Below are positions 1-64,000 of a stretch of 64,000 nucleotides of DNA, piece after piece. Location of the stretch: contig CAZDKH010000010.1 in assembly GCA_964506225.1 (NCBI GenBank), forward strand, positions 23,019-87,018, written 5' to 3'. The translations under genes were made by a program, and so were the position numbers. Origin of the DNA: an uncultured Gammaproteobacteria bacterium. GTDB lineage: Bacteria; Patescibacteriota; Microgenomatia; UBA8517. A model generated the notes under the pieces. The model searched no databases. It was not told where the DNA came from and saw only the letters and a list, made by a program, of their open reading frames with translations. Every line of letters starts with the position of its first letter. Positions within the stretch are counted from its first letter, which is position 1.

Positions 1-845
1 ATAAGAAAAATCTCGGAGCCTCCGCCACCAGAAACAGGGCAGCTAAATTTGCGAAAGGTGAAGTCTTGGTTTTTTTGGATAATGACACCCAAGTTCGTCG
101 TGATTGGCTTTTAAAAATTGTTGAGCCTTTTATTGCTAAACCAAACATTGGAGGAGTCCAATCATTGCTTTTGGATATGGATAAAAAAGCTCTGATACAG
201 CATGCTGGTGCTATAATGCTTCCTCAGGTTGCCTGGGCAGTGCCTTTTTACCAATGGAAAAGCTATACCAAGACAAAAAGGTTGCTCAAAGAAAGACAGA
301 TAATTGCAGTTTCAGCAGCCTTGGCAGTTAGAAAAAAAGTTTTTGAAAAAATAGGAGGGTTTGACGAAAAAGAAGCAGTTTATACAGAGGACACTGATTT
401 TTCTTGGAGAGTTTGGATTGCTGGATATGAAGTTGTCTTGGCAAAAGATGCAATTGTTTATCATCTTGCAAAGTCGGTAACCGCCAGAGCGCACATGGGG
501 GGAAGTTACTATAAGATTTATTTTCATCTGGCCAAAAATTCTTTTCGTTCGATTATCAAAAATTATCAACTTAAAAATGTCTTGAAATATTTGCCGCAAA
601 GTGTGCTTGTGAATATCGGGCGGGGATTTCTAGTATTAATAAGAAGGGGGGAGCAATCTGCCCTACTGGCAAGCATCCGAGCAATATTTTGGAATTTTGG
701 TAATTTAAGTGATAATTTAAGACAAAGACACTTGGTTCAGTCCAAAAGACTTTTTTCTGACAAATTTATAATGGAAAAAGTGTTCGATCAGAGAAGTCTG
801 AATGAGATCTATCAAAGCTATTTTGTTCAAACAGGTCTAATATGA
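1..845 (+). CDS. Glycosyltransferase family 2 (GT-A), 5'-truncated by window edge
   Basis: The frame of ORF 66..845 stays open to the window edge; from nt 3 it reads KKNLGASATRNRAAKFAKGEVLVFLDNDTQV. The 'FLDNDT' DxD-type region and 'YTEDTDFSWR' are typical of GT2. The TGA stop overlaps the next start (ATGA). Confidence 0.8.
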   Translation, partial: KKNLGASATRNRAAKFAKGEVLVFLDNDTQVRRDWLLKIVEPFIAKPNIGGVQSLLLDMDKKALIQHAGAIMLPQVAWAVPFYQWKSYTKTKRLLKERQIIAVSAALAVRKKVFEKIGGFDEKEAVYTEDTDFSWRVWIAGYEVVLAKDAIVYHLAKSVTARAHMGGSYYKIYFHLAKNSFRSIIKNYQLKNVLKYLPQSVLVNIGRGFLVLIRRGEQSALLASIRAIFWNFGNLSDNLRQRHLVQSKRLFSDKFIMEKVFDQRSLNEIYQSYFVQTGLI

Positions 846-1714
846 TTTTTTTAAAATCAGTTAAGTACATATTTCTTAGCATTCTAAAATCAGCTAGTAA
901 AATTTTTCTTGGTAGTGGAATAGGTAGATACAAACTTATAGCTTGGTTTTATCATCTAGTTGTTCCCCTGTTACGGCCAGATTATGTAAAAGTTGATGGA
1001 CATATAATGTACCTAGACAAGAAGGACTCTTTATCCTTGTCTGTCTTGGGTTTCTATGAGCCTTCAGTTTCATGGGCTATTCAAAATGAAATTAAAAAGG
1101 GGATGACAGTTATTGATGTAGGCGCAAATATCGGTTACTTTACTTTACTAATGGCAAGATGTGTAGGTGCAAGTGGCAAGGTCTATGCCTTCGAGCCCGA
1201 TCCGGAAAACTTTAACCTTTTAAGAAAAAATGTCAGGATAAACGGATATAAGAATGTCATTTTAGTTAAAGCGGCGGTTGCTCGTAAGAAAGGTAAAATA
1301 GGGCTTTTTGTAAATGAAAATTCAAACGCTGAACATAGCATCTATAGCTTTTCTAAAAATCAAAAGAAAATCTTGGTTAATTCTTGGAGTTTGGATGAGT
1401 ACTTTAGCGACAAGGATAAAAAAGTTGATTTTGTTAAATTAGATATTCAAGGTGCCGAGCCGGAGGCTCTTTTGGGTATGAAAAAACTCATTAGAAAAAA
1501 TCCGAAAATTGAAATTTTAACTGAGGTTTGGCCTCTAGGGCTTGAAAAATCCAAAGTAACACCTGGTGAATTTATAGACAAACTAAGACTTTTAGGATTC
1601 AAAATTTGTTTATTGCGAGATGATAAAAAATATGTGAAAAAAGAATTTTCGAAAAAAAGTGCTCTTCTTAATCTTAGACATTACGGTTATTTGAATATTC
1701 TCTGTTATAGATGA
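842..1714 (+). CDS. FkbM-family SAM-dependent methyltransferase
   Basis: 'VIDVGANIGYFTLLMARCVGASGKVYAFEPDPENFNLLRKNVRINGY' matches the FkbM-type SAM-binding block. The gene is start/stop coupled to both neighbours. Confidence 0.8.
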   Translation: MIFLKSVKYIFLSILKSASKIFLGSGIGRYKLIAWFYHLVVPLLRPDYVKVDGHIMYLDKKDSLSLSVLGFYEPSVSWAIQNEIKKGMTVIDVGANIGYFTLLMARCVGASGKVYAFEPDPENFNLLRKNVRINGYKNVILVKAAVARKKGKIGLFVNENSNAEHSIYSFSKNQKKILVNSWSLDEYFSDKDKKVDFVKLDIQGAEPEALLGMKKLIRKNPKIEILTEVWPLGLEKSKVTPGEFIDKLRLLGFKICLLRDDKKYVKKEFSKKSALLNLRHYGYLNILCYR

Positions 1715-4700
1715 ATATGTTCATGAGAAAATTTTTTTTAAATAAAAACCCCATTGTCCTGCTTTTAGTTGTTTCAACTCTTCTGTCTCTTTTTTGGTTT
1801 AGAAACGGCAATATCATGGGGGTGGGGGAAAGTGGGTTGATTTTTTATGATTTCTCAAGAGTTCTTGATTTAGTGAGATTTAGCTGGGCTGAGTTTTGTC
1901 TAGGGAATGTTGTCGGTATAGTAACTGCGTCTGCGCCAACCTTTTGGTTTCTTTTGCAACTTCAAAATATAAAAATTCCAAATTTTCTTATACAAGCTCT
2001 ATTTATCAATTTTTCCTTTTTTATTTCTGGTTTGGGAGTTTACCTTTTGGTTGGCGAGCTTTTCCCAAACCTCAGTAAAAAATCCAGATTATTGTCTGCC
2101 TTTTTTTATCTTTTTAATCCTATTTCTTTAGTTAATGTTTGGACGAGATTTTTGTATAACTACATGTTTTTTATGGCCCTTTTACCCATCGCACTTTTTT
2201 TATTTTTGAAAGGTATTAGTTCTAAAGACTACCGCTTTGCGATATTAACTTCTTTGGCAACAGTATTTTTTTCATATTCCCTAACTTCCACGGTTTTTAA
2301 TTTTTTGCTTTGGTTTGTTTTGATTTTGGCGTTTTGTTTTTCTTTCTTTTGCGACAAAAAGGATTTCTTTTTTTATATAAAATATTTTTTTCTTACTTTG
2401 TTTAGTTTTCTTTTTTTTAATTCCTGGTGGTTGGGACAACTTTTGAGCTTTTTGTATTCAAGCGGGTATAAAGTGGCAGTGATGGAATTTTTCACTCAGG
2501 CAGGAAATATAGGAACACTAGTTACCTTAAGTGGTATTCTTGGTAAATTAAGCGAAATCTTTAGGTTTTCCCATAAAACTTTTTTCTCCAAGGGACCTTG
2601 GTGGGCAAAAATTTATAACCTTCCACCGATTGTTTTTTTGGAGTTTTTAATTTCCGGAATTGTCTTTTGGACGATTTTTAAATACAAGAGGATAAGAAAT
2701 ATTCTTTTTTGTGGAATTTTATTTCTACTGGCTGCTTTTTTGATGAAAGGTAGTGAGCCTCCATTGGGCTATATATTTCAACTTGCTTTTGAAAAACTTA
2801 GCATCCTTCAGGTTTTTAGAAATCCTTTTGAAAAATTTGGTTTCCTGTTTTCTTTGGCTTCGTCTTTAATTTTTGCTTTTGGAATAGAGAAAATTACACT
2901 TCTTTTAAAGAATCGAATTTACAAAAAGTTTGTTCTTTTCACCGCACTTTTTACAGTCTTGGTGGTCTGGGGTTTTCCATTTTTAACCGGCCTTGTTTTC
3001 ACTAGTAACGAGGGAACAAGTGATGATAAATTGGCTGATTACGAAGTTAAAGTTCCTTCTTATTATAAAGATGCTAATAACTGGCTTACAGAGGAAAACC
3101 CCGAATTTCGTTTTGTTTCCCTTCCAATTGATGGGGAGCCCATAAATTATTCTTGGGAAAAGCCTTATCGGGGGGTGGAGTTATCAACTACTTTATTTAA
3201 AAATCCAAACATATCTTTGAATACTTCTATCCCTTATTACAATAAGGTCGTAAGTGAGTTGGATTGGATTTTTCTAAATAATCATAATTTTGAGGAAGTT
3301 TTGAATGTTTTGGATGCAAGATATGTGATTAATAGGTTTGATATAGATTGGAAGAGACGTGGCATGAGAAATCCTGTTGTTGTTGAGGAACTTCTTAAGT
3401 CACAGGAAAATTTTGTCAAAGTTGCCTCTTTTGGAAAACTTGATTTTTGGAAGAGTAATTTAATAAACCCTTATGGAAAATTTTATGCAACACAAAAATT
3501 GGTAGAAAGCATTCCTTATCCCGCAATTTCAGATTTGGGATTTTATGAATTGAATTCAAAAGTCACCTTATACTCAGGGAGTAATCTAAAAGCGAATGAA
3601 AAAATTATTCACCCCTCGAGAAGATTTTATTTGGAATATCCTCCGGCAACTTTTTTTGAAGAAAGACAGGACATTTTTCCCCACGTGCGTTTTTTGCCTT
3701 CTTCGCCTTTTTACCCTTTTGTGTTGCTCAAAGAAAAAATTGAAAAACTTTTCATCAACGATAGTACTGAGCTTTCTGAGTGGATTTTAACTATTCTGGG
3801 CAAAAGACTCAACGAATTCAGACAGTCAGTTCAAAAAAAGAATTTTAAAGCTGCAGCACTTGCATTAAATCGCTATAGCAAGGAGCTTCAGGAATTTGGA
3901 ATTTTACAAAAGAAAGCTGGTTTAGTAAATGAAAGTTCAGATTATTCAGACAATTGGCTGCAGGAAAAAAATTATGGTCTTTTTGCAAGACACTTGGGTG
4001 TTTTATCCGAGGATTATCAGCTTGTTGGCACTAACGATTTATTGGAAAAAGTAAATACTACGAAAAGTTTACTCAAAGAAACACTCGTAGAATTGGGTAT
4101 TTCGCCAAAATTTGACTATATAGACAATGAGTCAATGCCAGTTGCCGGTAGAAAAACTTTCCAAGTTAGTGTGCCGGAAGACGGGGATTATGAATTGTTA
4201 ATTGATATGAAAAACTGGGATAAGTTTTATGAGATAGAAGGATTTGAAATACAGTTTCAAATTGACAATCAAGTGCTTTCTAAAGCTGGAAATGTTGGCA
4301 AAAATGGTATAGTTTCTTTTGGTAAGTTTAATTTTAGTAAGGGAGTTCATGAGATTGGCTTTAATACCCCCAAGCAGAAAAATTTGATTGATGCCCCAAC
4401 GGAATTTTCGATGGTCTCAAGCCAGGGAATTCAGGAAAAAGCATTTGAACTAAAAAATTTTGACCCTTACTCAGCCTATCAAATTAGTTTTGATTATCTG
4501 ATTAAAAAGGGTTCGGGAATCAAGATTTATTTTGAAGCTGATAATGACCGAGTTGTTGATGGCGAGGTTAAATACAGCTTCAGTAAATTTTTTGGTCCCG
4601 ATGAAAAAAACTACGATTTTGATTATAAGAAATATGTTTTAAACCTTACCCCCAATAGCGGGGCCACGAGTGCTAGAATTGGAGTGAGCGTGACTCCTTG

Positions 4701-5223
4701 GAATGACTGTTTTAGTATCTACAAAGGCTTATTTAGTTATGTTTGCAGAAACGAGTCTTTTAAACACAAGTACGATAAGACAACCGAAGTTGTTGTTAAA
4801 AACCTTAAAGTGCAAAAAGTACCCAATCCCAGATTATTTTTGCATTATTTAACAGACAAAACCAACACCAACATAAACGGAGAGCTTCCGATTATAACTT
4901 ACGACAAAATCAATTCAACCTTATATAAAGTCAAGGTTACCTCTTCCCGGGAGAAATACTATCTAATATTTTCCGAGCTTTTTAATTCTGGTTGGCAGGT
5001 TGAATTTCCTGACGGCCAAATCCTCTCCGAGGATAAACATTTTTTAGCAAACGGCTTTGCCAATGGATGGGAAATTGACCTTAAAGGTGATTATGAACTT
5101 CTGGTAAAATACGCGCCGCAGGATTTTCTGGAAAAAGGGAGTATTATCTCACTAATCTCTATTTTAGGAGGTATAGCTGTTTTGATTTATCAAACCCTTA
5201 TAAGAAGACATGCGAGTAATTAA
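1711..5223 (+). CDS. Giant polytopic membrane protein, GT-C-type glycosyltransferase-like (AftD/YfhO-like architecture)
   Basis: 1170-aa ORF. The N-terminal third is highly hydrophobic with many predicted helices and an early acidic loop, 'GESGLIFYDFSRVL'. A long soluble region follows, then a single C-terminal helix ('IISLISILGGIAVLIY') and a basic tail. The family was assigned from recall of the architecture, not from a search. Confidence 0.6.
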   Translation: MNMFMRKFFLNKNPIVLLLVVSTLLSLFWFRNGNIMGVGESGLIFYDFSRVLDLVRFSWAEFCLGNVVGIVTASAPTFWFLLQLQNIKIPNFLIQALFINFSFFISGLGVYLLVGELFPNLSKKSRLLSAFFYLFNPISLVNVWTRFLYNYMFFMALLPIALFLFLKGISSKDYRFAILTSLATVFFSYSLTSTVFNFLLWFVLILAFCFSFFCDKKDFFFYIKYFFLTLFSFLFFNSWWLGQLLSFLYSSGYKVAVMEFFTQAGNIGTLVTLSGILGKLSEIFRFSHKTFFSKGPWWAKIYNLPPIVFLEFLISGIVFWTIFKYKRIRNILFCGILFLLAAFLMKGSEPPLGYIFQLAFEKLSILQVFRNPFEKFGFLFSLASSLIFAFGIEKITLLLKNRIYKKFVLFTALFTVLVVWGFPFLTGLVFTSNEGTSDDKLADYEVKVPSYYKDANNWLTEENPEFRFVSLPIDGEPINYSWEKPYRGVELSTTLFKNPNISLNTSIPYYNKVVSELDWIFLNNHNFEEVLNVLDARYVINRFDIDWKRRGMRNPVVVEELLKSQENFVKVASFGKLDFWKSNLINPYGKFYATQKLVESIPYPAISDLGFYELNSKVTLYSGSNLKANEKIIHPSRRFYLEYPPATFFEERQDIFPHVRFLPSSPFYPFVLLKEKIEKLFINDSTELSEWILTILGKRLNEFRQSVQKKNFKAAALALNRYSKELQEFGILQKKAGLVNESSDYSDNWLQEKNYGLFARHLGVLSEDYQLVGTNDLLEKVNTTKSLLKETLVELGISPKFDYIDNESMPVAGRKTFQVSVPEDGDYELLIDMKNWDKFYEIEGFEIQFQIDNQVLSKAGNVGKNGIVSFGKFNFSKGVHEIGFNTPKQKNLIDAPTEFSMVSSQGIQEKAFELKNFDPYSAYQISFDYLIKKGSGIKIYFEADNDRVVDGEVKYSFSKFFGPDEKNYDFDYKKYVLNLTPNSGATSARIGVSVTPWNDCFSIYKGLFSYVCRNESFKHKYDKTTEVVVKNLKVQKVPNPRLFLHYLTDKTNTNINGELPIITYDKINSTLYKVKVTSSREKYYLIFSELFNSGWQVEFPDGQILSEDKHFLANGFANGWEIDLKGDYELLVKYAPQDFLEKGSIISLISILGGIAVLIYQTLIRRHASN

Positions 5224-5545
5224 ATTATTGATTTTTGCAGGTTTTGTAATTTTATTTTTGGGTCTTTTTGTTCTTCAGGCTTGGTTTAATATCACTAAGT
5301 CCGATTTTTCTTTGCAACCTCTTGTTTACTGGTTGGTTTTTGTTGTTTGGATTATGGTTTTGCTAAATTTCAGGCTCTCAAGCTCTTGGACTCTGGCAGC
5401 AGCTTTTGTCCTTTTTTTGCTCGCTGCAGCCTTGAGCACTTTGGGACATGCCGGAACTGGTGAGGCAACAATGAAAATAAGCTTTATTGGCTGGATAATA
5501 GGAATTATCCAAGCTTTAATTGAATATAAAAAGGGTCATGTTTAA
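5210..5545 (+). CDS. Small polytopic membrane protein (about 4 hydrophobic segments), unknown function
   Basis: 111-aa ORF made almost entirely of hydrophobic helices. It overlaps the stop of the giant upstream gene by 14 nt, which suggests translational coupling. Confidence 0.5.
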   Translation: MRVIKLLIFAGFVILFLGLFVLQAWFNITKSDFSLQPLVYWLVFVVWIMVLLNFRLSSSWTLAAAFVLFLLAAALSTLGHAGTGEATMKISFIGWIIGIIQALIEYKKGHV

Positions 5546-5723
5546 AAATAATCTCCCGGCGTTTTTTTTTACTCTGGCCATTCTTTTTCTTTTTGGAAGC
5601 TTGATATCTATTTTACTAGGCCACATGGGCTTTGCTTTAAGAGTATTTAAATATATTTATTTTACTTTGGTTGTCGGGGTTTTAATGTATATCTTAAGCA
5701 TCCGAAAATATGAAAAAAAATAG
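5538..5723 (+). CDS. Small 2-helix membrane protein, unknown function
   Basis: The ORF track starts at TTG 5520. The ATG at 5538 is preferred because it overlaps the upstream stop (ATGTTTAA) and is preceded by AAAAGGG. The protein has two hydrophobic segments and overlaps the next gene's start. Confidence 0.4.
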   Translation: MFKNNLPAFFFTLAILFLFGSLISILLGHMGFALRVFKYIYFTLVVGVLMYILSIRKYEKK

Positions 5724-8460
5724 GCTTCTTTTGATATTAGTACTTATTATTGTTTTTGGCCGGCTTTTTTTGCCGGGACCAAGGGCGGCCGGAGATTTCC
5801 CTTTTAGTTCTTCAGAGACGGTTAGGGAAGGATTTAATATACCTCAAGTTTGGTCGTCAAGAGGTAATGGTATGGGCAGATACGTTCTTTCTACTCTTTG
5901 GGCTTGGCCGGTTGATTTTTTATATGGAATGGGAGCTTTTTTGGGTTTAGATTTTTCTGTCCTTGAACGAATAATAGGCATTTTTCCGGTTCTTGTCTTT
6001 GGCATTTTTGGAATTTCAAGATTACTAAGACGCTTGGGGGTTTCTGGTATAGGAAAGATGGCTTCAATATTGGTGTATGTGGCTAATTCATATCTTATTT
6101 TACTTATAGATGGAGGACAACTTTCTGTCGCCATGGCCTATGCTTTTCTGCCATTGACTTTTTTGACTTTTGAGGATTCGCTTGAGGGAAACTTAAGAAA
6201 AAAAATTCTTGCAGGTCTTGCGGTATCTATTCTTGGATTTTTCGATTTAAGATTTGTCTTTGTTTTTTTATTGATTCTTCTTTTGAAATTTGTATATGAA
6301 TTATTATTTTTGCATTCCAGAGAATGGCCACACTTCTTACTAAGTTGGTTTAGAAGTGGTTTGGTTATCCTTCTTGTTATGGTTGGACTACATAGTTTCT
6401 GGATTTTTTCGTCTTTTTTGGCTAAACCTCCTCAATTGCCGGCAGGTTATCTTCGCAAAGAACAAACCCAGTTTTTGAATTTTGCAAACATTGGACATGC
6501 GACACTTTTATTGCAGCCCCACTGGTTTAAAAACGTCTTTGGCAAGGTTACTCATTTAAAAGCCGATTTTTTTCTTATACCTTTATTGGTTTTTTTAGCA
6601 CCCATTCTCAGAAAGAGGGATAAAACACTTGGTTTTTGGTTATTTGTTTTACTGGTTGGTATTTTTTTAGTCAAGGGTTCAAACCCTCCACTGTCAGAAA
6701 TTTATGCTTGGCTTTTTACTAACATAGCTGGATTTTCTTTTTTTCGTGACTCGACTAAATTCTTTGTTTTAATTGCGCTATCATATTCTGTTCTTGTTGG
6801 GATTGCGGTAAACGAGTTGAACAAGAAGATTGCTTGGTTAGCAAGGTTTTTGCCTTTGGGGATTTTTTTGTACTTTGTAATTATTATGCGACCGGTGTGG
6901 TTGGGGAAGATGACCGGGATGTTTTCTTTACCGGTTTATCAAAAAGAATTTTCATTTTTAGAAAACGTTTTAAAATCCGATGAGAATTGGGGCAGAGTAC
7001 TTTGGATTCCTACCAGATTTCCAATGGGATATTCTTCTTTACAACACACTGCTCTCTCGGCAACTGATTTAACAGAAATTCGGCCATTTATTACAGGAAA
7101 CGTTGGCACGTATGAGATATTTAATTTTATTCGCGAATCCAAATTTGTAAGTCAGCTTTTTGATGTTGCCGGGATTTCTTATGTTGTTTATCCTTATCCT
7201 GACGAAAGAAGAGAAGATTTAAACGAGGACGAAAGAGAGTATTATCAAATCTTTTTGAATCAATTGGTAAGTTTGGATTGGCTTAGCGTCATTAAAAATG
7301 AGAGCAAAGTTCCGATATTAAAAACCCTGAAACACCAAAATCATATTTTTGTGGCTCCGAAATTTTGGTGGGTAGTTGGTTCTGACCGAATTTATTCTGA
7401 TTTGGTATCAATAAAAGATTTTGATTTATCCAAAAACGCCATTATCTTTTTGGAAGAAAATACAGATCTTTTTGGTAAATTTATTAAATATCCAAACTCA
7501 AAAGTTATTTTATACGATAAAAATACAATTGATTTGGCAGTAAGCTCTTTGGACTCTGAAGACCTGATTTTCCCAGCTAAAAACTTGACCCTATCTCCTA
7601 ATGATAGTGGCTGGTGGAAAAGAGAAGCTTCGGATTTTCTCAGTTGGCGATTTTTTTTGCAGGAGAAATATGGTGTTGATAATCTTGACTTTGATTTATC
7701 GGGCGGATGGGCAGTCGGAGAAGGAAATTTAAGCCTAAAAATTAAGAATGCGAAGTTGAAAAAAGGAACTTTGTTATTAGCCAGAGTAATGGAAAGTTCA
7801 AAGGGGGGAGTTATTCGATTTTATCAAGATTCAAAACTGATAGGTGAAGTTAATACTTTACTAACTGCTCCTAAGAAAATTGAAATCAAACTTACAGGTT
7901 ATCAGGACGTCCCCGACAAATATTTTATTTATGACGAGGCAAATATCAGATGGTTTGAGATAGGCAAACTGGAAAGTAGCGGTGAAATTACAATTGAAGT
8001 TAGTGGAGGTATAAATGTTCTTAATGCCCTTGTTGGTATTGAAGAGCAAAGATGGGAACTTCTTAAAAGGAATGTTCAAGATCTTGTTACAAACGCTAAG
8101 GCTTTATTTTGGAGCGACCTTTCTGATAACGAGAAAATTAGTCTATTTACAATAAAAGAAATCCCTGAAGTTGAGTACCTAAGGAAAAACCCCACCGAAT
8201 ACTGGGTAAAAGTTAAAGGACTCAAAGAGCCATCATTTCTGATTTTATCTGAACAATATGATAAATTCTGGCAAATGAATGAAGTTTCATCTCTCCCAGC
8301 TTATAGCTTTTTAAATGCTTTCATGGTGGAAAAAGATGGCTTTTATAAAATTTATTATTCTCCCCAAAAGTATGTTCTACCAGGTCTTGTTATCAGTGGT
8401 TTTTCATTGATACTTGCTAGTGCTATATTAGTAAAGCTTCACAATAAAAAACGGGTATAA
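5710..8460 (+). CDS. Giant polytopic membrane protein, GT-C-type glycosyltransferase-like (second copy of the architecture)
   Basis: 916-aa ORF with the same layout as 1711..5223. It has a hydrophobic N-terminal half with an early 'AAGDFPF' loop, a soluble C-terminal half, and a terminal helix ('LVISGFSLILASAILV') with a basic tail. Confidence 0.55.
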   Translation: MKKNRLLLILVLIIVFGRLFLPGPRAAGDFPFSSSETVREGFNIPQVWSSRGNGMGRYVLSTLWAWPVDFLYGMGAFLGLDFSVLERIIGIFPVLVFGIFGISRLLRRLGVSGIGKMASILVYVANSYLILLIDGGQLSVAMAYAFLPLTFLTFEDSLEGNLRKKILAGLAVSILGFFDLRFVFVFLLILLLKFVYELLFLHSREWPHFLLSWFRSGLVILLVMVGLHSFWIFSSFLAKPPQLPAGYLRKEQTQFLNFANIGHATLLLQPHWFKNVFGKVTHLKADFFLIPLLVFLAPILRKRDKTLGFWLFVLLVGIFLVKGSNPPLSEIYAWLFTNIAGFSFFRDSTKFFVLIALSYSVLVGIAVNELNKKIAWLARFLPLGIFLYFVIIMRPVWLGKMTGMFSLPVYQKEFSFLENVLKSDENWGRVLWIPTRFPMGYSSLQHTALSATDLTEIRPFITGNVGTYEIFNFIRESKFVSQLFDVAGISYVVYPYPDERREDLNEDEREYYQIFLNQLVSLDWLSVIKNESKVPILKTLKHQNHIFVAPKFWWVVGSDRIYSDLVSIKDFDLSKNAIIFLEENTDLFGKFIKYPNSKVILYDKNTIDLAVSSLDSEDLIFPAKNLTLSPNDSGWWKREASDFLSWRFFLQEKYGVDNLDFDLSGGWAVGEGNLSLKIKNAKLKKGTLLLARVMESSKGGVIRFYQDSKLIGEVNTLLTAPKKIEIKLTGYQDVPDKYFIYDEANIRWFEIGKLESSGEITIEVSGGINVLNALVGIEEQRWELLKRNVQDLVTNAKALFWSDLSDNEKISLFTIKEIPEVEYLRKNPTEYWVKVKGLKEPSFLILSEQYDKFWQMNEVSSLPAYSFLNAFMVEKDGFYKIYYSPQKYVLPGLVISGFSLILASAILVKLHNKKRV

Positions 8461-8466
8461 TTATAG

Positions 8467-9732
8467 TTGATGTTATTAAAATTATTTGCTTATTTTAAGA
8501 CTGCAACAATCAGGCAAACAACAATAACCTTTTCCTCAACCTTTATTAATGGACTTTTGGGACTTGCTTTCTACATCTTGGTTGCTAGATTTTTGGGTCC
8601 CGAAGCTTTTGGTCTTTTTAATGTAACAATAGTTCTTATCACTATGGTTTCCGATATTGCTGATTTAGGAACAAATACAGGTATTGTTAGTTTTGTAGGC
8701 AGATATTTCATAAAAAGTAAAGCTCTTGCCTATAAATACTTAAAACTTGGATTGATAGTAAAAATAACCTTGGGGGTTTTAGTAATCATTCTAGGAGAAA
8801 TACTTTCTGGATTTATAGCCTTAGACTTGTTTCAGAAAAAAGAAATCCTAATTCTTCTCAGGGTGGGATTTGTTGGGGCGTTGGGATATTTGATTTTTGG
8901 ATTTGCAACCAGTTGCCTCCAAGCTACCCAAAAATTTTTTCGCTGGGCACTTCTTTATATTGGAACAAACCTTATTAGATTATTATTAATTATAACATTT
9001 TTTTTACTTGGGATTTTAACGAAAGAATTAACTACCTTTGTTTATTTTTTAGTCTTGTTTCTGGGATTTTTGTTTTTTTTGCTAATTTTTCCCACAAACT
9101 TTCTTTACTACAAGACTGAACCAAAAATTGTAAAAAATTTTTTGCATTTTAACAAATGGGTGGCGGCATTTATTGTTGTTTCTGCTCTGTCTTCCAGGAT
9201 TGACTCTTTTATCTCAGTCCGCTTATTGGCTCCCTTGGATCTTGGGTTTTATTCTGCCGCAAATCAGCTTGTACAAGTTGTACCCCAGTTTGTTTCAGCT
9301 TTGGGAATTGTTATTGCGCCCAAAATGGCCTCAATGGGCAAAAGAGAGTCTTTTATCTCTTATTTTAAAAAGACCCAGCTTCTGGTTACTGCCTTTTGTA
9401 TAATCGGGGCATTGGCAACTCCGGTTATGGCTTTTCTCATACCCTTGGTTTTGGGAGATGTTTATCTTGGTTCACAGATTATCTTTGTTATTCTTATGAT
9501 TGCAATGCTCATATTTTTATTTTCAGTTCCTATTCATAGCGCGGTTATCTATTACTTTTCTTACCCAAGATTGTTTTTTTGGTTATCCCTGATTCATCTT
9601 TTTACTGTTTTGACTCTTGGGGTTATTCTTATTAGGTTTTTTGGTGCAGTGGGCGCTTCCTTGGCTGTTTTGGTTGGGTCAATGCTGAATTTTGTTGTAC
9701 CATGTGGCTGGCTTGTCAGAAAATTAAGATGA
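8467..9732 (+). CDS. Wzx-type oligosaccharide/polysaccharide flippase (MOP superfamily)
   Basis: 421 aa and fully polytopic. The N-terminal region 'FINGLLGLAFYILVARFLGPEAFGLFNV' is typical of polysaccharide biosynthesis/flippase proteins. The start may be TTG 8467 or ATG 8470. Confidence 0.75.
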   Translation: MMLLKLFAYFKTATIRQTTITFSSTFINGLLGLAFYILVARFLGPEAFGLFNVTIVLITMVSDIADLGTNTGIVSFVGRYFIKSKALAYKYLKLGLIVKITLGVLVIILGEILSGFIALDLFQKKEILILLRVGFVGALGYLIFGFATSCLQATQKFFRWALLYIGTNLIRLLLIITFFLLGILTKELTTFVYFLVLFLGFLFFLLIFPTNFLYYKTEPKIVKNFLHFNKWVAAFIVVSALSSRIDSFISVRLLAPLDLGFYSAANQLVQVVPQFVSALGIVIAPKMASMGKRESFISYFKKTQLLVTAFCIIGALATPVMAFLIPLVLGDVYLGSQIIFVILMIAMLIFLFSVPIHSAVIYYFSYPRLFFWLSLIHLFTVLTLGVILIRFFGAVGASLAVLVGSMLNFVVPCGWLVRKLR

Positions 9733-10448
9733 TAAAAGGCAAACCCAAGATTATCGTTGTGATGCCCGCTTATAATGCAGAGAAAACTTTAGAAAAGACA
9801 GTTAGAGATATTCCCCCGGGTTTGGCAAATGAGATAATTGTAGTGGATGATGACAGTTCAGACAAAACAGTTAAAAAGGCCAAAGAATTAAAATTAAGAA
9901 CTTTTGTTCATCCCCAAAATCGTGGCTATGGCGCCAATCAAAAAACTTGCTACACACTGGCTTTGAATTATGGAGCAGATATAGTTGTTATGATTCACCC
10001 CGACTATCAATATGATAGTAGCCTAACAGAGGAACTTGTAAGACCAATAATTCAAGGACGGTTTGATATTATGTTGGGGTCAAGAATAAGAACACGCAAA
10101 GAGTCCTTAGATGGTGGAATGCCTTTGTATAAATATCTGGCAAATCGCTTTTTGACAATTGTGGAAAACATTGTTCTTGGACAAAACTTATCAGAGTATC
10201 ACACCGGCTTTAGGGCATTCCATAAAAGAGTGTTAAAGGAAGTTGCGTTTCACAAATTCTCGGACGATTTTGTTTTTGATCAAGAAATACTTATCTCATC
10301 TGTTCAAAAGGGTTTTAGGATAGGAGAAATTCCTGTGCCAGTTCGCTATAATCCTGATTCGTCATCCATAAATTTTCCTCGCTCAGTCAAGTATGGATTC
10401 GAGACACTTTTGGCCTTAATTAAATATCTGATACATCCAAAACCATGA
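9729..10448 (+). CDS. GT2 glycosyltransferase, polyprenyl-phosphate sugar synthase-like (DPM1/GtrB/ArnC-type)
   Basis: 'IIVVMPAYNAEKTLEKTV...IIVVDDDSSDKT' and 'YHTGFRAF'. The start was moved to ATG 9729, which forms an ATGA overlap with the flippase stop; the track start at 9702 lies inside the upstream gene. Confidence 0.75.
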   Translation: MIKGKPKIIVVMPAYNAEKTLEKTVRDIPPGLANEIIVVDDDSSDKTVKKAKELKLRTFVHPQNRGYGANQKTCYTLALNYGADIVVMIHPDYQYDSSLTEELVRPIIQGRFDIMLGSRIRTRKESLDGGMPLYKYLANRFLTIVENIVLGQNLSEYHTGFRAFHKRVLKEVAFHKFSDDFVFDQEILISSVQKGFRIGEIPVPVRYNPDSSSINFPRSVKYGFETLLALIKYLIHPKP

Positions 10449-11287
10449 AGATTTGGTCTCATACTCTAGTTAAAAATGAAGATAGATATCTTTGGTATGC
10501 CGTTTCCAGTGTAATTGATTATGTGGATAAAGTTCTTCTTTGGGACACAGGAAGTCAAGATAAGACAATCAAGATTATAAGGGAACTTAGAAAAAGATAT
10601 CAAGACAAAATCAGCTTTAAGGAGGTTGGTGAGATTACAGTTAGTGAATTTCCTAGGGTTCGGGAGGAAATGCTTCGGGCGACAAAGGCTCAATGGTTTT
10701 TGATTGTGGATGGGGATGAGGTCTGGTGGAGGGACTCGATTAAAAATTTAAGTAAGACAGTCCGAGAAAGAGGGGATGAATATGAATCTATCGTCTCTTA
10801 TTTTTATAATGTAGTGGGGGATATTTATCACTACCAGCCGAAAACTGCCTCCGGATACGAGATTGATTCAATCAAAGGCAACTTGACCATAAGGGCTATC
10901 AATAAAAAAATTCCGGGTCTTAGAGCCTTGGGGGAGCATGGTCAACAAGGTTATTTTGACATTGAGGGGATTGCGATACAAAAAAGATCAAAGTCTAAAA
11001 GACTCCACATTCCCCAACCTGCCTTTATGCATTTTACAAACATGCCCAGATCATCTCAAAGGTCTTTAGATTTGATGGTTCCGAAAAGGAAATTTAAATA
11101 TAAGTATGAAATAGGCATTCCCTTTCCGCGGGATTTTTATTATCCTGAGGTTTTTTTCGAGAAAAAGCCGGATTTTGTGGATGATGTTTGGGAAAAAATG
11201 AGAACCTCTTATTATCTAATTTCTTTACCTTTAACACTTTTACGCAGGCTAAGAAGAAAACTTTTACCTCTTGGAAAAGGTTATTAA
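10445..11287 (+). CDS. Probable GT2-like glycosyltransferase
   Basis: 'HTLVKNEDRYLWYAVSSVIDYVDKVLLWDTGSQDKT' and 'FLIVDGDEVWW' (a DxD-like motif). The match is weaker than for the neighbouring genes. Confidence 0.55.
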   Translation: MKIWSHTLVKNEDRYLWYAVSSVIDYVDKVLLWDTGSQDKTIKIIRELRKRYQDKISFKEVGEITVSEFPRVREEMLRATKAQWFLIVDGDEVWWRDSIKNLSKTVRERGDEYESIVSYFYNVVGDIYHYQPKTASGYEIDSIKGNLTIRAINKKIPGLRALGEHGQQGYFDIEGIAIQKRSKSKRLHIPQPAFMHFTNMPRSSQRSLDLMVPKRKFKYKYEIGIPFPRDFYYPEVFFEKKPDFVDDVWEKMRTSYYLISLPLTLLRRLRRKLLPLGKGY

Positions 11288-11386
11288 GATGTAAAAAAAC
11301 TGCTTGAGGAAACGAACTTCCCCATGCTTTTGAAGATTTATCCTTCTTCTTGTGGTAATTAAAGATAAAAATGTACAATAGTTGAA

Positions 11387-12097
11387 GTGAAAATGAAACT
11401 GACCATAATTATTCCAGTTTTCAACGAGGATAAAACCGTATCAGAAATCATCAGAAGAGTCAAGAAGGTTAAATTGGCAAAGGGAGTTACAAAGGAAATA
11501 ATTGTTGTTGATGATGGCTCAACTGATAAAAGCCCCAAAATGATTGCAAAAATTAAAAAAATTAAATTCTATAGACACGCGGTAAATAAAGGCAAGGGTG
11601 CTGCCATTAGAACAGGGCTTTCAAAAGCCACTGGTGACATTATCCTTATTCAGGATGCAGATCTTGAGTATAATCCTAGGTATTATCCGAAATTATTAAA
11701 AACAATCTTAGAGGGGAAAAGCAAGGTGGTTTATGGAACAAGACTAAAAAATTATCCTCTTCGTCTTTTGGGTGCCAAAAAAACTCCCCTAATCACCCAC
11801 TATCTTGGAAACAAATTTTTATCTTTAGTGACAAACGTTTTGTACGGCAATAGATTAAGCGATATGGAGACTTGCTATAAGGTTTTTTTAAGGGAATGTG
11901 TTGAGACTATAAAGTTAAATGCTAACAGGTTTGAATTTGAACCCGAAATAACAGCTAAAATATTAAAAAGAGGCTACAAAATTACAGAAGTTCCAATCAG
12001 AATCCGGCCAAGAGGTTATGATCAAGGGAAAAAAATCACTTGGAAAGACGGGTTTATTGCTCTTTGGACACTTATAAAATACAGATTTGTGGATTGA
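11387..12097 (+). CDS. GT2 glycosyltransferase, polyprenyl-phosphate sugar synthase-like
   Basis: 'LTIIIPVFNEDKTVSEII...IIVVDDGSTDKS...GKGAAIRTGL...IQDADLEY'. The start is GTG 11387 or ATG 11393. It follows one of the few intergenic gaps in the cluster (99 nt). Confidence 0.8.
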   Translation: MKMKLTIIIPVFNEDKTVSEIIRRVKKVKLAKGVTKEIIVVDDGSTDKSPKMIAKIKKIKFYRHAVNKGKGAAIRTGLSKATGDIILIQDADLEYNPRYYPKLLKTILEGKSKVVYGTRLKNYPLRLLGAKKTPLITHYLGNKFLSLVTNVLYGNRLSDMETCYKVFLRECVETIKLNANRFEFEPEITAKILKRGYKITEVPIRIRPRGYDQGKKITWKDGFIALWTLIKYRFVD

Positions 12098-12099
12098 TT

Positions 12100-13176
12100 A
12101 TGAAAATCGCAATTCTTTCCTTTTTCAGCGGACAAAATCAAAGGGGAGTCGAAAACTGGACGCACGAGATTGCTCAGAGGCTGACAAGAAAGGGTAATAA
12201 GTTAACAGTATTCCAGGCCGGTAAAAATATACCCGTTTCGGATTATCAAACCTTTATTGTTAATTTAACTGTCGATTGGAAAAAGCCAGATTTTCGAGGA
12301 AGTTTGGCCAGAAGATTATTTGCAGACTACTGGAGTGTTAGAATTGCTATTTTTACCTTGAAGATTATACCCAAGATTTGGCTGGAAGGGTTTGATATCC
12401 TTATCCCCACAAATGGGGGATGGCAGGTTGCCTTGGTGCGGCTTATTACTTGGCTTAGGGGGCAAAAGATGGTAGTTGTCGGGCATTCTGGAATTGGTTG
12501 GGATGACGCAAATAATCTTTTTAGTTTTCCCGACGTTTTTGTAGCCCTGACCCATGAAGCCCAGAAATGGGCAAAAAAAATAAATCCCTTTGTAAAAAGC
12601 GTAGTTATCCCCAATGGGGTTAATCTTAAAACTTTTTATCCACTTGGAAAGAAAGCTAAAATTGCTCTTCCTGAACCTATCATTTTGGTTGTTGGAGCAT
12701 TGGAGCCAGGAAAAAGAATTGACCTGGCTATCCGTGCAGTTTCCAAATTAAAAAATGCCAGTCTTTTGGTTTTGGGAAAAGGAAAACTGGAGTCTAAAAT
12801 TAAAAAGCTGGGCAGTCAACTATTGGGAAAAAGGTTTTTACTTACCTGCGCCCCTCATACTGAATTACCTGAGTTCTATAGAGCTTGCAAAGTTTTTACA
12901 CTGCCTTCATGGAGACAAGAGGCTTTTGGAATAGTTTATCTGGAGGCATTGGCAAGTGGGTTGCCGGTTGTTGCAACTGACGACTCCAAGAGAAAAGAGA
13001 TTATTGGGAATGCAGGTATTTTAGTGGAGCCGACAGATATTCAAGCTTATGCTCTTGCTTTGGGCAAAGCACTTCGGATTAATTGGAAAGATAAACCCCG
13101 AAAACAAGCTGAAAAATTTGACTGGGAGAGAATTTCTGAAAAATATGCAAGGCTTTTTGAAAATCTACTTAGATGA
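12100..13176 (+). CDS. GT4 (GT-B) glycosyltransferase
   Basis: ATG 12100 ('MKIAILSFFSG') was chosen over the track start at 12040, which lies inside the upstream gene. The C-terminal 'EAFGIVYLEALASGLPVVATD' is the GT4 E-x7-E region. Confidence 0.8.
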   Translation: MKIAILSFFSGQNQRGVENWTHEIAQRLTRKGNKLTVFQAGKNIPVSDYQTFIVNLTVDWKKPDFRGSLARRLFADYWSVRIAIFTLKIIPKIWLEGFDILIPTNGGWQVALVRLITWLRGQKMVVVGHSGIGWDDANNLFSFPDVFVALTHEAQKWAKKINPFVKSVVIPNGVNLKTFYPLGKKAKIALPEPIILVVGALEPGKRIDLAIRAVSKLKNASLLVLGKGKLESKIKKLGSQLLGKRFLLTCAPHTELPEFYRACKVFTLPSWRQEAFGIVYLEALASGLPVVATDDSKRKEIIGNAGILVEPTDIQAYALALGKALRINWKDKPRKQAEKFDWERISEKYARLFENLLR

Positions 13177-13922
13177 AGGGAATTACCACAACCATTATTG
13201 CCAAAGATGAAGAAAAAACGATTGGAAAGGCGATTAAAAGTGTGCTTTCATTTTCCAGTGAAGTTATTGTGATTCTTGATAGTAGGACAAAGGATAAAAC
13301 AGCACAAACGGCCAAAAAACTTGGTGCGAAAGTTTTTAAGCGTGTTTTTGATAATTTTGCAAATCAAAAAAATTACGCAGCCTCAAAAGCCAGTGGTGAG
13401 TGGATTTTCTCCTTGGATGCAGATGAAATTGTAACCCCAAAGCTGGCTGAAGAAATAAAAAGGACAATTTCCGATACGGATTGTGACGCCTTTTTAATAC
13501 CCAGAAGAAACTTCCTTTTGGGAGGAGAGATTAAACATACCCGTTGGAGTCCAGATAAACACATCTGGCTTTGGAGAAAAGAAAAAGGGGGGTGGGTTGG
13601 AGAGGTTCACGAAGAAGTCAAAGTTACTGGAAAGATTGGCGAGCTTTTACATCCAAAAATTCATTATCAGTACAAAAAAATCTATGAATTTTTGGAGATG
13701 GTTAACTTTTACACCCAGCTTGAAGCAGAAGAAAAAATCAAAAGGCGCTTTACTTTTTCTTATTTTAAATTTTTTTATTATCCTTTTCGTTCTTTTGTCG
13801 GCAGGTATTTTTTAAAACTTGGGTTTTTGGATGGATGGCGAGGTTTTGTTTTATCCTATCTTATGGCAATCTACAGGTTAGTGACTTGGGTGAAGGTTTG
13901 GGAAAATGAAAAGGCTTCTTGA
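13173..13922 (+). CDS. GT2 glycosyltransferase
   Basis: 'IIAKDEEKTIGKAIKSV...DNFANQKNYAASKASGEWIFSLDADE' is a GT2 nucleotide-sugar binding/DxD block. The start overlaps the upstream stop (ATGA). Confidence 0.75.
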   Translation: MKGITTTIIAKDEEKTIGKAIKSVLSFSSEVIVILDSRTKDKTAQTAKKLGAKVFKRVFDNFANQKNYAASKASGEWIFSLDADEIVTPKLAEEIKRTISDTDCDAFLIPRRNFLLGGEIKHTRWSPDKHIWLWRKEKGGWVGEVHEEVKVTGKIGELLHPKIHYQYKKIYEFLEMVNFYTQLEAEEKIKRRFTFSYFKFFYYPFRSFVGRYFLKLGFLDGWRGFVLSYLMAIYRLVTWVKVWENEKAS

Positions 13923-15369
13923 AAAAAATTCATTACTTTTTATTGTCTTTCTATCTTTATTGTTAAGATTGGTTTGGATAGATCAGGGCCTATGGCTGGA
14001 TGAGGCTATAGGCGCTCTGGAAGTCAAAAGACACGGGTTTTGGGGAATACTGACTATTTTTATTAGAAATGACAACCACCCGCCATTGTACTATCTTTTA
14101 CTGGAAGCTTGGACAAGAATTTTTGGTTTTAGTGATTTTGCCATAAGGAGTTTATCGGTTATCTTGGGAGTATTAAATGTTTTAGTTCTTGTTAAAGTTG
14201 CCCAGCTTGTTTTTCCGAATAAAAAAGGGCTGCAGAAGGCGGTGGGATTATTTTTAGCAACTTCGCCTTTCCATATCTACTACTCCCAAGAAGCGAGGAT
14301 GTACATAGTGGCTGCTTTTTTAACATGTCTTTCTATTTATTCTTTCCTCAAACTTGTTAAGGGGCAGAGTCTTTTTGACTGGATACTTTTTTCTTTTTCA
14401 ATTACGGCAACAGTTTTTACTGACTATTTGCCTTTTTTTATTCTTCCTGCCCTTTGGTTATTTGCGCTTTTGAGGATTAGAGACAGTGGGTGGTGGAGAA
14501 GTTTTTTGCTTTCTCATCTACCAATTTTTGTTTTAGGTTTACTTTGGCTACCAACTTTTTTTATCCAGCTTTCTTCTGGTGGCTGGCTTGTTTCCATTCT
14601 CCCGGCTTGGGCAGAGCTTGCCGGAGGAGCAACATTAAAAAATCTGCTTTTGGTTTGGATGAAGTTTATCTTAGGCAGAATTTCTCTTTTGCCTAAGTAT
14701 TTTTACTATGCCCTTATTGTTTTAGCTTCGCTTCCTTTTGTTTTTGTTTTTTTGCAATCTCTTAAAAAATTTAAAAAATTTCTGATAATTTTTCTTTGGT
14801 TTTTTATCCCTCTTTTTTTGGGTTTTGTTTTTTCTTTTATTTTCCCAGCCTTTTATTATTTTCGTTTTCTTTTTATTTATCCAGCATTTGTGCTTTTGTT
14901 GTTTGTTGGTCTTCTAGGGTTGACAAGAAATAAGAAAAAAATTCTTTTTTCTATTCTTATTTTTTGCAATTTAGTGGGTTTTTACTTTTATGTAGCCGAT
15001 GAGAATCAAAGAAGGGAACAGTGGCGCGAAGCTACACGGTTTTTGGAAAAAAGCGCTGATGAAGACGCTGTGGTAGTTTTTATCTATCCAGAACCTTTTG
15101 CAGCCTATCGCTGGTATCAAAGAGGCATTATCAAAGCCTATGGGGTAACCGATTCTATTTCTGCCAATAAAGATGAAACCTTAAAAATAACCAAAAAAGC
15201 AATTTCAGACAAAAGCAAAGTCTATCAATTTAGTTATCTTGAAGATTTGACTGACCCCCAAGGCCTTGTCAGGCAGACTTTGAGAGAGAGCGGTTTTAGA
15301 ATTACAAAGACATTTTCTGAATTTAAGGGTGTAGGATTAATAAATTTATGGGAAAAAGAAGAATTTTAA
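13906..15369 (+). CDS. GT-C glycosyltransferase, PMT_2/ArnT-like (GT39/GT83-type)
   Basis: Polytopic protein. 'LWLDEAIG' is the acidic first-loop motif, and 'NDNHPPLYYLLLEAW' is typical of this family. Confidence 0.75.
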   Translation: MKRLLEKNSLLFIVFLSLLLRLVWIDQGLWLDEAIGALEVKRHGFWGILTIFIRNDNHPPLYYLLLEAWTRIFGFSDFAIRSLSVILGVLNVLVLVKVAQLVFPNKKGLQKAVGLFLATSPFHIYYSQEARMYIVAAFLTCLSIYSFLKLVKGQSLFDWILFSFSITATVFTDYLPFFILPALWLFALLRIRDSGWWRSFLLSHLPIFVLGLLWLPTFFIQLSSGGWLVSILPAWAELAGGATLKNLLLVWMKFILGRISLLPKYFYYALIVLASLPFVFVFLQSLKKFKKFLIIFLWFFIPLFLGFVFSFIFPAFYYFRFLFIYPAFVLLLFVGLLGLTRNKKKILFSILIFCNLVGFYFYVADENQRREQWREATRFLEKSADEDAVVVFIYPEPFAAYRWYQRGIIKAYGVTDSISANKDETLKITKKAISDKSKVYQFSYLEDLTDPQGLVRQTLRESGFRITKTFSEFKGVGLINLWEKEEF

Positions 15370-16712
15370 TATTTCTCTTAATAATTTTGTTTCATTTGTT
15401 TTTATTAAAAAGCATAAACTTTTTTCCTTATCCAGAGCTTTTTGTCTATTCGTATTTAACCTCCAAGGGTTTTTTACCCTATGCACAGATATTTGACCAA
15501 CACTTTCCGGGATTGGTTTTTTCTCCAATCAATCTTTATTCGCTTGGAATGATGACCCCGCAAAGGATTGCTCTTTTTCACTTTGCTTTTATTTGCATTT
15601 CACATCTTTTCTTATTCAAAATTTCACAAAAAATGTTTAAAGGTTGGTTAATCTTTTTACCTAACCTCCTTTATCTTATTTGGCAACCTTATTTTGAGGG
15701 GTATGTTTTTTGGATAGATAGCTTTATTACGCCGTTTCTATTAGCCTCTTTTTATTATCTTTTTAGCGACAAAAAGATTAATCTCTTTGTCTCAGGAATT
15801 CTCTTGGGGTTTGCTTTTACTTGTAAACAAGTAGTTTTGCCACTGATTTTTCTTTTGATTTTGTATCTTTTTTTGATAAGAAGAAAAGGAATATTTATTT
15901 TTTTATTAGGATTATCCTTGCCGTTATTGATTATGCTTTTGTATATTTTGAAAATTGGAGTTTGGAAAGAGTTTTATTATTGGACAATCACTTATAATCT
16001 AACAACATTTGCCTATCTGGGAAGAAAATTACCTACCTTATCACTTTTATTAAGGGCTGGTTTGGTTTTTTTTATTGGCTCAATCGCTTGGTTCACTGTA
16101 ATTTATAAAAATGCCAAAAAAGGCGCAACTTTACTAGGGATTTTTGGCTTTGCGTCTTTGTTTTTTACCTTTGCCAGATTTGACTATATTCATCTTCAGC
16201 CATCGCTACCATTTTTTCTTTTAATGATTGTGCTTCTTTTTTCCAGACTGTCAATGAGATTAAAGATTTTATTTGGAGCTTTCTATCTACTGACCAGCTT
16301 ATTGCTCATTAGTAGATTTTATATAATTATGCGTGGTAGTAAGGTATATTTTTTTGGTAATCTCGAGAAGGAGGTAGCTATGGAAGTTAGAAAACTCACC
16401 AAACCTGCTGAGAAAGTTTTTGCACTTGGTACTTTGCCCCATCTTTATTATCTTTCTGAGAGGTTACCGCCGGGAGGAATATTTGCTTTTCAATTTCCAT
16501 GGGTTATGGTTGTTGCAGAAGAAAGGATTTTGCTGGGTTTGATTTCCGACCCGCCGGCATTGGTCGTCAGAGATACAAAAGCTCAAGTTGACGACAACCT
16601 TAACATAATTTCTTTTATTCCCGAGATTCATAAATACGTAGAAGAAAACTACCTATTATATAAGAGGATAGGTGAGAGTACAGAAATACTAATCAAAAGG
16701 GAAAAGCTGTGA
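15348..16712 (+). CDS. Polytopic membrane protein, possible GT-C glycosyltransferase
   Basis: 454 aa with many hydrophobic helices, an early 'IFDQHFPG' loop and a soluble C-terminal tail. It overlaps the upstream gene by 22 nt. The function is assigned from context only. Confidence 0.5.
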   Translation: MGKRRILIFLLIILFHLFLLKSINFFPYPELFVYSYLTSKGFLPYAQIFDQHFPGLVFSPINLYSLGMMTPQRIALFHFAFICISHLFLFKISQKMFKGWLIFLPNLLYLIWQPYFEGYVFWIDSFITPFLLASFYYLFSDKKINLFVSGILLGFAFTCKQVVLPLIFLLILYLFLIRRKGIFIFLLGLSLPLLIMLLYILKIGVWKEFYYWTITYNLTTFAYLGRKLPTLSLLLRAGLVFFIGSIAWFTVIYKNAKKGATLLGIFGFASLFFTFARFDYIHLQPSLPFFLLMIVLLFSRLSMRLKILFGAFYLLTSLLLISRFYIIMRGSKVYFFGNLEKEVAMEVRKLTKPAEKVFALGTLPHLYYLSERLPPGGIFAFQFPWVMVVAEERILLGLISDPPALVVRDTKAQVDDNLNIISFIPEIHKYVEENYLLYKRIGESTEILIKREKL

Positions 16713-17791
16713 AAATTGCAATTGACATATCTCAGGTTGTTTATGGAACAGGGGTATCTGTCTATGTAGAAAATCTTGTCAAAAATCTATTAGAGATAGA
16801 CCGTGAAAATTCATATATTCTTTACGCTGGTATTTTAAGAAGATTCGGGGATTTAAAGAAGTTTTTTGGTTCTTTACCCAAAAGCTCAAACTTTCAAAAA
16901 AGGATATTTCCAATTTCTCCGACATTTGCGCACATTATTTGGAACAAGATGCATGTTTTTCCTATTGATTATCTTGTGGGGAATATGGATATTTTTCATT
17001 CGTCGGATTGGACTCAGCCACCAACACGAGCTTACAAGGTTACCACTATTCATGATTTATATCAGATAAAATTTCCTGATTATTGTGACCCAAAGATAGT
17101 TAGTGTTCATAGGGCCCGTTTGTCATGGGTGAAGAAAGAAATTGACAAAGTTATTGTTCCATCTTTTGCCACTTTTAATGACCTTGTTGATTTGGGATTT
17201 CAAAAAGAAAAAATTAGCATAGTAGCCGAGGCAGTTGATCCTGTTTTTAGGCCCAAGTCTCAAAAGATAATTAACAAAATCTTGAGAAAATACAAAATAA
17301 CTAAAAAATATATTTTATCTATTGGTTACTCAGAGAGAAAAAACAGCGCTCGGATAATAGAGGTCTTTCAAAATTATTTCCAAAAACAAGGGTACTTGTT
17401 GGTTTTCACCGGAAATTATCCGGTGGGCCTTAATTTTGGAAACTCTATCAGATTTTTGGGTCATATCCCCAAAAAAGACTTACCAGCTTTGTACTCAGGA
17501 GCTACCGTTTTGCTATATCCTTCAATTTATGAGGGATTTGGATTGCCGGTTTTGGAAGCCTTTGCTTGCAAGTGTCCTGTTGTGACTTCTAACACCTCTT
17601 CTCTACCAGAGGTGGGGAAGGGGGGAGCAGTTTTGGTTGATCCCTACAGCGTGGATTCTATTGCTGATGGAGTATTAAAGGTTATCAAAAAAAGAAGAAG
17701 TTTAGTAGATAAAGGAATTAAAAAAATCAAAAGTTTTTCATGGAGAAAGACAGCAATGGAAACACTTAAGGTTTATAATAGAATGTTTTAA
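16709..17791 (+). CDS. GT4 glycosyltransferase
   Basis: 'SIYEGFGLPVLEAFACKCPVVTSNTSSLPEV' is the E-x7-E motif. The start is a GTGA overlap. Confidence 0.85.
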   Translation: MKIAIDISQVVYGTGVSVYVENLVKNLLEIDRENSYILYAGILRRFGDLKKFFGSLPKSSNFQKRIFPISPTFAHIIWNKMHVFPIDYLVGNMDIFHSSDWTQPPTRAYKVTTIHDLYQIKFPDYCDPKIVSVHRARLSWVKKEIDKVIVPSFATFNDLVDLGFQKEKISIVAEAVDPVFRPKSQKIINKILRKYKITKKYILSIGYSERKNSARIIEVFQNYFQKQGYLLVFTGNYPVGLNFGNSIRFLGHIPKKDLPALYSGATVLLYPSIYEGFGLPVLEAFACKCPVVTSNTSSLPEVGKGGAVLVDPYSVDSIADGVLKVIKKRRSLVDKGIKKIKSFSWRKTAMETLKVYNRMF

Positions 17792-17802
17792 TTGAATAAT
17801 TC

Positions 17803-18930
17803 ATGATTATTGGTATAGATGGTAATGAAGCAAATTGTCCTGAAAAGGTTGGGGTAAACCAATATGCTTATAATTTGCTTTGGGCGCTTAAAAGACTTGA
17901 GACCAGTTGGTCAAAAAAACATAGGGTTATAGTATATTTGAAAAATTCTCCCAGAAATGATCTTCCTTGCGAGAGCTTTTACTGGCAATATCGGTTGTTG
18001 CCTGGTAAAAGACTTTGGATAATTACCAAATTAATGCCGTTTTTGTATACAACAAAGGAAAAAATTGATGTTTTTTTTACCCCCGGTCATTATTTACCGC
18101 CTTTTTTACCTGTTCCAGCGGTCTGTGCAGTTATGGATCTCGGATATCTCAAATTTTCGGAACAATTTAAAGCTTATGATTTTTGGCAATTAAAGCTTTG
18201 GACTGCTTGGTCCATACTTAAGGCAAAAAAAGTATTTGCAATATCCGAAACTACCAAAAAGGATATTGTACGACATTATCCTTTTGCAGCGAAAAAAGTC
18301 TGTGTTACATTGCTTGGGTATGATAAAAAGATGTTTTATCTAAAAAAAGACATAGATGATGTGCGACGAATAAAGAAAAAATACTCTATAGTAAATGAGT
18401 ATGTCTTGTTTATCGGCACATTAAGGCCTAGTAAAAATGTTGAGGGATTGATTAGGGCATGGTCTGAAGTTTGTAAAAGATATCCTGATATATGTCTTGT
18501 TATAGCCGGTAAAAAAGGTTGGTTGTATGAGTCAATTTTCAAAAAAGTTAACTCTTTAAAACTTCGAAAAAGGGTGATTTTTACCGGTTTTTTAGCAGAG
18601 GAGGATAAACCTTCTTTAATAAAAGGAGCAAAAGCCTTTGTCATGCCATCTTTTTGGGAAGGGTTTGGAATAGATGTAGTTAACGCCATGGCCTGTGGGG
18701 TTCCGGTAGTCATTTCTAATCAAGGAAGTTTACCAGAGATTGGGGGAGAAGCAGCAGTATATGTTAATCCTTATGACGCTCATAGTATTGCAGATGGAAT
18801 AATAAAAGTTCTTTCAATGAGCAGAAACGATTATAATAAGATAGTTAAAGAGAATCTGAAATGGGTTAAAAGGTTTGACTGGGAAAAAACTGCAAGAAAA
18901 TCTCTTGAAGAAATAGAGAAAATTGTATGA
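17803..18930 (+). CDS. GT4 glycosyltransferase
   Basis: '[32 protein letters not shown]'. Confidence 0.85.
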
Positions 18931-19571
18931 TTATTTACTCTGAAAATATAAAAATTACTAAGTCTGGATTAAAATTTACTGATAAACATGGAGAGCCCCT
19001 AAGTTATAGTCAGGCCAGTGAAAAAATACTGGGGCGGGTTCAGAATTGGTTTTTAGATTTTGAACTTTTTCTAATCCACCTTGTTAGTTTTCATATTCCG
19101 TTTCATAGTTTTAGAAAATTTATTTTCAGACTTGCAGGTGTGAAAATAGGCCGTGGAAGTACACTACATATGGGTTGCAAGTTTTTTTATCCCAAAGGAG
19201 TATCAATTGGTGAAGATACCATAATTGGCGACAGAAGTTTTTTGGACGGCAGAGCGCCTTTAACTATTGGAAATCATGTAGACATTGCCTCGGAGGTGAT
19301 GATTTATAATTCAGAGCATAATATAAACGATGAGTATTTTCGAGCCACTACTTCTCCTGTTACAATAAAAGATTATGTCTTTATTGGACCAAGGGCGATA
19401 ATCTTACCCGGTGTAAATATAGGAAAAGGAGCGATTGTTGCTGCTGGAGCAGTGGTTACTAAGGATGTTGGTGATTTTGCAATTGTTGCTGGTGTTCCGG
19501 CAAAAGTTATAGGAGAAAGAAAAAACAAAAAACCACGCTACAGGCTTGGTAGAGCTCGTCTTTTCCAGTAA
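18927..19571 (+). CDS. Hexapeptide-repeat (LbH) O-acetyltransferase
   Basis: Repeated [LIV]-G-x4 units ('[25 protein letters not shown]...[25 protein letters not shown]') and the end motif '[12 protein letters not shown]'. Confidence 0.8.
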
Positions 19572-20083
19572 TGAAGATTCTAGTCGCTATTTTTATATTT
19601 TTTATAACTGCTATCTACCTTATAGTGCCTAGTCCCGATTTTCCACCTCCTCCTCCGGACTCAGTTCGTTCTTCAGAACCTGCGGACACAGAGTCGCCAC
19701 TTAGGAGAGCGTATTTTACAAATATGTCTCGGGAAGAAGTTATAAATTTTTATAGAAAAAGCTTTGACGGGAATACCCGTTTTTTTTCCATAAGGCTTAA
19801 TTACCCACCGGAGGAAGCCCAGACAATAATCAGAGACCAAACAAGAAGTACTTATTTAGAAGAAATTGTTCACCCTTTGCGTGAAACAATTTACATAAAT
19901 GGCTTTGAGCCAAAAGAAAAAAAGGATGAGATTTGGTATGAGGGTAAGCACTTTAGGCAAAAAGTTATAGTTAGGTATGTACCCAGTAGCTCAATTACCA
20001 GGTTGTCTATATGGTTTTGTACATTTGTAATTGGATATTTTATTTTTAAAGAATTAACTAATTTTTGTAATTTGAAAAAATGA
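19571..20083 (+). CDS. Hypothetical protein with N- and C-terminal hydrophobic helices
   Basis: 170-aa ORF with an N-terminal helix followed by 'PDFPPPPPDS'. No family was recognised. Confidence 0.4.
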   Translation: MKILVAIFIFFITAIYLIVPSPDFPPPPPDSVRSSEPADTESPLRRAYFTNMSREEVINFYRKSFDGNTRFFSIRLNYPPEEAQTIIRDQTRSTYLEEIVHPLRETIYINGFEPKEKKDEIWYEGKHFRQKVIVRYVPSSSITRLSIWFCTFVIGYFIFKELTNFCNLKK

Positions 20084-20133
20084 TAACTCAATTGTTGGAG
20101 CTAAGAATGAGAGAAGATGGTAAGCCTAAAAGG

Positions 20134-20161
20134 TTGGTAATAAAAATAAAGATAATATAAG
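20134..20161 (+). promoter_or_regulatory. Candidate sigma70-type promoter (TTGGTA-16-TATAAG)
   Basis: TTGGTA at 20134-20139, a 16-nt spacer, then TATAAG at 20156-20161, with ATG 8 nt downstream. Based on a motif match only. Confidence 0.3.
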
Positions 20162-20169
20162 GCCTAAGA

Positions 20170-21564
20170 ATGAAGGAATTTTTAAAATATTTGGTTGCTG
20201 GAGTAATCTTGGTAATTCCTTTATATCCAAAGTTCCCATTAGTGAGTGTTCCCGGCACTTTTGTGTCTATCAGGGCTGAGGATTTATATATGCTTTTTGT
20301 GGTTCTGATTTGGTTTTTTTGTTCTTTGAACGATTTTAGAAGAACACTTTCTCAAAAGATAACCAAAGCGGTCATTCTTTTTTTTGCAATTTCTCTGGTT
20401 TCAGTTGCCTCTGGGATATTTATTACCAAGACGGTTCAACCGCACATAGCACTTTTACATTGGCTAAGAAGAGTTGAATATATCCTGCCGCTTTTTATCG
20501 GGATTAGCATTGTTAAATCACAAAAAGACTTAAGCTTTTTTATTAAATGTTTAGTAATTGTTATTTTTTATGCATTTTTATATGGAGTGGGACAGAAATA
20601 CTTTGACCTTCCAATCATTACCACTCAAAACTATGAGTATTCAAAAGGGATAGCCTTGCGCTATACACCCGGGGGCCACCTAACCTCAACTTTTGCCGGT
20701 CATTATGATCTTGCCACCTTCCTTGTATTTGTGCTTCCGATTTTTGTTGTTCTTTTAGTCTGTGTGAAAGCAAGTAAATCTTTTTCTTCCTCAAAAATAA
20801 ATTTATTTTTGACAAGAAGCATTCTTCTAGCGGCTGTCTTATCTGGTTTTTGGCTACTTGTGAATTCTGTATCCCGTATCTCTATACTTTCTTATCTTTT
20901 AGGTACAACAATCTCGCTTATTATAGTAAAAAGGTATAAATTCATACCTCTTATTTTAATTTTTTCAATCCTTTTTGTCAGTTTTTCCTCAAACTTAATC
21001 TCCCGTTATACCCAAATTATTGAAGTAACACTTAAAAAGTTTTTTTCAGATACAATACAAAGTTTTGTTTTACCTGAAAAGTTAATTCCTCTAGCTTTAG
21101 CACAAACATCTTCTTTTCCTCAAAGAAGAACTTCAGAGGCAACACCAACGCCAACCCCCGTCGTTATTTTTGAAGATAGATCCACTTCAATACGTCTGAA
21201 TGTTGAATGGCCGCGGGCAATAAGGGCTTTTCAAAAAAATGTATTTTTGGGCACAGGTTTTTCTTCTATAACACTTGCTACAGACAATGATTATTTAAGA
21301 CTGCTGGGCGAGACTGGTGCACTTGGATTTATGGCTTTTATCTTAATTTTGTTGTGTTTATTTAAGACCCTTTTTTCAAAACTACCCTTAAAGGGTGATT
21401 TAAATTTAAACGATGTTTACCTTGCTGGAGTATTGGGAGGAGTAACTGGAGTAATGCTAAATGCCTTATTTATTGATGTTTTTGAAGCCTCAAAATTTGC
21501 AATCATCTTTTGGTTATTGATGGGATTTGCTTTCAAGTCTGCACAAAAAATTGGTAATGAGTAA
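20170..21564 (+). CDS. O-antigen ligase/polymerase-like (Wzy_C-type) membrane protein
   Basis: Polytopic protein. 'GTGFSSITLATDNDYLRLLGETGALGF' resembles the conserved periplasmic-loop/helix motif of O-antigen ligase family proteins. Confidence 0.75.
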   Translation: MKEFLKYLVAGVILVIPLYPKFPLVSVPGTFVSIRAEDLYMLFVVLIWFFCSLNDFRRTLSQKITKAVILFFAISLVSVASGIFITKTVQPHIALLHWLRRVEYILPLFIGISIVKSQKDLSFFIKCLVIVIFYAFLYGVGQKYFDLPIITTQNYEYSKGIALRYTPGGHLTSTFAGHYDLATFLVFVLPIFVVLLVCVKASKSFSSSKINLFLTRSILLAAVLSGFWLLVNSVSRISILSYLLGTTISLIIVKRYKFIPLILIFSILFVSFSSNLISRYTQIIEVTLKKFFSDTIQSFVLPEKLIPLALAQTSSFPQRRTSEATPTPTPVVIFEDRSTSIRLNVEWPRAIRAFQKNVFLGTGFSSITLATDNDYLRLLGETGALGFMAFILILLCLFKTLFSKLPLKGDLNLNDVYLAGVLGGVTGVMLNALFIDVFEASKFAIIFWLLMGFAFKSAQKIGNE

Positions 21565-23023
21565 AATATTCCTACAAATATTCGGGAAGAAAAACCGTGA
21601 GTATTTAATTTTATCAATGATTGTTTTCACGGGCTTTTTATTGAGAGTTTATAAATTAGACTCTCCTCTTGCCGATTGGCACTCGTTTCGTCAAGCTGAT
21701 ACTTCCTCTGTTACTCGGGTATATTTAGAAGACGGTATAAATCTACTTTATCCGCGCTATCACGATCTTTCCAGCACACAAAGCGGGAAGGATAACTTGT
21801 TGGGGTTAAGGTTTGTGGAGTTCCCGCTTTACAATCTAGCACACTATCTGATTGCAGTTATTTTTCCTTTTTTTAATCTTGAGGAAGCCGGAAGATTGAC
21901 CTCAATTTTGGCGTCCTTGTGGTCGCTTTTTTTTATCTATCTGATATGCAAAAAAATATATAACAAGAAAGTGGCCATTTTAGCATCTTTGTTTTTTGCA
22001 ATACTTCCTTTTAACATTTATTTTTCCCGAACAATATTACCAGAACCACTGGCGATTTTGCTCGCCTTGATGGCTATTTTTAGCTTTATACTTTTTTTAG
22101 AGCAAGAAAAACTTTTATACCTTTTTTTAGGTAGCCTTGCTTTTGCATCTTCTTTATTGGTTAAACCATTTACCATTTTTTACGCCGCTCCCATTATTTA
22201 TCTTGCCATAAGGAAATATCTTCTCATAAGAAAATATACAATTGGGTTATTATTAAGGCAAAAAACCTTTTGGTTGTCTCTTTTTTTAACTCTGGCGCCC
22301 CTTTTTTTATGGAGAATTTGGATTTTGCAGCATCCCGAGGCGATACCGCGGATTAGTTGGATGTTTAATGAAGGCTCAATACGTTTCCGGCCAGCCTTTT
22401 TTAGGTGGATTTTTGGGGAAAGAATCGGTCTTTTGATTCTTGGGATGTGGGGTCTTGTCCCTTTTTCTTTGGCTTTAACTAAAATTAATAAAAAAACTCT
22501 CTTTGTGATTTTCTGGTTTTTGGCTGAGGTTTTATATTTAACTATCTTTGCTGCGGTTAACGTCAGACATGATTATTATCAGATTTATCTTCTTTCTCCA
22601 ATTTCGATACTTCTTTCTTTGGGTGTAGTTTATCTTTGGGAAGATAATTTTTTTAATAAATTTGCCTCTAGAATTTTAGTCGTTTTTTCTGTTTTTATGA
22701 TGCTTGGGATGAGTGCCTATCAGGTCAAAGAATTTTACAAAATAAACCACCCTGAAATTATCGAGGCTGGAAGGGCACTTGATATGCTTGTTCCCAAAGA
22801 TGCCTTGGTTATCGCTGCCTACAACGGCGACACAGCCTTTTTGTATCAGACAAAAAGAAAGGGCTGGCCGGTTGTAGATGATTCGTTTGAGAATCTTATT
22901 AAAAAAGGAGCAAGTTTTTATATCTCTGTTAATCTTAATGACCCAGATACCTTGTATCTTTCTCAAAATTTTCCTGTTCTGAAAAAAACCGAGAAGTTTA
23001 TAATAATTCAATTAACCAGATAA
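21557..23023 (+). CDS. GT-C glycosyltransferase, ArnT/PMT_2-like
   Basis: ATG 21557 ('MSKIFLQIF') was preferred over the track start at 21527. 'DWHSFRQADTSSVTRVY' and 'FVEFPLYN' are typical of GT39/GT83-like enzymes. Confidence 0.75.
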   Translation: MSKIFLQIFGKKNREYLILSMIVFTGFLLRVYKLDSPLADWHSFRQADTSSVTRVYLEDGINLLYPRYHDLSSTQSGKDNLLGLRFVEFPLYNLAHYLIAVIFPFFNLEEAGRLTSILASLWSLFFIYLICKKIYNKKVAILASLFFAILPFNIYFSRTILPEPLAILLALMAIFSFILFLEQEKLLYLFLGSLAFASSLLVKPFTIFYAAPIIYLAIRKYLLIRKYTIGLLLRQKTFWLSLFLTLAPLFLWRIWILQHPEAIPRISWMFNEGSIRFRPAFFRWIFGERIGLLILGMWGLVPFSLALTKINKKTLFVIFWFLAEVLYLTIFAAVNVRHDYYQIYLLSPISILLSLGVVYLWEDNFFNKFASRILVVFSVFMMLGMSAYQVKEFYKINHPEIIEAGRALDMLVPKDALVIAAYNGDTAFLYQTKRKGWPVVDDSFENLIKKGASFYISVNLNDPDTLYLSQNFPVLKKTEKFIIIQLTR

Positions 23024-23026
23024 AAA

Positions 23027-24220
23027 ATGAGAATTTTAATGCTAGTTCCATTTTTGCCTAATACCTCAATGTCTGGAGGTCAGACGCGTTGGTACAACAT
23101 TATTAAGTATATGTCCAAAAGCCACAGAATAACTCTTTTTTCTCTTATTAAAGATGAATCTGAAAGAAAGTTTATTCCCGAGCTTAATAAATACTGTGAA
23201 AAGGTTGAAGTTTTTAAACGTCCACGCTCCCCTTGGACAGTTAGAAACTTACTGCTCACAGCTTTTAGTCCCTATCCTCTTTTGGTTATTCGTAATTGGT
23301 CTCCCCGAGTGCGAAGTGCCATTAAAAAAGAGCTTTCTAACTCAACCTACGACCTAATTCATGCCGAAACGTTTTATGTGATGCCCCATATACCAAGAAC
23401 TAATATTCCCAATATCTTGGTAGAGCAAACAATTGAGTATCAGGTTTACAAACATTACGTTGATAATGAGGTCGCCCCTTTTTTTAGGCCAATTTTTATG
23501 ATTGATGTTTTAAAGTTGATGTTTTGGGAAAAGTACTTTTGGAAAAAAACCACGAGGGCCGTTGCAGTTAGTCCTGAAGACAAAAAAATAATGGAAAAGC
23601 TTGTCCCTGGACTTAAGGTTGATGTTATTCCAAATGGGGTTGATTCGGATTATTACGCCAAAAAGTTTCCCAAGAAAACCCCACCGCGGGTTTTATATGG
23701 AGTTTCTAATTTTGAGTGGTTGCAAAACCAGGAAGCTGTTGAAATTTTAGTGAAAAAAGTTTGGCCGCTTATTGTCAAGGATTATCCTTTTGTAAAGCTT
23801 TGGATTGTTGGAAGAAAAATGCCAAAATGGATAATTGAGCTTGGTAGAAAAAGAGATGACATGGAAGTTAGCGAAAATATTTCTGACCCAAGAGAAGCTT
23901 ATGGTGGTTCAACGGTTATGGTGACACCAATAAAAGGGTCGGGTGGGACACGATTAAAGATTCTTGAGGCTATGGCCGCCGGACTTCCAATTGTGTCAAC
24001 AAGTGTTGGCGTGGCAGGGCTTGGAGTTCAGAAAGGAAAGCACGTTTTAATAAACGATACCTTCGCCGGTTTAGCAAGGGAAACCATTAGGATTCTTAAA
24101 GATAAAACTTTAGCACGAAGGATTGGAGAAAATGGCAGGCAGTTTGCTAGAAAAAATTATGATTGGAGGGAAATTGTCAAACTTCATGACAAGATTTATG
24201 AAGAAATTTTGAAAAAATGA
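23027..24220 (+). CDS. GT4 glycosyltransferase
   Basis: 'GSGGTRLKILEAMAAGLPIVSTSVG'. The N-terminus 'MRILMLVPFLP' is typical of GT-B enzymes. Confidence 0.85.
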   Translation: MRILMLVPFLPNTSMSGGQTRWYNIIKYMSKSHRITLFSLIKDESERKFIPELNKYCEKVEVFKRPRSPWTVRNLLLTAFSPYPLLVIRNWSPRVRSAIKKELSNSTYDLIHAETFYVMPHIPRTNIPNILVEQTIEYQVYKHYVDNEVAPFFRPIFMIDVLKLMFWEKYFWKKTTRAVAVSPEDKKIMEKLVPGLKVDVIPNGVDSDYYAKKFPKKTPPRVLYGVSNFEWLQNQEAVEILVKKVWPLIVKDYPFVKLWIVGRKMPKWIIELGRKRDDMEVSENISDPREAYGGSTVMVTPIKGSGGTRLKILEAMAAGLPIVSTSVGVAGLGVQKGKHVLINDTFAGLARETIRILKDKTLARRIGENGRQFARKNYDWREIVKLHDKIYEEILKK

Positions 24221-25347
24221 AAATAGCTATAGATGGTCGTTTTTATGGTTTGGAAAACGCGGGATTGGGTAGATATACCATTGGCCTTGTTGAAAATTTA
24301 AAGACTCTTGACCAAAAAAACAGTTATACGATTCTCTTGACCGAGAAGTATTTCCAGAAATTAAGCTTTCCCAAAAACTGGAAAAAGATAGCTGTTAGCT
24401 TTAGACACTACAGTCTCAAAGAACAGTTGGAGCTTCCCAAAATAATTAACCAAGAAAATCCAGATTTGGTGCATTTTTTGCATTTTAACATCCCAATAAC
24501 CTACAAAGGAAAATTTGTGGTTACGATACACGATCTTTTGATGCACAGACAAAAAGGGAAAGAGGCTACAACTCTTCCTTTTTTGGCCTATAAAATCAAA
24601 AGATTGGCTTATCATCTTGTTTTCAAAAAAGCAGTTTTTGGTTCAAGAAAAATAATCGTCCCCAGCAATTTTGTGAAAGAAGATCTTGTAAATTATTATC
24701 GCATTCCCCAAAAAAAGATTGAAGTCGTCTATGAAGGTGTTGATCATTTTTTGCGATCTGTGGACGCAGGGAAAAAGGTTCTTAATAAATATCAAATTAA
24801 TCTTCCTTACTTTATTTATTCAGGCAACGCCTATCCCCATAAAAACCTCAAAAGGGCAGTCGAGGCGATTTACTTTCTGAATAAGGCAAGTTCAAAAAGA
24901 TTTTTGTTTGTCATTGTTTCCTCAAGAAATGTTTTCGTCAAGAGGTTGGAGAGGATGATTAAATCAATTGGAGGAGAAAAGTATGTAAGGCTTATCGGAT
25001 TTGTTCCTGATAATGACTTGGTGTATTTATATAAAAATTCGCTTGGCTTTTTGTATCCTTCTTTATCAGAAGGATTTGGTCTTCCAGGATTGGAAGCTAT
25101 GGCCGCCGGCACACTAGTTTTGGTGTCGGATATCCCAGTTTTTCATGAGATTTATGAGAATCAGGCAATATATTTTAATCCTTATGACTTTTCAGCAATC
25201 GAAAGAGAAATGAGGAATGTAGTTGAGATGGACCCAAAAAAAAGGCAAAAACTTATTTCTTCTGGACAAAAATTTGTTAAAAGATACTCTTGGATAAAAA
25301 TGGCAAAAAAGACTTTAAAGATCTACAAGGATGTTTTAGAGAACTGA
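24217..25347 (+). CDS. GT4 glycosyltransferase
   Basis: 'PSLSEGFGLPGLEAMAAGTLVLVSDIPVFHEI'. The start is an ATGA overlap. Confidence 0.85.
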   Translation: MKIAIDGRFYGLENAGLGRYTIGLVENLKTLDQKNSYTILLTEKYFQKLSFPKNWKKIAVSFRHYSLKEQLELPKIINQENPDLVHFLHFNIPITYKGKFVVTIHDLLMHRQKGKEATTLPFLAYKIKRLAYHLVFKKAVFGSRKIIVPSNFVKEDLVNYYRIPQKKIEVVYEGVDHFLRSVDAGKKVLNKYQINLPYFIYSGNAYPHKNLKRAVEAIYFLNKASSKRFLFVIVSSRNVFVKRLERMIKSIGGEKYVRLIGFVPDNDLVYLYKNSLGFLYPSLSEGFGLPGLEAMAAGTLVLVSDIPVFHEIYENQAIYFNPYDFSAIEREMRNVVEMDPKKRQKLISSGQKFVKRYSWIKMAKKTLKIYKDVLEN

Positions 25348-25363
25348 GAGAGTCTAAAGAAAT

Positions 25364-26443
25364 ATGAAAGTTGCGCTTGTTTATGATAGGGTAAATAAGT
25401 GGGGAGGGGCTGAGAGGGTTCTTTTAACTCTTCACGAGATTTTTCCACTTGCCCCTCTTTTTACTTCTGTCTGTAACATCCAAAAGGCCAAGTGGGCGAG
25501 CACTTTTCCTCAGATTTTTTGCAGCTTTTTACAAAAAATTCCCTTTGCCAAAGATAACCATGAATATCTTCCCTTTTTGATGCCTTTGGCTTTTGAATCG
25601 TTTAATTTTGATGATTATGATTTGGTGATTTCGGTTACCAGTGAAGCTGCGAAGGGAATAATTACAAAGCCTTCTACTAAACATATTTGTTATTGTTTGA
25701 CACCGACAAGGTATCTTTGGAGTGGTTATAAACTTTACTTTAAGAGTAAGCTTTTGAAATTTTTAGCAAGGCCGGTTGTTAACTATCTTAAAAAATGGGA
25801 TAGAATTGCCGCTCAGAGGCCCGATGTAATGATTGGCATATCAAACGCTGTTTGTAAAAGAATAGAAAAGTATTATAAAAGAAAAGCAAATCTCATTTTC
25901 CCGCCAGTTAATTTAGATATTAAATCTAAAGAAATTAAAAAGAAAGAGGATTATTTTTTGGTTGTTGGTAGATTGGTGAAATACAAAAGAGTTGATTTGG
26001 TGGTGCGTGTTTTTAATAAACTTGGTTTTCCTTTGGTAATTGTTGGTGAGGGAAAAGAGGAGAAGAAATTAAAGGCCATGGCCTCGACCAACATTAGTTT
26101 TATAAAAAAATTGACAGATGACGAGCTTATAAATTACTATAAGAAATGCCGTGCGGTTATTTTTGCTCAGGAGGAAGATTTTGGACTTGTTGCTGCAGAG
26201 GCACAGGCTTGTGGAACACCTGTAATTGCTTATAAAAAAGGAGGAATAAAAGACATTGTAATTGATGGGAAAACGGGTATTTTTTTTGACAAACAGACAG
26301 AAGACTCGCTGGAGAGTGCTTTATTAAAGTTTGAAAAAGTAAATTTTAACCAGAGTTTTATAATGGGCCAAGGGGGTAAGTTTACAAAAGAGAGATTTAA
26401 AGCGGAGTTGTCACGAATCATAAAAAGGTATGTTGGAAAGTGA
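25364..26443 (+). CDS. GT4 glycosyltransferase
   Basis: 'EEDFGLVAAEAQACGTPVIAYKKGGIKDIV'. Confidence 0.8.
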   Translation: MKVALVYDRVNKWGGAERVLLTLHEIFPLAPLFTSVCNIQKAKWASTFPQIFCSFLQKIPFAKDNHEYLPFLMPLAFESFNFDDYDLVISVTSEAAKGIITKPSTKHICYCLTPTRYLWSGYKLYFKSKLLKFLARPVVNYLKKWDRIAAQRPDVMIGISNAVCKRIEKYYKRKANLIFPPVNLDIKSKEIKKKEDYFLVVGRLVKYKRVDLVVRVFNKLGFPLVIVGEGKEEKKLKAMASTNISFIKKLTDDELINYYKKCRAVIFAQEEDFGLVAAEAQACGTPVIAYKKGGIKDIVIDGKTGIFFDKQTEDSLESALLKFEKVNFNQSFIMGQGGKFTKERFKAELSRIIKRYVGK

Positions 26444-27548
26444 ACTTAAAAAACATCTTTATGCCCTTATTATTGTTGGGGGTGGTGGAACACGGCTTTG
26501 GCCAAAATCCAGAAATTCTACCCCAAAACAGTTTTTAAAACTATTCAAAGGTAAAACATTGGCGCAAATTACTTCTGAAAGATTACAAAAATTTATTGCT
26601 CCCGAGAGGATTTTTGTGGTAACTACAACTGAAGAATACAAAAAAGAATTTATAAGAGAGGTACCCTTTATAAAGCCTGAGAATGTTATTGATGAACCGC
26701 TGAGAAGAAATACTGCTCCCGCCCATGGACTTGGCGCAATATATATCCATAAAAAAGACCCTGAAGCAGTAATTATTAATGCCTATTCTGATCAACTTGT
26801 TGATCCCGAACATGAGTATATTAAAAACATAGAAACCGCCGCGTTTGCCGCCTTTAGCGGGGATTGGCTTGTTGCAGTAGGAGTAAAACCAACCTACCCA
26901 AATCCCGGCTATGGACACATCAAAAAGGGTGGTAAATGGAGAGTGTTTCAACGAAAGACGCTTTACAAAGTCAATCGCTTTACCGAAAAACCGGCTTTGG
27001 AACTTGCGAAGCGTTACACAGCCTCGGGTGAGTATTTTTGGAATGCTGGTCAGTATGTTTGGAGAGCAGATAGTTTTTTGCGCGCCCTAGAGCGTTTTGA
27101 ACCCTCGATTTTTAAGGGATTGCAAAGAATTGGTCAGGCAATCAATACCCCAGAAGAAAGAAAAGTTATGCTTTATGAGTATAAAAAAATGCCGGAAATT
27201 TCAGTTGACTACGCAGTTTCCGAGCGGGCGAAAAATTTTGTGATGTTGGTGGCTGATTTTCACTGGATAGATGTTGGAGATTGGAAAGAGGTTTGGGAGA
27301 ATTTACCCAAAGACGATCAAGGAAATGTCATAATCGATGGTGCTCAGAAAGGTGGGGAAGTGATAAATATTGATACCTCAGATGCTCTTATTCACACCGA
27401 TGGACGTGTAATAGCTGTGATAGATGTGGATAATGTGGTTATTGTTGATACCAAAGAGGCACTTTTGGTTTGTGCAAAAAGTAAAGCGCAAAATGTCAAA
27501 AAGATTGTTGAAGAACTAAAAAGAAAGGGAAGAAAGGAACTGCTTTGA
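26430..27548 (+). CDS. manC: Mannose-1-phosphate guanylyltransferase (no C-terminal PMI domain)
   Basis: 'ALIIVGGGGTRLWPKSRNSTPKQF' is the nucleotidyltransferase G-rich loop. 'FWNAGQYVW' and 'SVDYAVSE' are typical of ManC/CpsB. Confidence 0.85.
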   Translation: MLESELKKHLYALIIVGGGGTRLWPKSRNSTPKQFLKLFKGKTLAQITSERLQKFIAPERIFVVTTTEEYKKEFIREVPFIKPENVIDEPLRRNTAPAHGLGAIYIHKKDPEAVIINAYSDQLVDPEHEYIKNIETAAFAAFSGDWLVAVGVKPTYPNPGYGHIKKGGKWRVFQRKTLYKVNRFTEKPALELAKRYTASGEYFWNAGQYVWRADSFLRALERFEPSIFKGLQRIGQAINTPEERKVMLYEYKKMPEISVDYAVSERAKNFVMLVADFHWIDVGDWKEVWENLPKDDQGNVIIDGAQKGGEVINIDTSDALIHTDGRVIAVIDVDNVVIVDTKEALLVCAKSKAQNVKKIVEELKRKGRKELL

Positions 27549-27571
27549 AATTTTTAGTAAAATGAAGTAGT

Positions 27572-27577
27572 ATAATT
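27572..27577 (+). promoter_or_regulatory. Candidate -10 box (exact TATAAT) upstream of the phosphoglycosyl transferase gene
   Basis: TATAAT lies in the 45-nt gap, 16 nt before ATG 27594. No convincing -35 element was found. Confidence 0.3.
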
Positions 27578-27593
27578 ACCCACCTGCCCGAAT

Positions 27594-28232
27594 ATGTTGT
27601 ATGACATTACTAAAAGAACGATAGACATAGTGGGGTCACTGTTTCTTTTAGTTTTCTTTTTTCCCGTACTTGTCGTAACAGCAATTCTTATCAAAGCCAC
27701 TTCAAAAGGCCCTGTTTTTGCAGATACACCTGCAAGAGTTGGGAAAGATGGAAAGCTTTTTTACCCCTTAAAGTTTAGGTCAATGATTGTAAATGCACAC
27801 ACACTTCTTAAAACAGACCCAAAATTCAAAAAGTTATACAAGGAATATAAAAAATCAAGTTATAAGCTTTTTGATGATCCGAGGGTGACCCCTGTCGGCA
27901 AATATATCCGGCGCCATTCTATTGATGAGATACCCCAGCTTATCAATGTTCTCAAGGGAGAAATGAGTATTGTTGGACCAAGGCCCTATTACCCGGATGA
28001 ATTGGAAGAGCAACAAAAACGTTACCCCAAAACAAGAAAACTTGTTAAGGAGGTTCTGTCAATAAGGCCAGGTATCACGGGTTTTTGGCAGGTTTCCGGT
28101 AGAAGTAACATCAATTTTGATAAAAGAATCGAAATGGATGCTTATTATGCGCGTAAAAGGTCAATACTTTTGGATATTTTAATTCTTCTTAAGACTCCAT
28201 GGGTTATGATTTCAGGGGTTGGTGCTGTATAG
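27594..28232 (+). CDS. Small monotopic phosphoglycosyl transferase (bacterial sugar transferase family, WbaP C-terminal-domain type)
   Basis: 'KRTIDIVGSLFLLVFFFPVL', 'LKFRSM', 'DEIPQLINVLKGEMSIVGPRP' and 'RPGITGFWQVSGR' are hallmark motifs of this family. Confidence 0.85.
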   Translation: MLYDITKRTIDIVGSLFLLVFFFPVLVVTAILIKATSKGPVFADTPARVGKDGKLFYPLKFRSMIVNAHTLLKTDPKFKKLYKEYKKSSYKLFDDPRVTPVGKYIRRHSIDEIPQLINVLKGEMSIVGPRPYYPDELEEQQKRYPKTRKLVKEVLSIRPGITGFWQVSGRSNINFDKRIEMDAYYARKRSILLDILILLKTPWVMISGVGAV

Positions 28233-28255
28233 TATATTAAAAAATTTTAACTATT

Positions 28256-30280
28256 ATGAGTGATGACTTTGAAATTATTAGAAAAATCAACCTTGAATCT
28301 AAAAAGAAGTCTGAGGCTTCAAATTTTGCTCCCAATTTGAAGGAGTTAGACACGAATGAAAAGCCTCAGTCCTTACCGGGTAAAAAAAATAAATCCAAAA
28401 AGCTCTTGAAATTTTTTTTGGGAGCCTTTTTTATCTTGGTTTTGGTCTTGATAATTTGTGTTTTGTTTATCGTCAGACCGCTTTTGAAGGTTTATGAAGA
28501 TGTAGAAAAATTGGCCAAAAACGCTAATGAGGTACAGGCAATTATGGATTCTCCGGATATTCAAAAAATCAAACAACAAGCCAAAATTATTCGGGAAAAC
28601 CTAGCCTCTCTTGAAAATTCTGTAAACTATTTTTCCTGGACCAAAAACTTACCAATTCTAGGTAGGTATTATTCTGACTTCCAGTCAGCTATTAGAGCCG
28701 GTTTTTACGGTCTTGATGCAGCAGATATTGCCATTTCCACAGTTGAGCCTTACGCCGACATAATTGGGCTTACGCCAAATAAGGACGGGGCAAAAAGTGG
28801 CGAAGAAACAGCCAATGACAGAATTGAATTTGTTATTCAGACACTTGAAGAGGTAATTCCTAAAATAGAGGAAATCTCATCAAAGGTGGTTAAAGTCCAA
28901 GAGGAAATTGACAAGATAGACCCCTCTTTTTATCCGGAAAAAATTAGAGACTTTAAAGTAAGGGAAAAGATAATCAAAATAGTCAGTCTTGTTGATGAGG
29001 GCGCAAAAATACTTTCAGACGCAAAGCCGCTTTTGCAAAAAGCTCCTTATCTTATTGGCTTGGACGCGCCACGCACATATCTTGTTCTTTTTCAAAATGA
29101 TAAGGAACTGCGCCCCACCGGAGGCTTTATTACAGCCTACTCAATTATGACAGTTGATAAGGGTAGGATGCGTCCCGTATCCTCAAACGACATTTATAAT
29201 TTGGACTCTCGCTATACGCCAGTTGTTCCAGCGCCTGAAGTTTTGCGCAAATACCTTAAGGGGCCGTATATCCTTTCAAAAAATTATCGTTTGAGAGATA
29301 TGAATTTTGCTGCCGACTTTAAAGAAAGTATGGCTCTTTTCACGAAAGAAGCAGAAAAGGTTGGTATTAGAGATATTGATGGAGTGATTGCTGTTGATAC
29401 AGAAGTGGTGGTGAGAATCTTGGAGGTTGTTGGCAAAATCGGTGTTCCGGGATTTGGAAATTTCAGCACAGAGATAATTCCTGAGTGTGATTGCCCTCAG
29501 GTTGTATATGAACTTGAGAGTTTTGCCGACATTGAAGGTCCGGTTGTTTGGAGTCAGGATGAGCCAGATAAGATTATCTACGCTCCTCCAAATTATGACA
29601 ATCGCAAAAAGATTGTGGGGCCACTCATGAACTCGGTTATTGCTAATGCTTTGGGACAGCCTAAGGAGAAAGTTCCGTCTCTAACCCGGGTCGCATGGGA
29701 CCTTCTTACCCAAAAACATGTTCTTTTGTATCTAAAAGATGAAGAAGCACAAAAAGCAGCTGAGGCTTTTAATATTGCCGGTAGAATTTCAGATTTTGAT
29801 GGAGACTATCTTCATATTAATGATGCCAATCTTGGAGGGAGGAAATCAAATCTTTATGTAACCCAAGAGGTCCATCAGGAAATTTTAGTTTCCCAAGACG
29901 GATCTATCGAAAAGACTCTTGAAATTACTTATAAGAACCCCAAAAGCTATGATGGCTGGTTAAACTCCGTTCTACCAAACTGGACTAGAATATACGTACC
30001 CAGGGGCTCTCAATTAATTTCAGTTACAGGTTTTGACCAGCAGGGTGAAGCCTATGAAGAATATGGTAAAACGGTGTTTTCGGGAGGATTTCAACTTCGT
30101 CCGGAAGGAGTAGTTAAAATTACCATAAGGTATAAACTTCCCTTTAAGGCCAATAAAAACTATAATCTGTTAATTCAAAAGCAGCCAGGTACCGCTTCCC
30201 CTCTTTACACCTTAAAAGCTGGCAAATTTGAAGACGAGTTTTTTCTTTGGACAGACAGAAAGATAAAGCTTTCTTTATAG
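28256..30280 (+). CDS. DUF4012-like membrane-anchored extracytoplasmic protein
   Basis: 674 aa with an N-terminal Lys-rich segment, one TM helix and a large ectodomain. 'FQNDKELRPTGGFITAYS' matches what I recall as the DUF4012 core. The assignment is from recall only. Confidence 0.6.
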   Translation: MSDDFEIIRKINLESKKKSEASNFAPNLKELDTNEKPQSLPGKKNKSKKLLKFFLGAFFILVLVLIICVLFIVRPLLKVYEDVEKLAKNANEVQAIMDSPDIQKIKQQAKIIRENLASLENSVNYFSWTKNLPILGRYYSDFQSAIRAGFYGLDAADIAISTVEPYADIIGLTPNKDGAKSGEETANDRIEFVIQTLEEVIPKIEEISSKVVKVQEEIDKIDPSFYPEKIRDFKVREKIIKIVSLVDEGAKILSDAKPLLQKAPYLIGLDAPRTYLVLFQNDKELRPTGGFITAYSIMTVDKGRMRPVSSNDIYNLDSRYTPVVPAPEVLRKYLKGPYILSKNYRLRDMNFAADFKESMALFTKEAEKVGIRDIDGVIAVDTEVVVRILEVVGKIGVPGFGNFSTEIIPECDCPQVVYELESFADIEGPVVWSQDEPDKIIYAPPNYDNRKKIVGPLMNSVIANALGQPKEKVPSLTRVAWDLLTQKHVLLYLKDEEAQKAAEAFNIAGRISDFDGDYLHINDANLGGRKSNLYVTQEVHQEILVSQDGSIEKTLEITYKNPKSYDGWLNSVLPNWTRIYVPRGSQLISVTGFDQQGEAYEEYGKTVFSGGFQLRPEGVVKITIRYKLPFKANKNYNLLIQKQPGTASPLYTLKAGKFEDEFFLWTDRKIKLSL

Positions 30281-30831
30281 TGCGCGCGAGAAATTATACG
30301 ACAGAGGCTATTGTTCTTGGTAGACGCGACTTTTCTGAAGCAGATAAAATCATAGTTGTTTTCAGTAAAAGTATTGGTAAACTTTTTTTAATTGCCAAGG
30401 GTGTAAAAAAACTAACCAGCAGGAAACGCGGTCATTTGGAAGTTTTTTCACACATTCGTTTCTCGGCAGCAAAGGGCAAAAATCTGGATATAATAACTGA
30501 AGTTGAAACAATTGAGAATTATTCTGATATCCGCCAAGACCTCAGAAAAGTTGCTGTTGCCTACTTCTTTGTTGAGACGGTGGCTAGATTGACACAAGAA
30601 GAAGAGCCTCATCCAAAGGTTTTTCAACTTCTTATTTCTTATTTAGATTTACTAAAAGAAGCTAAAAACCTGAAGAAATTAAGGGATGAATTTACTTTGG
30701 ACATTTTAGTTAATTTGGGTTTTTGGAGCCGCAGCAAACCTCTTTTAAATCCGGATTTATTTTTGGAAAGTGTTACAGAACGACAGATAAACTCAGTTAG
30801 AATTGGTAAAAAGCTACTCTCCAAAGTATAA
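30280..30831 (+). CDS. recO: DNA repair protein RecO
   Basis: 'TEAIVLGRRDFSEADKIIVVFSKSIGKLFLIAKGVKK' is the RecO OB-fold N-terminus. GTG 30280 overlaps the upstream TAG by 1 nt and is preferred over TTG 30247, which lies inside the upstream gene. Confidence 0.75.
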   Translation: MRARNYTTEAIVLGRRDFSEADKIIVVFSKSIGKLFLIAKGVKKLTSRKRGHLEVFSHIRFSAAKGKNLDIITEVETIENYSDIRQDLRKVAVAYFFVETVARLTQEEEPHPKVFQLLISYLDLLKEAKNLKKLRDEFTLDILVNLGFWSRSKPLLNPDLFLESVTERQINSVRIGKKLLSKV

Positions 30832-30832
30832 T
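30803..30832 (+). promoter_or_regulatory. Candidate promoter TTGGTA-18-TATAAT, 7 nt upstream of the glyQS ATG
   Basis: TTGGTA at 30803-30808 and an exact TATAAT at 30827-30832, which contains the recO TAA stop. ATG is at 30840. Confidence 0.4.
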
Positions 30833-30839
30833 AGGATTT

Positions 30840-32156
30840 ATGAGTTTAATGGATGAAATTGTCTCCTTGGCAAAGCGCAGGGGATTTATCTTTCAGGGGA
30901 GCGAGATTTATGGGGGGTTGGCTGGATTTTGGGATTATGGCCCCCTTGGGGTTGAGCTTAAAAAGAATATCAAAAATGAGTGGTGGAAATCTATGGTCTA
31001 TGAAAGAGAGGATGTGGTTGGAATAGATGCCGCGATTATCATGAATCCCAGAGTTTGGGAGGTTTCAGGGCATACAGAGTCTTTTTCCGACCCCCTGATA
31101 GAGTGTAAGCTTTGCCATAAACGCTTCAGACCCGATAAACCAGAAAGTGTCAAAGAGCACGAAGATCAACACTTAAAAAACAAGGAAAAGGTTTCTTGGA
31201 CTAAGCCCAAGAAATTTAATCTTTTAACAGAGGTTTTTCTGGGAACAACCGAGCCCAAACAAAAAGCTTATCTGCGGGGTGAGATTACCCAAGGAGTATT
31301 TGTGAATTTTAAAAATATTCTTGATTCAACACATATGCGTATTCCTTTTGGGGTTGCCCAGATAGGAAAGGCTTTCCGCAACGAAATCACCCCGGGAAAT
31401 TTTACCTTTAGAAGCAGAGAATTCGAGCAGATGGAGCTTGAATATTTTGTCAGGCCTGAAGAGAAGGAAGGCAAGAAAACTTTTGAATACTGGAAGAATG
31501 AGCGTATAAACTGGTATGTTAATCTGGGTATACGCCGAGAAAAGTTAAGACTCAGAGAACATACTCCAGAGGAAAGGGCTCATTACGCAAGAAGCGCTGA
31601 AGATATTCAGTATGAATCTCCTTTTGGTTGGGATGAGTTTGAAGGAATTCACCACAGAGGAGACTGGGATTTGGGACGTCATCAACTAAAATACAAGGAT
31701 CCTGACTCCGGTAAAGAATATACACCCTGGGTGATTGAGACATCCGGGGGGGTGGATAGAGCGGCTTTATTTTTCCTAATTGACGCCTATTGTAAGGATA
31801 ACGGCCGGGTTGTATTAAAACTAAATCCCCGTCTTGCTCCCTATAAACTGGCTGTTTTCCCACTTTTGGCAAACAAACCCAGTCTGGTTAACAAAGCAAG
31901 AAGCATATTTGAAAAATTGCGGGGGAAGTACCCTATCTCGTGGGATGACAGGGGAAATATTGGAAAAAGGTATTTTGCTCAGGATGAGATTGGTACCCCA
32001 TGGTGTTTGACTGTTGATTTTCAGACACTTAAGGATAATACTGTTACTTTAAGGGATAGAGACACGACCAAACAAGAAAGAGTTGACATCTCTAAATTGG
32101 AAGGCTGGCTTGAGAGTAAATACAAATGCCAGAAAAAGAAAGCAGACAAAGTTTAG
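30840..32156 (+). CDS. glyQS: Glycine--tRNA ligase (dimeric class II, GlyQS type)
   Basis: 'RRGFIFQGSEIYGGLAGFWDYGPLGVELKKNIKNEWW', 'FRNEITPGNFTFRSREFEQMELEYF' (motif 2) and 'GGVDRAALF' (motif 3 region). Confidence 0.95.
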   Translation: MSLMDEIVSLAKRRGFIFQGSEIYGGLAGFWDYGPLGVELKKNIKNEWWKSMVYEREDVVGIDAAIIMNPRVWEVSGHTESFSDPLIECKLCHKRFRPDKPESVKEHEDQHLKNKEKVSWTKPKKFNLLTEVFLGTTEPKQKAYLRGEITQGVFVNFKNILDSTHMRIPFGVAQIGKAFRNEITPGNFTFRSREFEQMELEYFVRPEEKEGKKTFEYWKNERINWYVNLGIRREKLRLREHTPEERAHYARSAEDIQYESPFGWDEFEGIHHRGDWDLGRHQLKYKDPDSGKEYTPWVIETSGGVDRAALFFLIDAYCKDNGRVVLKLNPRLAPYKLAVFPLLANKPSLVNKARSIFEKLRGKYPISWDDRGNIGKRYFAQDEIGTPWCLTVDFQTLKDNTVTLRDRDTTKQERVDISKLEGWLESKYKCQKKKADKV

Positions 32157-32389
32157 AAGAGAAAGACTGTGATGAGTTTAAGAAATGGGGGTTTTACGTT
32201 TACATTCAAGGTCATGAAACAGGAGGAGGACACATCACAATGAAATTCCATGCAATCGAAATAGATCCTAATACTTCTTTCCCATTTGATGGTATGGATT
32301 CGGGAACGCTTCATCTTGTTGCAGATAGTCTTGATGAATTAATAGAAAAGATAGATGATTTTCGTCGACGAAAACCCAAGAAAGGTTGA
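32126..32389 (+). CDS. Hypothetical small protein (start uncertain: 32126 or 32240)
   Basis: The ORF overlaps the end of glyQS by 31 nt. The internal ATG 32240 is preceded by GGAGGAGGA (32222-32230), the strongest SD-like element I saw in the window, and would give a 49-aa product. Confidence 0.35.
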   Translation: MPEKESRQSLEEKDCDEFKKWGFYVYIQGHETGGGHITMKFHAIEIDPNTSFPFDGMDSGTLHLVADSLDELIEKIDDFRRRKPKKG

Positions 32390-32414
32390 CAAAAGCCCCC
32401 GGAAATTTAAGAAT
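32386..32414 (+). promoter_or_regulatory. Candidate promoter TTGACA-17-AAGAAT
   Basis: TTGACA at 32386-32391 (overlapping the upstream stop), a 17-nt spacer, then AAGAAT at 32409-32414. ATG is at 32442. Confidence 0.3.
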
Positions 32415-32441
32415 AAATATAAATAAGCAATAGATTTTTCT

Positions 32442-33194
32442 ATGAAGAAATTATTTCCCATTTTTCTTCTCGGCGCAGGGGTAGTTTTTTTGATTGTTAC
32501 TTTTGTCGTCATCAGTGGAAAAGACAAAAATGGGCAGGGGGTTGAGATAGAAGAAAAGATAGCCGATATACCCCTTGAGCAAAGGCCATTTACAAGTCTA
32601 ACCCCAAGCGAAGATGGTCACTGGTTGAAATTAAGGATTGAGGAGCCACAAAAAGTAACTGGGGCCAAAAGCCTTGATTATGAAATTTTGTACAAAGTAG
32701 CAGACGGCAGGGTTCAGGGGGTTCCGGGTACAGTTTCTTTCAAGGGTGAAAAGATAATTGAGCGGGATATCCTATTGGGGTCTGAGTCCTCAGGTAAATT
32801 TCGCTACGACGAAGGAGTTAGAGAGGGAACTTTGACACTTCGCTTTAGAAACGAGAAAGGTAAGTTGGTTGGGAAGCTTTCAACTGATTTTCATTTGCAG
32901 GTTGAGGATGAAATCTTAACAAGTTTGGATAAGGAGTTTTCTTATAAACTTGATAAGGCAGTCAAGAAAGTGTTTTTTGTAACAATGAAAACTTTTGGCG
33001 TGCCGGGAAAATTTGAAGGCATTTTTTCAAAAGGTCCTTATGGGGTTTTTTCTTCCAGCAAGGGCAAAGTTGCCGGAAAAGTTGAAAAGATTGACAGCGT
33101 TTATTGGTGGAGTGGAAGTGAATGGAGGATGTTAGAAGAAGGTAATGCTTCTGATGTGGGGGTATTCGTAGGGACTTCTGATATAACAGAGTAA
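32442..33194 (+). CDS. Hypothetical membrane-anchored/secreted protein
   Basis: 250 aa with an N-terminal hydrophobic helix ('LFPIFLLGAGVVFLIVTFVVI') and a beta-rich-looking body. The C-terminal 14 aa are duplicated at 34067-34111. Confidence 0.55.
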   Translation: MKKLFPIFLLGAGVVFLIVTFVVISGKDKNGQGVEIEEKIADIPLEQRPFTSLTPSEDGHWLKLRIEEPQKVTGAKSLDYEILYKVADGRVQGVPGTVSFKGEKIIERDILLGSESSGKFRYDEGVREGTLTLRFRNEKGKLVGKLSTDFHLQVEDEILTSLDKEFSYKLDKAVKKVFFVTMKTFGVPGKFEGIFSKGPYGVFSSSKGKVAGKVEKIDSVYWWSGSEWRMLEEGNASDVGVFVGTSDITE

Positions 33195-33457
33195 TGGACC
33201 GAAAGAGTCTGGTGCGAAATTTGGTCAAGGAAAAGCCCTACCTTTCTTGGTATACAAAGGCAGATGACTTAAGTTACGAAAGTGTTTTGGAGAGTGTGCT
33301 AAACTACGGTAGCTGGGAAGATTATATTCATCTAGAGAAAATTTTAGGAATAGAAGAAGTAAGGGCGCTTTTTGAAAAGATAACTAGTAAAAAGAGAGTC
33401 AATCTAAGGCCGCAGACAGTGGAGTATTACAGAAAGTATTTCCAAAAATATACATGA
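33194..33457 (+). CDS. Small hypothetical protein, probable partner of the downstream AbiEii-like gene
   Basis: 87-aa ORF. Its ATG overlaps the upstream TAA (TAATG), and its stop sits beside the start region of the nucleotidyltransferase remnant. It resembles small proteins I recall finding upstream of AbiEii-type genes, but this is unverified. Confidence 0.45.
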   Translation: MDRKSLVRNLVKEKPYLSWYTKADDLSYESVLESVLNYGSWEDYIHLEKILGIEEVRALFEKITSKKRVNLRPQTVEYYRKYFQKYT

Positions 33458-34059
33458 GGAGATACTTACAAGGCAACAGAAAACACTTCTTCCTTTATTA
33501 AAGGAGTTCTCAAATGACTTTGGTTTGGTTGGTGGCACGGCCCTTGCTCTCCAGATTGGTCACAGAAGGTCTGTTGATTTTGGCCTTTTTACTCTTAGAA
33601 GTTTTGATATCGAGAGGATTAGAAATACTGTTAGACAAAAATTTGCTATTCAGGAAACGTTGGTTGAAAATCCCAATGAGCTTACGCTTGCTATTAACAA
33701 CGTCAAGCTTACATTTTACAAATATCCTTATACTATGGGTTTTCAAAAAGCTTAAACAAGGTTATTAAAATGCCTGATATTTTGACGCTTGCTGCGATGA
33801 AAGCTTTTGCTCTAGGAAGAAGGGTAAGTGGAAGGACTATGTAGATCTTTACTACGTTTTTAAAATCTATAGCCTAAAGGACATAGTGACGAAAGCAATA
33901 GGAATTTTCAAAGAAGAGTTTAATGAGAAGCTTTTGAGGGAACAACTTTCCTGTTTTACCGATATTGATTATTCAGAAAAGATTGACTATCTAAAGGGCT
34001 TTGAGGTAAGGGATGAAGAAATAAAAAGAAAATTGACCGAAATTAGCCTTTCAAGATAG
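33456..34059 (+). pseudogene. Decayed nucleotidyltransferase AbiEii/AbiGii toxin-family gene
   Basis: Three reading-frame pieces join into one family-like protein. Piece 1 is '..LTRQQKTLLPLLKEFSNDFGLVGGTALALQIGHRRSVDFGLFT...YKYPYTMGFQKA' followed by a stop. After a frame change, piece 2 is 'MPDILTLAAMKAFALGRR'. After another frame change, piece 3 is 'KWKDYVDLYYVFKIYSLKDIV...ISLSR' followed by a stop. There is no in-frame ATG at the 5' end. Confidence 0.65.
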
Positions 34060-34060
34060 C

Positions 34061-34111
34061 AGGTCTTCAGATGTGGGAGTGTTTGTTGGTATTTATAAGG
34101 GAAGTGAGTAA
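34061..34111 (+). pseudogene. Orphan duplicated 3' end of the 32442..33194 gene
   Basis: Reads RSSDVGVFVGIYKGSE followed by a stop, against ..NASDVGVFVGTSDITE and a stop at 33144-33194. The length to the stop is the same, and the SDVGVFVG core is 18/24 nt identical. Confidence 0.55.
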
Positions 34112-34132
34112 AGAAAAAATTAACCTTAAGTT

Positions 34133-35614
34133 TTATTGGAATTTTTTGCCTAGGTTAGATAATAGCGAGGCCGCAATGTCAACATCAGTGACCAGAGTTG
34201 TTCCGCTTTCGATTGCGGCTTGACGGATAAGTTTCCCATCGCTTATTTCTTTATCATCGCGTTTAGGATTTGTGGGAATATTTATAATAAGATCAAACAT
34301 ATTTTTTTGTAGAAGATCCCTTAGGTTTGGTTGTCCATTTTCGCTTATTTTATAAACTCTGGTTGAGGGTATTCCGTGCTTTTGTAAAAAGAGATTTGTG
34401 TTTTGGGTCGCGTAAAGAATATGGCTGTTACTTCTTAATTTTTTAAGGCTGGGTAAAAGTTTGGCCTTGTTTTCGTCTTTACCTATTGAAAGTAATATTG
34501 TTTTCTTGTGGTCAAGGATTGGTTGCATGCCGCGTTTGGCTACATCCCAATCTTTGGTTTGTCTATTCATTAAACAAAAAAGAGAGCATTGTCTAATATC
34601 ATCCATACCCAAGATAAACTGCATAACCCTTTCATTACCTATCCCATATCCTGCGTGAGGTAAGGTTTTTTGAGCCACTATAATATCTTCGGTATACCAC
34701 TGAAAATCTTCATATTTTCCACCACGTTGCTCGTGCATTTTATACATCTTAGATGTCAAAAACCTCACAATTAGTTTTACCCCATCGTGCTCGCGGACAG
34801 CAGAGCCGACTCCCTCTCCACTGAAAGGAAATATACAATCAGCCGAAAGAACCACCCTGGGGTCTTTCGTTGAGACTTTCATATTGAAGAATTTGATTTC
34901 TTTTGGATATTTCATAATAAAAACTGGAGAGAATTCTGCAGTGTTTTTTCCGTAACCTCTTGTTTTTTTGTTGAGAAGCTCAACTATCTTGGCTTCATGC
35001 TCGGATATTAAATCATCTCCAAATTGTAGTTCAGGCCAACCATTCTTTTGTAAAAGCAAGACAGCTTCTTCGTAGGAAATCCGCAAATATGGCCTTGCCA
35101 TAATCTCCTTAAGAAGAGCAGGATCTCTTTTGTAATCTGATTTGAGAATTTTACTATTGTTTTCTAGAACTGAATTTATCATCGCTTTTGTGGCTAGTTC
35201 AATATGGGCAAGAAGTGTTTCGAACATCTTTTCTTCGTCGTATGTATCTTTAGTCATCTTTGCCATTGTACAGTCAAACTCTTCCTCTGTTAATCTAAAT
35301 TGTCGAAGATGTCTTTTGTCCTCTGTCTCCTCATCGCGACCACTAAAAATTATCGTGTAGACACCGTGAGCGTATTGCAAAACTTGTTCGAGGGCAAGCT
35401 GACCTGTTTGAGTGAAGAAAAGAGGTAAATTAAGTCGGTTGCCTATTTTGAAAAGAGTGTCCACATTTTCGCAAGCTCCAGTTATACCAACAATTGCTGG
35501 TACTTCTGCGTATTGTAAACCAAGTGAACGATAATGGGCAATAGAGCCATAAAACATCGCAGAGCTGAAATTCACCAAGTTCTGAAAATGTTTATTATTA
35601 TCTTTGAGTGACAT
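34133..35614 (-). CDS. Class II aaRS-like catalytic core (AsnRS/AspRS/AsnA-type, no anticodon-binding domain) fused to a C-terminal MGS-like domain
   Basis: The motif-1-like sequence is 'YAEVPAIVGITGACENVDTLF'. The motif-2-like sequence is 'FSGRDEETEDKRHLRQFRLTEEEF', which aligns residue for residue with AsnRS '[21 protein letters not shown]'. The motif-3-like sequence is 'GYGIGNERVMQFILGMDDIRQCSLF'. The last ~120 aa ('KKTILLSIGKDENK..YATQNTNLFLQKHGIP..FDLIINIP..IRQAAIESGTTLVTDVDIA') resemble the MGS-like fold of the CPSase allosteric domain. Confidence 0.7.
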   Translation of the reverse strand: MSLKDNNKHFQNLVNFSSAMFYGSIAHYRSLGLQYAEVPAIVGITGACENVDTLFKIGNRLNLPLFFTQTGQLALEQVLQYAHGVYTIIFSGRDEETEDKRHLRQFRLTEEEFDCTMAKMTKDTYDEEKMFETLLAHIELATKAMINSVLENNSKILKSDYKRDPALLKEIMARPYLRISYEEAVLLLQKNGWPELQFGDDLISEHEAKIVELLNKKTRGYGKNTAEFSPVFIMKYPKEIKFFNMKVSTKDPRVVLSADCIFPFSGEGVGSAVREHDGVKLIVRFLTSKMYKMHEQRGGKYEDFQWYTEDIIVAQKTLPHAGYGIGNERVMQFILGMDDIRQCSLFCLMNRQTKDWDVAKRGMQPILDHKKTILLSIGKDENKAKLLPSLKKLRSNSHILYATQNTNLFLQKHGIPSTRVYKISENGQPNLRDLLQKNMFDLIINIPTNPKRDDKEISDGKLIRQAAIESGTTLVTDVDIAASLLSNLGKKFQ

Positions 35615-35616
35615 AT

Positions 35617-35640
35617 AAAAAAAAGACCCTTGCGGGTCTT
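35617..35640 (-). terminator. Rho-independent terminator-like hairpin 2 nt upstream of the start codon of the 34133..35614 gene
   Basis: The minus strand reads AAGACCC-GCAA-GGGTCTT followed by a T-tract of 8 T's in total. That is a 7-bp stem with a GNRA tetraloop. The sequence then continues AT-ATG (start at 35614). Confidence 0.75.
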
Positions 35641-35713
35641 CTTTGATAAATAATTTTTGATTTATAGTTTTTCCAGAGTTCCCCTAATGCCATAAAATAA
35701 TCTCTAAAATTTT

Positions 35714-35742
35714 AATCTAGAGATTTTCTAAAAAAGTGTCAA
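35714..35742 (-). promoter_or_regulatory. Candidate promoter TTGACA-17-TAGATT (minus strand) for the leader/aaRS-like gene
   Basis: On the minus strand, TTGACA is at 35742-35737 and TAGATT at 35719-35714, with a 17-nt spacer. An 8-bp inverted repeat, AATCTCTA/TAGAGATT, overlaps the -10 box and the predicted TSS. Confidence 0.45.
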
Positions 35743-35775
35743 GTGGAAAAATTGAGTTTTTGGGTTTTATTAGTC

Positions 35776-35804
35776 TTGACAATTCGTGAAAACGGTATCA
35801 GAAT
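35776..35804 (+). promoter_or_regulatory. Candidate dcw (mraZ) promoter TTGACA-17-CAGAAT
   Basis: TTGACA at 35776-35781, a 17-nt spacer, then CAGAAT at 35799-35804. It is divergent from the minus-strand promoter. Confidence 0.45.
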
Positions 35805-35834
35805 GGTGATAAGTGGTGCAAAGTGGTGAAAAGT
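35801..35834 (+). promoter_or_regulatory. 10-bp-phased GTGGTG direct repeats, candidate MraZ operator
   Basis: The sequence reads gaatGGTGat / aaGTGGTGca / aaGTGGTGaa / aaGTaattta, in units of exactly 10 bp. The array lies between the -10 box and the mraZ ATG (35840). Confidence 0.6.
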
Positions 35835-35839
35835 AATTT

Positions 35840-36283
35840 ATGTTTATTGGACAGTATGAAGCGGTTCTGGGAGAGAAAAATAGAATCGCTATACCCAAAA
35901 AGTTTAGAAACGAGCTTGGTGAAAAATTTATCATAGCAAAGTGGTATGAGGGTTGTTTGGTCCTAGTTTCGGGGAAATATTGGAGTGCACTTTTAGAAAA
36001 GCTAAGGGGTAGATCAAAAATTATAACCTTGCCGGTTAGAGACACAGACAGGTTTATCCTGGGTTCAGCCTATGAAGTTGAGCCAGATTCTCAGGGAAGG
36101 GTGGTTCTTCCCGAGAAGTTGGTAAAATACGCGTCTCTTAAAAATGAGGTGAGCTTTTTGGGGCTTGGAGACAGAATTGAGATCTGGGATAAAGTTCTTT
36201 GGGAAAAGCGAGAAAAATTTATCTCAGAAAATGCCGAAAAGTTGGTCGAGAAATTAGCACAGATAAGTGATGGCCAAAAGTAA
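35840..36283 (+). CDS. mraZ: Transcriptional regulator MraZ
   Basis: 'MFIGQYEAVLGEKNRIAIPKKFR' and a second SpoVT/AbrB-like half, 'DSQGRVVLPEKL'. It is the first gene of the dcw cluster. Confidence 0.95.
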   Translation: MFIGQYEAVLGEKNRIAIPKKFRNELGEKFIIAKWYEGCLVLVSGKYWSALLEKLRGRSKIITLPVRDTDRFILGSAYEVEPDSQGRVVLPEKLVKYASLKNEVSFLGLGDRIEIWDKVLWEKREKFISENAEKLVEKLAQISDGQK

Positions 36284-37178
36284 TCTGGTACACAAAAGTG
36301 TTCTTTTAAAGGAAAGTATTAATTTTTTGCACATTGAAAGTAAAGCTCGGTATATAGATGCAACCCTAGGAGTTGGTGGTCATAGTATAGAAATTTTAAG
36401 ACGAGGGGGGAAATTATTGGGAATTGAGCAAGATCCTGAAATTTTGAAAATTGCCCAAAAAAATATTAGGTTAGCCTGCCCTGCCACTGAGAAAAATTCT
36501 CGGTGGTTTTACAAACTAGTTCAGGGTAATTTTAAAAACGTAAGATCAATTGCTCAGGAAAATGGTTTTGACCCCTGTCAGGGAATCTTGGCCGATTTGG
36601 GGATATCAAGTTTGCATTATGAGCAAAGTGGGCGCGGTTTTTCCTTTAATAAACCTGATGAGCCTTTGGATATGAGGCTTGACCCCAAAGTTCAGGCAGT
36701 AAAAGCCTCGGATTTACTTAATAGTCTTGGGAAAAAAGATTTGGTTGACACATTTGAGTTTGTAATGGGAAAGGCTCTTGCCAAGTGGCTAGCTTACGAG
36801 GTTATCAAGGCTAGAGAAAAAAAGAAAATTGAAAAAGTCGGGGACCTTCTAAGAATTGTTCAAAGGTTACACTTAAGGCCAAAAGATATTCACCCAGCCA
36901 CCAAACCCTTTATGGCTCTTCGGATACGTGTTAACTCCGAGCTTGAAAATTTAAGCATTTTTCTCCCTAATGCCTTCGAATTATTGGTAAAAGGGGGAAG
37001 AATGGCCATAATCAGTTTTCACTCCGCTGAAGATAGGATTGTCAAGCGGTTTAGTAAAGCGTATGCAGAAAGTTTAAAGGTTTTAACCAGAAAACCGGTT
37101 TTTCCCAGTTCACGGGAGATAAAAGAAAACCCTCGTTCGCGAAGTGCGAGATTAAGGGTTTTTGAAAAAATAATTTGA
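36270..37178 (+). CDS. rsmH: 16S rRNA (cytosine1402-N4)-methyltransferase RsmH
   Basis: 'HKSVLLKESINFL...YIDATLGVGGHS', 'DLGISSLHYEQSGRGFSF', 'SFHSAEDRIVK' and 'ENPRSRSARLR'. Confidence 0.95.
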   Translation: MAKSNLVHKSVLLKESINFLHIESKARYIDATLGVGGHSIEILRRGGKLLGIEQDPEILKIAQKNIRLACPATEKNSRWFYKLVQGNFKNVRSIAQENGFDPCQGILADLGISSLHYEQSGRGFSFNKPDEPLDMRLDPKVQAVKASDLLNSLGKKDLVDTFEFVMGKALAKWLAYEVIKAREKKKIEKVGDLLRIVQRLHLRPKDIHPATKPFMALRIRVNSELENLSIFLPNAFELLVKGGRMAIISFHSAEDRIVKRFSKAYAESLKVLTRKPVFPSSREIKENPRSRSARLRVFEKII

Positions 37179-37182
37179 AGAT

Positions 37183-37461
37183 ATGAATAAAAAATATATC
37201 AAAATATTTATAGCTTTTCTTGGATTTTTATTGGTGGTTACCGTTTTTCTTGCTATTGAGTCTGCAGGGAATGGTTCAAAGCTTTACTATCTTGAGAAAG
37301 AAAGGACAAGGCTTGAAGAAGAAAACAGGCAATTAAAAACTGAGTTGATTGCAAAAACCTCTCTTACAAAGATAGAGGAAATTGCATTATCTTTGGGCAT
37401 GAAAAAATCAGAAGATATAATTTACATAGATTCTGAAGTCCCTATTGCTAAACTGCCTTAG
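37183..37461 (+). CDS. ftsL: FtsL-like cell division protein
   Basis: 92 aa with one TM helix followed by a coiled-coil ('LEKERTRLEEENRQLKTEL'). It sits in the canonical position between rsmH and ftsI. Confidence 0.6.
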   Translation: MNKKYIKIFIAFLGFLLVVTVFLAIESAGNGSKLYYLEKERTRLEEENRQLKTELIAKTSLTKIEEIALSLGMKKSEDIIYIDSEVPIAKLP

Positions 37462-37473
37462 AAGATTTAATGA

Positions 37474-39192
37474 ATGAAGAAAGACGCAAGGCTTCAACTT
37501 CTTGGAATATTTTTGGCAATCTCTTCTGTGGTCCTTTTGGGCAGGCTTTTTTTCTGGCAGGTTTTAAAGGGAAGTGAACTTTCTACCCAAGCTCGTTTTC
37601 AGTATCAGACGCGCGATATCCTCTTTGCACCACGGGGCAGCATCTTAGCTAAAGATAGTACATGGTTAGCAGCAAGTGAGGAGGCTTATCTGGTGTTTGC
37701 CTTTAAGCCGGATATTAAGAGGACTCCTCGGGAAATAGCCAATCTCTTGGCGCATTTTTTTGTTGAGGATTCGCAAAACCAGCAACAATTATTGAACGAG
37801 GCGATGAGAATTGAGGGTTTGCTTTCTCGAGAGGATGTTGTTTGGATACCCCTGAAACGTAAAGTTTCAAAAACCGTAAAAGAAAGTATTGCCAGCCTTA
37901 ATATTGACGGAATTGGCTTTGAAAAAGAAGAAAAAAGATTTTATCCAGAGGGTTCTTCTGCGGCTAACCTCTTGGGATTTGTCGGAAAAGATAAAGACGG
38001 TAATGATAAAGGTTACTTTGGCCTTGAGGGTTATTGGGATCTTTCACTTTCGGGTAAACATGGTTTTGTTGAGCGTGAATCTGATGCCAGGGGAAATCCA
38101 ATTCTTTTTGGAGAAACAAAAGAGACTCCAGCCGTAGGAGGTATTGACCTTGTTACACATATTGATAAAGCTGTCCAACGAGTAGCTGAGGAAAAATTAC
38201 AAAAGGGTATTCAAAAATATGGTGCAAAAGGAGGACTGGTTGTAGTTATGAACCCGACAGATGGGGGAGTCATGGCAATAGCGGTTTCGCCCTCTTATGA
38301 CCCAAAGACTTATCAGAAATTTTCAGACGAGCTTTTTAGAAATCCGGCTATTTCTGATTCCTTTGAACCCGGTTCTATTATCAAGCCGCTGGTTATGGCA
38401 GCTGCACTTGACAAGAAAGTGGTGGACATGGACACAAAGTGTGATATTTGCTCAGGGCCAGTCAAGATTGATAGATACATGATTGAAACTTGGGACAAGA
38501 AATATTATCCGGACTCTACAATGGTTGATATCATAGTTCATTCAGATAACGTTGGAATGACTTTTGTTGCTCAAAAACTTGGTGCCGATGCCCTATATGA
38601 TTATTTTAAAGCTTTTGGTTTTACGGAAATTACTGGCATTGATCTTCAGGGTGAAGCAAATATACCCCTGCGTGCAAAAGGAAAGTGGAGCAGTATAGAT
38701 TTAGCAACTGCTTCTTTTGGCCAAGGAATTGCTTTAACTCCTATTCAGATAGTTAGAGCTTTTGCAGCTATTGCTAATGGAGGTTTTTTGGTTAAGCCGC
38801 AGGTTGTTGACAAAATTCAAAAGGGTAGTTGGAGCCAGGATTTGAAAGTTGAAGCACAACATCGTGTTTTATCTGAGGAGACAACCCTTAAGGTTAAAGA
38901 AATGATGGTTGCTGCTGTTAAAAATGGCGAAGCTAAATGGACTGCTACCCGAGGATTCAGAATTGCTGGAAAAACTGGTACCGCCCAAATACCCATATCT
39001 GGTCATTATGACGAGGAGAAAACGATAGCCTCTTTTGTGGGATTTGCGCCGGCTGATAAGCCAAAATTCGTGATGCTGGTTACTCTACGGGAGCCAAGCA
39101 GTTCTCCTTGGGGTTCAGAGACTGCTGCTCCTTTGTGGTTCGATATTGCCAAGGAGCTTTTCTTTTATTTTGGAATTAGACCAGAATCTTAA
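37474..39192 (+). CDS. ftsI: Class B penicillin-binding protein (FtsI/PBP3-type transpeptidase)
   Basis: N-terminal TM helix, SxxK ('GSIIKP'), SxN ('HSDNVG') and KTG ('GKTGTAQ'). Confidence 0.9.
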   Translation: MKKDARLQLLGIFLAISSVVLLGRLFFWQVLKGSELSTQARFQYQTRDILFAPRGSILAKDSTWLAASEEAYLVFAFKPDIKRTPREIANLLAHFFVEDSQNQQQLLNEAMRIEGLLSREDVVWIPLKRKVSKTVKESIASLNIDGIGFEKEEKRFYPEGSSAANLLGFVGKDKDGNDKGYFGLEGYWDLSLSGKHGFVERESDARGNPILFGETKETPAVGGIDLVTHIDKAVQRVAEEKLQKGIQKYGAKGGLVVVMNPTDGGVMAIAVSPSYDPKTYQKFSDELFRNPAISDSFEPGSIIKPLVMAAALDKKVVDMDTKCDICSGPVKIDRYMIETWDKKYYPDSTMVDIIVHSDNVGMTFVAQKLGADALYDYFKAFGFTEITGIDLQGEANIPLRAKGKWSSIDLATASFGQGIALTPIQIVRAFAAIANGGFLVKPQVVDKIQKGSWSQDLKVEAQHRVLSEETTLKVKEMMVAAVKNGEAKWTATRGFRIAGKTGTAQIPISGHYDEEKTIASFVGFAPADKPKFVMLVTLREPSSSPWGSETAAPLWFDIAKELFFYFGIRPES

Positions 39193-39235
39193 AAATTGCC
39201 GAAAAATTGATTGGCTGTGTTAAAATAAATAATCT

Positions 39236-40504
39236 ATGTCTAAACTTATAGTTTCAGGAGAAAGGACGCTGTCAGGAAAAGTAAGACTATCGGGTAATAA
39301 AAATTCTGCACTTAAATTGATAGCTGCCAGCCTTCTTTCAGATACTCCGACTACTCTAGTCAATATGCCCAGAATCACAGACGTTTCGGTTATGTGTGAG
39401 ATTGTCAAAGATCTTGGCGCCAAAGTAGAGGGGGTTGGTACAAATAAAATTAGAATAGACCCATCCGGTGTAAATAAATATATTATCAAAAAGGGTCTGT
39501 CAGGAAGAATAAGAACAGCCCCGCTTTTGATAGCTCCCCTCCTTTTAAGATTTGGTTGTGCCCAAATTTCCACCCCTGGGGGTTGTTCGATAGGTAAAAG
39601 ACTTTTATCAACGCATTTTTCTTTACTTAAGTCAATGGGGGCCAAAATCACAAAAAAAGGGGACGGATACTTTATAAAATTTAACCCCAAACCCAGATTT
39701 CGTGAAGTTTTTTTAGAGGAGGCTTCGGTTACGGCGACTGAACTTGGTCTATTGTTGGCATCTGGTATAAAATCAGAAACGATAATTCTAGATGCCGCCT
39801 GTGAACCACACGTTGAAGATTTAGCTTTGATGTTGACCAAAATGGGTGCCAGAATAGAAGGGGCTGGAACAAATAGTATCAAGATAGTTGGAGCCGGAAA
39901 TTTAAAAGGAACAACACACGAGGTTATTCCTGACTATATTGAAGCTGGCACATGGGCTATTGCATCCGCTATTACCCACGGAAACGTAAAGATTGAGGGG
40001 GTTAGGAAAGAAGATTTAAGAATGATTTGTTGTTACTTTGATCATCTTAATATAAAGTATTCCTTTCCTGGGGAGAATATTTGGGAGATTAAACCATCGA
40101 ATCTTAGATTTGATGGTCAAATCAAGGAATTTCAGACAAGACCATGGCCAGGTTTTCCTACAGATTTAATGAGTCCGCTTATAGTTGCAGCCACACAAGC
40201 AGAGGGGCAGGTGGTTTGTCATGACTGGATGTTTGAATGGAGGATATTTTTTGTTGATGATCTTATCTCCATGGGGGCAAAAATTATTATCGCGGATCCC
40301 CACAGAGTATTTATTGTCGGTCCTGTTAAATTGAGGGGGGCTGAGATGATTTCTAAGGATATCAGGGCGGGCATGGCAATTGTCTTGGCGGCACTGGCAG
40401 CTAGGGGTAAAAGTGTTATTGACAATTTTGATGTTATTGAAAGAGGCTACGAGGATCTTGAATTGAAACTCACTAGCCTTGGAGCTGAAGTAGAGAAAAG
40501 ATGA
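39236..40504 (+). CDS. murA: UDP-N-acetylglucosamine 1-carboxyvinyltransferase
   Basis: 'LSGKVRLSGNKNSALKLIAASLL', 'GGCSIGKRLLSTH' (catalytic Cys loop) and 'IERGYEDLELKLTSLGA'. Confidence 0.95.
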   Translation: MSKLIVSGERTLSGKVRLSGNKNSALKLIAASLLSDTPTTLVNMPRITDVSVMCEIVKDLGAKVEGVGTNKIRIDPSGVNKYIIKKGLSGRIRTAPLLIAPLLLRFGCAQISTPGGCSIGKRLLSTHFSLLKSMGAKITKKGDGYFIKFNPKPRFREVFLEEASVTATELGLLLASGIKSETIILDAACEPHVEDLALMLTKMGARIEGAGTNSIKIVGAGNLKGTTHEVIPDYIEAGTWAIASAITHGNVKIEGVRKEDLRMICCYFDHLNIKYSFPGENIWEIKPSNLRFDGQIKEFQTRPWPGFPTDLMSPLIVAATQAEGQVVCHDWMFEWRIFFVDDLISMGAKIIIADPHRVFIVGPVKLRGAEMISKDIRAGMAIVLAALAARGKSVIDNFDVIERGYEDLELKLTSLGAEVEKR

Positions 40505-41844
40505 AGATTATTCACTTCATGGGAATTGGTGGAAGTGGAATTTCTGCAGCAGCAGTTTTGGCGAAATCTCAAAACTTTCAAGTCACCGGTTGTGACGAGT
40601 TAAAATCAACTCCTTATTTAGATAAGGTCAGACACTCGGGAATTAAAGTTTATTTTGAGCATAGTGAGAAACATCTTGAGAACATAGACCTTTTGGTTAT
40701 TACCCCAGCAGTCTTGAAAAGAAATATTCCAGAGATTAAAAAAGCAAAGAAAGTTATCACCTGGCAAAGATTTGTTGGTGAGTATCTTCAAAAAGGCAAA
40801 AAGGTTATTTGCATTTCAGGCACTCACGGAAAGTCAACTACCACAGCTATGGCTGCTTGTCTTTTGGAAGATGCAAAATTTAATCCTTGGGCATTGGTTG
40901 GAGCGACAGTTAAAAAATGGAAAACCAATTATAGAGTCGGTAAAAGCAAATATTTTATTACAGAGGCAGATGAGTACAACAATAATTTTTTAAACTACAA
41001 CCCGAGTGTGATTATCCTAAATAACATTGAGATGGATCATCCTGATTTTTTCAAAGATAAGGGCGAACTTCTTAATAGTTTCAAAAAACACATAAAAAAT
41101 TTAATTGGAGAAAAACTTTTGATTGTCAATTGGGATGATAAAGGAGTGAGAAAGCTTCTTGAAAAAAATCCCCCAGGAGTCAATCTTCTAAAGTACGGCA
41201 TTAACGGAAACTGCGAATATATTGCCAAGAATATCATTCTAGGTAAAAATTTTTCTTTTTTTGAGGTTGATGGACTAAGTTATAAACTGCAGTTACCGGG
41301 AGCTTATAATATTTCCAATGCATTGGGAGTTATCGCACTTGGTAAATTTTTGAAAATTAAGGACGAGATAATACAAAAATCCTTGGCAAAATTTGAAGGG
41401 GTTGAAAGAAGAATGGATTTAATCGGCCACTGGAGGGGAATTAAAATTTATGATGATTATGCTCATCACCCGACAGCGATAAGGGTTACCCTTGATGCTT
41501 TGAAACAAAAACACCCCCATGCAAGAATTTGGGCAATAGTTGAGCCGCATTCCTACTCCAGAACCAAAACCTTGTTGCCTTATTATAAGAATTGTTTTTT
41601 CAGTGCTTCTCTAGTAATAATCACAAAAATTTTCAAAGCCAGAGATACTCAGGATTTTGGTGTTAGCGGGCAAGATATAGTTCGTGTTTCCAGACACAAA
41701 AACATTCGCTATATTGCGGATTTTAAGAGTGTTGCCGAATATTTTTGGCAAAATGCAAAAAAGAAAGATGTGGCCATAGTTATGGGAGCTGGAGAAAGTT
41801 ATAAATTGGCGAGGATGTTATTAAAAAAAAATTATGCGAATTGA
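40501..41844 (+). CDS. murC: UDP-N-acetylmuramate--L-alanine ligase
   Basis: 'HFMGIGGSGISAAA', 'ISGTHGKSTTTAM' and 'DDYAHHPTAI'. Confidence 0.95.
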   Translation: MKIIHFMGIGGSGISAAAVLAKSQNFQVTGCDELKSTPYLDKVRHSGIKVYFEHSEKHLENIDLLVITPAVLKRNIPEIKKAKKVITWQRFVGEYLQKGKKVICISGTHGKSTTTAMAACLLEDAKFNPWALVGATVKKWKTNYRVGKSKYFITEADEYNNNFLNYNPSVIILNNIEMDHPDFFKDKGELLNSFKKHIKNLIGEKLLIVNWDDKGVRKLLEKNPPGVNLLKYGINGNCEYIAKNIILGKNFSFFEVDGLSYKLQLPGAYNISNALGVIALGKFLKIKDEIIQKSLAKFEGVERRMDLIGHWRGIKIYDDYAHHPTAIRVTLDALKQKHPHARIWAIVEPHSYSRTKTLLPYYKNCFFSASLVIITKIFKARDTQDFGVSGQDIVRVSRHKNIRYIADFKSVAEYFWQNAKKKDVAIVMGAGESYKLARMLLKKNYAN

Positions 41845-42856
41845 AGAAAATGTCAAATTAGCGCCTTTAACTACTTTTAGAATTGGGGGTAGGGCACGCT
41901 TTTTTATTAAAATAAAAAAAGAAGATGAACTCAGAAATGCTTTTGAATTTACCAAGTCCAAGAAGCTACCAATTTTTGTATTGGGTGGTGGAAGCAATGT
42001 TTTAATAAGCGACAAGGGTTTTCCCGGAGTGGTTATTCAACTTCAAAATAAGAAAATTGTTTTTTCCTCTCTTAAAAAAAGCTGTTTAGTGAAGGCTGAT
42101 GCCGGTGTAATTTGGGATGATCTTGTGGAAAAGACGGTTAAAAGAAATTTACAAGGGATAGAGTGTTTATCTGGTATTCCCGGTACAGTTGGTGCGGCGC
42201 CAGTCCAAAACATAGGGGCCTATGGTCAAGAGTTGAAAGACGTGTTTGTAAGTTTAAAAGCATTCGATACAAAAAAAGAAAAGTTTGTAATTATGAATAA
42301 AAAAGATTGCAAATTTTCTTACCGCCAAAGCGTTTTCAAAAAAGAAAATGCTAGATTTGTAATCATTAATATTACTTTAAAACTTTTTAAAAACAAAAAA
42401 CCAACTCTAACTTATGAATCGCTTGTTAATTTTTTGAAAGAGAAGGGAATTAAAAAGCCCTCTTTACAAGATGCCAGAAAAGCAGTTCTAATGTTGAGAT
42501 CTCAAAGACTGGAAGATTATCAGGGCCACGGAAATGCTGGTTCTTTTTTCAAAAATCCAGTTGTTAGTAAGAAATTTTTTCTTAGCCTTAAGGAAAAATA
42601 CCCCGATATCCCTTTTTTCTTTACCGAAGACAAAAAGGTTAAACTTTTTGCCGGTTGGCTTATTGAACAGGCAGGCTGGAAAGGGAAAGTTTACGGCAAT
42701 GTTGGAGTATCGGACAAAAATGCCTTGGTTTTACTTAACCGGAATGGAAAGGGAAAAGCAAGAGAAGTAAAAAGACTTGCAAATCTTATACAAAAGGATG
42801 TCAAGAAAAAATTTGGAGTAATTCTTGAACCTGAAGTTTGCTACATAAGTTTTTAA
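41834..42856 (+). CDS. murB: UDP-N-acetylenolpyruvoylglucosamine reductase
   Basis: 'LAPLTTFRIGGRARFF', 'VLGGGSNVLISD', 'GIPGTVGAAPVQNIGAYG' and 'AGSFFKNP'. Confidence 0.9.
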   Translation: MRIEENVKLAPLTTFRIGGRARFFIKIKKEDELRNAFEFTKSKKLPIFVLGGGSNVLISDKGFPGVVIQLQNKKIVFSSLKKSCLVKADAGVIWDDLVEKTVKRNLQGIECLSGIPGTVGAAPVQNIGAYGQELKDVFVSLKAFDTKKEKFVIMNKKDCKFSYRQSVFKKENARFVIINITLKLFKNKKPTLTYESLVNFLKEKGIKKPSLQDARKAVLMLRSQRLEDYQGHGNAGSFFKNPVVSKKFFLSLKEKYPDIPFFFTEDKKVKLFAGWLIEQAGWKGKVYGNVGVSDKNALVLLNRNGKGKAREVKRLANLIQKDVKKKFGVILEPEVCYISF

Positions 42857-42858
42857 AA

Positions 42859-44406
42859 ATGGCCAAAGTCAAAAAGAAGCTTTTTAGGTTTATCGAAATT
42901 TTACCACAAAAAAAGGTGTTTGGTTCAGAGGATATTTTTATTACAGGCGTTTCAGATGATTCTCGAAAAGTGCAAAAAGGTAATCTTTTTGTTGCAATTT
43001 CAGGTTTTACGCTTGACGCACACAAATTTATCCCAGAGGCTATAAGAAAAGGTGCGTCTGTTGTTGTTGGAGAAAAAGAACCTCAAAAAAGTTGGCTTAA
43101 GGCAATAACCTATATAAAAGTTTCAAATTCCCGAGAAGCCTTGTCTTATCTTGCATCTTTTTGGTATGGACAACCAGCAAAGAAATTAAAGGTTATCGGA
43201 GTAACCGGCACTGACGGTAAAACAACGACTGCCAATATGATTAAGGCAATTTTGGAAGGATCGGGGAGAAAGGTTGGTCTTATCTCAACTATTGGTGCTG
43301 AAATTAGTAAAAAAGTTTATGAAACAGGCGCCCACGTAACCAATCCCGAGCCGCTTGAACTGCAGAAAATTTTGAATTTAATGGTTATGGCAAGATGTAC
43401 TTATTGCGTGATGGAAGTAACTTCCCAAGGTATTGACCAGCAAAGAATTGCTGGAGTGGATTTTGACACAGCCGTACTGACCAATATTACCCCCGAGCAT
43501 CTTTTTTATCACAAAACTTTTGAAACTTACAGAGATACAAAGCTTAAGCTTTTTCAAAAAGCAAAAAACGCTGTTTTGAATAAGGACGATTCCAGTTTTC
43601 CTATTTTTACAAAAAGAATTTCCCCAATAACAAATATATATACTTATTCTCTAAAACAGAAAGCTGACTTTTGGGCTGATAAAATTCAGGAAAATGCCAA
43701 AGTTTCCTTTCAACTAAATTATAAAAATAAAAAGATTGATATTAATCTTAATTTCCCGGGCCAGTTTAATGTGGCAAATGCTCTGGCCGCAATAGCGGCC
43801 TCCAGAATTTATAAAATACCTTTTAGAATAATAAAGAAAGCTTTGCAGGATTTTCGTCTTCCCGAGGGAAGGCTAGAAGAAATCAAGAACCAAAAAGGTA
43901 TAAAAATCTTCATAGATTTTGCTCACACACCGAATGCTTTGCAGAATGTATTAACAACCCTACGCCCCAAAACTAATGCTAAGTTAATTGTAGTTTTCGG
44001 ATGTGCCAGTGAGCGAGACGATAGCAAACGTCCGGTAATGGGAGAGATTGCTGGTAGGATAGCTGATTTTACTGTCTTGACAAGTGAAGACCCCAGAAAT
44101 GAAAGTATCGCAAGAATTATCGAAGAAATTGCAGCCGGAGCTAAAAGAGGGGGTGCAATGGAAGTTGATGAGGGGAAGTTTAATAGTTCGAACCATCAAA
44201 CCAGAGGGAATTACTTTCTGAAAATTCCAGATAGAGGTGAAGCAATATATTTTGCAATTAATAAAATTGCTCAAAAAGGTGACCTTGTGGTGATTTGTGG
44301 AAAAGGGCATGAAAAAAGTATGAATATCAAAGGAATAGAGTACCCATGGAGTGATAGAAAGGCAGTTACGATGGCTCTTGGTGGGAAAGTTAAAAAAATA
44401 TCATGA
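42859..44406 (+). CDS. murE: UDP-MurNAc-L-Ala-D-Glu--2,6-diaminopimelate (or L-Lys) ligase MurE
   Basis: 'VTGTDGKTTTANM', 'GCASERDDSKRPVMG' and 'TSEDPRNE'. The Arg retained in the DNPR-like motif suggests the meso-DAP type, but this is inference. ATG 42859 was preferred over the track start at 42838. Confidence 0.9.
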   Translation: MAKVKKKLFRFIEILPQKKVFGSEDIFITGVSDDSRKVQKGNLFVAISGFTLDAHKFIPEAIRKGASVVVGEKEPQKSWLKAITYIKVSNSREALSYLASFWYGQPAKKLKVIGVTGTDGKTTTANMIKAILEGSGRKVGLISTIGAEISKKVYETGAHVTNPEPLELQKILNLMVMARCTYCVMEVTSQGIDQQRIAGVDFDTAVLTNITPEHLFYHKTFETYRDTKLKLFQKAKNAVLNKDDSSFPIFTKRISPITNIYTYSLKQKADFWADKIQENAKVSFQLNYKNKKIDINLNFPGQFNVANALAAIAASRIYKIPFRIIKKALQDFRLPEGRLEEIKNQKGIKIFIDFAHTPNALQNVLTTLRPKTNAKLIVVFGCASERDDSKRPVMGEIAGRIADFTVLTSEDPRNESIARIIEEIAAGAKRGGAMEVDEGKFNSSNHQTRGNYFLKIPDRGEAIYFAINKIAQKGDLVVICGKGHEKSMNIKGIEYPWSDRKAVTMALGGKVKKIS

Positions 44407-45716
44407 GGTTCAAAAATAAAAATGTAGCTTTAATAGGATTGGGAATTGAAGGCAAAGATGCACTGAAGTTTTTACTTGGGGAAGGTGCTTTTATTACAGT
44501 TTTTGATCAAAAAGAAAAAAGTGAGCTAGATCTGACAGGTTTAATGATAAAAAAAATAAAATTTATCTGTGGCAAGAACTATTTAGACGGCGATTTTTCG
44601 AATTTTGATTATATTGTCCGATCTCCGGGAGTTTATCCATATAAGCCCGCCCTCCTCAAAGCCAAAAAGGAGGGAGTACTCATAACCAGCCCGATAAAGA
44701 TTTTTTTCGAAAGATGTGCCGGAAAGATAATTGGAGTTACCGGTACCAAAGGAAAGGGAACAACAAGTAGCCTGATCTATGAAATTTTAAGAAAAGTTCA
44801 AAAAGAAGTTTTTTTGGCCGGCAATATTGGAATTCCCTACTTATCTTTATTAAAAAAGATTACTAAGAATTCTTGGGTGGTGATGGAACTTTCTTCATTT
44901 CAGCTTATTGACTTAAGAAAAAGTCCTCATATCGCGGTTGTCTTGAATATTACAAAGGACCATCTTGATTGGCACAAGGATATTAAAGAATATGTGAATG
45001 CCAAAAAAAATATTGTTCGATATCAGAATGAGAAGGATTTTGCCGTTATCAATTCCGATTACAAGGTTTCGAAAGGTTTTGGGAAAGTAGCAAAAGGAAA
45101 AGTAATCTATTTTTCCGGCAAAGATGTTTTAAAGTTTTATAACACTAAAAAGTTTTTACTTCTTGGAAAACACAACTGGGAAAATATAGCTGCTGCAACT
45201 GCGGTTTCCCGGGTCTTGGGAATAGGAAGAAAAATAGTCCAAAAGGTTGTTTATAACTTTAAGGGATTGGAACACAGATTGGAGTTTGTTGGAAAAGGTA
45301 GGGGTGTCTCTTTTTATAATGATTCGTTTTCAACTAATCCACAACCTTCAATTGCTGCTGTTAATTCCTTTAACGCACCTATCACAATCATCTTGGGGGG
45401 CTATGACAAGGGATTAGATTATACAGAATTAGGAGAAGTGATTAGTAAAAAGAAAAATGTTGGTTGTGTTGTTTTGATTGGGGACACAGCTCGAAAAATA
45501 AAAGAGGCTCTTTTTTATGCAAAGTACAATGGTAAAATTATTGAGCTTGGAAAACCCCCTACGAGAGAAATTGTGAAAGTGGCTTTTAAAAATACTCCCA
45601 AAGATGGAGTAGTTGTTTTTTCTCCTGCCTCAGCTTCTTTTGATATGTTTGATGATTATAAACAAAGAGGAAAAATCTTCAAAAAGGAAGTTTTGAATTT
45701 CCTAAAAAATCACTAA
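44403..45716 (+). CDS. murD: UDP-N-acetylmuramoylalanine--D-glutamate ligase
   Basis: 'GVTGTKGKGTTSSL' and 'GLEHRLEFV'. The start is an ATGA overlap. Confidence 0.9.
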   Translation: MRFKNKNVALIGLGIEGKDALKFLLGEGAFITVFDQKEKSELDLTGLMIKKIKFICGKNYLDGDFSNFDYIVRSPGVYPYKPALLKAKKEGVLITSPIKIFFERCAGKIIGVTGTKGKGTTSSLIYEILRKVQKEVFLAGNIGIPYLSLLKKITKNSWVVMELSSFQLIDLRKSPHIAVVLNITKDHLDWHKDIKEYVNAKKNIVRYQNEKDFAVINSDYKVSKGFGKVAKGKVIYFSGKDVLKFYNTKKFLLLGKHNWENIAAATAVSRVLGIGRKIVQKVVYNFKGLEHRLEFVGKGRGVSFYNDSFSTNPQPSIAAVNSFNAPITIILGGYDKGLDYTELGEVISKKKNVGCVVLIGDTARKIKEALFYAKYNGKIIELGKPPTREIVKVAFKNTPKDGVVVFSPASASFDMFDDYKQRGKIFKKEVLNFLKNH

Positions 45717-45747
45717 AAATGGGCTTTAGAATAAGATATTTTTAAGT

Positions 45748-47001
45748 ATGTGGTTGATAAAAAAGATAATTCGCTGGTGGCTAGGAGGAAGTAATTTTCC
45801 TATGGTTCATGTTGAAAAATTTTTGGCCTATAAACCAGAAAACATTTTTGTCTTCCTTGGTAGTTTAATTAAAAATTTGGTTTATCACCCGCTTCGACGC
45901 AGATTAGCTAAATATTATTTACTTTTTCTAAAAAAAGTCTTTGGTCTTAAAATAGTGGCAATAACCGGAAGTGCCGGAAAAACTTCAACCAAAGAGATGA
46001 TTTATAGTATTCTTTCTTTGTCTGGGAAAACACAAAAAACCTACAAAAATATTGATCCCATTTACAACATTCCCTCTACAATACTTTCCACAAGTCCCTA
46101 TACAAAATATCTGATTTTGGAAATGAGTGTGGAGTATCCTGGAGAAATGGATTTTTATCTCTGGCTAGCTAAACCTGACATTGCTGTTATAACCAATATT
46201 TATCCTACTCATTTGGAGTTTCTTAAATCAGTTGAAGGAGTCAGTAAGGAAAAATCCAAGCTAATTAAGTGTTTGACCCCTACTGACTGGGCAGTTTTGA
46301 ATTCAGAGAACTCTTTCACTAGAAGCTTTAAAAATTATACACGGGCCAAGGTGGTTTATTATGGGGATAAGGGGTTCATTAAGGCTAAAAAAATATCCTA
46401 CACCAAAGATATGAAGACAAAATTTACCCTTTATGTGGGAAAGGATAAAAAAGTTGTTCGATTACCAATGCTGGGTAGACAATATGTTTCAAATGCTCTT
46501 GCTGCTGCAGGTGTTTGTCATCTTCTTGGTTCTTCGCTTGAGGATATTAAAAGAGGTTTAGAAAATCTTATTCCACCTGAACACAGAATGACTCCAGTTT
46601 TACTCAAAAGCGGTACAGTCGTATTTGATGATAGCTACAATAACAATCCAGAGGCGGCTAAAATTGCCTTAAATCTTTTTTCAGCTCTTTCAAAAGGAAA
46701 AAAGAAGATAGTGGTTATGGGGGAGATGAGAGAACTGGGTGGTTTTGAAGAGAAATATCATAGGGAAATCGGAAAGACTATCGGAAATTTGAAGTTAGAT
46801 TTATTTATTGGAATTGGATTAGCTATGAAATATTCTGTCCAAGAAGCCTCAAAAAGAATTTCTCCAGAAAAAATAATTTGGTTAAAAACCTGGGAAGGTG
46901 CCTATAGATACCTCAAGAAATATCTCAAAAAAGATACTTACATCTTAATTAAAGGATCACGCTCATTGAACCTAGACTGTCTTGTTTCAAAGTTGTCATG
47001 A
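45748..47001 (+). CDS. murF: UDP-MurNAc-tripeptide--D-Ala-D-Ala ligase MurF (short/atypical N-terminal domain)
   Basis: 'AITGSAGKTSTKEM' and 'DDSYNNNPEAAKIAL'. Confidence 0.85.
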   Translation: MWLIKKIIRWWLGGSNFPMVHVEKFLAYKPENIFVFLGSLIKNLVYHPLRRRLAKYYLLFLKKVFGLKIVAITGSAGKTSTKEMIYSILSLSGKTQKTYKNIDPIYNIPSTILSTSPYTKYLILEMSVEYPGEMDFYLWLAKPDIAVITNIYPTHLEFLKSVEGVSKEKSKLIKCLTPTDWAVLNSENSFTRSFKNYTRAKVVYYGDKGFIKAKKISYTKDMKTKFTLYVGKDKKVVRLPMLGRQYVSNALAAAGVCHLLGSSLEDIKRGLENLIPPEHRMTPVLLKSGTVVFDDSYNNNPEAAKIALNLFSALSKGKKKIVVMGEMRELGGFEEKYHREIGKTIGNLKLDLFIGIGLAMKYSVQEASKRISPEKIIWLKTWEGAYRYLKKYLKKDTYILIKGSRSLNLDCLVSKLS

Positions 47002-47022
47002 GCCTCTTTTCTGGGCTATAAT
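46993..47022 (+). promoter_or_regulatory. Candidate internal promoter TTGTCA-18-TATAAT upstream of mraY
   Basis: TTGTCA at 46993-46998 (inside the end of murF) and an exact TATAAT at 47017-47022. ATG is at 47038. Confidence 0.4.
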
Positions 47023-47037
47023 AACTTTGTTTAGTAT

Positions 47038-48090
47038 ATGAATTCGCCAAACATCCTGCCCTTGGCTTTAGGACTTGTGATTTTTTCATTTCTAATAAAC
47101 AGCGTTCTTATTGTGCCTTTTATAGATTTACTTTATCGATTTAAAATGCTTCGCAGAAAAGAAGGTGCAGGAAAGGGTAAAGTTTCTTTATTTGATAAAC
47201 TTCACGATAAAAAAGCTGGAACACCTACTGGTGGTGGTATTTTAATCATTGCTTCTGTTGTGATTTTGTTTCTTTTTGTTTTTCCGCTTGTCTCGAGGCT
47301 TGGAGTTTATATAAAAAGTGCCCATGATCTTAGAAATGAATTGCTTATAATTTTTTTTACGTTTATATCATTTGGAATTTTGGGTTTATTCGACGACCTA
47401 ATTAAGATATTTGGTAAACCCCGTCAAGGGAGGATGGGTTTTTGGTATGGTCTTGGAAGGTGGCAAAAATTTGCTCTCCAGTTTTTTTTGGCAATAATTA
47501 TAGCTACGTGGTTATACCGTGGTCTTGGAATTCATATTCTTCATATACCCTTTTTTGTTGATGTTTTGGACCTTGGGGTTTTTTATATACCCTTTGCAGC
47601 CTTTATAATAGTTTTTTTCACAAATGCTTTTAATTTCACAGATGGCCTGGATGGCCTTTCATCGGGACTTTTATTAATTTACCTTTTTGCATTTATTATT
47701 ACTGTAGGAGCCATAGATACCCCCCTGGCTATATTTATTACCCTGTGGATTGGAGCGCTTATTGCGTTTTTATACTTCAATATTTGGCCGGCGAGAATCT
47801 TTCTAGGCGATGCCGGAGCATTGTCTTTTGGATCAATGATTGCAGTTATCGGTCTTTTAACGGGTAATGTTGCAGCGCTTTTTGTAATAGGAGGTATTTT
47901 CGTTATAGAAGCAGCTTCTTCCCTAATTCAGATAATTGGTTGGAGGTTATTTAACAGGCCAATTTTTCCCCTTGCCCCAATTCACCACGCTTTTTTGGCA
48001 ATAGGTTGGGAGGAACCAAAAATTGTGATGAGAGCTTGGCTTGCTGGAATAATGTTTGCGATTGTTGGTCTTTGGTTGGCAACCATGTAA
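47038..48090 (+). CDS. mraY: Phospho-N-acetylmuramoyl-pentapeptide transferase
   Basis: 'GTPTGGGIL', 'FDDLIKI', 'TNAFNFTDGLDGL' and 'PIHHAF'. Confidence 0.95.
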   Translation: MNSPNILPLALGLVIFSFLINSVLIVPFIDLLYRFKMLRRKEGAGKGKVSLFDKLHDKKAGTPTGGGILIIASVVILFLFVFPLVSRLGVYIKSAHDLRNELLIIFFTFISFGILGLFDDLIKIFGKPRQGRMGFWYGLGRWQKFALQFFLAIIIATWLYRGLGIHILHIPFFVDVLDLGVFYIPFAAFIIVFFTNAFNFTDGLDGLSSGLLLIYLFAFIITVGAIDTPLAIFITLWIGALIAFLYFNIWPARIFLGDAGALSFGSMIAVIGLLTGNVAALFVIGGIFVIEAASSLIQIIGWRLFNRPIFPLAPIHHAFLAIGWEEPKIVMRAWLAGIMFAIVGLWLATM

Positions 48091-48117
48091 TAGCAAAAAG
48101 CTCTAGAAAATATTGGA

Positions 48118-49266
48118 GTGTTTTTATTCAAATTCAAAAAGCCAAGAAGAAAAATTTATACCCCAATATCAAGGCGTGGACTACGTTTGAGTACTAAGAA
48201 AAAAGGTTTGGTAGATAAGGGATTATTATTTACAAGTTTAATGCTAACCATCTTGGGGTTTGTTGCCATTGCAGACGCTTCGGCACCGTTGGCGCTTTCT
48301 GTTTTTTCCGACAGTCTCTATTTTGTTAAACAACAGATTCTTTGGGGTATCTTGGGTTTTATTTTATTGATTGTTTCAAGCATGCTCCCTTACAATTTTT
48401 GGAAAAAAATAGCTCTCCCCCTTTTTGTACTAAGCGTGATACTTTTAATCCTTGTGCTTTTTCCTGCATTTGGCTCCAAGGTCTTGGGTGCGCGCCGTTG
48501 GTTAAACTTGGGATTGGTATCCTTCCAGCCCTCTGAATTTGTCAAATTAACTCTGGCTATTTATTTGGCTTATCTTTTGGAGAAGAAAAAGGCTTTTTGG
48601 ATAAATCTTATTCCGATAATTTTAGTCTCAGGACTTATTATGCTTCAACCCGATTTGGGCACAACGATTATTATTATTTTGATAGGTTTTTCACAGCTAT
48701 TTGTATCAGGAATAAATATTTTATGGCTAGCTGGTCTTGGGCTATTGACGACTCTATCTGGTTTTTTACTTATACACTTTTCAGAATACCGAAGAGAAAG
48801 AGTGCTTAGTTTTATTAAATCTATAAGTGACCCCCTAGGTTCTTCTTATCATATTCGCCAGATTCTTTTAGCTTTAGGCTCTGGAGGAATTACGGGAGTT
48901 GGCTTAGGTCAGTCTAGACAAAAATTTTTATTTCTTCCAGAGGTGGCAACAGACAGTGTTTTTGCAATTATTAGCGAAGAGATAGGTTTTATAGGTGCTT
49001 CGGTTATAATAATAGGATTTTTCTTTCTTACTTATAAAATGTATAAAATTGCCTTAAAGACTACTGACCCATTTTCTAGATATTTAGCTACAGCCATAAC
49101 TGCCTGGATTGGGGGACAAGTTTTTTTGAATATCGGATCAATGGTTGCTTTAGTGCCTTTAACTGGTATCCCGCTTCCTTTTTTTTCATACGGAGGTTCA
49201 AGTTTGGTTATGATTTTAGTGGCTATTGGAATTCTAATCAATATCTCAAAACATGCAAAAGAGTGA
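48118..49266 (+). CDS. ftsW: SEDS-family peptidoglycan glycosyltransferase FtsW
   Basis: 'RRWLNLGLVSFQPSEFVK', 'LPEVATDSVFAIISEEIGF' and 'GIPLPFFSYGGSS'. Called FtsW from its position in the dcw cluster. Confidence 0.9.
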   Translation: MFLFKFKKPRRKIYTPISRRGLRLSTKKKGLVDKGLLFTSLMLTILGFVAIADASAPLALSVFSDSLYFVKQQILWGILGFILLIVSSMLPYNFWKKIALPLFVLSVILLILVLFPAFGSKVLGARRWLNLGLVSFQPSEFVKLTLAIYLAYLLEKKKAFWINLIPIILVSGLIMLQPDLGTTIIIILIGFSQLFVSGINILWLAGLGLLTTLSGFLLIHFSEYRRERVLSFIKSISDPLGSSYHIRQILLALGSGGITGVGLGQSRQKFLFLPEVATDSVFAIISEEIGFIGASVIIIGFFFLTYKMYKIALKTTDPFSRYLATAITAWIGGQVFLNIGSMVALVPLTGIPLPFFSYGGSSLVMILVAIGILINISKHAKE

Positions 49267-50377
49267 TAAAAGACATATCAAAATCGTTTTAACTGGGGGA
49301 CATGCAGCCACCTCTGCCTTGTCTGTGGTTGAAGAGTTTCTTAGACAAAGTGATAATTATTTTTGGGAAATTTTTTGGATAGGAGCAGCTAGCGCTTTTG
49401 AAGGCCATAAGGTTTTACCTCTAGAACAGCGCGTCTTGCCGCGTCTGGGTATAACCAGTTATAAAATAGTATCTGGAAGAGTTCAAAGAAAGTGGAGTAG
49501 GTACACCATACCCTCGGTTTTGAAAATTCCTCTAGGTTTTTTTCACGCACTTTTTTTACTGATTAAAATTCGTCCTCGGATTATTCTTTCCTTTGGAGGA
49601 TTTGCAGCTTTTCCTGTTGTGTTGGGAGGATATCTATTAAGAATTCCGGTAGTTATTCACGAACAGACTGTAGCAATAGGCCTGGCCAATAGAGTTTCTT
49701 CTTTCTTCGCCACCAAAATAGCCATCTCGCGAAGGGAAAGTGAGAAATTTTTTCCTTCCTCAAAGGTTAAGCTTATTGGTTTGCCGCTTATGTCATCAAT
49801 TTTCGAAATATTTCCAAAAAAAAACCACGGAGTGCCACCGACTATTTACATAACAGGAGGCTCGCGTGGTGCTGCCAAGATTAACAAGGTTGTTGATGAG
49901 ATTCTTGAGCAACTCTTAAAAAAATATATCATAATCCATCAATGTGGTAATCTTGAGTATGCCTATTTTTTGAGAAGGAAGAGGAATCTTTCTCCGGAAC
50001 TTTCTCGAAGATACGAAGTTTATGATTTCATAGACCCAGCTGATGTGGCTTCTGTTTATCGTAGAGCGGATATTCTAATTTCGCGTGCAGGAGCCCATAC
50101 TGTTGCAGAAATCATGGCAACAGCCCGACCTTCAGTTTTGATACCCATCTCTTGGTCAAGATACGATGAGCAATTACAAAATGCCCGCTTAGCCCAAAAA
50201 AGCGGCTTGGCGGTAGTAATAACGGAGGATAAGCTTTCCCCAGGTATACTTTTGCAAAAGATTGAAGAGATTTTAAAAAATTGGACTTTTATGGTCTCAG
50301 GCTCCAAAAACACTTACTCTAAACTTGATCGTCTAGCTTCCGGCAAGCTGGTGGAATTAATAAAATCTTGCTTGTGA
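49253..50377 (+). CDS. murG: UDP-GlcNAc:lipid I N-acetylglucosaminyltransferase MurG
   Basis: 'ISRAGAHTVAEIMATARPSVLIP' and 'DEQLQNARLAQKSGLAVVI'. Confidence 0.9.
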   Translation: MQKSDKRHIKIVLTGGHAATSALSVVEEFLRQSDNYFWEIFWIGAASAFEGHKVLPLEQRVLPRLGITSYKIVSGRVQRKWSRYTIPSVLKIPLGFFHALFLLIKIRPRIILSFGGFAAFPVVLGGYLLRIPVVIHEQTVAIGLANRVSSFFATKIAISRRESEKFFPSSKVKLIGLPLMSSIFEIFPKKNHGVPPTIYITGGSRGAAKINKVVDEILEQLLKKYIIIHQCGNLEYAYFLRRKRNLSPELSRRYEVYDFIDPADVASVYRRADILISRAGAHTVAEIMATARPSVLIPISWSRYDEQLQNARLAQKSGLAVVITEDKLSPGILLQKIEEILKNWTFMVSGSKNTYSKLDRLASGKLVELIKSCL

Positions 50378-50387
50378 TTTTAGAGTC

Positions 50388-51089
50388 ATGAAGAGGTTTT
50401 TATTATTTATGGGGATTTTGAGTTCTTTTTTATTAATCTTAGTTGTTGAGCGAATAATTCCAATTAGAACAATTGTTTGCAAGAGTCAATTTGGACCTTG
50501 TTCAGATTTTTTAAATTCTGCTCTGGCTTCTATCCAGACGACAACTCTTAAGGAAACAAAAAGGGCGGTCAGGAATTTTTTAGATAGGCAGATAGGTGTT
50601 TTCGATTACCAGATTAAATTTTCATTACCTGATAAACTGGAAATTGATGTTATTGAAAGAAAAGGAATTGCTGCAATTAGGCAAAAAGATGGTAAATATC
50701 TGATTTTTGACTCCAAAGGGAAAATATATGCGCTTGTAGACAAAACTGCACTGCCTGTAATCGAAACTGCCGAGGGTTTACAATATGAGGAGAATCTCAA
50801 TCTGGGAGAGGAGGTATCTTTTGCTTTAGTATTTTCCGCAAGCCTTTTAGAAAAATTATATGAGCTTTACGCGGTGAAAAAGGGTTATTTTGAGAACGAT
50901 ACCTTGAAGGTTAGTCTTCCCAATGGAATAGAGGTTTATTTTCCCTCAAGTGGAGATATTTCTTATCTATTGGGGTCTCTAAGACTTATTCTTTCAGGGT
51001 TGAATCATTTTCAAGAAGATTCTAAAATTGAAAATGGAGGCAGGATAAGGTCGATTGATTTACGTTATCAAAATCCTGTAGTCAGATAG
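50388..51089 (+). CDS. ftsQ: FtsQ-like (POTRA-containing) division protein
   Basis: N-terminal TM helix followed by a POTRA-like region. It sits in the canonical slot before ftsA. Sequence similarity is weak. Confidence 0.6.
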   Translation: MKRFLLFMGILSSFLLILVVERIIPIRTIVCKSQFGPCSDFLNSALASIQTTTLKETKRAVRNFLDRQIGVFDYQIKFSLPDKLEIDVIERKGIAAIRQKDGKYLIFDSKGKIYALVDKTALPVIETAEGLQYEENLNLGEEVSFALVFSASLLEKLYELYAVKKGYFENDTLKVSLPNGIEVYFPSSGDISYLLGSLRLILSGLNHFQEDSKIENGGRIRSIDLRYQNPVVR

Positions 51090-51096
51090 TAAAAAA

Positions 51097-52362
51097 ATGG
51101 CCAAAGGAAAAATTACGGCAGCAATTGATATTGGTTCTTCGAAGATAACTGCAATTATCGCCCAAGGTGAAATAAACCCGGTGACATATGATTCTAGTAT
51201 TAATATTCTTGGTGCAGCCACTTCCGTGTCCAAAGGTGTGAAAAGAAGCCAGATAGTTGATATTGAAGAAGCTGTAGACGCTATTATTGAAGCGGTAGAG
51301 GCAGCGGAGCGAATGGCGGGATACAATTTAGATAGAGCATTTTTATCTGTAGGAGGCGCTCATATTGCTTCGCAAAATTCCACGGGGGTGGTGGCAATAT
51401 CAGATCCAGAAGGAGAAGTTTCCAGCGAGGATGTAGATCGAGTCATAGAAGCTGCCAAAGCAATATCCCTTCCCACTTCTCGGGAGGTTATTCATGTAAT
51501 TCCAAGAAGCTTTACGGTTGATGGCGAAGGCGGTATTAAAGACCCTGTAGGTATGTTTGGTGTGAGGCTTGAAGTGGATACCCATATTATTACCTCCTCA
51601 TCCGCAGCTTTAAAAAATCTTACAAAAGCTGTCAATGAAGTAGGAGTGGATATAGAAGATATAGTTTTTTCTGGTTATGCTTCAGCCCAGGCAGTTCTGA
51701 GTGAAACCGAAAAAGAATTGGGGTGTTTGCTTGTGGATATTGGTGGAGGAACTACTTCTTATTGTGCCTGGATAGATGGATCACTGGCTTATTCAGGCAC
51801 TATTCCAATAGGTGGTAAAAATGTGACCAATGATTTAGCCATTGGTCTTCGTATTTCTCTGGATACGGCCGAAAAAATTAAACTCACTCTCTCTACTGAC
51901 AAGAAATCTAAAGAAACCAAAACTGATCAAATAGATATATCAGAAACTGGCGCACTTGGAATTAAGAAAGTTTCAAAAAGAACTGTTATTGAAGGAATTA
52001 TTAGACCTCGATTAAATGAAATTTTTACCATGATAAGGCTTGATCTTGAGAAGGCTGGTCTTATTAATAAAATTCCCTCAGGCGCAATAATCACAGGCGG
52101 AGGAGCCTTAACCGTTGCCATAGAAGATGCAGCAAAAAGGATGCTTGTTTTGCCGGTTAGAATTGGAGTACCACATGGAGTTGGAGGTCTTGTGGATGAC
52201 ATTCTCACACCAGCATTTTCTACGGCTATAGGTCTTATTCTGTATGGAAACACTCCCTCTGGGCGACATAGCAGCTTGCCGGCTTTTAGAGAAAGGTTTA
52301 AACTAGCATCAAAGGACTTGTTTGCTAATATTTTTAATAAAATTAGAGATCTTCTACCCTGA
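51097..52362 (+). CDS. ftsA: Cell division protein FtsA
   Basis: 'AAIDIGSSKITAII', 'VDIGGGTTSY', 'GAIITGGGA' and a C-terminal amphipathic tail. Confidence 0.95.
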   Translation: MAKGKITAAIDIGSSKITAIIAQGEINPVTYDSSINILGAATSVSKGVKRSQIVDIEEAVDAIIEAVEAAERMAGYNLDRAFLSVGGAHIASQNSTGVVAISDPEGEVSSEDVDRVIEAAKAISLPTSREVIHVIPRSFTVDGEGGIKDPVGMFGVRLEVDTHIITSSSAALKNLTKAVNEVGVDIEDIVFSGYASAQAVLSETEKELGCLLVDIGGGTTSYCAWIDGSLAYSGTIPIGGKNVTNDLAIGLRISLDTAEKIKLTLSTDKKSKETKTDQIDISETGALGIKKVSKRTVIEGIIRPRLNEIFTMIRLDLEKAGLINKIPSGAIITGGGALTVAIEDAAKRMLVLPVRIGVPHGVGGLVDDILTPAFSTAIGLILYGNTPSGRHSSLPAFRERFKLASKDLFANIFNKIRDLLP

Positions 52363-52375
52363 GTAAAAATCAGAT

Positions 52376-52404
52376 TTGCTTTTTTAGATTTTTAAAGATA
52401 GAAT
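52376..52404 (+). promoter_or_regulatory. Candidate promoter TTGCTT-17-TAGAAT upstream of ftsZ
   Basis: TTGCTT at 52376-52381 and TAGAAT at 52399-52404. ATG 52417 is 12 nt after the -10 box. Confidence 0.35.
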
Positions 52405-52416
52405 CTGCTCACATAT

Positions 52417-53577
52417 ATGGCTCTTGTTAAGCCGGATGAGGCAAGAATTGCAAAAATTAAAGTAATTGGTGTTGGGGGTGGTGGAGGAAATGCGGTTTCC
52501 TCTATGGTTGAATCTGGGCAAGTTTCTGGGGTAGAGTTTATTGCCATTAATACAGACGCCCAAGTGCTTCTCGCTAATCAAGCTCCCACGAAACTCCAGA
52601 TTGGAGAAAAATTGACAAAGGGACTGGGTGTTGGGGGAAATCCTGAAATTGGTCTGCAGGCGGCTGAGGAATCTGTAGAAAAGATAAAAGAACTTTTAGT
52701 TGACTCCGATATGGTTTTTATTACTGCGGGAATGGGAGGGGGGACAGGTACCGGAGCTTCACCTATAATTGCCAAGATAGCCAAAGAAAGCGGTGCCTTG
52801 ACAGTTGGTATTGTGACTAAACCTTTTAGTTTTGAAGGAGCAAGAAGGGCGGTGGTTGCTGAGGAGGGAATAGAAAAATTACGCGAAGAAGTTGATACAA
52901 TGATTGTTATACCAAATCAACGTCTTATGGACGTAATAGATAGAAAAATGACCCTTCTTGAGGCATTTAAAATAGCCGACAGCGTTTTGTCTCAAGCTGT
53001 TGGTGGAATAGCAGATATAATTACTACCCCTGGGCTTGTCAATGTTGATTTTGCTGATGTAAAAACGATTATGAAAGACGCCGGTACGGCGCTTTTGGGA
53101 ATAGGTACGGGAGTTGGGGAAAATCGTGCCCAAATGGCCGCCCGTGCGGCTGTTTCTTCTCCGCTTTTGGACCTTTCTATAGATGGAGCAAAGGGGATTT
53201 TATTTAATATCTCAGGGGGGCCAGATCTTACTATGTATGAAGTGGATGAGGCGGCTAGAATTATTTCCAATCAAGCAGATCCGGATGCCAATATAATCTT
53301 TGGAGCTGTTGTTAAGAATGAGTATAGTGACCAAATAAGAATAACCGTTGTGGCAACTGGATTTGACGAGACACAGGCCCGTATTTCACAGATGATGCAG
53401 GGAACTGTTAGCCAACTCCCGCAGTTGCCTGTCCAGGAGGAAAAAGAAGGGGTTGAGGAAAAGGATGAGTCTTCTGAGAAAGAGAAAGAAGAAGAGACAG
53501 AAGAACTTCCGCCCTCTCCAGATGAAGATTATGGAAAAGAGTATGACATACCCGCTTTTCTTCGTAAAATACACTAA
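52417..53577 (+). CDS. ftsZ: Cell division GTPase FtsZ
   Basis: '[14 protein letters not shown]', '[12 protein letters not shown]' (tubulin signature), an acidic linker and the C-terminal 'DIPAFLRK' peptide. Confidence 0.98.
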
Positions 53578-53595
53578 AAATGTTAAACTAGAGTC

Positions 53596-56535
53596 ATGGT
53601 AGCAAAACCCTATTTTTCACCTGTCGATTTGAAGATAAACTTTCCCGAAATGGAAAAAAAACTTCTTGATTATTGGTACAAAAAAGGAATAGTCAAAAAG
53701 TATTTATCTAAAAATAGAAATTCCAAGAAGAGATTTTCTTTTCTAGATGGTCCAATCACTGCCAATAATCCTATGGGAGTTCATCATGCATGGGGCAGAA
53801 CCTACAAAGATCTTTGGCAAAGATACAAAAACATGAGAGGTTTTAAGGAGCGTTTCCAAAACGGTTTTGATTGCCAGGGTCTTTGGGTTGAAGTGGAGGT
53901 GGAAAAGGAACTTGGCTTAAAAAGCAAAAAAGATATTGAGAATTTAGTTCCGGGCAATAAAGAAAAAAGTATTGCAAAGTTTGTTGAGCTTTGTAAGGCC
54001 AGGGTTAAGAAATATTCCAAGATTCAGACCGAGCAGTCAAAGCGCTTGGGGTATTTTATGGATTGGGAAAATTCCTACTATACCCTTAGTGACGAGAATA
54101 ACTATATGATTTGGTATTTTTTGAAAAAATGTTGGGAAAAAGGGCTTATTTACAAGGGAACCGATTCGGTTCCATGGTGTCCCCGCTGTGGTACGGCAAT
54201 TTCCCAGCATGAAATTTTGACAGAGGATTATAAAGAACTTACTCACGAGACTGTTTTTTTTAAAGTCCCTGTTAAAGAAAAGGATTTTAGTCTTTTGGTT
54301 TGGACTACCACACCTTGGACTATTCCTGCCAACGTCGCACTTGCTGTCAACTCCGATTTTATTTACAGAGAATGGATAAACAAGAGAACTGGCGAGAAGA
54401 TAGTTTTTATTAGAGAGGATCAAGTACCTAAAGAAGAAGGTTATGATTTGTTTGTTAAAAACATTCTTGAAGAATCTCAGTGGAGGGCGGGTAAAAGTTT
54501 TCAGGGTAAAGAGTTAGTCGGCCTAACGTATAAAGGTCCCTTTGATGATTTGCCCCGGGTAGTGGATGCCATGAACTCAGCTCCCCAGACATTCCATAAG
54601 GTAGTTGAAGCTTCTGACTTGGTTGTTGCCACCAAAGGAACCGGAATACTACATGTTGCCCCAGGGGCTGGAGAGGAGGATTTTAAACTGGGTAAAGAGA
54701 AAAATTTAGCTGTAATAGAAGTTATTAATGAGGAAGCAAATTACTATAGTGGTATGAATGAATTTTCGGGTCGAAATGCCAAAAATGAACCAAATATCAT
54801 TATTGATTATCTTCGGAAAAAGGATGGGGGTAAATTTTTCTTTAAGATTTCTTCAATTACCCACCGTTATCCTGCTTGTTGGAGATGTAAAACAGAGCTT
54901 GTTTGGAGAGTGGTTGATGAGTGGTATATAGCCATTGATCCAGTAAGAGATGATATGAAAGCTGTAGCCCGGAGGATTAATTGGATTCCAAAGTTTGGTT
55001 TGAAAAGAGAGCTTGATTGGCTGGATAACATGCACGATTGGCTTATTTCCAAAAAAAGGTACTGGGGGCTGGCTTTGCCTATTTGGGAATGTGCCAGTTG
55101 TGGCAATTTTGAATTAATTGGCGGTAAACAAGAATTAAAGGAAAAATCTATCAGGGGCTGGAAAAAGTTTGAAGGACATTCTCCCCACAGACCATGGATA
55201 GATGCTGTTGAGATTGCCTGTAGTAAATGCCTGGGGGTCTGCAAAAGAGTACCGGACGTGGGTAACCCGTGGTTGGATGCGGGAATAGTTTCATTTTCAA
55301 CTATTTGTAAAGACAACAAAGGAGCCCCGCTTTATATAATTGATAAATCTCAGTGGGCAGAGTGGTTTCCTGCTGATTTTATCACTGAAAGTTTTCCAGG
55401 GCAATTCAAAAACTGGTTTTATTCGCTTATTGCCATGAGTACGGTTCTGGAGAAAAGGGAACCGTTTAAGACCGTTTTGGGTTTTGCAACTCTTCTTGCA
55501 GAGGATGGAAGGCCAATGCACAAAAGTTGGGGTAATGCCATTGAGTTTAACGAGGCGGCTGAGAAAATTGGCGTTGATGTTATGCGTTGGATGTATCTTA
55601 GGCAAAATCCATCTGAAAATCTTCTTTTTGGTTATAAATTGGCCGATGAAGTGCGCAGAAAATTCTATTTGAAGATTTGGAATATCTATAATTTTTTTGT
55701 TACTTACGCAAATTTGGAGGACTGGAAACCAACGTCAAAAAATAACCAGGACAAACTTATTAGAATTGAGAAAGTTTTAGATAGCTGGATACTTTCTAGA
55801 TTTTCAGAAGTAAAAAAAGAAGTAACCAACCTCCTTGATAGTTACAATGCTTATGGAGCCTGCATGATACTAGAGGCTTTTGTGGATGATTTTTCCAACT
55901 GGTATATCAGACGTTCCCGAAAAAGGGAAGATAAGAATAATTTGTTTGGGATTTTGTATTATCTTTTAGTCAATCTTTCGAGGGTACTTGCACCATTTAC
56001 TCCCTTTATTAGTGATGCAATATATCGCAATCTGACAAAGGAAGATTCTGTACATCTTTCCGATTGGCCAGTTGAGGATTTGAAAGTGGACGAGGCATTA
56101 ATTACCAGAATGACTAGACTGAGAAAAATAGTTGAGATTATTCACTCTCAGCGTAAAAGAAAAAATATTCCCGTTAGGCAACCTCTTTTGGGAGTTGAGG
56201 TAGTTGCTTCTTTCCCCAAGCCCGAAAGTGAGCTTGTTGAGCTTCTTAAGGATGAGGTAAATGTTCATAATTTGAAGTGGTCAATAGGGAAAACCTTGAA
56301 GGTGAAACTGAATACGAAAATTACTCCGAGACTAAAAGAAGAAGCAAGAGTCAGAGAACTTATCCGCAAAATTCAGTTAGAAAGAAAGAAAATAGGAATA
56401 GGGTTGACTGACAAGATTTATGTTTTCTCTCCTTGGGTCCCCGCTGACCCGTTGTTTATAAAGAAAATTCTTAGGAGTACCCTTGCAAAGTCAATTAAAA
56501 AGGGAACGTTTAAAATCACAAGGGCATCTTCATGA
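53596..56535 (+). CDS. ileS: Isoleucine--tRNA ligase (type 2-like) with non-canonical signature motifs
   Basis: 'VPWCPRCGTAISQHE', 'WTTTPWTIPANVA' and 'CWRCKTELVWRVVDEWY' are IleRS-like. The HIGH position reads 'GVHH' and the KMSKS position reads 'PMHKS'. Confidence 0.85.
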   Translation: MVAKPYFSPVDLKINFPEMEKKLLDYWYKKGIVKKYLSKNRNSKKRFSFLDGPITANNPMGVHHAWGRTYKDLWQRYKNMRGFKERFQNGFDCQGLWVEVEVEKELGLKSKKDIENLVPGNKEKSIAKFVELCKARVKKYSKIQTEQSKRLGYFMDWENSYYTLSDENNYMIWYFLKKCWEKGLIYKGTDSVPWCPRCGTAISQHEILTEDYKELTHETVFFKVPVKEKDFSLLVWTTTPWTIPANVALAVNSDFIYREWINKRTGEKIVFIREDQVPKEEGYDLFVKNILEESQWRAGKSFQGKELVGLTYKGPFDDLPRVVDAMNSAPQTFHKVVEASDLVVATKGTGILHVAPGAGEEDFKLGKEKNLAVIEVINEEANYYSGMNEFSGRNAKNEPNIIIDYLRKKDGGKFFFKISSITHRYPACWRCKTELVWRVVDEWYIAIDPVRDDMKAVARRINWIPKFGLKRELDWLDNMHDWLISKKRYWGLALPIWECASCGNFELIGGKQELKEKSIRGWKKFEGHSPHRPWIDAVEIACSKCLGVCKRVPDVGNPWLDAGIVSFSTICKDNKGAPLYIIDKSQWAEWFPADFITESFPGQFKNWFYSLIAMSTVLEKREPFKTVLGFATLLAEDGRPMHKSWGNAIEFNEAAEKIGVDVMRWMYLRQNPSENLLFGYKLADEVRRKFYLKIWNIYNFFVTYANLEDWKPTSKNNQDKLIRIEKVLDSWILSRFSEVKKEVTNLLDSYNAYGACMILEAFVDDFSNWYIRRSRKREDKNNLFGILYYLLVNLSRVLAPFTPFISDAIYRNLTKEDSVHLSDWPVEDLKVDEALITRMTRLRKIVEIIHSQRKRKNIPVRQPLLGVEVVASFPKPESELVELLKDEVNVHNLKWSIGKTLKVKLNTKITPRLKEEARVRELIRKIQLERKKIGIGLTDKIYVFSPWVPADPLFIKKILRSTLAKSIKKGTFKITRASS

Positions 56536-57593
56536 GAAGGATAGTTGGGGGTATTGTCAATGAGAAAGGTTTGACAATAGGCGTTACTTTAACTTTGATT
56601 TTCAGCCTTTTGGTCTTAAATTCCATTGCAGAGTACTCATTAAGGCAACATATTTTGTATATACTTTTGGGAAGCTTACTGTTTATAATCTTTTCGGCTA
56701 TTGATTTTGAGGTGTTATCAATTTTTGCAAATCACTTTTATATTGGTAGTCTGTTTCTTCTTATCTTACCCTTAATAATTGGTCAAATAAAAAGAGGCGC
56801 AGTTAGGTGGATAGACATTATGGGATTTACAGTTCAACCCGCGGAGATAGTCAGACCATTTCTTCTGATTTTTTTTGCGACTTATCTAACTCAAAAGGAA
56901 TTGTCATTTAGAAGAATTCTTAGAGCTTGTTTCCTTGTCTTGATACCCGTCTTTTTGGTTGCAATTCAGCCTTCGTTGGGGGTGGCGATACTTACGTTTA
57001 TGGGTTTTTTGGGAACCCTTCTTGCGTCGGGCATAAACAAGAAAAACTTTCTAATTATGGGTGTTTTGATAATTTTGTTTTTACCGCTTTTGTGGTTTGT
57101 TCTTGCTCCATATCAAAGGCAAAGGTTGGAAAGCTTTATTAATCCCCACATAGACCCAACCGGAGCAGGTTATAATAGTATTCAGTCAATGATTTCTGTT
57201 GGTTCTGGTGGACTTTGGGGAAGGGGATTGGGTCAGGGTGCTCAGACCCAGCTATTTTTTCTTCCAGAAAGACACACCGACTTTGTTTTTGCCTCAATTT
57301 GTGAAGAGTTAGGTTTTGTGGGAGCGATGCTTGTAATCGGGATTTTTGTTTTTATTCTTTATAGGATATCTAAAATTTTAGGAGAGGCGAGAAATTTTGC
57401 TTCTCGTTCTTTTATTTTTGGTATTTTTTTAATTTTACTTTCGCAAACTACTATTCACATAGGTATGAACTTGGGGTTGCTTCCTATCACAGGAGTTCCT
57501 TTGCCCTTGGTCTCGCTGGGTGGATCATCCTTAGTTGGAACCATGATTGGCCTGGGGATGGTTATTGGGGCGAAAAAGAAAATATTCTCATAA
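56532..57593 (+). CDS. rodA: SEDS-family protein RodA
   Basis: 'FTVQPAEIVR', 'LPERHTDFVFASICEELGF' and 'GVPLPLVSLGGSS'. This is the second SEDS paralog, lying outside the dcw cluster. Confidence 0.85.
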   Translation: MRRIVGGIVNEKGLTIGVTLTLIFSLLVLNSIAEYSLRQHILYILLGSLLFIIFSAIDFEVLSIFANHFYIGSLFLLILPLIIGQIKRGAVRWIDIMGFTVQPAEIVRPFLLIFFATYLTQKELSFRRILRACFLVLIPVFLVAIQPSLGVAILTFMGFLGTLLASGINKKNFLIMGVLIILFLPLLWFVLAPYQRQRLESFINPHIDPTGAGYNSIQSMISVGSGGLWGRGLGQGAQTQLFFLPERHTDFVFASICEELGFVGAMLVIGIFVFILYRISKILGEARNFASRSFIFGIFLILLSQTTIHIGMNLGLLPITGVPLPLVSLGGSSLVGTMIGLGMVIGAKKKIFS

Positions 57594-57628
57594 ACTGTTT
57601 GATTATATTTCAAGGTTTTCTTATCTAA

Positions 57629-57637
57629 TGCTATAAT
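57629..57637 (+). promoter_or_regulatory. Candidate extended -10 promoter (TGcTATAAT) upstream of rplU
   Basis: TG at 57629-57630 and TATAAT at 57632-57637. ATG 57649 is 11 nt after the -10 box, and there is no SD-like sequence between them. Confidence 0.45.
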
Positions 57638-57648
57638 ATACTCTAAAT

Positions 57649-57945
57649 ATGAAATACGCTGTGATAAAATTTGCTGGTCATCAGTATAAAGTTAGTGATG
57701 GCGATGTTCTGACTGTTGACAAAACCCTTGAAAAGACGTTAGTTCCTCCTGTCCTTCTTTATGTAGATGATGGGGAGGTTAAGATTGGTAGCCCGTATGT
57801 GGACAAAATAAATATAAAGCTTAATAAAATCGAAGATAAAAAAGGGCAGAAACTTTATATCAGAAAATATAAAGCAAAGTCCCGCTATAGAAGAAAGATT
57901 GGTTTTCGACCTGAGCTGTCGACATACTTAGTAAAGTTAAGATAA
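57649..57945 (+). CDS. rplU: 50S ribosomal protein L21
   Basis: 'MKYAVIKFAGHQYKVSDGDVL...KGQKLYIRKYKAKSRYRRKIGFRPELS'. Confidence 0.95.
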   Translation: MKYAVIKFAGHQYKVSDGDVLTVDKTLEKTLVPPVLLYVDDGEVKIGSPYVDKINIKLNKIEDKKGQKLYIRKYKAKSRYRRKIGFRPELSTYLVKLR

Positions 57946-57984
57946 AACTCCACTTAATATATCAATCTATAACTTTCTAATCTA

Positions 57985-58013
57985 TTGACATCTGTGAAAA
58001 ATTGTTTTAGACT
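57985..58013 (+). promoter_or_regulatory. Candidate promoter TTGACA-17-TAGACT upstream of rpmA
   Basis: TTGACA at 57985-57990 and TAGACT at 58008-58013. ATG 58023 is 9 nt after the -10 box. Confidence 0.45.
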
Positions 58014-58022
58014 TTTTTGGCT

Positions 58023-58274
58023 ATGTCAAAGAAAAAGGCTGGCGGCAAAACAGCACAACACAAAAGACCAGCGGGAAAAAGACTTGGAGTAAAAGTAACT
58101 CACGGCCAACTAGTAACAAGTGGATCTGTCCTCTTGCGCCAAAGAGGAACAAAGTTTAAAGCTGGCAAAAACGTGAGATTGGGAAGGGATCATACTTTGT
58201 TTTCTGTCTGTAAAGGATTAGTGAGATTTGGCAAAAAAGCTGGAAAAAATATAGTCTCGGTTGTTTCAGGCTAG
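58023..58274 (+). CDS. rpmA: 50S ribosomal protein L27
   Basis: 'KKKAGGKT...[43 protein letters not shown]'. ATG 58023 was preferred over TTG 58017. There is no N-terminal propeptide. Confidence 0.95.
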
Positions 58275-58280
58275 ATTAAT

Positions 58281-59117
58281 ATGGCAGAGGAGATTATTCA
58301 AGTTCATGTAGATGAACTGCAGGCCAACCCCTTACAACCACGAGGTTCAATTACTCCGGAGAGCTTGGTTGATCTAGTGGACTCGATTAAAGAACATGGA
58401 GTTTTGGAACCTTTAGTTGTTGCCAAAACTCCAGCTGGTTATCAGATAATAGCTGGTGAGCGAAGGTGGCGAGCCGCAAAATTAGCAGGGCTTACTCACG
58501 TCCCTTGTATAATCCGCGAAACCACTCCCAAAGGAATGCTTGAAATGGCACTTGTGGAAAATGTTCAGAGGGTTGATCTTAATCCCCTTGACCGGGCAAA
58601 GGGTTTTGAAAGATTGATGAATGAGTTTGGTTTGACCAATTCTGAAATTGCCGCCAGAATTGGCAAATCGGTTGCCTATGTTTCAAATTCCATAAGACTT
58701 CTCTCTCTTCCTGATGCGCTTAAAGACGGTCTTTTATCGGGACTTATTACAGAAGGCCATGCGAGGGCTCTGGCTGGCATAGATGACCCCGCCCTTATGG
58801 TAGAAGCTTATAAAATTATTTTGAGGGAGTCTGGCTCAGTAAGAAGAGCCGAGGAGATTGCCAGGAGAATGAAGGCTAAGTCAAATCAACCTCTCAAGCC
58901 CCAAACTAGAAAAGACCAACTTAGAATTGTTTCTGAAGAACTTGATAGAATGCAGGAGGATCTAGAGAATGCCCTGAAGACCAGTAAAGATGACAAAACG
59001 ACCCATGTTAAACTCATACGTTCGAGAAGAGAAACAAGGATTAGTTTTGTTTTTAAGGGAACTTTGGAAGAAACAGAAGAGAGGCTTCACAGACTTTATA
59101 AAGCAATTACCTCTTGA
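58281..59117 (+). CDS. parB: ParB/Spo0J-family partition protein
   Basis: 'LQANPLQPR', 'GVLEPLVV', 'YQIIAGERRWRAAKLAGL' and an HTH region, 'LTNSEIAARIGKSVAYVSNSIRLL'. Confidence 0.9.
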   Translation: MAEEIIQVHVDELQANPLQPRGSITPESLVDLVDSIKEHGVLEPLVVAKTPAGYQIIAGERRWRAAKLAGLTHVPCIIRETTPKGMLEMALVENVQRVDLNPLDRAKGFERLMNEFGLTNSEIAARIGKSVAYVSNSIRLLSLPDALKDGLLSGLITEGHARALAGIDDPALMVEAYKIILRESGSVRRAEEIARRMKAKSNQPLKPQTRKDQLRIVSEELDRMQEDLENALKTSKDDKTTHVKLIRSRRETRISFVFKGTLEETEERLHRLYKAITS

Positions 59118-59119
59118 GC

Positions 59120-59668
59120 TTAGTAGATAGCCGCTTGAATAATGCCGGATTTTTGTGGGGGCCAATAGACAAGCCAAGCCTTGCCGATAATTTTTGTTCT
59201 TTCAATAAAACCAAAAGCTCGAGAATCTAAAGAATGATCCCGATTATCACCCATCACAAAAAATGAGTTCTCGGGAACTAAAAGTTCTTTACCATTTTTT
59301 GCGAAATTGCCCTCATTTGTGATTTGCTCTGGGCTCAGGTATGGCTCGTTTAAAATTTTTCCGTTTATGAATACCTTTCCATTTTCAATCATAATCTTTT
59401 CTCCTGGAAGAGCAATTATTCTTTTGATATATTCGTCTTTACCATCTGGAGCCTTAAAAACAATGACATCCCCGCGTTTTGGATTATCAAAGCGATAGGA
59501 GATTTTATCTGTTAGAAGAAACTCACCGTCGTCGAAACTTGGGTACATTGATTTACCGTGAATTTTGTGGGGTTGAAGGATAAGAAGATAAACAAAAAGA
59601 AAAATTGCGATTGCAAAAACCACAATTTGCATGATATCTAGGATGAATGCTCCAAGAGTTCTTAACAT
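59120..59668 (-). CDS. lepB: Signal peptidase I
   Basis: N-terminal TM helix, 'GKSMYPSF' (catalytic Ser box), 'YIKRIIALPGE' (Lys box) and 'GDNRDHSLDSR'. Confidence 0.9.
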   Translation of the reverse strand: MLRTLGAFILDIMQIVVFAIAIFLFVYLLILQPHKIHGKSMYPSFDDGEFLLTDKISYRFDNPKRGDVIVFKAPDGKDEYIKRIIALPGEKIMIENGKVFINGKILNEPYLSPEQITNEGNFAKNGKELLVPENSFFVMGDNRDHSLDSRAFGFIERTKIIGKAWLVYWPPQKSGIIQAAIY

Positions 59669-59688
59669 AAGATTGATTATAACACTCT

Positions 59689-61278
59689 CTAATGGGTGTT
59701 GCGCTGAAAAACGTCAAAGGTGGTATTCCACCTGATGGGTGAAGGATTCAAACAGTGTAGTTCGCTAATTGTTTTGGCGTTCCTGAATACCATTGCCAAA
59801 ATTGCATCCTCGATAAGATAGTGAATATTATAAGTAAGAGTTGGGTAAAGATGTTTAACATAACTCATTTCCGCCTTTCTGGTTTCTCCTTCCACGAAAG
59901 AGGGAATATTAAAGGGTAGAATTTTGGATTCAAGGTATTTTACTCTGGCCGAAGCTTCTCCTCCATAGGGCTTAAAAAGTTTTCCGTTTCCATCTGCGCA
60001 GTAAAGAGCTCCGCCGGGGGATTCGATAGTGCCTCCTGCCACAACTCTTGAGACTCCAATTCCGGAAGCCCCCAAAAGAAGAGTGATAGAGACATGATCC
60101 GAGGCTCCGCCTTCAACTATCACGGGTATTTTGATTTTACCTCGAAGCTGCCATAAAAGTTCAGGCCAATTAATTACCAAACCGCTTCTTAATCCTGTTG
60201 TACACCTTCCTCCTCCTCCGATGCCGATAAACAGTCCGTCTGCGCCTTCAGCTTCTGCCCTCTGGGCTTGTCCGACATCCACTATTTGACCGCTAAAGAT
60301 TTCTATTTTATTCTTATATTCTTTTCTTAATACTTTTGTGGTTTCGACGGGTCCATTGCCCGGTTCAGGGGAATAGATTCGAAATGTGCGCACTCCAGCA
60401 TTAAAAAGTGCTTCGGCCCTGCTCAGAGCTTTTTCAGGATTTGCCTCAATTACTCCTGAGACATTCCTTCTCCATAATTTTGAGATATAGTCTCGGACAG
60501 GATGGTCTTTTAAGATTTGTTGCTCCATTAAATTGAGCCATTGAAAAACTTCTTTAGCAAGGTCACTTTGACGCTTGATATCTTTTGTCAATCCATTTCG
60601 GGGAATCGCAGCCAGACAGTGAGACGCTGCCATTGTTGCCACAGCTGCGGCAGAATTCCAGATATCCGGACTTGCACTACCCACGAATATGTGACGTGCT
60701 TGTTTTCCCAATTTGACAAATGGTCCTTGGGCGTATCTTTCGCTTCTTTGGATTCTGGGTTTTTCTGAACCAACAATGGTTGCTCCAAGGTCGCCTATAG
60801 ATAAAGATAAACCCATTTTACTGGCAGATTCGAAGGCTTTAGAAGAAATCTTTGGTGGTGCTTTAAATTTTTTTTTGTCTGTAAGGCGTAAAAAATATAT
60901 CCTATAAGGATGATTAAAAAGTTCTAAGAAAAAACGCCTGAGACGAAGGGTTTTAATAATCATCTCTTGTGGTAAAAGATATAAAAATTTGTATGAAAGA
61001 TAGTCATAGGGAGTAAAAACCAACCCCTGGCTTGGATAAACAAGTTTTCCTTCTTTGGAAAATTCAAGCCATGGTGCTAGATAGTTTTTAATATCCTTTT
61101 CTTCTTGGAAAAGAAGTTTTTTAATCCTTTCCTTGCCGGCGACAGGATCCCGTAGCTTTTCAAAATCAGTTTTCCAGTTAAGAAGTTGTTGTTTCACCAA
61201 ATTACTATACAATAATTTTAATGTCAAAGAAAATACTTTATTTTGCAACAAGCAATGAGGGAAAATTAAAAGAGGCAA
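59689..61278 (-). CDS. IMPDH/GMP-reductase family TIM-barrel protein with a long N-terminal extension (start uncertain)
   Basis: 'ADGLFIGIGGGGRCTTGLRSG' compares with IMPDH 'GIGPGSICTT' and retains the Cys. 'VIVEGGASDHVSITLLLGASGIGVSRVVAGGTIESPG' is also IMPDH-like. The ATG at 61278 overlaps rdgB head-to-head by 58 nt. The alternative starts TTG 61200 and GTG 61197 avoid the overlap. Confidence 0.65.
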   Translation of the reverse strand: MPLLIFPHCLLQNKVFSLTLKLLYSNLVKQQLLNWKTDFEKLRDPVAGKERIKKLLFQEEKDIKNYLAPWLEFSKEGKLVYPSQGLVFTPYDYLSYKFLYLLPQEMIIKTLRLRRFFLELFNHPYRIYFLRLTDKKKFKAPPKISSKAFESASKMGLSLSIGDLGATIVGSEKPRIQRSERYAQGPFVKLGKQARHIFVGSASPDIWNSAAAVATMAASHCLAAIPRNGLTKDIKRQSDLAKEVFQWLNLMEQQILKDHPVRDYISKLWRRNVSGVIEANPEKALSRAEALFNAGVRTFRIYSPEPGNGPVETTKVLRKEYKNKIEIFSGQIVDVGQAQRAEAEGADGLFIGIGGGGRCTTGLRSGLVINWPELLWQLRGKIKIPVIVEGGASDHVSITLLLGASGIGVSRVVAGGTIESPGGALYCADGNGKLFKPYGGEASARVKYLESKILPFNIPSFVEGETRKAEMSYVKHLYPTLTYNIHYLIEDAILAMVFRNAKTISELHCLNPSPIRWNTTFDVFQRNTH

Positions 61279-61787
61279 GAGAAATCTTGGTTGATTTTGA
61301 GGTTCGTGGTGTGGAAGCTCAGATTAATGAGATACAATCCCTAAATGAGGTGGAGGTGGCAAAGCAAAAGGCAGCGGAGTATTTTTTTACTTTTGGTAAA
61401 CCGATATTTGTTGAAGATTTGAGTTTATCTTTCAATTATCTTCGCGGTTTACCGGGAACTTATATTAACGATTTTCTGAAGGTTTTGGGTAATGAGGGTT
61501 TGACACGTTTGATTCCAAAAGGTCAAGACAGGGGAGCAAAAGCGACAACTGCAGTTGTTTTTTGTTGGTCTAAGGACAAATATAGGGTTTTTAAAGGAGT
61601 GGTAAAAGGGAATATCGCAGAATTTCCAAGAGGAAGGGGAGGGTTTGGTTGGGACTCAATTTTTATTCCAGAGGGAGAGGTAAAAACTTTTGCAGAAATG
61701 AATTTAGTTCAAAAAAACAGGTATTCAATGCGAGCAATTGCTCTAAAGAAATTTGCGAGTTGGCTTCGAAACAACCAAAAGTGCTAA
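61221..61787 (+). CDS. rdgB: Non-canonical purine NTP pyrophosphatase (RdgB/HAM1, ITPase)
   Basis: 'ILYFATSNEGKLKEAREIL', 'FVEDLSL...LRGLPGTYI' and 'GGFGWDSIFIPEG'. Confidence 0.9.
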   Translation: MSKKILYFATSNEGKLKEAREILVDFEVRGVEAQINEIQSLNEVEVAKQKAAEYFFTFGKPIFVEDLSLSFNYLRGLPGTYINDFLKVLGNEGLTRLIPKGQDRGAKATTAVVFCWSKDKYRVFKGVVKGNIAEFPRGRGGFGWDSIFIPEGEVKTFAEMNLVQKNRYSMRAIALKKFASWLRNNQKC

Positions 61788-61800
61788 AATAGTAAATTAG

Positions 61801-61872
61801 GAACGGTTAGCTCAGTGGTAGAGCACTGCACTCACATTGCAGGGGTCATAGGTTCGAATCCTATACCGTTCA
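61801..61872 (+). tRNA. tRNA-Val (anticodon CAC), CCA not encoded
   Basis: A manual cloverleaf fold fits. The acceptor stem is GAACGGT/ACCGTTC, followed by U8 A9. The D arm is GCTC-AGTGGTA-GAGC and the anticodon arm is CTGCA-CTCACAT-TGCAG. The variable loop is GGGTC, the T arm is ATAGG-TTCGAAT-CCTAT, and the discriminator is A. Confidence 0.95.
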
Positions 61873-61895
61873 CAAACGGGTAAAACTTAAGTTTT

Positions 61896-62849
61896 ATGAA
61901 AGTTTCGGTTGTGGTAGCTGTTTACAATGAAGAGGAATCGATAAAATTACTCTTGGAGTCGCTCCTTCGCCAAAGTAGAAAACCTGATGAGATAGTGGTT
62001 GTGGATAACGGTTCTCAAGACAAGACAGTTGAAATTCTCAAATCTTTTTCCTGTAAATATCCAAAAATTCGCATCTTTGTTCACAAAGGGACTTTGGCTC
62101 AGGGTAGAAATCTTGCCGTGAGAAAAGCTAGTTATAAAATTATTGCCCAAATTGACGCCGGTTGTGTAGCGAAAAAAGATTGGCTGGAAAAAATAATTAC
62201 CCCCTTTACGCAAAAAACAACAGGTGTTGTAGCAGGTTACTACAAAATATTGGCCGACTCTTGTCTTCAAAAAGCAGCTGCCCCTTTCTTGGGTGTTTTA
62301 CCCAAAAGGTATGATATTCGGAGTTTTTTGCCTTGTGGTAGATCTATTGCCTTTAGAAAATCTGTTTGGGAAAAAATTGGTGGCTATTCGGAAAAATTGG
62401 ATAGGTATGGAGAAGACACTCTTTTTAATTACCAGGTGATACAAAAGGGGTTTAAGATGATTAGGGTTCCTGAAGCGCTTGTTTATTGGCAGGTGCCGGG
62501 AAATTTAAAAGACCTTGCGATAAAGTTTTTTAGATATGCCTATGGGGATTTTCAAACAGCTATTTGGTGGCACCCCCAACATAAGTTAGCCACCCACAAC
62601 ATTAAGGTTCTGGGAATATTTGTTAGATATTTTTTAGGCATTTTTCTTTTGATTTTAGCTTTTAGGAATCCACTTTATTTTTACTTATTAATAATTTGCT
62701 TTTTGGGTTACCTTTTTTGGTCTATCCTCAAACTTAGGGACTTGGTCACAGGAACACTTCCCCGATTGATTATACCTTTAATCCAGCTGACATCAGACCT
62801 TTGTATCATGGCAGGTTTTGCTTTTGGGCTGATAAAGCTTTTGGTCTAA
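61896..62849 (+). CDS. GT2 glycosyltransferase with C-terminal membrane helices
   Basis: 'VSVVVAVYNEEESIKLLLESL...IVVVDNGSQDKT', 'QIDAGC' and 'YGEDTLFNYQ'. The tail is hydrophobic. Confidence 0.8.
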   Translation: MKVSVVVAVYNEEESIKLLLESLLRQSRKPDEIVVVDNGSQDKTVEILKSFSCKYPKIRIFVHKGTLAQGRNLAVRKASYKIIAQIDAGCVAKKDWLEKIITPFTQKTTGVVAGYYKILADSCLQKAAAPFLGVLPKRYDIRSFLPCGRSIAFRKSVWEKIGGYSEKLDRYGEDTLFNYQVIQKGFKMIRVPEALVYWQVPGNLKDLAIKFFRYAYGDFQTAIWWHPQHKLATHNIKVLGIFVRYFLGIFLLILAFRNPLYFYLLIICFLGYLFWSILKLRDLVTGTLPRLIIPLIQLTSDLCIMAGFAFGLIKLLV

Positions 62850-62854
62850 GTCAA

Positions 62855-64000
62855 ATGAACTACTTTTCATCTACTGTTCGTGGTATTTCTTGGATGGGAC
62901 TTCTCAAAATCTTTATGCGCGGGATTGGTTTTATTAGACTCGCAATACTTGCCAGAATTCTAACTGCCAAAGAATTTGGGATTTTTGGTATAGCCGGGAT
63001 GGTTCTTTTGTTTTTGGAGAAAATTACCGAAACGGGAATTAATGTTTTTTTGATTCAGGAAAAAAAAGATATGGAAAATTATTTGGACACGGCGTTTTTT
63101 GTTTCTGTCGTTAGAGGACTTGCCTTAACCCTTTTGATTCTTATATTGACTCCTTTTATTGCACTTTTTTTTAATACCCCCGAGGCAATACCCTCACTTC
63201 TACTAATAAGTTTAGTACCTCTTATTCGAGGATTTATTAATCCCGTTATCGTGAAATTTAAAAAAAGGTTGGAATTTGGCAAAGATTTTGCTCTCCGTTC
63301 TACACTTTTTTTTATTGACGCTTTGGTTGCCATATTGGCTACATTGATATTGCGTTCGGCAGTTGGTTTGGTTTTGGGAATTCTAGTTTCTGCCTTGGCA
63401 GAGGTTATTATTTCTCAAATTTTAGTTCTTCCTCGACCGCGATTAAGATTTGAAAAAGTAAAATTTAAAAAGGTAATTGCCCGTGGAAAGTGGGTAACTG
63501 CGGCTGAATTTTTGGAGTTTTTATCAACCAATATTGATGATGTTGTTGTTGGCAGGATTTTGGGATCAACGTTTTTGGGTTATTACCAGATGGCCTATAA
63601 GGTTTCCGAACTTCCGCTAACCGAAATATCCCAAGTTGCTGGTCAGGTTACTTTTCCTGTGTACTCCAAAATTTCAAAAGACAAAAGACTGCTTAAAAAA
63701 ACATTTTATAGGACTAGTTTTGGCGTTGTCACTTTGTCCTCTTTTTTGGGTTTGGTGATTTTTTTCTTTGCTCCAATTATTGTGGAAATACTTCTGGGAA
63801 ATTCTTGGAGTGTTACAGTCCCTATCATTAGACTGTTGTCTATTTTTGGAATTGTAAAGGCAGCCTCATACCCATCTTTCTCTTTGTTTCTGGCTGTTAA
63901 AAGACAAGATTTTGTTATGAAAGTCGTACTTGTGACTTTTATTACCCTTGCGATTTTAATTTTGCCTTTTGTTGCTTTTTATGGTCTTGCCGGTGCTGCT
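62855..64000 (+). CDS. Wzx-like polysaccharide flippase (MOP superfamily), 3'-truncated by window edge
   Basis: This ORF is absent from the ORF track because no stop is reached. My own translation from ATG 62855 gives MNYFSSTVRGISWMGLLKIFMRGIGFIRLAILARILTAKEFGIFGIAG... The frame is polytopic and stays open through nt 64000. Confidence 0.75.
   Translation, partial: MNYFSSTVRGISWMGLLKIFMRGIGFIRLAILARILTAKEFGIFGIAGMVLLFLEKITETGINVFLIQEKKDMENYLDTAFFVSVVRGLALTLLILILTPFIALFFNTPEAIPSLLLISLVPLIRGFINPVIVKFKKRLEFGKDFALRSTLFFIDALVAILATLILRSAVGLVLGILVSALAEVIISQILVLPRPRLRFEKVKFKKVIARGKWVTAAEFLEFLSTNIDDVVVGRILGSTFLGYYQMAYKVSELPLTEISQVAGQVTFPVYSKISKDKRLLKKTFYRTSFGVVTLSSFLGLVIFFFAPIIVEILLGNSWSVTVPIIRLLSIFGIVKAASYPSFSLFLAVKRQDFVMKVVLVTFITLAILILPFVAFYGLAGAA

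Follow-up and report, generated by a model that had tools for sequence, protein, structure and literature searches.

Precedents for the locus analyzed here are the multi-component transmembrane glycosylation systems and the Wzx/Wzy-built SCWP with GT-C steps (PMC8035078), and the lactococcal dual-chain model (PMC10821137). L. lactis has separate chains and decoration systems, which act on different polymers (PMC8035078, PMC10821137). In members of the CPR, type IV pili are abundant, and the DUF4012 protein family is reported to be enriched both there and in Gram-positives (PMC6744442).

The locus lies at the left end of a 64-kb window, the whole stretch of DNA that was analyzed. It probably specifies a complex cell-envelope heteropolysaccharide, a secondary cell-wall polymer or lipoglycan-like glycan, and belongs to a gene order conserved in the Microgenomates (Patescibacteria/CPR). 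It is best read as a PGT/Wzx/Wzy lipid-linked assembly to which GT-C enzymes add extracytoplasmic steps, with polyprenyl-phosphate sugars as their donors.

Organization of the locus

ORF listing, hydropathy, and junction analysis define an unbroken, back-to-back series of 26 + strand ORFs from base 3 to base 30280 (Table 1), with a coding density of ~0.99 (about 99%). Twenty-five encode at least 100 aa and one encodes 61 aa. The 26 consecutive + strand genes of the first-pass annotation agree with this listing and with the 61-aa gene call on an identical JGI contig. The mostly overlapping junctions that it described are borne out by 15 overlaps among the 24 junctions between ORFs of at least 100 aa, with lengths (-1 to -58 nt) that rest on mechanical ORF starts. 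A 164-nt gap (5545-5710) is occupied by the 61-aa ORF; the next-largest intergenic gaps are 99, 86, and 45 nt. The genes placed earlier at 9729 and 21557 are present, with mechanical ORF starts at 9702 and 21527; the choice of start codon is the sole difference. All the family calls were recovered in Pfam, NCBIfam, and PDB searches.

The + strand holds nearly throughout the window, so co-directionality does not set the cluster apart. The first GT2 is truncated at the window start, its frame open from base 3 and its DND (DxD) motif at the extreme edge. The left end of the cluster is therefore outside the window; the cluster continues past the edge, and the region analyzed is most of the locus.

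Table 1. Features of the glycan-assembly array (window coordinates)
Feature	Position	Strand	Basis
GT2, 5'-truncated by window edge	3-845	+	Pfam Glyco_trans_2_3 6.5e-11, C-terminal part of profile only
FkbM-family SAM methyltransferase	842-1714	+	Pfam Methyltransf_21 1.1e-21; NCBIfam fkbM_fam 1e-32, above cutoff
AftD1, AftD-type GT-C, 1170 aa	1711-5223	+	Pfam PF11847 GT-C_AftD 4.4e-11
111-aa 4-TM membrane protein	5210-5545	+	4 TM segments
61-aa ORF	5538-5723	+	called as gene on identical JGI contig
AftD2, AftD-like GT-C, 916 aa	5710-8460	+	hhalign, AlphaFold model, Foldseek
Wzx-type MOP flippase	8467-9732	+	Pfam Polysacc_synt 7.3e-16, Polysacc_synt_3 4.7e-10; 10 TM segments
PPS1, TM-less GT2	9702-10448	+	best PDB match Dol-P-Man synthase 5mlz 2.5e-11, then ArnC
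GT2b glycosyltransferase	10445-11287	+	Pfam Glycos_transf_2 1.9e-08
PPS2, TM-less GT2	11387-12097	+	PDB: 5mlz 3.7e-18, ArnC 5e-16, GtrB 2e-11
GT4a glycosyltransferase	12040-13176	+	Pfam Glycos_transf_1 1.8e-28, Glyco_transf_4
GT2c glycosyltransferase	13173-13922	+	Pfam Glycos_transf_2 1.3e-15
PMT2a, PMT_2/ArnT-type GT-C	13906-15369	+	Pfam PMT_2 1.6e-13; 9 TM segments
PMT2b, divergent GT-C, ArnT/STT3-like fold	15348-16712	+	PMT_2 matches of family, AF2 model
GT4b	16709-17791	+	Pfam Glycos_transf_1 4.9e-25
GT4c	17803-18930	+	Pfam Glycos_transf_1 1.2e-37
WcaF-type left-handed beta-helix O-acetyltransferase	18927-19571	+	Pfam Hexapep 2.4e-16; NCBIfam WcaF 1.4e-30
170-aa protein, N-terminal TM segment and hydrophobic C-terminal stretch	19571-20083	+	conserved
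Wzy_C-domain polytopic protein	20170-21564	+	Pfam Wzy_C 1.6e-10; 11 TM segments
PMT2c, PMT_2/ArnT-type GT-C	21527-23023	+	Pfam PMT_2 2.9e-14; 10 TM segments
Three GT4	23027-24220, 24217-25347, 25364-26443	+	Pfam Glyco_trans_1_4, Glycos_transf_1, Glyco_transf_4
ManC mannose-1-phosphate guanylyltransferase, without PMI domain	26430-27548	+	Pfam NTP_transferase, ManC_GMP_beta-helix
Small PGT, WbaP C-terminal-domain type, polyprenyl-phosphate hexose-1-phosphate transferase	27594-28232	+	Pfam Bac_transf 1.3e-59
DUF4012 protein, one N-terminal TM and large ectodomain	28256-30280	+	Pfam DUF4012 5.1e-23; TM 55-73

Extracytoplasmic GT-C enzymes

Sequence profiles and structure models assign five extracytoplasmic-type GT-C enzymes to the array, three of the PMT_2/ArnT type and two of the AftD type. 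AftD1 is predicted to have an N-terminal polytopic domain of ~8 TM segments, a large ectodomain containing a DUF5667 helical region (662-729), and a C-terminal TM anchor. Its PF11847 match covers residues 77-577 and scores 41.9 bits against a 26-bit cutoff. The same model is found in many homologs, some of which are named "alpha-(1->3)-arabinofuranosyltransferase family" by NCBI. In AftD2, ~10 TM segments at the N terminus are followed by an ectodomain that contains beta-sandwich (CBM-like) modules and by a TM anchor at the C terminus. It has no match in Pfam, where the family is without a model, and gives a local NCBIfam match to MmpA (1.3e-11). Alignment with the AftD1 family by hhalign (probability 100%, E 1.3e-38, 526 columns) identifies it at the sequence level as a paralogue of AftD1. 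The closest Foldseek match to its AF2 model (pLDDT 87.6, pTM 0.85) is the mycobacterial AftD (6w98, E 1.6e-12, TMq 0.48), followed by AftA, EmbA/B, and CBM6/35-type domains.

PMT2a and PMT2c match PMT_2 directly. PMT2b has no Pfam match of its own, but 23 of the 31 members of its family match PMT_2 (best 1.6e-9) and the others match DUF2079 or GT87. The 35 best Foldseek matches in the PDB to its AF2 model (pLDDT 91.1) are all GT-C structures, including ArnT (TM 0.63/0.55) and STT3. The first-pass annotation had called the proteins at 13906 and 21557 clear PMT_2/ArnT-like enzymes and those at 1711, 5710, and 15348 GT-C-like or polytopic candidates, to be abandoned if profile searches failed to place them. 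All three candidates fall in the GT-C fold, so this objection does not hold.

The essential D41 of AftD is listed with the residues that surround its putative active site (bioRxiv 10.1101/2019.12.22.885152). Conserved acidic residues here may be compared with it and favor the GT-C reading: E40 after the first TM helix of AftD1; D29, invariant in the first outside loop of AftD2; E30 and D50 after the first TM helix of PMT2b, in the first outside loop of the model; and, in PMT2c, the invariant motif D50-W-H-S-x-R-Q-x-D58-T directly after the first predicted TM segment. Catalysis is not guaranteed by an AftD-like fold: no transferase activity is known for MmpA, which is partly homologous to AftD (PMC8698533).

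Cytoplasmic and lipid-linked assembly genes

The array encodes five GT2 and six GT4 enzymes. Two of the GT2s, PPS1 and PPS2, had been proposed to be soluble synthases of the DPM1/GtrB/ArnC type. Both are TM-less and closest to Dol-P-Man synthase, ArnC, and GtrB, and their sequences place them in the polyprenyl-phosphate sugar synthase clade. In NCBIfam, PPS1 matches AglJ (6e-23) and PpgS (2e-18) over its full length, under the equivalog cutoffs; PPS2 matches AglJ (1e-31), PgfS, Dol-P-hexose transferase, PpgS, and ArnC. The FkbM protein is a candidate sugar O-methyltransferase. The NCBIfam GMP_PMI match of ManC (5.3e-84) covers residues 2-352 of 467, and the PGT matches EPS_sugtrans (1.7e-73), WbaP (3.6e-71), and RfbP (2.9e-65). 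The Wzy_C domain is common to WaaL, Wzy, and PglL/PilO O-OTases. NCBIfam and PDB sequence searches with the Wzy_C protein gave no match, and it is a candidate polymerase, ligase, or O-oligosaccharyltransferase.

Conservation in the Microgenomates

With AftD2 as the anchor, the same gene order is found in 66 species-level genomes; with PMT2c as the anchor, it is kept in 42 long metagenome loci. The named hosts (Woese-, Davies-, Ames-, Levy-, and Gottesmanbacteria) all belong to the Microgenomates group. AftD1 or the 4-TM protein is upstream of AftD2 in 55/60 relatives and Wzx immediately downstream in 44/59. The Wzy_C gene directly precedes PMT2c in 41/41 and GT4d follows it in 40/41. PGT and DUF4012 are adjacent in 29/29 relatives, DUF4012 and RecO in 25/25, and the flanking RecO and GlyRS are part of the conserved order. 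Orthologs of the first GT2 (48-60% identity) lie upstream of AftD1 in several relatives, and both the position of GT2b after Wzx and the order of the block of three GT4s are kept. PPS2 occurs in most relatives (51-66% identity). PPS1 is patchy, 72-77% identical in four loci that have it and 50% in L015. Mannose may not be universal, since the nucleotidyltransferase in the ManC slot reaches just 27-39% identity in many relatives. AftD-like and GT2 genes also differ in number; many relatives have extra AftD-like copies, with up to six GT-C-like ORFs in sampled loci of at most 23 kb.

The array is a conserved core feature of the Microgenomates, a group of tiny uncultured bacteria, and is not peculiar to the source genome; thus it probably builds a major cell-surface polysaccharide. 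The earlier view that up to five GT-C enzymes are unusual holds in comparison with bacteria generally but not within this lineage, where the array is the norm and its order extends across at least five candidate phyla. The small genome supposed in that annotation would be expected from the taxonomic placement.

Proposed assembly pathway and alternatives

The genes form three modules: A (GT2, methyltransferase, AftD1, 4-TM protein, AftD2), B (Wzx, PPS, GT2, GT4, PMT2a, PMT2b), and C (GT4s, acetyltransferase, Wzy_C, PMT2c, GT4s, ManC, PGT, DUF4012). In the proposed pathway, ManC would supply GDP-mannose and the small PGT would prime polyprenyl phosphate with hexose-1-phosphate. On the cytoplasmic face, the six GT4s and three ordinary GT2s would use nucleotide sugars to lengthen the lipid-linked oligosaccharide, and the FkbM and WcaF-type enzymes would modify it. 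Wzx would then flip the oligosaccharide outward, and the Wzy_C protein would polymerize or ligate it. In a parallel branch, the two DPM1/ArnC-like GT2s would load sugars, most likely mannose for at least one of them, onto polyprenyl monophosphate, and these, once flipped, would be the donors for the five GT-C enzymes outside the membrane. CBM-like ectodomains are typical of enzymes acting on polysaccharide acceptors, and those of the AftD-type pair would hold such an acceptor during branching or extension. Module B may resemble the lactococcal PSP system, where GT-C enzymes transfer or polymerize an oligosaccharide that has been built on polyprenyl monophosphate. A weakness of this scheme concerns attachment and donor flipping: neither an LCP-type ligase nor a sortase substrate was found in the window, nor was a chain-length regulator (Wzz/PCP), an ABC exporter, or a GtrA-type flippase. 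Cytoplasmic lipid-linked assembly together with extracytoplasmic GT-C steps, as first suggested, appears to be the natural reading of the families; the word "decoration" used for the latter may understate the role of AftD-type enzymes with CBM-like ectodomains.

The array might instead be chimeric through misassembly, or be an island of the O-antigen or capsule type that was acquired recently and varies between strains. Glycan clusters are frequently mobile and lower in GC, and the GC of the cluster is 0.359 compared to 0.382 in the remaining window. However, GC is even along the array (genes 0.33-0.40), without the internal break proposed earlier as a sign of a chimera; window positions 798-5124 and 5002-17665 have identical counterparts in two JGI contigs that were assembled separately; and the order, including RecO and GlyRS, recurs with protein identities of 35-75% in >100 independent assemblies. 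An order that takes in housekeeping neighbors in this way is what vertical inheritance produces, rather than a variable island, and the synteny data reduce the chance of a chimera or recent island to a negligible level, ruling it out. It is rather unlikely, though conceivable, that two or three independent glycan pathways are kept side by side: module C making a PGT/Wzy-type polymer, B a separate polyprenyl-monophosphate-based glycan or decoration, and A an AftD-type system acting on another polymer, e.g., a lipoglycan. Levy- and Gottesmanbacteria have modules A and C, including the GT4b/GT4c pair, but lack the Wzx to PMT2b block (module B); different modules may therefore contribute to different products, and the locus may have one product or several. 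The patchiness of PPS1, the varying numbers of AftD-like and GT2 genes, and the L. lactis precedent also favor this. Yet Woese- and Daviesbacteria-type genomes have the three modules in one contiguous, co-directional stretch of mostly overlapping genes that no unrelated gene interrupts, and in this window there is only a single Wzx, a single PGT, and a single NDP-sugar enzyme for all the modules.

A locus devoted mainly to protein O-glycosylation of pilins, S-layer, or other surface proteins is quite improbable, though some protein glycosylation, which the first-pass annotation allowed for, may occur. The Wzy_C protein would be a PglL/PilO-type O-oligosaccharyltransferase transferring glycan en bloc, and the PMT_2-type enzymes would be protein O-mannosyltransferases using polyprenyl-phosphate mannose. 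The Wzy_C domain, the PMT_2 matches of three proteins, a weak GT39 match of PMT2c, the encoded ManC and DPM1-like synthases, the richness of CPR cells in type IV pili, and a Gram-positive-like cell, in which a WaaL-type ligase would find no lipid A-core acceptor, are all consistent with a protein-directed role. The match of PMT2c to the GT39 model PMT (PF02366; 0.002) is, however, under the cutoff, with no PMT_4TMC domain in the Pfam search, and PF13231 is a broad GT-C family whose members include lipid- and glycan-directed enzymes of the ArnT kind. The best structural matches of PMT2b are OST and ArnT, with Pmt4 at rank 29. That two of the enzymes are AftD-type proteins with CBM-like domains argues for polysaccharide acceptors, eleven cytoplasmic glycosyltransferases suggest a large glycan, and the cluster encodes no candidate acceptor protein.

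Accessory membrane proteins and neighboring genes

In the heteropolysaccharide pathway, the DUF4012 protein and the small membrane proteins of 111, 61, and 170 aa would be accessory factors; the three small ones are conserved members that the first-pass annotation had left unnamed. The 111-aa protein, a candidate partner, flippase, or activator, has no assignment in Pfam or NCBIfam searches. Its homologs (29-40% identity) follow long AftD1 orthologs in 11 relatives, and W41, F69, and E85 are invariant. The 61-aa ORF has one weak homolog, in L050, and its status as a true gene is uncertain. The 170-aa protein, without a match in Pfam and NCBIfam searches, follows the acetyltransferase in 37/37 relatives (41-59% identity). 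A peptidoglycan dcw/mur cluster lies 5.5 kb downstream of the glycan cluster, in keeping with an envelope role.

Organization of the glycan cluster

The glycan cluster is a vertically inherited, lineage-wide array in which gene sets known from separate envelope systems are merged. Its genes fall into three modules: module A (GT2, methyltransferase, AftD1, 4-TM protein, AftD2), module B (Wzx through PMT2b) and module C (GT4s, acetyltransferase, Wzy_C protein, PMT2c, further GT4s, ManC, PGT and DUF4012 protein). The 26 consecutive plus-strand genes counted in the first-pass annotation correspond to an unbroken series of 25 ORFs of at least 100 aa and one 61-aa ORF. The latter, which an identical JGI contig also has annotated as a gene, occupies a 164-nt gap (5545-5710); the next largest gaps measure 99, 86 and 45 nt. 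Coding sequence makes up ~99% of the cluster. The junctions had been described as mostly overlapping, and the ORF listing shows overlap at 15 of the 24 that separate the larger ORFs. Co-directionality alone is not special, since almost the whole 64-kb window is on the plus strand, with positive GC skew throughout. Consensus scans for promoters and terminators marked out no clear operon boundaries, with counts near those expected from shuffled sequence, and tRNA and Rfam searches found no element within the cluster.

Coordinates of the main features in the window (start only where the entry reads "from")
Feature	Position	Strand	Length	Description
Glycan cluster	3-30280	+	
AftD1	from 1711	+	1170 aa	AftD-type GT-C
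61-aa ORF	5538-5723	+	61 aa	
AftD2	from 5710	+	916 aa	AftD-type GT-C
PPS1	9702-10448	+		TM-less GT2
PPS2	from 11387	+		TM-less GT2
PMT2a	from 13906	+		PMT_2-type GT-C
PMT2b	from 15348	+		PMT_2-type GT-C
PMT2c	from 21527	+		PMT_2-type GT-C
ManC	26430-27548	+		ManC-slot nucleotidyltransferase
PGT	from 27594	+		
DUF4012 protein	from 28256	+		single-pass ectoprotein
ORF-poor stretch	33195-34132		about 940 nt	short ORFs only, <=87 aa
AsnRS-core/MGS fusion	34133-35614	-	493 aa	
dcw/mur cluster	35840-53577			
ORF in FtsQ position	50388-51089		233 aa	
tRNA-Val	61801-61873			
GT2	61896-62849			PgaC/MftF-like matches

The window edge truncates the first ORF, a GT2, which reads open from base 3 and has a DxD motif at its very start, so the cluster must begin left of the window. 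Its left boundary was judged from relatives, which carry additional GT2, methyltransferase and GT2-methyltransferase fusion genes to the left of AftD1, and the window's cluster probably continues in that direction. Such fusions and extra methyltransferases were seen at 4179-6155 of locus L003 and 2085-3596 of locus L039. A conserved theme of these loci seems to be the methylation of sugars.

The GT-C proteins

AftD1, AftD2 and PMT2b, for which the first-pass annotation had offered a GT-C assignment subject to profile searches, all place in GT-C. Each of the five candidate proteins has 8-10 N-terminal TM segments by hydropathy, and in the AlphaFold2 models of AftD2 and PMT2b the polytopic N-terminal domain is followed by an extracytoplasmic domain. 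AftD1 joins the AftD family through the Pfam model GT-C_AftD (PF11847; 41.9 bits vs a 26-bit cutoff). It also contains a DUF5667 helical region and, by hydropathy, a C-terminal TM segment at residues 1145-1163.

AftD2 joins the same family solely via profile-profile and fold comparison. It has no Pfam match, and its residues 288-441 match the NCBIfam model MmpA locally (1.3e-11; 43.8 bits vs an equivalog cutoff of 210). A 38-sequence AftD2 family aligned with the AftD1 family over 526 columns (hhalign probability 100%, E 1.3e-38). The best PDB match of the AftD2 model (pLDDT 87.6, pTM 0.85) in Foldseek is M. abscessus AftD (E 1.6e-12, prob 1.0, TMq 0.48), followed by AftA and EmbA/B. The model predicts a beta-sandwich ectodomain resembling CBM6- and CBM35-type modules and a C-terminal helix at residues 884-915.

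PMT2a and PMT2c match PMT_2 (PF13231) at 51.6 and 54 bits, respectively, vs a cutoff of 26.1. PMT2b has no Pfam match of its own; 23 of the 31 members of its family match PF13231 (best 1.6e-9), and others match DUF2079 or GT87. All 35 of the 35 best PDB matches of its model (pLDDT 91.1) are GT-C proteins, among them STT3, AglB, PglB, ArnT (TM 0.63/0.55), ALG9, ALG12, AftA, DPY19 and Pmt4. Because hhalign links the PMT2b and PMT2c families weakly (prob 29%, E 5.7e-4), PMT2b is placed in GT-C on the strength of the Pfam scan of its family members and of its fold matches. The GT39 model PF02366 matched PMT2c alone, at 18.2 bits and thus under its 22.7 cutoff, and PMT_4TMC (PF16192) matched none of the proteins; these models therefore place no protein of the cluster among the GT39 protein O-mannosyltransferases.

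Against PDB sequences, phmmer searches with AftD1, AftD2 and PMT2b returned nothing and HMM profiles of their families returned only coiled-coil noise on the DUF5667 region, so the catalytic residues of AftD cannot be mapped by sequence. Just after the first TM helix, acidic residues are conserved in each of four families: D29 is invariant in the AftD2 family and E40 nearly so in that of AftD1, E30 and D50 are invariant in the PMT2b family, and D50 and D58 in the PMT2c family. In the AftD2 and PMT2b models these positions lie in the first outside loop, and a catalytic role is putative. In AftD, an essential D41 is among the residues around the putative active site (bioRxiv 10.1101/2019.12.22.885152).

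Other genes of the cluster

Every family call of the first-pass annotation was reproduced with Pfam and NCBIfam. The cluster has five GT2 and six GT4 glycosyltransferases, an FkbM methyltransferase, a WcaF-type hexapeptide acetyltransferase, a MOP/Wzx flippase (Polysacc_synt, 7.3e-16) and a Wzy_C-domain protein (1.6e-10), for which polymerase, ligase and O-OTase are candidate roles that profile and PDB sequence searches do not tell apart. The GDP-mannose pyrophosphorylase in the ManC slot is without an isomerase domain. The small PGT (Bac_transf, 1.3e-59) is nearest to WbaP, RfbP and EPS hexose-1-P transferases, and the DUF4012 protein adjoins it. Three more conserved ORFs, of 61, 111 and 170 aa, have no family. 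In the 170-aa protein, a TM segment stands at the N-terminus and a hydrophobic stretch at the C-terminus. The 111-aa protein has four TM segments; searched together with ten homologs against Pfam at E<=5, it gave no GtrA, SMR or DUF2304 assignment. Also absent from the ORFs scanned in the window were an LCP ligase, Wzz/PCP, an ABC exporter, GtrA and DUF2304 proteins and a CpsBCD module.

The suggestion that two soluble GT2s make polyprenyl-phosphate sugars is backed by structure and family matches. Among solved structures, the best match of both PPS1 and PPS2 is the P. furiosus Dol-P-Man synthase (5mlz), followed by ArnC and, in the case of PPS2, by GtrB. Their best NCBIfam matches (AglJ, PpgS, Dol-P-hexose transferase, PgfS and ArnC) are full length and below the equivalog cutoffs. 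This supports PPS1 and PPS2 as predicted polyprenyl-phosphate sugar synthases, whose sugar the sequence does not give.

Two of these genes vary in their own way among relatives. PPS1 is found in few of them (L004, L009, L012, L015 and L024). Its identity is 50% in L015 but 72-77% in the other four, far above that of neighbouring genes; this may reflect recent spread or strong constraint. In loci L068-L143, the ManC-slot nucleotidyltransferase falls into two classes of identity to the window protein (about 51-61% and 27-44%), which suggests non-orthologous replacement, and the activated sugar may therefore differ between lineages.

Conservation in relatives

One genome per species was scanned with the AftD2 family, giving 66 loci whose ORFs were labelled by best BLASTP match to the window proteins. 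Where a host is named, it is one of the Woese-, Davies-, Ames-, Levy- or Gottesmanbacteria or is listed as a 'Microgenomates group' or 'Patescibacteria group' bacterium; the phyla given by name are all part of the Microgenomates group. Many records with the cluster (L002, L006-L010, L015, L016 and others) are titled 'uncultured Gammaproteobacteria bacterium isolate binchicken/SRP...', which looks like a placeholder or wrong taxonomy.

The usual order is GT2, AftD1 (one or two copies), sometimes the 4-TM protein, AftD2, Wzx, GT2, PPS2, GT4, GT2, PMT2a, PMT2b, GT4 and GT4. The immediate neighbour of AftD2 is AftD1 or the 4-TM protein on the upstream side in 55 of 60 loci, and Wzx on the downstream side in 44 of 59. 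In Levy- and Gottesmanbacteria the cluster is shorter and without the Wzx..PMT2b block; there AftD2 is followed by PPS (in some loci), GT4b, GT4c, acetyltransferase, GT2, Wzy, PMT2c and GT4d. In six loci (L057, L060, L061, L064, L065 and L067), at about position 16-20 kb of each, the Wzy_C homolog is 1000-1090 aa, vs 464 aa in the window; about double in length, the long Levy/Gottesman form thus carries an additional domain or a fusion.

With PMT2c as the anchor, a metagenome scan gave at least 559 relatives. Across the 42 metagenome loci that span at least 9 kb, the second half of the cluster shows essentially no variation: the 170-aa ORF follows the acetyltransferase (37/37), PMT2c has Wzy upstream (41/41) and GT4d downstream (40/41), PGT adjoins DUF4012 (29/29) and DUF4012 adjoins RecO (25/25), with GlyRS next where the locus extends further. 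The relatives share 35 to 75% protein identity with the window proteins. Out of 1.84 billion representatives of clusters at 50% identity, the AftD2 profile recovers 8275 at E<=1e-3 and 1731 at E<=1e-30, and so defines a large family that lacks a Pfam model.

Relation to known systems

All parts of the cluster are of known kinds, and the nearest systems are the Mycobacteriales AG/LAM machinery, Gram-positive transmembrane glycosylation with dual-chain CWPS, and the classic Wzx/Wzy pathway. The Mycobacteriales machinery includes AftD, AftA-C, EmbA-C, the polyprenyl-P-mannose synthase Ppm1, GT-C mannosyltransferases and GT4 enzymes of the PimA/B type. Common to both are several clustered GT-Cs, which in Mycobacteriales serve a single envelope heteropolysaccharide, and DPM1-like lipid-sugar synthases and GDP-mannose-dependent GT4s that supply cytoplasmic, then extracytoplasmic steps. 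With AftD itself, whose topology has been described (bioRxiv 10.1101/2019.12.22.885152), the window proteins have in common a GT-C membrane domain at the N-terminus, a large ectodomain that contains CBM-like beta-sandwiches, and a TM region at the C-terminus. However, they are shorter than AftD (mean about 1381 aa) and have one C-terminal TM segment in place of five, and AftD2 is only about 10% identical to AftD in the structural alignment. AftD uses decaprenyl-phospho-arabinofuranose and binds an acyl carrier protein. The decaprenyl-phospho-arabinose genes UbiA, DprE1 and DprE2 are absent among the scanned window ORFs (most ORFs >=100 aa), which would make an arabinofuranose donor unlikely, and the name arabinofuranosyltransferase should not be carried over to the window proteins. 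A PGT/Wzx/Wzy_C core stands here in place of GlfT-type galactan synthesis, and the host, unlike the Mycobacteriales, is a CPR bacterium; the AftD survey reported homologs within Actinobacteria (bioRxiv 10.1101/2019.12.22.885152). The likeness of AftD2 to MmpA of Corynebacterineae (NCgl2761/Rv0226c) covers only part of the protein. MmpA, a 474-aa protein of trehalose-lipid transport with no known catalytic activity, is reported to be partially homologous to the N-terminal 668 residues of AftD (PMC8698533).

Among the multi-component Gram-positive systems are GacI/J/K/L of S. pyogenes, WpsA/B/G/J and WpsH/I of the L. lactis PSP, CsdAB/CD/EF-CflA, and GtsABC of the B. anthracis SCWP. In such systems, the polyprenyl-phosphate sugar is the product of a TM-less or membrane-linked GT-A enzyme; after being moved by a flippase, which in Gac and Wps is Wzx-type, the sugar is transferred outside by a PMT_2-type GT-C (PMC8035078). 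In L. lactis, an oligosaccharide is assembled on a monophosphate lipid, then polymerised and anchored by GT-Cs (PMC10821137). Module B (Wzx, PPS, GT2, GT4, PMT2a and PMT2b) has a matching parts list. In the cluster as a whole, PPS1 and PPS2 are the likely GT-A synthases beside five predicted GT-C proteins. The window has one Wzx, and no homolog of GtrA or of the small membrane activator GacJ/WpsB (DUF2304) was detected in it; rhamnan genes (Rml/Rgp), an ABC exporter and an LCP ligase are also lacking there, and five GT-Cs, two of them AftD-type, stand in a single array. With the Wzx/Wzy pathways for O-antigen, capsule and EPS, including Gtr-type three-component decoration, the cluster has in common a PGT with a WbaP catalytic domain, a MOP flippase, Wzy_C, multiple GT2s and GT4s, an O-acetyltransferase and ManC, whereas Wzz/PCP, a tyrosine kinase and outer-membrane export components are missing from the window. 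Wzx/Wzy loci are hypervariable between strains, whereas this cluster is conserved across phylum-level lineages.

What sets the cluster apart is the merger of these system types in one conserved array with at least five GT-Cs. It also extends AftD-type enzymes to a CPR lineage, though NCBI already labels some Daviesbacteria homologs 'arabinofuranosyltransferase family' or AftD family. One AftD-like branch has no Pfam model, and no recognisable counterpart of the usual chain-length, ligase or small-flippase components is present. No description of this cluster was found in the literature on CPR, Patescibacteria and Microgenomates envelope glycosyltransferases; Meheust et al. 2019 go no further than noting an enrichment of DUF4012 and of unnamed membrane families in CPR and Microgenomates (PMC6744442).

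A model for assembly and its alternatives

From the family assignments we infer all steps of the following pathway, which we take to be the most likely one. ManC would provide GDP-mannose and PGT would prime polyprenyl phosphate, on which GT4 and GT2 enzymes would build a lipid-linked oligosaccharide in the cytoplasm. The oligosaccharide, presumably O-methylated and O-acetylated, would be flipped outward by Wzx and polymerised or ligated by the Wzy_C protein. PPS1 and PPS2 would make polyprenyl-phosphate sugars which, once outside, could serve as donors for the GT-C enzymes, three PMT_2-type and two AftD-type. That the AftD-type enzymes have CBM-like ectodomains speaks for a polysaccharide as the acceptor, as likewise proposed for AftD (bioRxiv 10.1101/2019.12.22.885152).

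A more far-reaching reading, which we hold to be less likely than not, is a hitherto unrecognised, lineage-defining major envelope polymer of Microgenomates, an arabinogalactan- or lipoglycan-like heteropolysaccharide in which a PGT/Wzy chain and a polyprenyl-monophosphate chain might be joined and branched outside by at least five GT-Cs, including the CPR-specific, Pfam-less AftD branch. Conservation of the locus, its synteny with housekeeping genes and its location near the dcw cluster suggest that the polymer could be a core structural or host-attachment component of these cells, which are episymbiont-like. Dual-chain assembly is a serious sub-hypothesis, because the Wzx..PMT2b block is separable and its parts list is like that of Gac/PSP. 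The modular variants among relatives would also fit independent pathways that share one location, which is possible.

The same families could instead serve protein O-glycosylation, with the Wzy_C protein as a PglL-type transferase and the PMT_2 proteins as protein mannosyltransferases. The sub-threshold GT39 score, the absence of PMT_4TMC, the AftD/CBM architecture and the many cytoplasmic GTs all speak against this, and we consider it improbable. An assembly chimera or a mobile island is refuted. A coverage or GC break inside the array had been named as the mark of a chimera; GC is even across it, independently assembled contigs are identical, and gene order is kept in relatives. A strain-variable or mobile island was likewise rejected on GC and synteny.

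To our knowledge, almost nothing is known of the cell-envelope chemistry of CPR/Patescibacteria, which are thought to live attached to other cells. With its order conserved across several candidate phyla, the array gives a candidate for a major surface polymer that is concrete and can be tested, and this ~30-kb assembly line would take up a few percent of a ~1-Mb genome. It offers a handle on Microgenomates envelope chemistry, and its genes could provide markers and lectin, antibody or phage-receptor targets for uncultured Microgenomates.

Neighbouring genes

The cluster is followed by RecO, GlyRS, a 250-aa protein without family and a divergent AsnRS-core/MGS fusion. The ORF-poor stretch, between the 250-aa protein and the fusion, has no tRNA or Rfam match. 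In this unusual fusion, an AsnRS/AsnA-like class II catalytic core that lacks an anticodon-binding domain is followed by an MGS-like domain at the C-terminus; instead of a tRNA ligase, the protein may be an amino-acid ligase or a paralog of the asparagine-synthetase type.

Beginning 5.5 kb beyond the downstream end of the glycan cluster is a complete dcw/mur cluster. It holds mraZ, mraW, ftsI, murA, murC, murB, mraY, ftsW, murG, ftsA and ftsZ, and three more genes of the Mur ligase family, in which only murC could be given a name. Neither Pfam nor NCBIfam gave a match for the ORF in the FtsQ position. The placement of murA and murB inside the dcw cluster was also observed. IleRS, RodA and ParB lie beyond, and at the right end of the window another GT2 directly follows tRNA-Val and an RdgB/HAM1 pyrophosphatase.

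Follow-up and report, generated by a model that had tools for sequence, protein, structure and literature searches.

A toxin-antitoxin cassette bracketed by two copies of its target in the last codons of a conserved Woesebacteria gene

Insertion with long target duplication has been described for restriction-modification gene units (Nobusato et al. 2000; Furuta, Abe & Kobayashi 2010, PMC2853133), and a further precedent is given by Mruk & Kobayashi 2014 (PMC3874152). These insertions leave long repeats of variable length, which often lie over the 3′ end of a neighboring gene (46-bp examples occur in Haemophilus influenzae); genes fused across a junction have also been observed, and most of the species concerned are naturally competent (PMC2853133). 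A double-strand break made by the restriction enzyme has been invoked as their common property, and the criteria applied are an insert of less than 20 kb free of mobility genes, repeats of more than 30 bp, and an empty site for comparison (Furuta et al. 2010, PMC2853133). Here we describe an insertion in a 64,000-nt stretch of DNA (“the window”) from a Woesebacteria-type (CPR) bacterium, whose mode would be this known one, here with toxin-antitoxin cargo in the CPR. Like the restriction-modification units, the cassette is a small selfish “addiction” unit without a mobility gene, and its target repeats are of variable length and unique to each locus; unlike those units, its cargo is a toxin-antitoxin pair and its hosts are CPR bacteria. 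The insert consists of two genes in 0.88 kb, with no mobility gene, and the repeats measure approximately 32 nt at 75% identity in the window, 18–124 nt at sister loci, and 84–91 nt at one locus with different cargo (L088, below); many cassette repeats are shorter than the 30-bp threshold of the restriction-modification work. The double-strand break of the restriction enzyme has no obvious counterpart in the nucleotidyltransferase toxin of the cassette.

The host gene, which we call gene X, occupies positions 32442–33194 of the forward strand and encodes a conserved, N-terminally membrane-anchored protein of 250 amino acids found in Woesebacteria/Microgenomates. Searches of Pfam and NCBIfam with this protein gave no family match. 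Its 1057 homologs usually end in ...SSDIGIFIGTSE and a stop, while the end in the window reads ...SDVGVFVGTSDITE (NASDVGVFVGTSDITE) before the stop. The neighbors in the window encode RecO, GlyRS, an AsnRS-like protein, MraZ and RsmH. In 80 of 81 other gene X loci mraZ is found downstream (median gap of about 159 nt), and in 65 of these 80 it starts within 254 nt of gene X, versus 2646 nt in the window. All 81 loci lack the cassette, and 80 have a single gene X tail, the exception being L088, where a second tail surrounds a different insert. Because the cassette is absent from the other loci and mraZ is usually adjacent, the arrangement in the window is an insertion, as the sequence-only reading had proposed when it placed a toxin-antitoxin cassette at the 3′ end of a host gene. 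The empty site called for in that reading is found at the level of the family, where cassette-free gene X is ancestral, and not within the species: the relatives used for this comparison are only 42–72% identical to the gene X of the window, and a search for a same-species empty site found none, the nearest relative being only 72% identical and having a different downstream region that contains pyrimidine genes. Two further assemblies of the window’s population (L001 and L002) both carry the insert.

The left end of the insert has become the end of gene X. The last five codons and stop of gene X (S-D-I-T-E-stop) are the predicted extended −10 promoter and spacer of the cassette, TGaTATAAC followed by 6 nt and the ATG of the antitoxin in a leaderless layout. 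The box lies at 33179–33187 (forward strand), where gene X has the codons (S)-D-I-T. In the window its hexamer ends in C instead of T, and because of this last base the box is missed by a simple promoter scan. Among 63 sister cassettes, 49 have TATAAT (at least 5 of 6 positions) located 4–9 nt before the ATG, with a spacing of exactly 6 nt in 37 of the 49 and a TGn in 32, while among 81 other gene X tails only 3 have a −10 match in the same geometry. In the promoter region the closest cassette, L008, reads GATATAATCAGAGT and the window reads GATATAACAGAGT.

The antitoxin-like ORF (33194–33457, forward strand) is intact and encodes 87 amino acids, and its ATG overlaps the gene X stop as TAATG at 33194, which is the coupling reported earlier. 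It gives a weak match to DUF6922 (Pfam PF21956) at E 0.007 and 16.3 bits, below the cut-off of 27, and 17 of 32 relatives match the same family at E ≤ 0.01 (best 4e-5). The AlphaFold model (pLDDT 89.7) is all-helical with six helices; a search for a solved structural relative of this model found none. Antitoxin and toxin are adjacent in 85 of 87 loci holding the toxin, a count that includes the window’s own locus in three copies.

The toxin is a pseudogene of the PF08843 family that has lost both its intact frame and its S-x-D-x-D motif. It spans 33450–34059 on the forward strand as translations in three frames, with a stop at 34057–34059 that falls at the family’s normal end, and tblastn recovers it as three separate matches, each in a different frame. 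After frame correction the protein reaches 35.8 bits with PF08843 (cut-off 22.5; E 1.1e-8), is 54–61% identical over its full length to the intact proteins of L004 and L007, and aligns end to end with intact 202-aa relatives. Decay of the cassette is light and amounts to four small lesions: ATA at 33450–33452 where relatives have ATG; a change of the catalytic Asp to Gly in codon 33582–33584 that turns DFD into DFG (SVDFG versus SIDFD in relatives); a 1-nt deletion in the GGG/TTTT run at 33737–33743; and a 1-nt deletion at 33824–33825. The sequence-only reading had described an AbiEii-type gene, since decayed, with no ATG, two frame changes and one in-frame stop. The decay, the absent start and the frame changes all stand, but there is no independent in-frame stop, because the two deletions account for every stop seen.

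Like AbiE type IV toxin-antitoxin/abortive-infection systems and DUF1814 (MenT-type) toxins, the cassette has a toxin that matches PF08843, a GG...S-x-D-x-D motif in its intact relatives, and a small upstream partner with a start/stop overlap. AbiEi, which as the upstream antitoxin defines AbiE type IV membership, is a winged-helix regulator with a C-terminal domain, whereas the partner here is all-helical, DUF6922-like and 86–91 aa long in the family, and the 87-aa protein of the window is not of the AbiEi type. The leaderless promoter and the pseudogene state of the window’s toxin are further differences. The toxin-antitoxin element itself is ordinary.

The right end of the insert carries the second gene X tail. 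Behind the toxin an orphan frame (frame 3, 34061–34111) ends in ...SDVGVFVGIYKGSE (RSSDVGVFVGIYKGSE) and a stop, offset by 917 nt from the gene X tail and with an equal distance to the stop, which is largely coincidental given that the new gene end is a cassette promoter. The top direct repeat in a repeat search of the region pairs 33148–33194 with 34065–34111 (47 nt, 70% identity). Within it, the left copy of the duplicated target lies in gene X at 33148–33179 (forward strand; S-D-V-G-V-F-V-G-T-S; boundary uncertain by about 6 nt) and the orphaned right copy at 34065–34096 (forward strand; S-D-V-G-V-F-V-G-I-Y), with 24 of 32 nt identical; next, at 34097–34111 on the same strand, comes K-G-S-E-stop, the displaced end of a gene X allele. 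That the gene X tail contains an insertion bracketed by two target copies of about 30 nt follows directly from the sequence and the comparison with other genomes. Taken by itself the window repeat does not reach nucleotide-level significance (score 25, against 29 for the 99th percentile of the null), being short and only 75% identical. The argument is instead carried by the match between the peptides and by the pattern across the cassette family. When the 1 kb downstream was resampled 20,000 times under a first-order Markov model, an exact tail match of 8 residues never arose, nor did any match of 7 or more; the longest chance match, of 6 residues, occurred 3 times. A gene X family HMM from which the window’s own protein was left out places the orphan peptide at the C-terminus, at positions 229–243 of 244 (E 0.78, third best among all 3352 six-frame peptides of the window). 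A chance match of the two tails, which would have counted against the earlier reading, is excluded. The SE ending of the orphan tail is also that of most gene X family members; native tails for comparison are ...GVFVGLKQGS (P0091) and ...GVFVGIK (P0026).

A fit of the orphan tail to the family’s C-terminal motif would also be expected if it were the remnant of a second, tandem gene X that the cassette had mostly replaced. We regard this as very improbable, because the other 81 loci have one gene X each, except for L088, in which the second tail is itself the bracket of an insertion; moreover, only the last 11–17 codons are present, and the bracket seen across the cassette family accounts for the tail without a paralog.

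The two copies of the SDVGVFVG core are identical at 18 of 24 nt, as had been read from the sequence together with the two tails and their stop distance, and all six differences are synonymous and in third positions (6 of 8 third positions differ, versus 0 of 16 first and second positions). Because all six are synonymous, the pattern suggests that two functional alleles of the tail were brought together, rather than that one of the copies decayed. The simplest reading of a target duplication is different: the copies would have been identical when the cassette inserted in the window’s lineage, and all differences would have arisen in place with no transfer of an allele. This would agree with the 86–100% identity of the copies at sister loci, and the decayed toxin implies that the insert is not new. 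Under such a history, however, the orphan copy should vary at every codon position, and with equal neutral rates the observed pattern has an estimated probability of about 6e-4; moreover, the orphan frame remains open as far as its stop, and the cassette has accumulated only its four lesions. We therefore consider divergence in place unlikely. The earlier suggestion that the cassette brought a diverged replacement tail is thus partly retained: the synonymous-only core fits two functional alleles, but the last five codons and stop are cassette promoter. In a comparison with the closest relative, meant to tell which copy is resident, the copy in gene X (T1) is alike at the amino-acid level and the orphan copy (T2) at synonymous sites, with neither standing out as the resident one, and a similarity profile along gene X against that relative shows no drop towards the 3′ end.

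The cassette family is common in CPR metagenomes, and a metagenome scan confirmed at least 531 loci. Direct repeats flank 11 of 43 non-redundant sister loci compared to 1 of 177 shifted control windows (Fisher 5e-8), and the remaining 32 cassettes have no detectable repeat. The repeats are 18–124 nt long and 86–100% identical, with a different sequence at each locus, and the right copy begins from 4 nt before to 155 nt after the toxin stop (no more than about 50 nt at most loci). Some sit in gene ends, others in promoters, terminators or other intergenic and spacer DNA. As in the window, the left copy at L043 and L077 coincides with the end of an upstream gene, stop included. The cassette does occur at the 3′ ends of other genes, which the earlier reading had proposed to check, but sister repeats also lie in other kinds of DNA. 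For L043, a search for an empty site by way of its histidine-kinase neighbor found none, as every contig with the exact protein has the cassette; an 82% relative has a different downstream region, and a 79% relative carries an internally deleted remnant of the same cassette. A search of viral contigs for toxin relatives found none.

These repeats bear on the possibility of a site-specific islet, in which an attP-like gene 3′ end was carried in and a tyrosine or serine recombinase, since lost or acting in trans, left attL and attR. Tyrosine-recombinase islands do resemble the insertion here in that a copy of the target’s end lies on either side of the element and the host gene stays open, and the synonymous differences between the copies would also fit a carried gene end. 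The cassette family differs from such islands: it lacks a recombinase and a conserved core, it is not specific in its targets, and the restored gene end is in part a promoter. No recombinase was seen within about 6 kb in the window or among the immediate neighbors of nine repeat-bearing sister loci, in agreement with the earlier reading, and the neighbors at all of these loci are housekeeping or unrelated genes. The sister repeats share no junction core, and no common motif or microhomology was seen by eye at their boundaries; none of the repeats overlaps a tRNA or has an Rfam match. In the window the longest run identical in both copies is 8 nt, and the final codons of gene X are promoter rather than a homologous tail. 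An islet of this kind is accordingly improbable, and the earlier proposal of a site-specific island that targets gene 3′ ends is not sustained by repeats that are unrelated, vary from 18 to 124 nt, and also occur outside gene ends.

At locus L071, three different toxin-antitoxin cassettes form an array in which a 60–124-nt repeat with a hairpin occurs four times as a separator. Toxin-antitoxin cassettes are common in chromosomal integrons, and the array might be taken to mean that the cassette is integron-like, with repeats acting as attC-type sites. Against this, the repeats are unrelated from locus to locus, most lack a palindromic structure (by eye, a hairpin is present only in that of L071), some are conserved coding sequence, and no integron integrase was seen in any flank. 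We give this interpretation very little weight. L088 shows that the same target can receive unrelated cargo: here a 1874-nt insert encoding GT2, FNR-like and ferredoxin proteins lies in the same gene X tail, between repeats of 84 nt at 100% or 91 nt at 98% identity, with the left copy running into the insert and the right copy retaining the native tail.

We consider the best explanation to be that a selfish two-gene cassette inserted in the last codons of gene X by a recombinase-free route with long target duplication, that the two target copies represent two alleles, and that the toxin decayed later (probability of roughly two in three). The insertion would have taken place without any recombinase encoded by the element or its neighbors, and would belong to the class of insertions with long, variable target duplication. 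Most likely the cassette arrived as DNA taken up by the cell, and joining probably occurred by illegitimate or homology-facilitated recombination, or by repair synthesis, such that a stretch of the target was copied on both sides. The left copy would have remained in gene X, which now reads through the −10 box to a TAA overlapping the antitoxin ATG, and the right copy would have been stranded behind the toxin together with the codons that originally ended the gene (..IYKGSE and stop). Recombination in the flanking gene may then carry the bracketed cassette from one related genome to another, and such transfer of an allele would explain why the core differences are only synonymous. The four small lesions would have inactivated the toxin afterwards, but the antitoxin ORF has stayed intact; an antitoxin without its toxin may be harmless and may protect against related toxins. 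More tentatively, and rather less likely than not, this could be one case of a general recombinase-free insertion in the CPR that copies 20–120 nt of target on both sides. Minimal cassettes of about 0.9 kb, from leaderless promoter to toxin stop, could spread in this manner, repeated hits at one site could build integron-like arrays without an integron (as at L071), and metabolic cargo could be inserted too (as at L088).

CPR genomes are tiny and tightly packed and have few recognizable mobile elements, and the route by which they gain genes is an open question. In the cassette family, dozens of insertions that happened in nature can be read at their junctions, and they show genes entering at gene ends and spacers without an integrase and with target duplications that are long and variable. 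For restriction-modification genes this signature has stood unexplained since 2000. There is also a lesson for annotation, in that the final codons of a conserved gene can be silently rewritten by an insert. Should the pattern prove general, it would serve as a marker of recent gene gain in metagenome-assembled genomes, and would supply manageable material from which to work out the mechanism.

Gene X (32442-33194, + strand), the host gene of the insert, encodes a 250-aa protein with an N-terminal membrane anchor and the C-terminal end EEGNASDVGVFVGTSDITE, matches no Pfam or NCBIfam family, and belongs to a Woesebacteria-type (CPR/Patescibacteria) genome, judging from the source names of its homologs. 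Its TAA shares one A with the ATG of an 87-aa antitoxin-like ORF (33194-33457), the first gene of the cassette. We compared 81 other gene X loci, 80 from a scan of species-representative genomes plus L003, the closest gene X relative, and the cassette is found in none of them. mraZ was found at 80 of the 81 and starts a median of ∼159 nt past the gene X stop (within 254 nt at 65 loci), compared with a gap of 2646 nt in the window. The ancestral order is thus glyS - gene X - mraZ, broken here by the cassette and a convergent 493-aa gene. An ancestral two-tail state, the alternative raised by the sequence-only reading, is not what these loci contain.

The convergent gene (34133-35614, - strand) is missing from all 81 other loci, and fills the gene X-mraZ spacer jointly with the cassette. 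Its product combines an asparaginyl-tRNA-synthetase/AsnA-like class II core (PF00152), scoring far under the NCBIfam asnS cut-offs, with a C-terminal MGS-like domain (PF02142); a library of 1.84 billion proteins has no more than a handful of representatives that span both domains, and most relatives are ∼330-360 aa and consist of the core alone. On the other side of gene X, the 286-nt gap to glyS holds a second 87-aa ORF without a family match (32126-32389, + strand), which may be another small insert, since glyS directly abuts gene X in L003 and in L088, a gene X locus with other cargo.

The duplicated gene tail described from the sequence is confirmed. The orphan copy, SSDVGVFVGIYKGSE and a stop, lies at 34067-34111 in the third frame, seven bases past the toxin stop (34057-34059), and 33148-33194/34065-34111 is the top-ranked direct repeat of the region. 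None of 20,000 resamplings of the kilobase downstream produced an exact eight-residue match to the last 25 residues of gene X (the longest was 6 residues), and the orphan peptide aligns to the last 15 positions of a family HMM from which the window's protein had been left out. The window repeat by itself is not significant at the nucleotide level, and the evidence for it therefore lies in the protein level and the context. No tRNA or Rfam family was found at the repeat.

Between the copies, the AbiEii-type gene downstream of the antitoxin-like ORF is readable only across three frames. When spliced at two points, its protein can be aligned gap-free over the whole length of intact 202-aa relatives and passes Pfam PF08843; the toxin is a pseudogene of that family. 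The lesions are ATA in place of the relatives' ATG (33450-33452), a G to A change that also converts the antitoxin's usual C-terminal Ala to Thr; GGC for the second catalytic Asp codon (33582-33584); and one base lost in a GGG/TTTT run (33737-33743) and another at 33824-33825. No separate in-frame stop was seen in the three-frame reading. Another assembly from this population (L002, JGI 3300010284) differs by only two bases in 4.6 kb, at 34038 and 34054; both differences fall in the last 22 nt of the pseudogene, beside the right junction, and are silent in the toxin frame. The system differs from the canonical AbiE pair, which was ruled out because the partner is a small, DUF6922-like protein predicted to be all-helical.

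The toxin alignment search confirmed at least 531 loci in JGI metagenomes, and 80 of them were retained. A small partner gene lies directly upstream of the toxin in 85 of 87 toxin-bearing loci (the 87 include three copies of the window); the window's own copies aside, neither gene is disrupted in any of the 85. Parcubacteria such as Giovannonibacteria are among the hosts, and the family therefore extends across CPR classes; no match to the toxin was found in viral contigs. At least five of the six bases of TATAAT occur 4-9 nt before the antitoxin ATG in 49 of 63 non-redundant cassettes (37 of these boxes at exactly 6 nt, 32 with a TGn extension), which is why we consider the cassette unit to run from a predicted leaderless-type promoter through the toxin stop. 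At L004 (195-436), which has the nearest relative of the window's antitoxin, an orphan 3' fragment of a LamG-type gene (containing DDVRVYNYALSLDQIEKVYNGG) lies ahead of the antitoxin gene, and the fragment's stop abuts the -10 box; nothing else of the LamG-type gene is present.

The last codons of gene X, tct gat ata aca gag taa, also read as cTGaTATAAC + agagta + ATG, in which the extended -10 box of the cassette family stands 6 nt from the ATG, the spacing typical of the family. In L008, the closest cassette (66% toxin identity), the corresponding position reads GATATAATCAGAGT, and any 5/6 match in that geometry occurs in only 3 of the 81 other gene X tails. From this match the left end of the cassette reaches ∼33174-33180. 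The duplicated target is then ∼33148-33179/34065-34096 (24/32 nt identical), the final residues D-I-T-E and stop of gene X come from the insert, being its -10 box and spacer rather than the replacement tail first proposed, and ..KGSE plus stop at 34097-34111 represents the end of a gene X allele that has been displaced; the equal stop distance and shared gag taa are then coincidence. The window's box ends in C, not the near-invariant T, which may be one more lesion and is why a simple promoter scan skips it.

Direct repeats bracket the cassette at 11 of the 43 non-redundant loci that have sufficient flanking sequence, but in only 1 of 177 control windows shifted by 1.4-2.6 kb and tested identically (Fisher, 5e-8). 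The sister repeats are 18-124 nt long and 86-100% identical. The start of the right copy ranges from 4 nt upstream of the toxin stop to 155 nt downstream of it, and is mostly within ∼50 nt; the left copy usually ends 17-130 nt upstream of the antitoxin ATG, and up to ∼315 nt upstream at L051 and L071. At L043 and L077 the end of an upstream gene, with its stop, forms the left copy, exactly as in the window; other repeats are intergenic, or carry a promoter (L078) or a terminator-like hairpin (L071). Neighboring genes are ordinary (GAPDH, a radical-SAM enzyme, an epimerase, a histidine kinase, RecA), and no tRNA overlaps any repeat. The repeat sequence is unlike at every locus and no integrase or transposase was found among the neighbors, which argues against the site-specific targeting in the sequence-only reading; its insertion, decay and diverged tail copies stand.

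Some sister loci have further structure. L071 (1170-3866) is an array in which four copies of a 60-124-nt repeat, with a TGTTACAAT promoter and hairpin, separate three different toxin-antitoxin pairs (RHH+PemK-like, HicB/HicA-like, DUF6922+AbiEii); part of the HicB-like gene is also present there as a 177-nt duplicate. The L043 insert (3669-4618) is old and vertically inherited, because the orthologous locus L174 (3790-3996; histidine kinase 79% identical) keeps an internally deleted remnant of the same cassette, its promoter joined to the last third of the toxin; despite this age, the two L043 repeat copies are 30/31 identical. A contig of the L043 population, L172, ends at 4832, exactly at the histidine-kinase stop that forms the cassette's left junction, which could reflect strain heterogeneity there.

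At L088 (gene X 58% identical), two copies of the gene X 3' end (4137-4227 and 6011-6101), identical over 84 nt (100%) or nearly so over 91 nt (98%), flank a 1874-nt insert that encodes a family-2 glycosyltransferase, an FNR-like oxidoreductase and a ferredoxin. The left copy continues into the insert (...GIFVICKNF, then a stop), and the right copy retains a family-like tail (...GIFISTAEQEQVEP, then a stop). Since this unrelated insert has the same bracket, the insertion mode is not tied to toxin-antitoxin cargo. The same few gene X codons were hit twice independently, in the window and at L088, and either a hotspot or tolerance of insertions there may lie behind this.

The two window copies differ at third positions in six of the eight core codons (S-D-V-G-V-F-V-G) and at none of the 16 first and second positions. 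Had the orphan copy drifted neutrally to synonymous saturation, ∼six first- or second-position changes would be expected (P of none ∼6e-4, our estimate), and a cassette with four small lesions does not look old enough for such drift. The few sister repeats in real coding frames have 10 synonymous and 5 non-synonymous differences. The simplest account, we infer, is a single duplication in some lineage, after which the bracketed cassette would have moved to a related genome by recombination. With one crossover within gene X and the other near the cassette's right end, the two copies would be different functional alleles.

This pattern matches the "insertion with long target duplication" of restriction-modification units in Helicobacter, Haemophilus, Neisseria and other bacteria, most of them naturally competent, where repeats likewise extend over the 3' ends of genes and junctions can carry gene fusions (PMC2853133; PMC3874152). 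Our literature search found no report of such insertion for classical toxin-antitoxin pairs or for CPR bacteria, which is not proof of absence. The window locus itself is an ordinary decayed selfish cassette; it is the family-wide repeat bracket that merits attention.

Follow-up and report, generated by a model that had tools for sequence, protein, structure and literature searches.

An asparaginyl-tRNA synthetase-like core fused to a CarB-type MGS domain in Microgenomates, with relatives in pyrimidine operons

De novo pyrimidine synthesis counts as one of biology's most uniform pathways, and CPR bacteria are usually described as having a nucleotide biosynthesis that is lacking or partial. In E. 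coli, the pyrimidine genes pyrBI and pyrE are preceded by leader attenuators. Among paralogues of aminoacyl-tRNA synthetases (aaRSs), AsnA and the archaeal AS-AR evolved from AspRS/AsnRS and adenylate an Asp-type substrate without tRNA, with activation of the β-carboxyl followed by nitrogen attack. HisZ, which regulates a phosphoribosyltransferase (PRTase), consists of a class II aaRS core with no anticodon domain, and EpmA and the amino acid:carrier-protein ligases are also aaRS paralogues. Here we describe a gene in a stretch of Microgenomates DNA (the window, analysed over its full 64 kb) whose product joins an AsnRS-like catalytic core to an MGS-like domain, an arrangement we call CORE-MGS. 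The features of the gene and its product are as follows.

34133..35614, minus strand: CORE-MGS gene, encoding a 493-aa product (AsnRS-like core plus MGS-like domain), with an ATG start and the stop codon at 34133-34135
34535..35614, minus strand: class IIb aaRS catalytic core, aa 1-360, without an N-terminal OB-fold anticodon-binding domain (Pfam, asnS models, Foldseek)
35489..35527, minus strand: motif 1 region, aa 30-42, SLGLQYAEVPAIV, with P39 invariant (homologue alignments)
35450..35482, minus strand: substrate or 'flipping' loop TGACENVDTLF, aa 45-55 (alignment with AsnRS)
35387..35410, minus strand: QTGQLALE, aa 69-76, the AsnRS-type QSxQLxxE substrate motif (alignment)
35276..35344, minus strand: motif 2, aa 91-113, SGRDEETEDKRHLRQFRLTEEEF, with R93, E95, R101, H102, E110 and E112 kept
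34790..34846, minus strand: SADCIFPFSGEGVGSAVRE, aa 257-275, Mg/ATP ligand and substrate-pocket stretch (AsnRS homology)
34577..34660, minus strand: motif 3, aa 319-346, PHAGYGIGNERVMQF...SLF, with R329 invariant (homologue alignments)
34136..34507, minus strand: CarB-type MGS-like domain, aa 370-493 (Pfam MGS; alignment to E. coli CarB)

An earlier note, written from the sequence, had described the product as an AsnRS-type class II core that lacks the anticodon domain and carries a CarB-type MGS domain, and Pfam, NCBIfam, PDB and Foldseek comparisons agree on this architecture. Both Pfam matches are above their cut-offs, with tRNA-synt_2 covering aa 38-347 of the 493-aa product (E=4e-25; 89 bits against a cut-off of 25) and MGS (PF02142) covering aa 386-476 (E=5.9e-14; 52.4 bits against a gathering score of 24.1). 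The NCBIfam asnS alignments begin at model position 126 of 451, and therefore the N-terminal OB-fold is absent from the product, which gives no tRNA_anti-codon match in Pfam and starts ~30 aa ahead of motif 1. Its C-terminus matches CarB positions 923-1044 (NCBIfam). The best PDB sequence match is P. horikoshii AsnRS for the core (1x54, 1.9e-25) and the MGS domain of human CPS1 for the MGS part (2yvq, 4e-8). An AlphaFold model of the product has a mean pLDDT of 85, with low values at residues 42-69, which include the flipping loop, and strands that alternate with helices over aa 371-490. When this model is compared with the PDB in Foldseek, AsnRS ranks top (1x54 at 2e-21) and AspRS next. No description of the CORE-MGS fusion was found in the curated families, profile libraries and full-text literature that we searched, in keeping with the note, which did not recognise it as a described architecture. 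Public names for the family are generic, with JGI pipelines calling its members 'asparaginyl-tRNA synthetase'; a 100% identical protein is recorded at NCBI, JGI and ENA, where its contigs reach 168 kb in length. The family is conserved in Microgenomates and uncharacterised.

The catalytic motifs are retained, as the note had proposed, and the motif strings that it quoted all occur in the product, at aa 35-55, 92-113 and 322-346, the first of them spanning the end of motif 1 and the subsequent substrate loop. Residues R93, E95, R101, H102, D259, E267, R274, E275 and R329 are invariant in 49 homologues and common to AsnRS, and among them are the residues that form the adenylate. Q69, Q72 and E76 do not vary in AsnRS or in any family tier, the AspRS-type Lys is missing from QTGQLALE, and nearly all AsnRS substrate-pocket residues are kept. 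By homology to AsnRS, D259 and E267 would be Mg/ATP ligands and R274-E275 would belong to the substrate pocket. The family also has substitutions of its own, N50, D99, N244, A272 and D339, which are found in all three tiers. In the flipping loop E49 is common to AsnRS and N50 stands for an AsnRS Gly, Asn244 takes the place of the Tyr of KAFYM that is conserved in all AsnRS sequences compared, and the AsnRS GGS reads GSA within aa 257-275. The acidic motif-2 loop contains the invariant residues E98 and D99, of which D99 is family-specific. Because the catalytic motifs are kept, the product is probably an active adenylating enzyme that works independently of tRNA and under small-molecule control.

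The candidate for that control is the MGS domain. Residues S376, K383, T403, T406, K422, N445 and T476 correspond to S948, K954, T974, T977, K993, N1015 and T1042 of E. coli CarB, and the seven ligand-site residues are kept at equal spacing both in CORE-MGS and in a second fusion, ArgG-MGS. In the CarB-IMP structure K954, T974 and N1015 have ligand-site roles. T977 and K993 are crucial to UMP inhibition and binding, the substitution S948F abolishes the response to UMP and IMP, and T1042 is the Thr of the ornithine site (PMC6245113). The domain is thus predicted to be a nucleotide sensor of the CarB type, probably for UMP/IMP. It is basic (pI 9.7) and shares ~32% identity with a Microgenomates CarB domain versus 48% with the MGS domain of ArgG-MGS, and similar MGS domains occur on ArgG, amidohydrolase, CORE and PyrD proteins.

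In the window, the CORE-MGS gene is the sole gene on its strand for about 7 kb on each side, and the dcw cluster (mraZ onwards) diverges from it. A 'decayed mobile cassette' had been placed on the non-dcw side, where we find a weak, truncated AbiEii fragment that fits this description loosely. A tblastn search of the 64-kb window with pyrD/E/F/G/K, carA/B, pyrB/C, ArgG-MGS and amidohydrolase sequences found nothing else. The window also encodes a 529-aa minus-strand IMPDH-like protein, which is unrelated to a ~515-aa cluster found near pyr genes in two other loci (L036, L039). The gene had been called an orphan, which is true in the window, but its relatives show operon membership or fusion with pyrD, pyrE or pyrF.

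We surveyed the context of these relatives in 10-kb flanks of each locus. Pairing homologue lists by the length of the longest contig, as a guide to whole-genome co-occurrence, gave only four matches (49502, 49517, 24711 and 48295) and missed the amidohydrolase of L034, so that a lack of match by this approach does not speak for absence. The gene has pyrD directly downstream or fused to it in 21 of 37 informative full-length loci, and pyr genes lie ≤6 kb away in 25 of 37 full-length loci, with the identities of the neighbours confirmed by NCBIfam; in the other 12 of 37 there is no pyr, ArgG or amidohydrolase gene nearby. At four loci (L002, L006, L009, L013) the gene and its neighbour share a 4-nt stop/start overlap. 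In some genomes the association is covalent, with single polypeptides of CORE-MGS-DHO_dh (P0243, 807 aa; L086, 833 aa) or CORE-MGS-DHO_dh-PRTase (L030, 1129 aa; P0241, 1134 aa). Gene order is informative as well. Three genomes (L065, L116, L117) have an ATP-synthase operon followed by carA, carB, pyrB, pyrC, pyrD, pyrF, pyrE and pyrG, and five others (L002, L004, L006, L007, L009) have the ATP-synthase operon followed by CORE-MGS, pyrD, pyrF, pyrE and pyrG. In the window's clade CORE-MGS takes the place of the carA-carB-pyrB-pyrC block of sister genomes, in an operon that otherwise contains only pyrD/K/F/E, upp and pyrG. No carA, carB or pyrB was seen beside a full fusion in the locus flanks. 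An apparently functional PyrC is encoded directly upstream of the CORE-MGS gene in L015 and L065. Distant family members lie beside pyrE/pyrF in two Oligoflexales loci (L072, L082) and near pyrK/pyrG in a third locus (L071), and in Psychrobacillus (L114 and L115) a member is found in a biosynthetic-type cluster with DegT, epimerase, ATP-grasp, NUDIX and DHOase-like proteins. Core-only relatives with 54-65% identity occur in other CPR lineages, and such forms are common across the host-dependent CPR and DPANN lineages, in both cases with no visible pyr genes. For the distant core-only members in DPANN and other CPR the neighbours are uninformative (Lhr helicase, GreA and similar).

Upstream of the gene, the structured leader that the note had reported was confirmed (RNAfold z=-2.84), with a promoter-like site, two hairpins and a leader ORF.

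35714..35742, minus strand: promoter-like site TTGACA-17-TAGATT (TTGACA...TAGACT counterpart in orthologous leaders)
35694..35729, minus strand: leader hairpin 1, then a U-rich run (read from the sequence)
35598..35693, minus strand: putative leader ORF of 31 codons, MALGELWKNYKSKIIYQRRPARVFFLYVTQR (read from the sequence)
35619..35644, minus strand: leader hairpin 2, terminator-like, with an 11-bp stem and GCAA loop, its U-tract ending ~4 nt before the ATG

Hairpin 2 is a candidate attenuator. The leader ORF spans it and stops 14 nt inside the main ORF in a different frame. Orthologous leaders (L002, L004, L006, L007, L010) have counterpart CCCAGG...CTGGG hairpins with a U7 run, and in the short ORFs of orthologous leaders the U-run is read as Phe-Phe. 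A terminator-like hairpin is present ≤12 nt from the start in 14.9% of family genes versus 0.4% of 818 other genes, and ≤35 nt from the start in 37.8% versus 1.7%. The carA genes of L116 and L117 are preceded by a matching design (hairpin-U-tract-ATG), and the ArgG-MGS leader also has a terminator hairpin. Rfam searches of the leader, run at both gathering and permissive thresholds, gave no match to a PyrR-binding site or any other known RNA element.

The ArgG-MGS protein belongs to a second module, which pairs it with an AtzC-like amidohydrolase and is found in the same operons as CORE-MGS. Its ArgG part scores above the argG equivalog cut-off and matches T. thermophilus ASS at 1e-105, and the amidohydrolase is nearest to AtzC, an exocyclic N-alkyl hydrolase. 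The context of the Mannheimia granulomatis amidohydrolase (L085) is uninformative. We considered whether CORE is an obligatory third member of this module, but at the locus level the CORE-MGS gene is missing from nine operons with ArgG-MGS, amidohydrolase, pyrD, pyrE and pyrF, and so is dispensable in that operon unless these genomes have it at another site. The pair is also no strict replacement for CarAB-PyrB-PyrC, as L100, L116 and L117 have both. Neither the ArgG-MGS/amidohydrolase pair nor a non-canonical pyrimidine entry in CPR turned up in our full-text literature searches.

This evidence points to pyrimidine metabolism, which was absent from the readings offered in the earlier note. 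Because the relatives place the gene within or fused to pyr genes, CORE-MGS probably belongs to an undescribed early pyrimidine route and not to protein synthesis. From the genomic context, we propose that it is a UMP-responsive, tRNA-independent adenylating enzyme that provides a non-canonical entry to dihydroorotate, a reading to which we assign a probability of roughly 0.5. In Microgenomates three interchangeable entry modules appear to feed PyrD, namely carA-carB-pyrB-pyrC, ArgG-MGS with the AtzC-like amidohydrolase, and CORE-MGS. The CORE-MGS product would derive from AsnRS and act at or just before dihydroorotate dehydrogenase (PyrD). In the reaction we infer, ATP would first adenylate a carboxyl or carbamate of an Asp- or Asn-derived substrate, and intramolecular attack by nitrogen would then close the dihydroorotate ring and release AMP. 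Candidate substrates include N-carbamoyl-L-aspartate and argininosuccinate, in which the β-carboxyl would be activated as in AsnA; in the case of argininosuccinate the AtzC-like hydrolase would then strip ornithine. Another candidate is L-asparagine together with CO2, reacting through an N-carboxy-Asn adenylate, in which case one protein would replace four genes. Pyrimidine nucleotides could feed back at two levels, on the protein through the MGS domain and on transcription through the terminator-type leader.

Several observations count against a pyrimidine role. In the window and in 12 of 37 full-length loci the gene has no pyr, ArgG or amidohydrolase neighbour. The AsnRS-like pocket makes Asn or Asp activation the most conservative prediction, and the core-only relatives found without pyr genes would suit a broader role, for example in making Asn. 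In addition, a simple PyrC (dihydroorotase) analogue is weakened as a candidate, since with PyrC intact directly upstream in L065 and L015 a plain replacement for it would be redundant there. A tentative and rather doubtful extension of our proposal is an entry independent of carbamoyl phosphate, in which the AsnRS-derived enzyme would replace CarA, CarB, PyrB and PyrC and inherit their UMP domain and attenuator, alongside a citrulline-fed ArgG-MGS route. Ring closure by this single enzyme would consume ATP and could, for instance, start from L-asparagine and CO2 and pass through the N-carboxy-Asn adenylate; we know of no precedent for a class II aaRS fold that adenylates a carbamate. On the second route citrulline would give the carbamoyl unit, ArgG-MGS would form argininosuccinate, and after ring closure the AtzC-like hydrolase would free ornithine to leave dihydroorotate.

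The foremost alternative, which we consider unlikely, is that the product makes asparagine as AsnA does (Asp + NH3 + ATP → Asn + AMP + PPi) and is regulated through a domain that binds nucleotides. The product has only a catalytic core, as do AsnA and archaeal AS-AR, its AsnRS-type pocket residues are kept, it has weak NCBIfam matches to 'asparagine synthetase A' models, and the host-dependent CPR and DPANN organisms with core-only relatives and no visible pyr genes would need Asn. However, the conversion of Asp to Asn suggested in the earlier note found no specific support, as the best AsnA model scores 46 bits against a cut-off of 368, AS-AR (3p8t) matches at E=0.1, and tblastn with E. coli AsnA yields no hit. 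An asparagine synthetase also leaves unexplained the pyrD adjacency at 21 of 37 loci and the positional replacement of carAB-pyrBC, and it is hard to see why it should have UMP-site residues, a PyrD-PyrE fusion and a carA-like leader.

Alternatively, the enzyme could be an amide or ester ligase. It would convert Asn to Asn-AMP, or else adenylate an acid that resembles Asn, for instance dihydroorotate, and pass the acyl group on to an acceptor other than tRNA, and the pyr linkage would mean that a pyrimidine intermediate is used and not made. The acceptor could be a small molecule, a carrier protein or another protein. The pocket and the α-amino-binding residues match AsnRS almost completely, which would make α-carboxyl activation the most conservative half-reaction, EpmA and the amino acid:carrier-protein ligases provide aaRS-paralogue precedents, and the Psychrobacillus members lie in biosynthetic-type clusters. 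Yet no acceptor or carrier gene is conserved beside the Microgenomates gene in the locus flanks, the operon of the window's clade is limited to pyrD/K/F/E, upp and pyrG, and UMP synthesis has no use for an activated carboxylate on dihydroorotate or orotate. We judge a ligase to be quite improbable.

Less probable still is a non-catalytic regulatory subunit, acting as HisZ does with HisG, through which an amino acid and a nucleotide would control PyrD/PyrE or the ArgG-MGS module. HisZ offers a parallel, and in relatives the protein is joined to PyrD-PRTase or encoded next to it, with a domain of the allosteric type. A purely regulatory paralogue is not expected to have invariant catalytic residues, however, and the ATP, Mg and adenylate-forming residues are all invariant in the 49 homologues and in three divergent tiers. 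Finally, we reject the reading as the organism's genuine AsnRS with the MGS-like α/β domain as a surrogate tRNA-binding domain, for which there speak AsnRS being the closest family by sequence and fold, the JGI name and the basic MGS domain, because the OB domain is absent, the scores are far under the cut-offs (138 bits against 414 for NF003037, 131 bits against 342.6 for TIGR00457), the active site is derived (the acidic motif-2 loop and the Asn in place of the KAFYM Tyr), the MGS domain keeps nucleotide-monophosphate site residues, some family members are core-only forms without any extra domain, and the operons and fusions of the family belong to pyrimidine synthesis and not to translation.

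If our proposal is true, an aaRS paralogue took over the first committed steps of pyrimidine synthesis with the UMP sensor and leader control kept. The aaRS superfamily would thereby gain a new function, and dihydroorotate would be formed in a new way. How independent Microgenomates are in their metabolism would have to be reassessed, and the systematic mis-annotation as 'asparaginyl-tRNA synthetase' would be corrected, a name that can make genomes look AsnRS-encoding when they may not be. The ArgG-MGS/AtzC-like pair would then add a second unrecognised connection, from arginine/citrulline to pyrimidine metabolism. Should its chemistry prove different, the CORE-MGS family is still a large, strongly conserved and uncharacterised one that lends itself to experiments.

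Among described systems, the AsnRS catalytic domain is nearest to CORE-MGS both in sequence, with 1.9e-25 for 1x54 and 1e-40 for asnS models, and in fold, with 2e-21 in Foldseek. CORE-MGS has motifs 1-3, QSxQLxxE, RHL, GE..G..RE and the motif-3 Arg all kept. It differs from AsnRS in lacking the OB-fold anticodon domain, in its sub-equivalog score, acidic motif-2 loop and N50/D99/N244/A272/D339, and in its C-terminal MGS domain and pyrimidine-operon context. With AsnA and AS-AR it shares a stand-alone aaRS-like core without a tRNA-binding domain, and these enzymes are the best functional precedent for β-carboxyl activation combined with a nitrogen nucleophile. Unlike them, it is closer to AsnRS and not a member of their family by sequence, and it has a fused regulatory domain and linkage or fusion to PyrD/PyrE. 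HisZ is likewise an anticodon-less class II aaRS core, recruited to a nucleotide-related pathway and associated with a PRTase, but CORE-MGS has its catalytic residues fully conserved and comes from another aaRS ancestor (AsnRS, class IIb, versus HisRS-like). The MGS domain resembles the CarB allosteric domain in its above-cut-off Pfam match and seven conserved ligand-site residues, and differs in being joined to an aaRS-like core instead of ATP-grasp synthetase domains. The leader follows the order of the E. coli pyrBI and pyrE attenuators, from promoter to hairpin and U-run, short read-through leader ORF and terminator hairpin, without sequence similarity to them and with a U-tract that directly abuts the start codon. 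Finally, CORE-MGS is like PyrC and the CarAB-PyrB-PyrC block in operon position (between the ATP-synthase operon and pyrD-pyrF-pyrE-pyrG), in first-gene leader design and in its proposed product, dihydroorotate. In contrast to PyrC it has an unrelated fold, would use adenylation in place of metal-dependent reversible cyclisation, and is no one-for-one substitute, as the two coexist in L015 and L065.

The gene studied here encodes a 493-residue protein in which an AsnRS-like class IIb core is followed by a CarB-type MGS domain (CORE-MGS), and which sequence comparison shows to be identical to an entry already in public collections.

34133..35614, minus strand: CORE-MGS open reading frame, 493 aa

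Pfam assigns residues 38-347 to tRNA-synt_2 (E=4e-25) and residues 386-476 to MGS (E=5.9e-14), both well over the gathering score. In NCBIfam, the C-terminal ~125 residues align to CarB positions 923-1044 and the N-terminal 350 residues to positions 126-448 of the 451-position asnS model; because the latter alignment begins at position 126, the OB-fold anticodon domain is missing. PDB sequence matches include AsnRS (1x54, 1.9e-25) and the MGS domain of human CPS1 (4e-8), and the Foldseek comparison proposed in the earlier note, made with an AlphaFold model of mean pLDDT 85.3, gave AsnRS as the best match, then AspRS. These results bear out the fusion of a class II aaRS core with an MGS domain and the absence of the anticodon domain that the earlier note had read from the DNA, and the motif strings quoted there are present in the protein. 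The gene, which the note placed alone on the opposite strand, is the sole gene on its strand for ~7 kb either way and is oriented away from mraZ and the dcw cluster. Its standing as an orphan holds within the 64-kb window, where pyr, car, ArgG and amidohydrolase genes are all absent by tblastn, but not at many loci of relatives, where pyr genes adjoin it or are fused to it. Searches of openly accessible full-text papers found no earlier description of the fusion, which the note did not recognise as a described architecture. The observation is confirmed, and its interpretation is supported in part.

Next to the gene, a 76-aa ORF (33525-33755, plus strand) weakly matches the N-terminus of the AbiEii toxin (E=0.006, profile positions 18-60 of 238) and resembles the truncated remains of a toxin-antitoxin system. 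Just one further large gene of the window lies on the minus strand (59689-61278); it encodes a 529-aa divergent IMPDH/GMP-reductase-family barrel with a PDB IMPDH match of 5.6e-12 and a GGGGRCTT loop, the N-terminal ~260 residues of which match nothing. Positions 1-30280 (plus strand) hold a large surface-polysaccharide/glycosylation cluster with a GT-C/AftD-like protein of 1170 aa, a Wzx-like flippase, a Wzy_C protein, two PMT_2 proteins, at least six GT4 glycosyltransferases, a mannose-1-P guanylyltransferase-like protein and a DUF4012 protein.

The full architecture occurs in at least 120 clusters (90% identity level), 57-74% identical to the window protein and all from Microgenomates (Gottesman-, Roizman-, Ames-, Woese-, Levy- and Beckwithbacteria), under generic or automatic database names such as 'hypothetical', 'asparaginyl-tRNA synthetase' and 'amino acid--tRNA ligase-related protein'. 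Beyond this first tier of full fusions, a second tier comprises core-only proteins from other CPR lineages (54-65% identity), and a third comprises cores of ~310-390 aa from DPANN archaea, Oligoflexales and one cultured Psychrobacillus (35-46% identity). Searched exhaustively, a set of 1.84 billion representatives yielded 82 clusters at E<=1e-30 and 516 at E<=1e-10, with canonical AsnRS reached only around E=1e-21 to 1e-25. All tiers keep the AsnRS adenylation residues R93, E95, R101-H102, E110, E112, D259, E267, R274-E275 and R329 (motif 3), together with the Q69..Q72..E76 motif of AsnRS. They also share the following substitutions, which none of the AsnRS sequences compared has:

E-G in AsnRS: E49-N50 in the family
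T in the motif-2 loop of AsnRS: D99 in the family
KAFYM in AsnRS: KFFN244M in the family
GGS in AsnRS: G(S/A)A272 in the family
N/H in AsnRS: D339 in the family

The family is large and uncharacterised and derives from AsnRS; judged by these residues, it is a separate paralogue lineage whose catalytic centre is intact, and not a decayed synthetase. A core variant without MGS carries a ~460-500-aa N-terminal extension that has no Pfam or NCBIfam match (L065:8585-11110, 841 aa; P0246, 822 aa; P0254, 857 aa; L and P denote neighbourhood loci and homologous proteins), and at L065 it lies directly after canonical carA-carB-pyrB-pyrC. Taxon labels look doubtful for many 'binchicken' MAG records titled 'uncultured Gammaproteobacteria', 'Pseudomonadales' or 'Saccharibacteria' (L008, L011, L015, L022, L024-L027 and others), which carry a CPR-type gene and CPR-type neighbours.

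The MGS domain is 48% identical to that of ArgG-MGS, in which an ArgG equivalog ends in a CarB-type MGS domain, and each is ~32% identical to a Microgenomates CarB. In an alignment with E. coli CarB, S376, K383, T403, T406, K422, N445 and T476 match S948, K954, T974, T977, K993, N1015 and T1042, and ArgG-MGS domains have the same residues at those seven positions. We take K954, T974 and N1015 to be UMP/IMP-site residues in CarB. In the E. coli enzyme, UMP binding and inhibition depend critically on T977 and K993, S948F removes the UMP/IMP response, and T1042 touches ornithine (PMC6245113). The identical MGS type is also found on an amidohydrolase (P0342, L108) and ahead of PyrD (P0376, L099). 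We predict that the domain in the window protein is a CarB-type effector site.

Neighbourhoods of homologues, taken as flanks of 10 kb or less and read at locus level, link the gene to pyrimidine synthesis. At 21 of 37 informative orthologous loci pyrD either is fused to the gene or comes immediately downstream, in many cases with stop and start codons that overlap by 4 nt, and pyrD, pyrK, pyrE or pyrF lies within 6 kb at 25 of the 37; the neighbours were verified as class-1 DHOD, PyrK, OPRT and OMP decarboxylase. The fusions are single polypeptides:

L030 (1129 aa) and P0241 (1134 aa): CORE-MGS-DHO_dh-PRTase
P0243 (807 aa) and L086 (833 aa): CORE-MGS-DHO_dh

In the sister Gottesmanbacteria loci L065, L116 and L117, an ATP-synthase operon is followed by carA, carB, pyrB, pyrC, pyrD, pyrF, pyrE and pyrG. 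In the window's own clade (68-74% identical to the window protein; L002, L004, L006, L007, L009) the order is ATP-synthase operon, CORE-MGS, pyrD, (pyrK), pyrF, pyrE, pyrG, with CORE-MGS in the exact slot of the four canonical genes. At orthologous loci, carA, carB and pyrB are never beside the full fusion. Some distant members show related settings, with the order pyrE< CORE> pyrF> in Oligoflexales (L072, L082) and pyrG and pyrK nearby at L071. In these pyr operons, CBS-domain proteins are often just upstream of the entry gene, and a SLOG/LOG-like (TIGR00725-related) gene repeatedly lies between pyrD and pyrF (L013, L034:12690-13304, L036, L038, L093, L096, L110). A long pyrD-neighbour form of ~355-375 aa with a Pfam DHO_dh match (L038:7069-8193, L087:8975-10069, L088:8993-10084 and others) alternates with the ordinary ~305-aa form; the one tested scored ~80 bits on DHOD equivalogs, far under cut-offs.

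In Psychrobacillus and at L115, the core adjoins a DHOase-family amidohydrolase in a biosynthetic-type cluster:

L114:1913-13496: cluster of Psychrobacillus sp. PGGUH221 (WP_375220472.1)
L115:4136-13628: conserved counterpart

Both encode an epimerase, a DegT aminotransferase, a NUDIX protein, an ATP-grasp-like protein, a PEP-utilizers-like protein, two proteins of ~485-500 aa without assigned family, the core-only member (45-46% identity) and the amidohydrolase, with an AAA_26 protein in L114 only, and are flanked by integrase/recombinase and DNA-methyltransferase or restriction-modification genes. This cultured Firmicute may offer a way to study the family in a culturable host.

Besides CORE-MGS and the canonical carA-carB-pyrB-pyrC module, a third module recurs: ArgG-MGS followed immediately by a PRK06886-family amidohydrolase. 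With 507 bits, the ArgG portion clears its cut-off of 334, and it has a match to T. thermophilus ASS at 1e-105; the nearest solved relative of the hydrolase is AtzC (8e-20), an exocyclic N-alkyl amidohydrolase, followed by cytosine deaminase (5e-15). The pairing is almost obligatory, and the pair either immediately precedes pyrD-pyrE-pyrF or runs divergently from carA:

L026:7302-9954, L036:7281-9954, L086:6400-8978, L087:6377-8978, L088:6375-8987 and others: pair
L116:2766-5572 and L117:2879-5500, minus strand: pair

No argH was seen with the pair in flanks of up to 10 kb, and at L087 a dimethylargininase/arginine-dihydrolase-type gene is just upstream. The pair may provide a route to dihydroorotate or carbamoyl-aspartate that depends on citrulline. 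Viewed locus by locus, the three modules are freely combined ahead of pyrD:

L100, L116, L117: canonical module and pair
L015, L065: canonical PyrC and CORE
12 loci (e.g. L026, L036, L086): pair and CORE
9 loci (e.g. L087, L088): pair alone
12 or more loci: CORE alone

CPR bacteria and Mannheimia granulomatis, a cultured Pasteurellaceae (L085:10001-10987, CP015030.1), share the PRK06886 amidohydrolase at 67% identity. In Mannheimia it stands alone with no adjacent ArgG-MGS; this suggests horizontal transfer.

The structured leader that the earlier note reported is present:

35742-35714, minus strand: promoter-like site
within 35598-35742, minus strand: first hairpin with U-rich run
35693-35598, minus strand: leader ORF, 31 codons
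35644-35619, minus strand: terminator-like hairpin, U-tract ending ~4 nt ahead of the ATG

The window holds no co-directional upstream gene for this terminator to serve, and Rfam gives no family match. Orthologous leaders (L002, L004, L005, L006, L007, L010, L013, L020, L040, L041, L045) share the layout, with stems that differ yet remain complementary and short ORFs that read the U-run as Phe-Phe. Terminator-like hairpins end within 12 nt of the start in 14.9% of family genes versus 0.4% of 818 other genes from the same loci, and within 35 nt in 37.8% versus 1.7%, a 20- to 35-fold enrichment. The hairpin-U6-ATG design also precedes carA (L116 ~5690-5720, L117 ~5640-5667), and ArgG-MGS genes have a looser form, a promoter then a terminator hairpin. 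In E. coli, pyrBI and pyrE are controlled by attenuation in their leaders, and by analogy the leader here looks like a candidate pyrimidine-responsive attenuator.

The protein retains its adenylating centre intact, lacks a tRNA-binding domain and carries a CarB-type effector site, and its operon, fusion and synteny ties to PyrD are established. The best explanation of the Microgenomates form is a UMP-regulated enzyme in a non-canonical pathway of early pyrimidine synthesis. More generally, we infer, with a probability of about 0.5, that it closes a ring at the expense of ATP and in this way provides dihydroorotate or the direct precursor of it. Two specific chemistries would fit, each with a low probability. 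In one, the beta-carboxyl of an N-substituted aspartate would be activated in an AsnA-like manner: N-carbamoyl-Asp would give dihydroorotate directly, while argininosuccinate, which forms cyclic anhydrides, six-membered among them, would give the six-membered cyclic anhydride, which the AtzC-like hydrolase could then convert to dihydroorotate and ornithine. This chemistry would account for the trio and for the presence of an exocyclic-amine hydrolase, but leaves unexplained that gene and pair so frequently occur one without the other. In the other, Asn, CO2 and ATP would yield dihydroorotate via an N-carboxy-Asn adenylate, making CORE-MGS self-sufficient, in agreement with the freely combining modules and with the Asn-type pocket that is kept. 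No precedent for this reaction is known to us on a class II aaRS-type fold; TsaC/Sua5 chemistry comes closest. The intact PyrC directly upstream of the gene in L015 and L065 speaks against a plain PyrC analogue.

Conversion of Asp to Asn by an AsnA-like synthetase, as the earlier note had suggested, would suit the ancestry of the family and the broad spread of core-only forms, but is unlikely, as AsnA membership tests fail and the fusions, UMP site, synteny and leader do not fit. The Psychrobacillus cluster suggests an acyl-transfer ligase of unspecified acceptor, a reading we consider improbable. A HisZ-like regulator is contradicted by the invariant catalytic residues and is very doubtful, and a genuine AsnRS, lacking the OB domain and scoring far under cut-offs, is scarcely credible. 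On the boldest reading, the pathway to which we assign the proposed dihydroorotate-supplying enzyme might be categorically new. As a protein, CORE-MGS would belong with the tRNA-independent aaRS paralogues, an already known kind.
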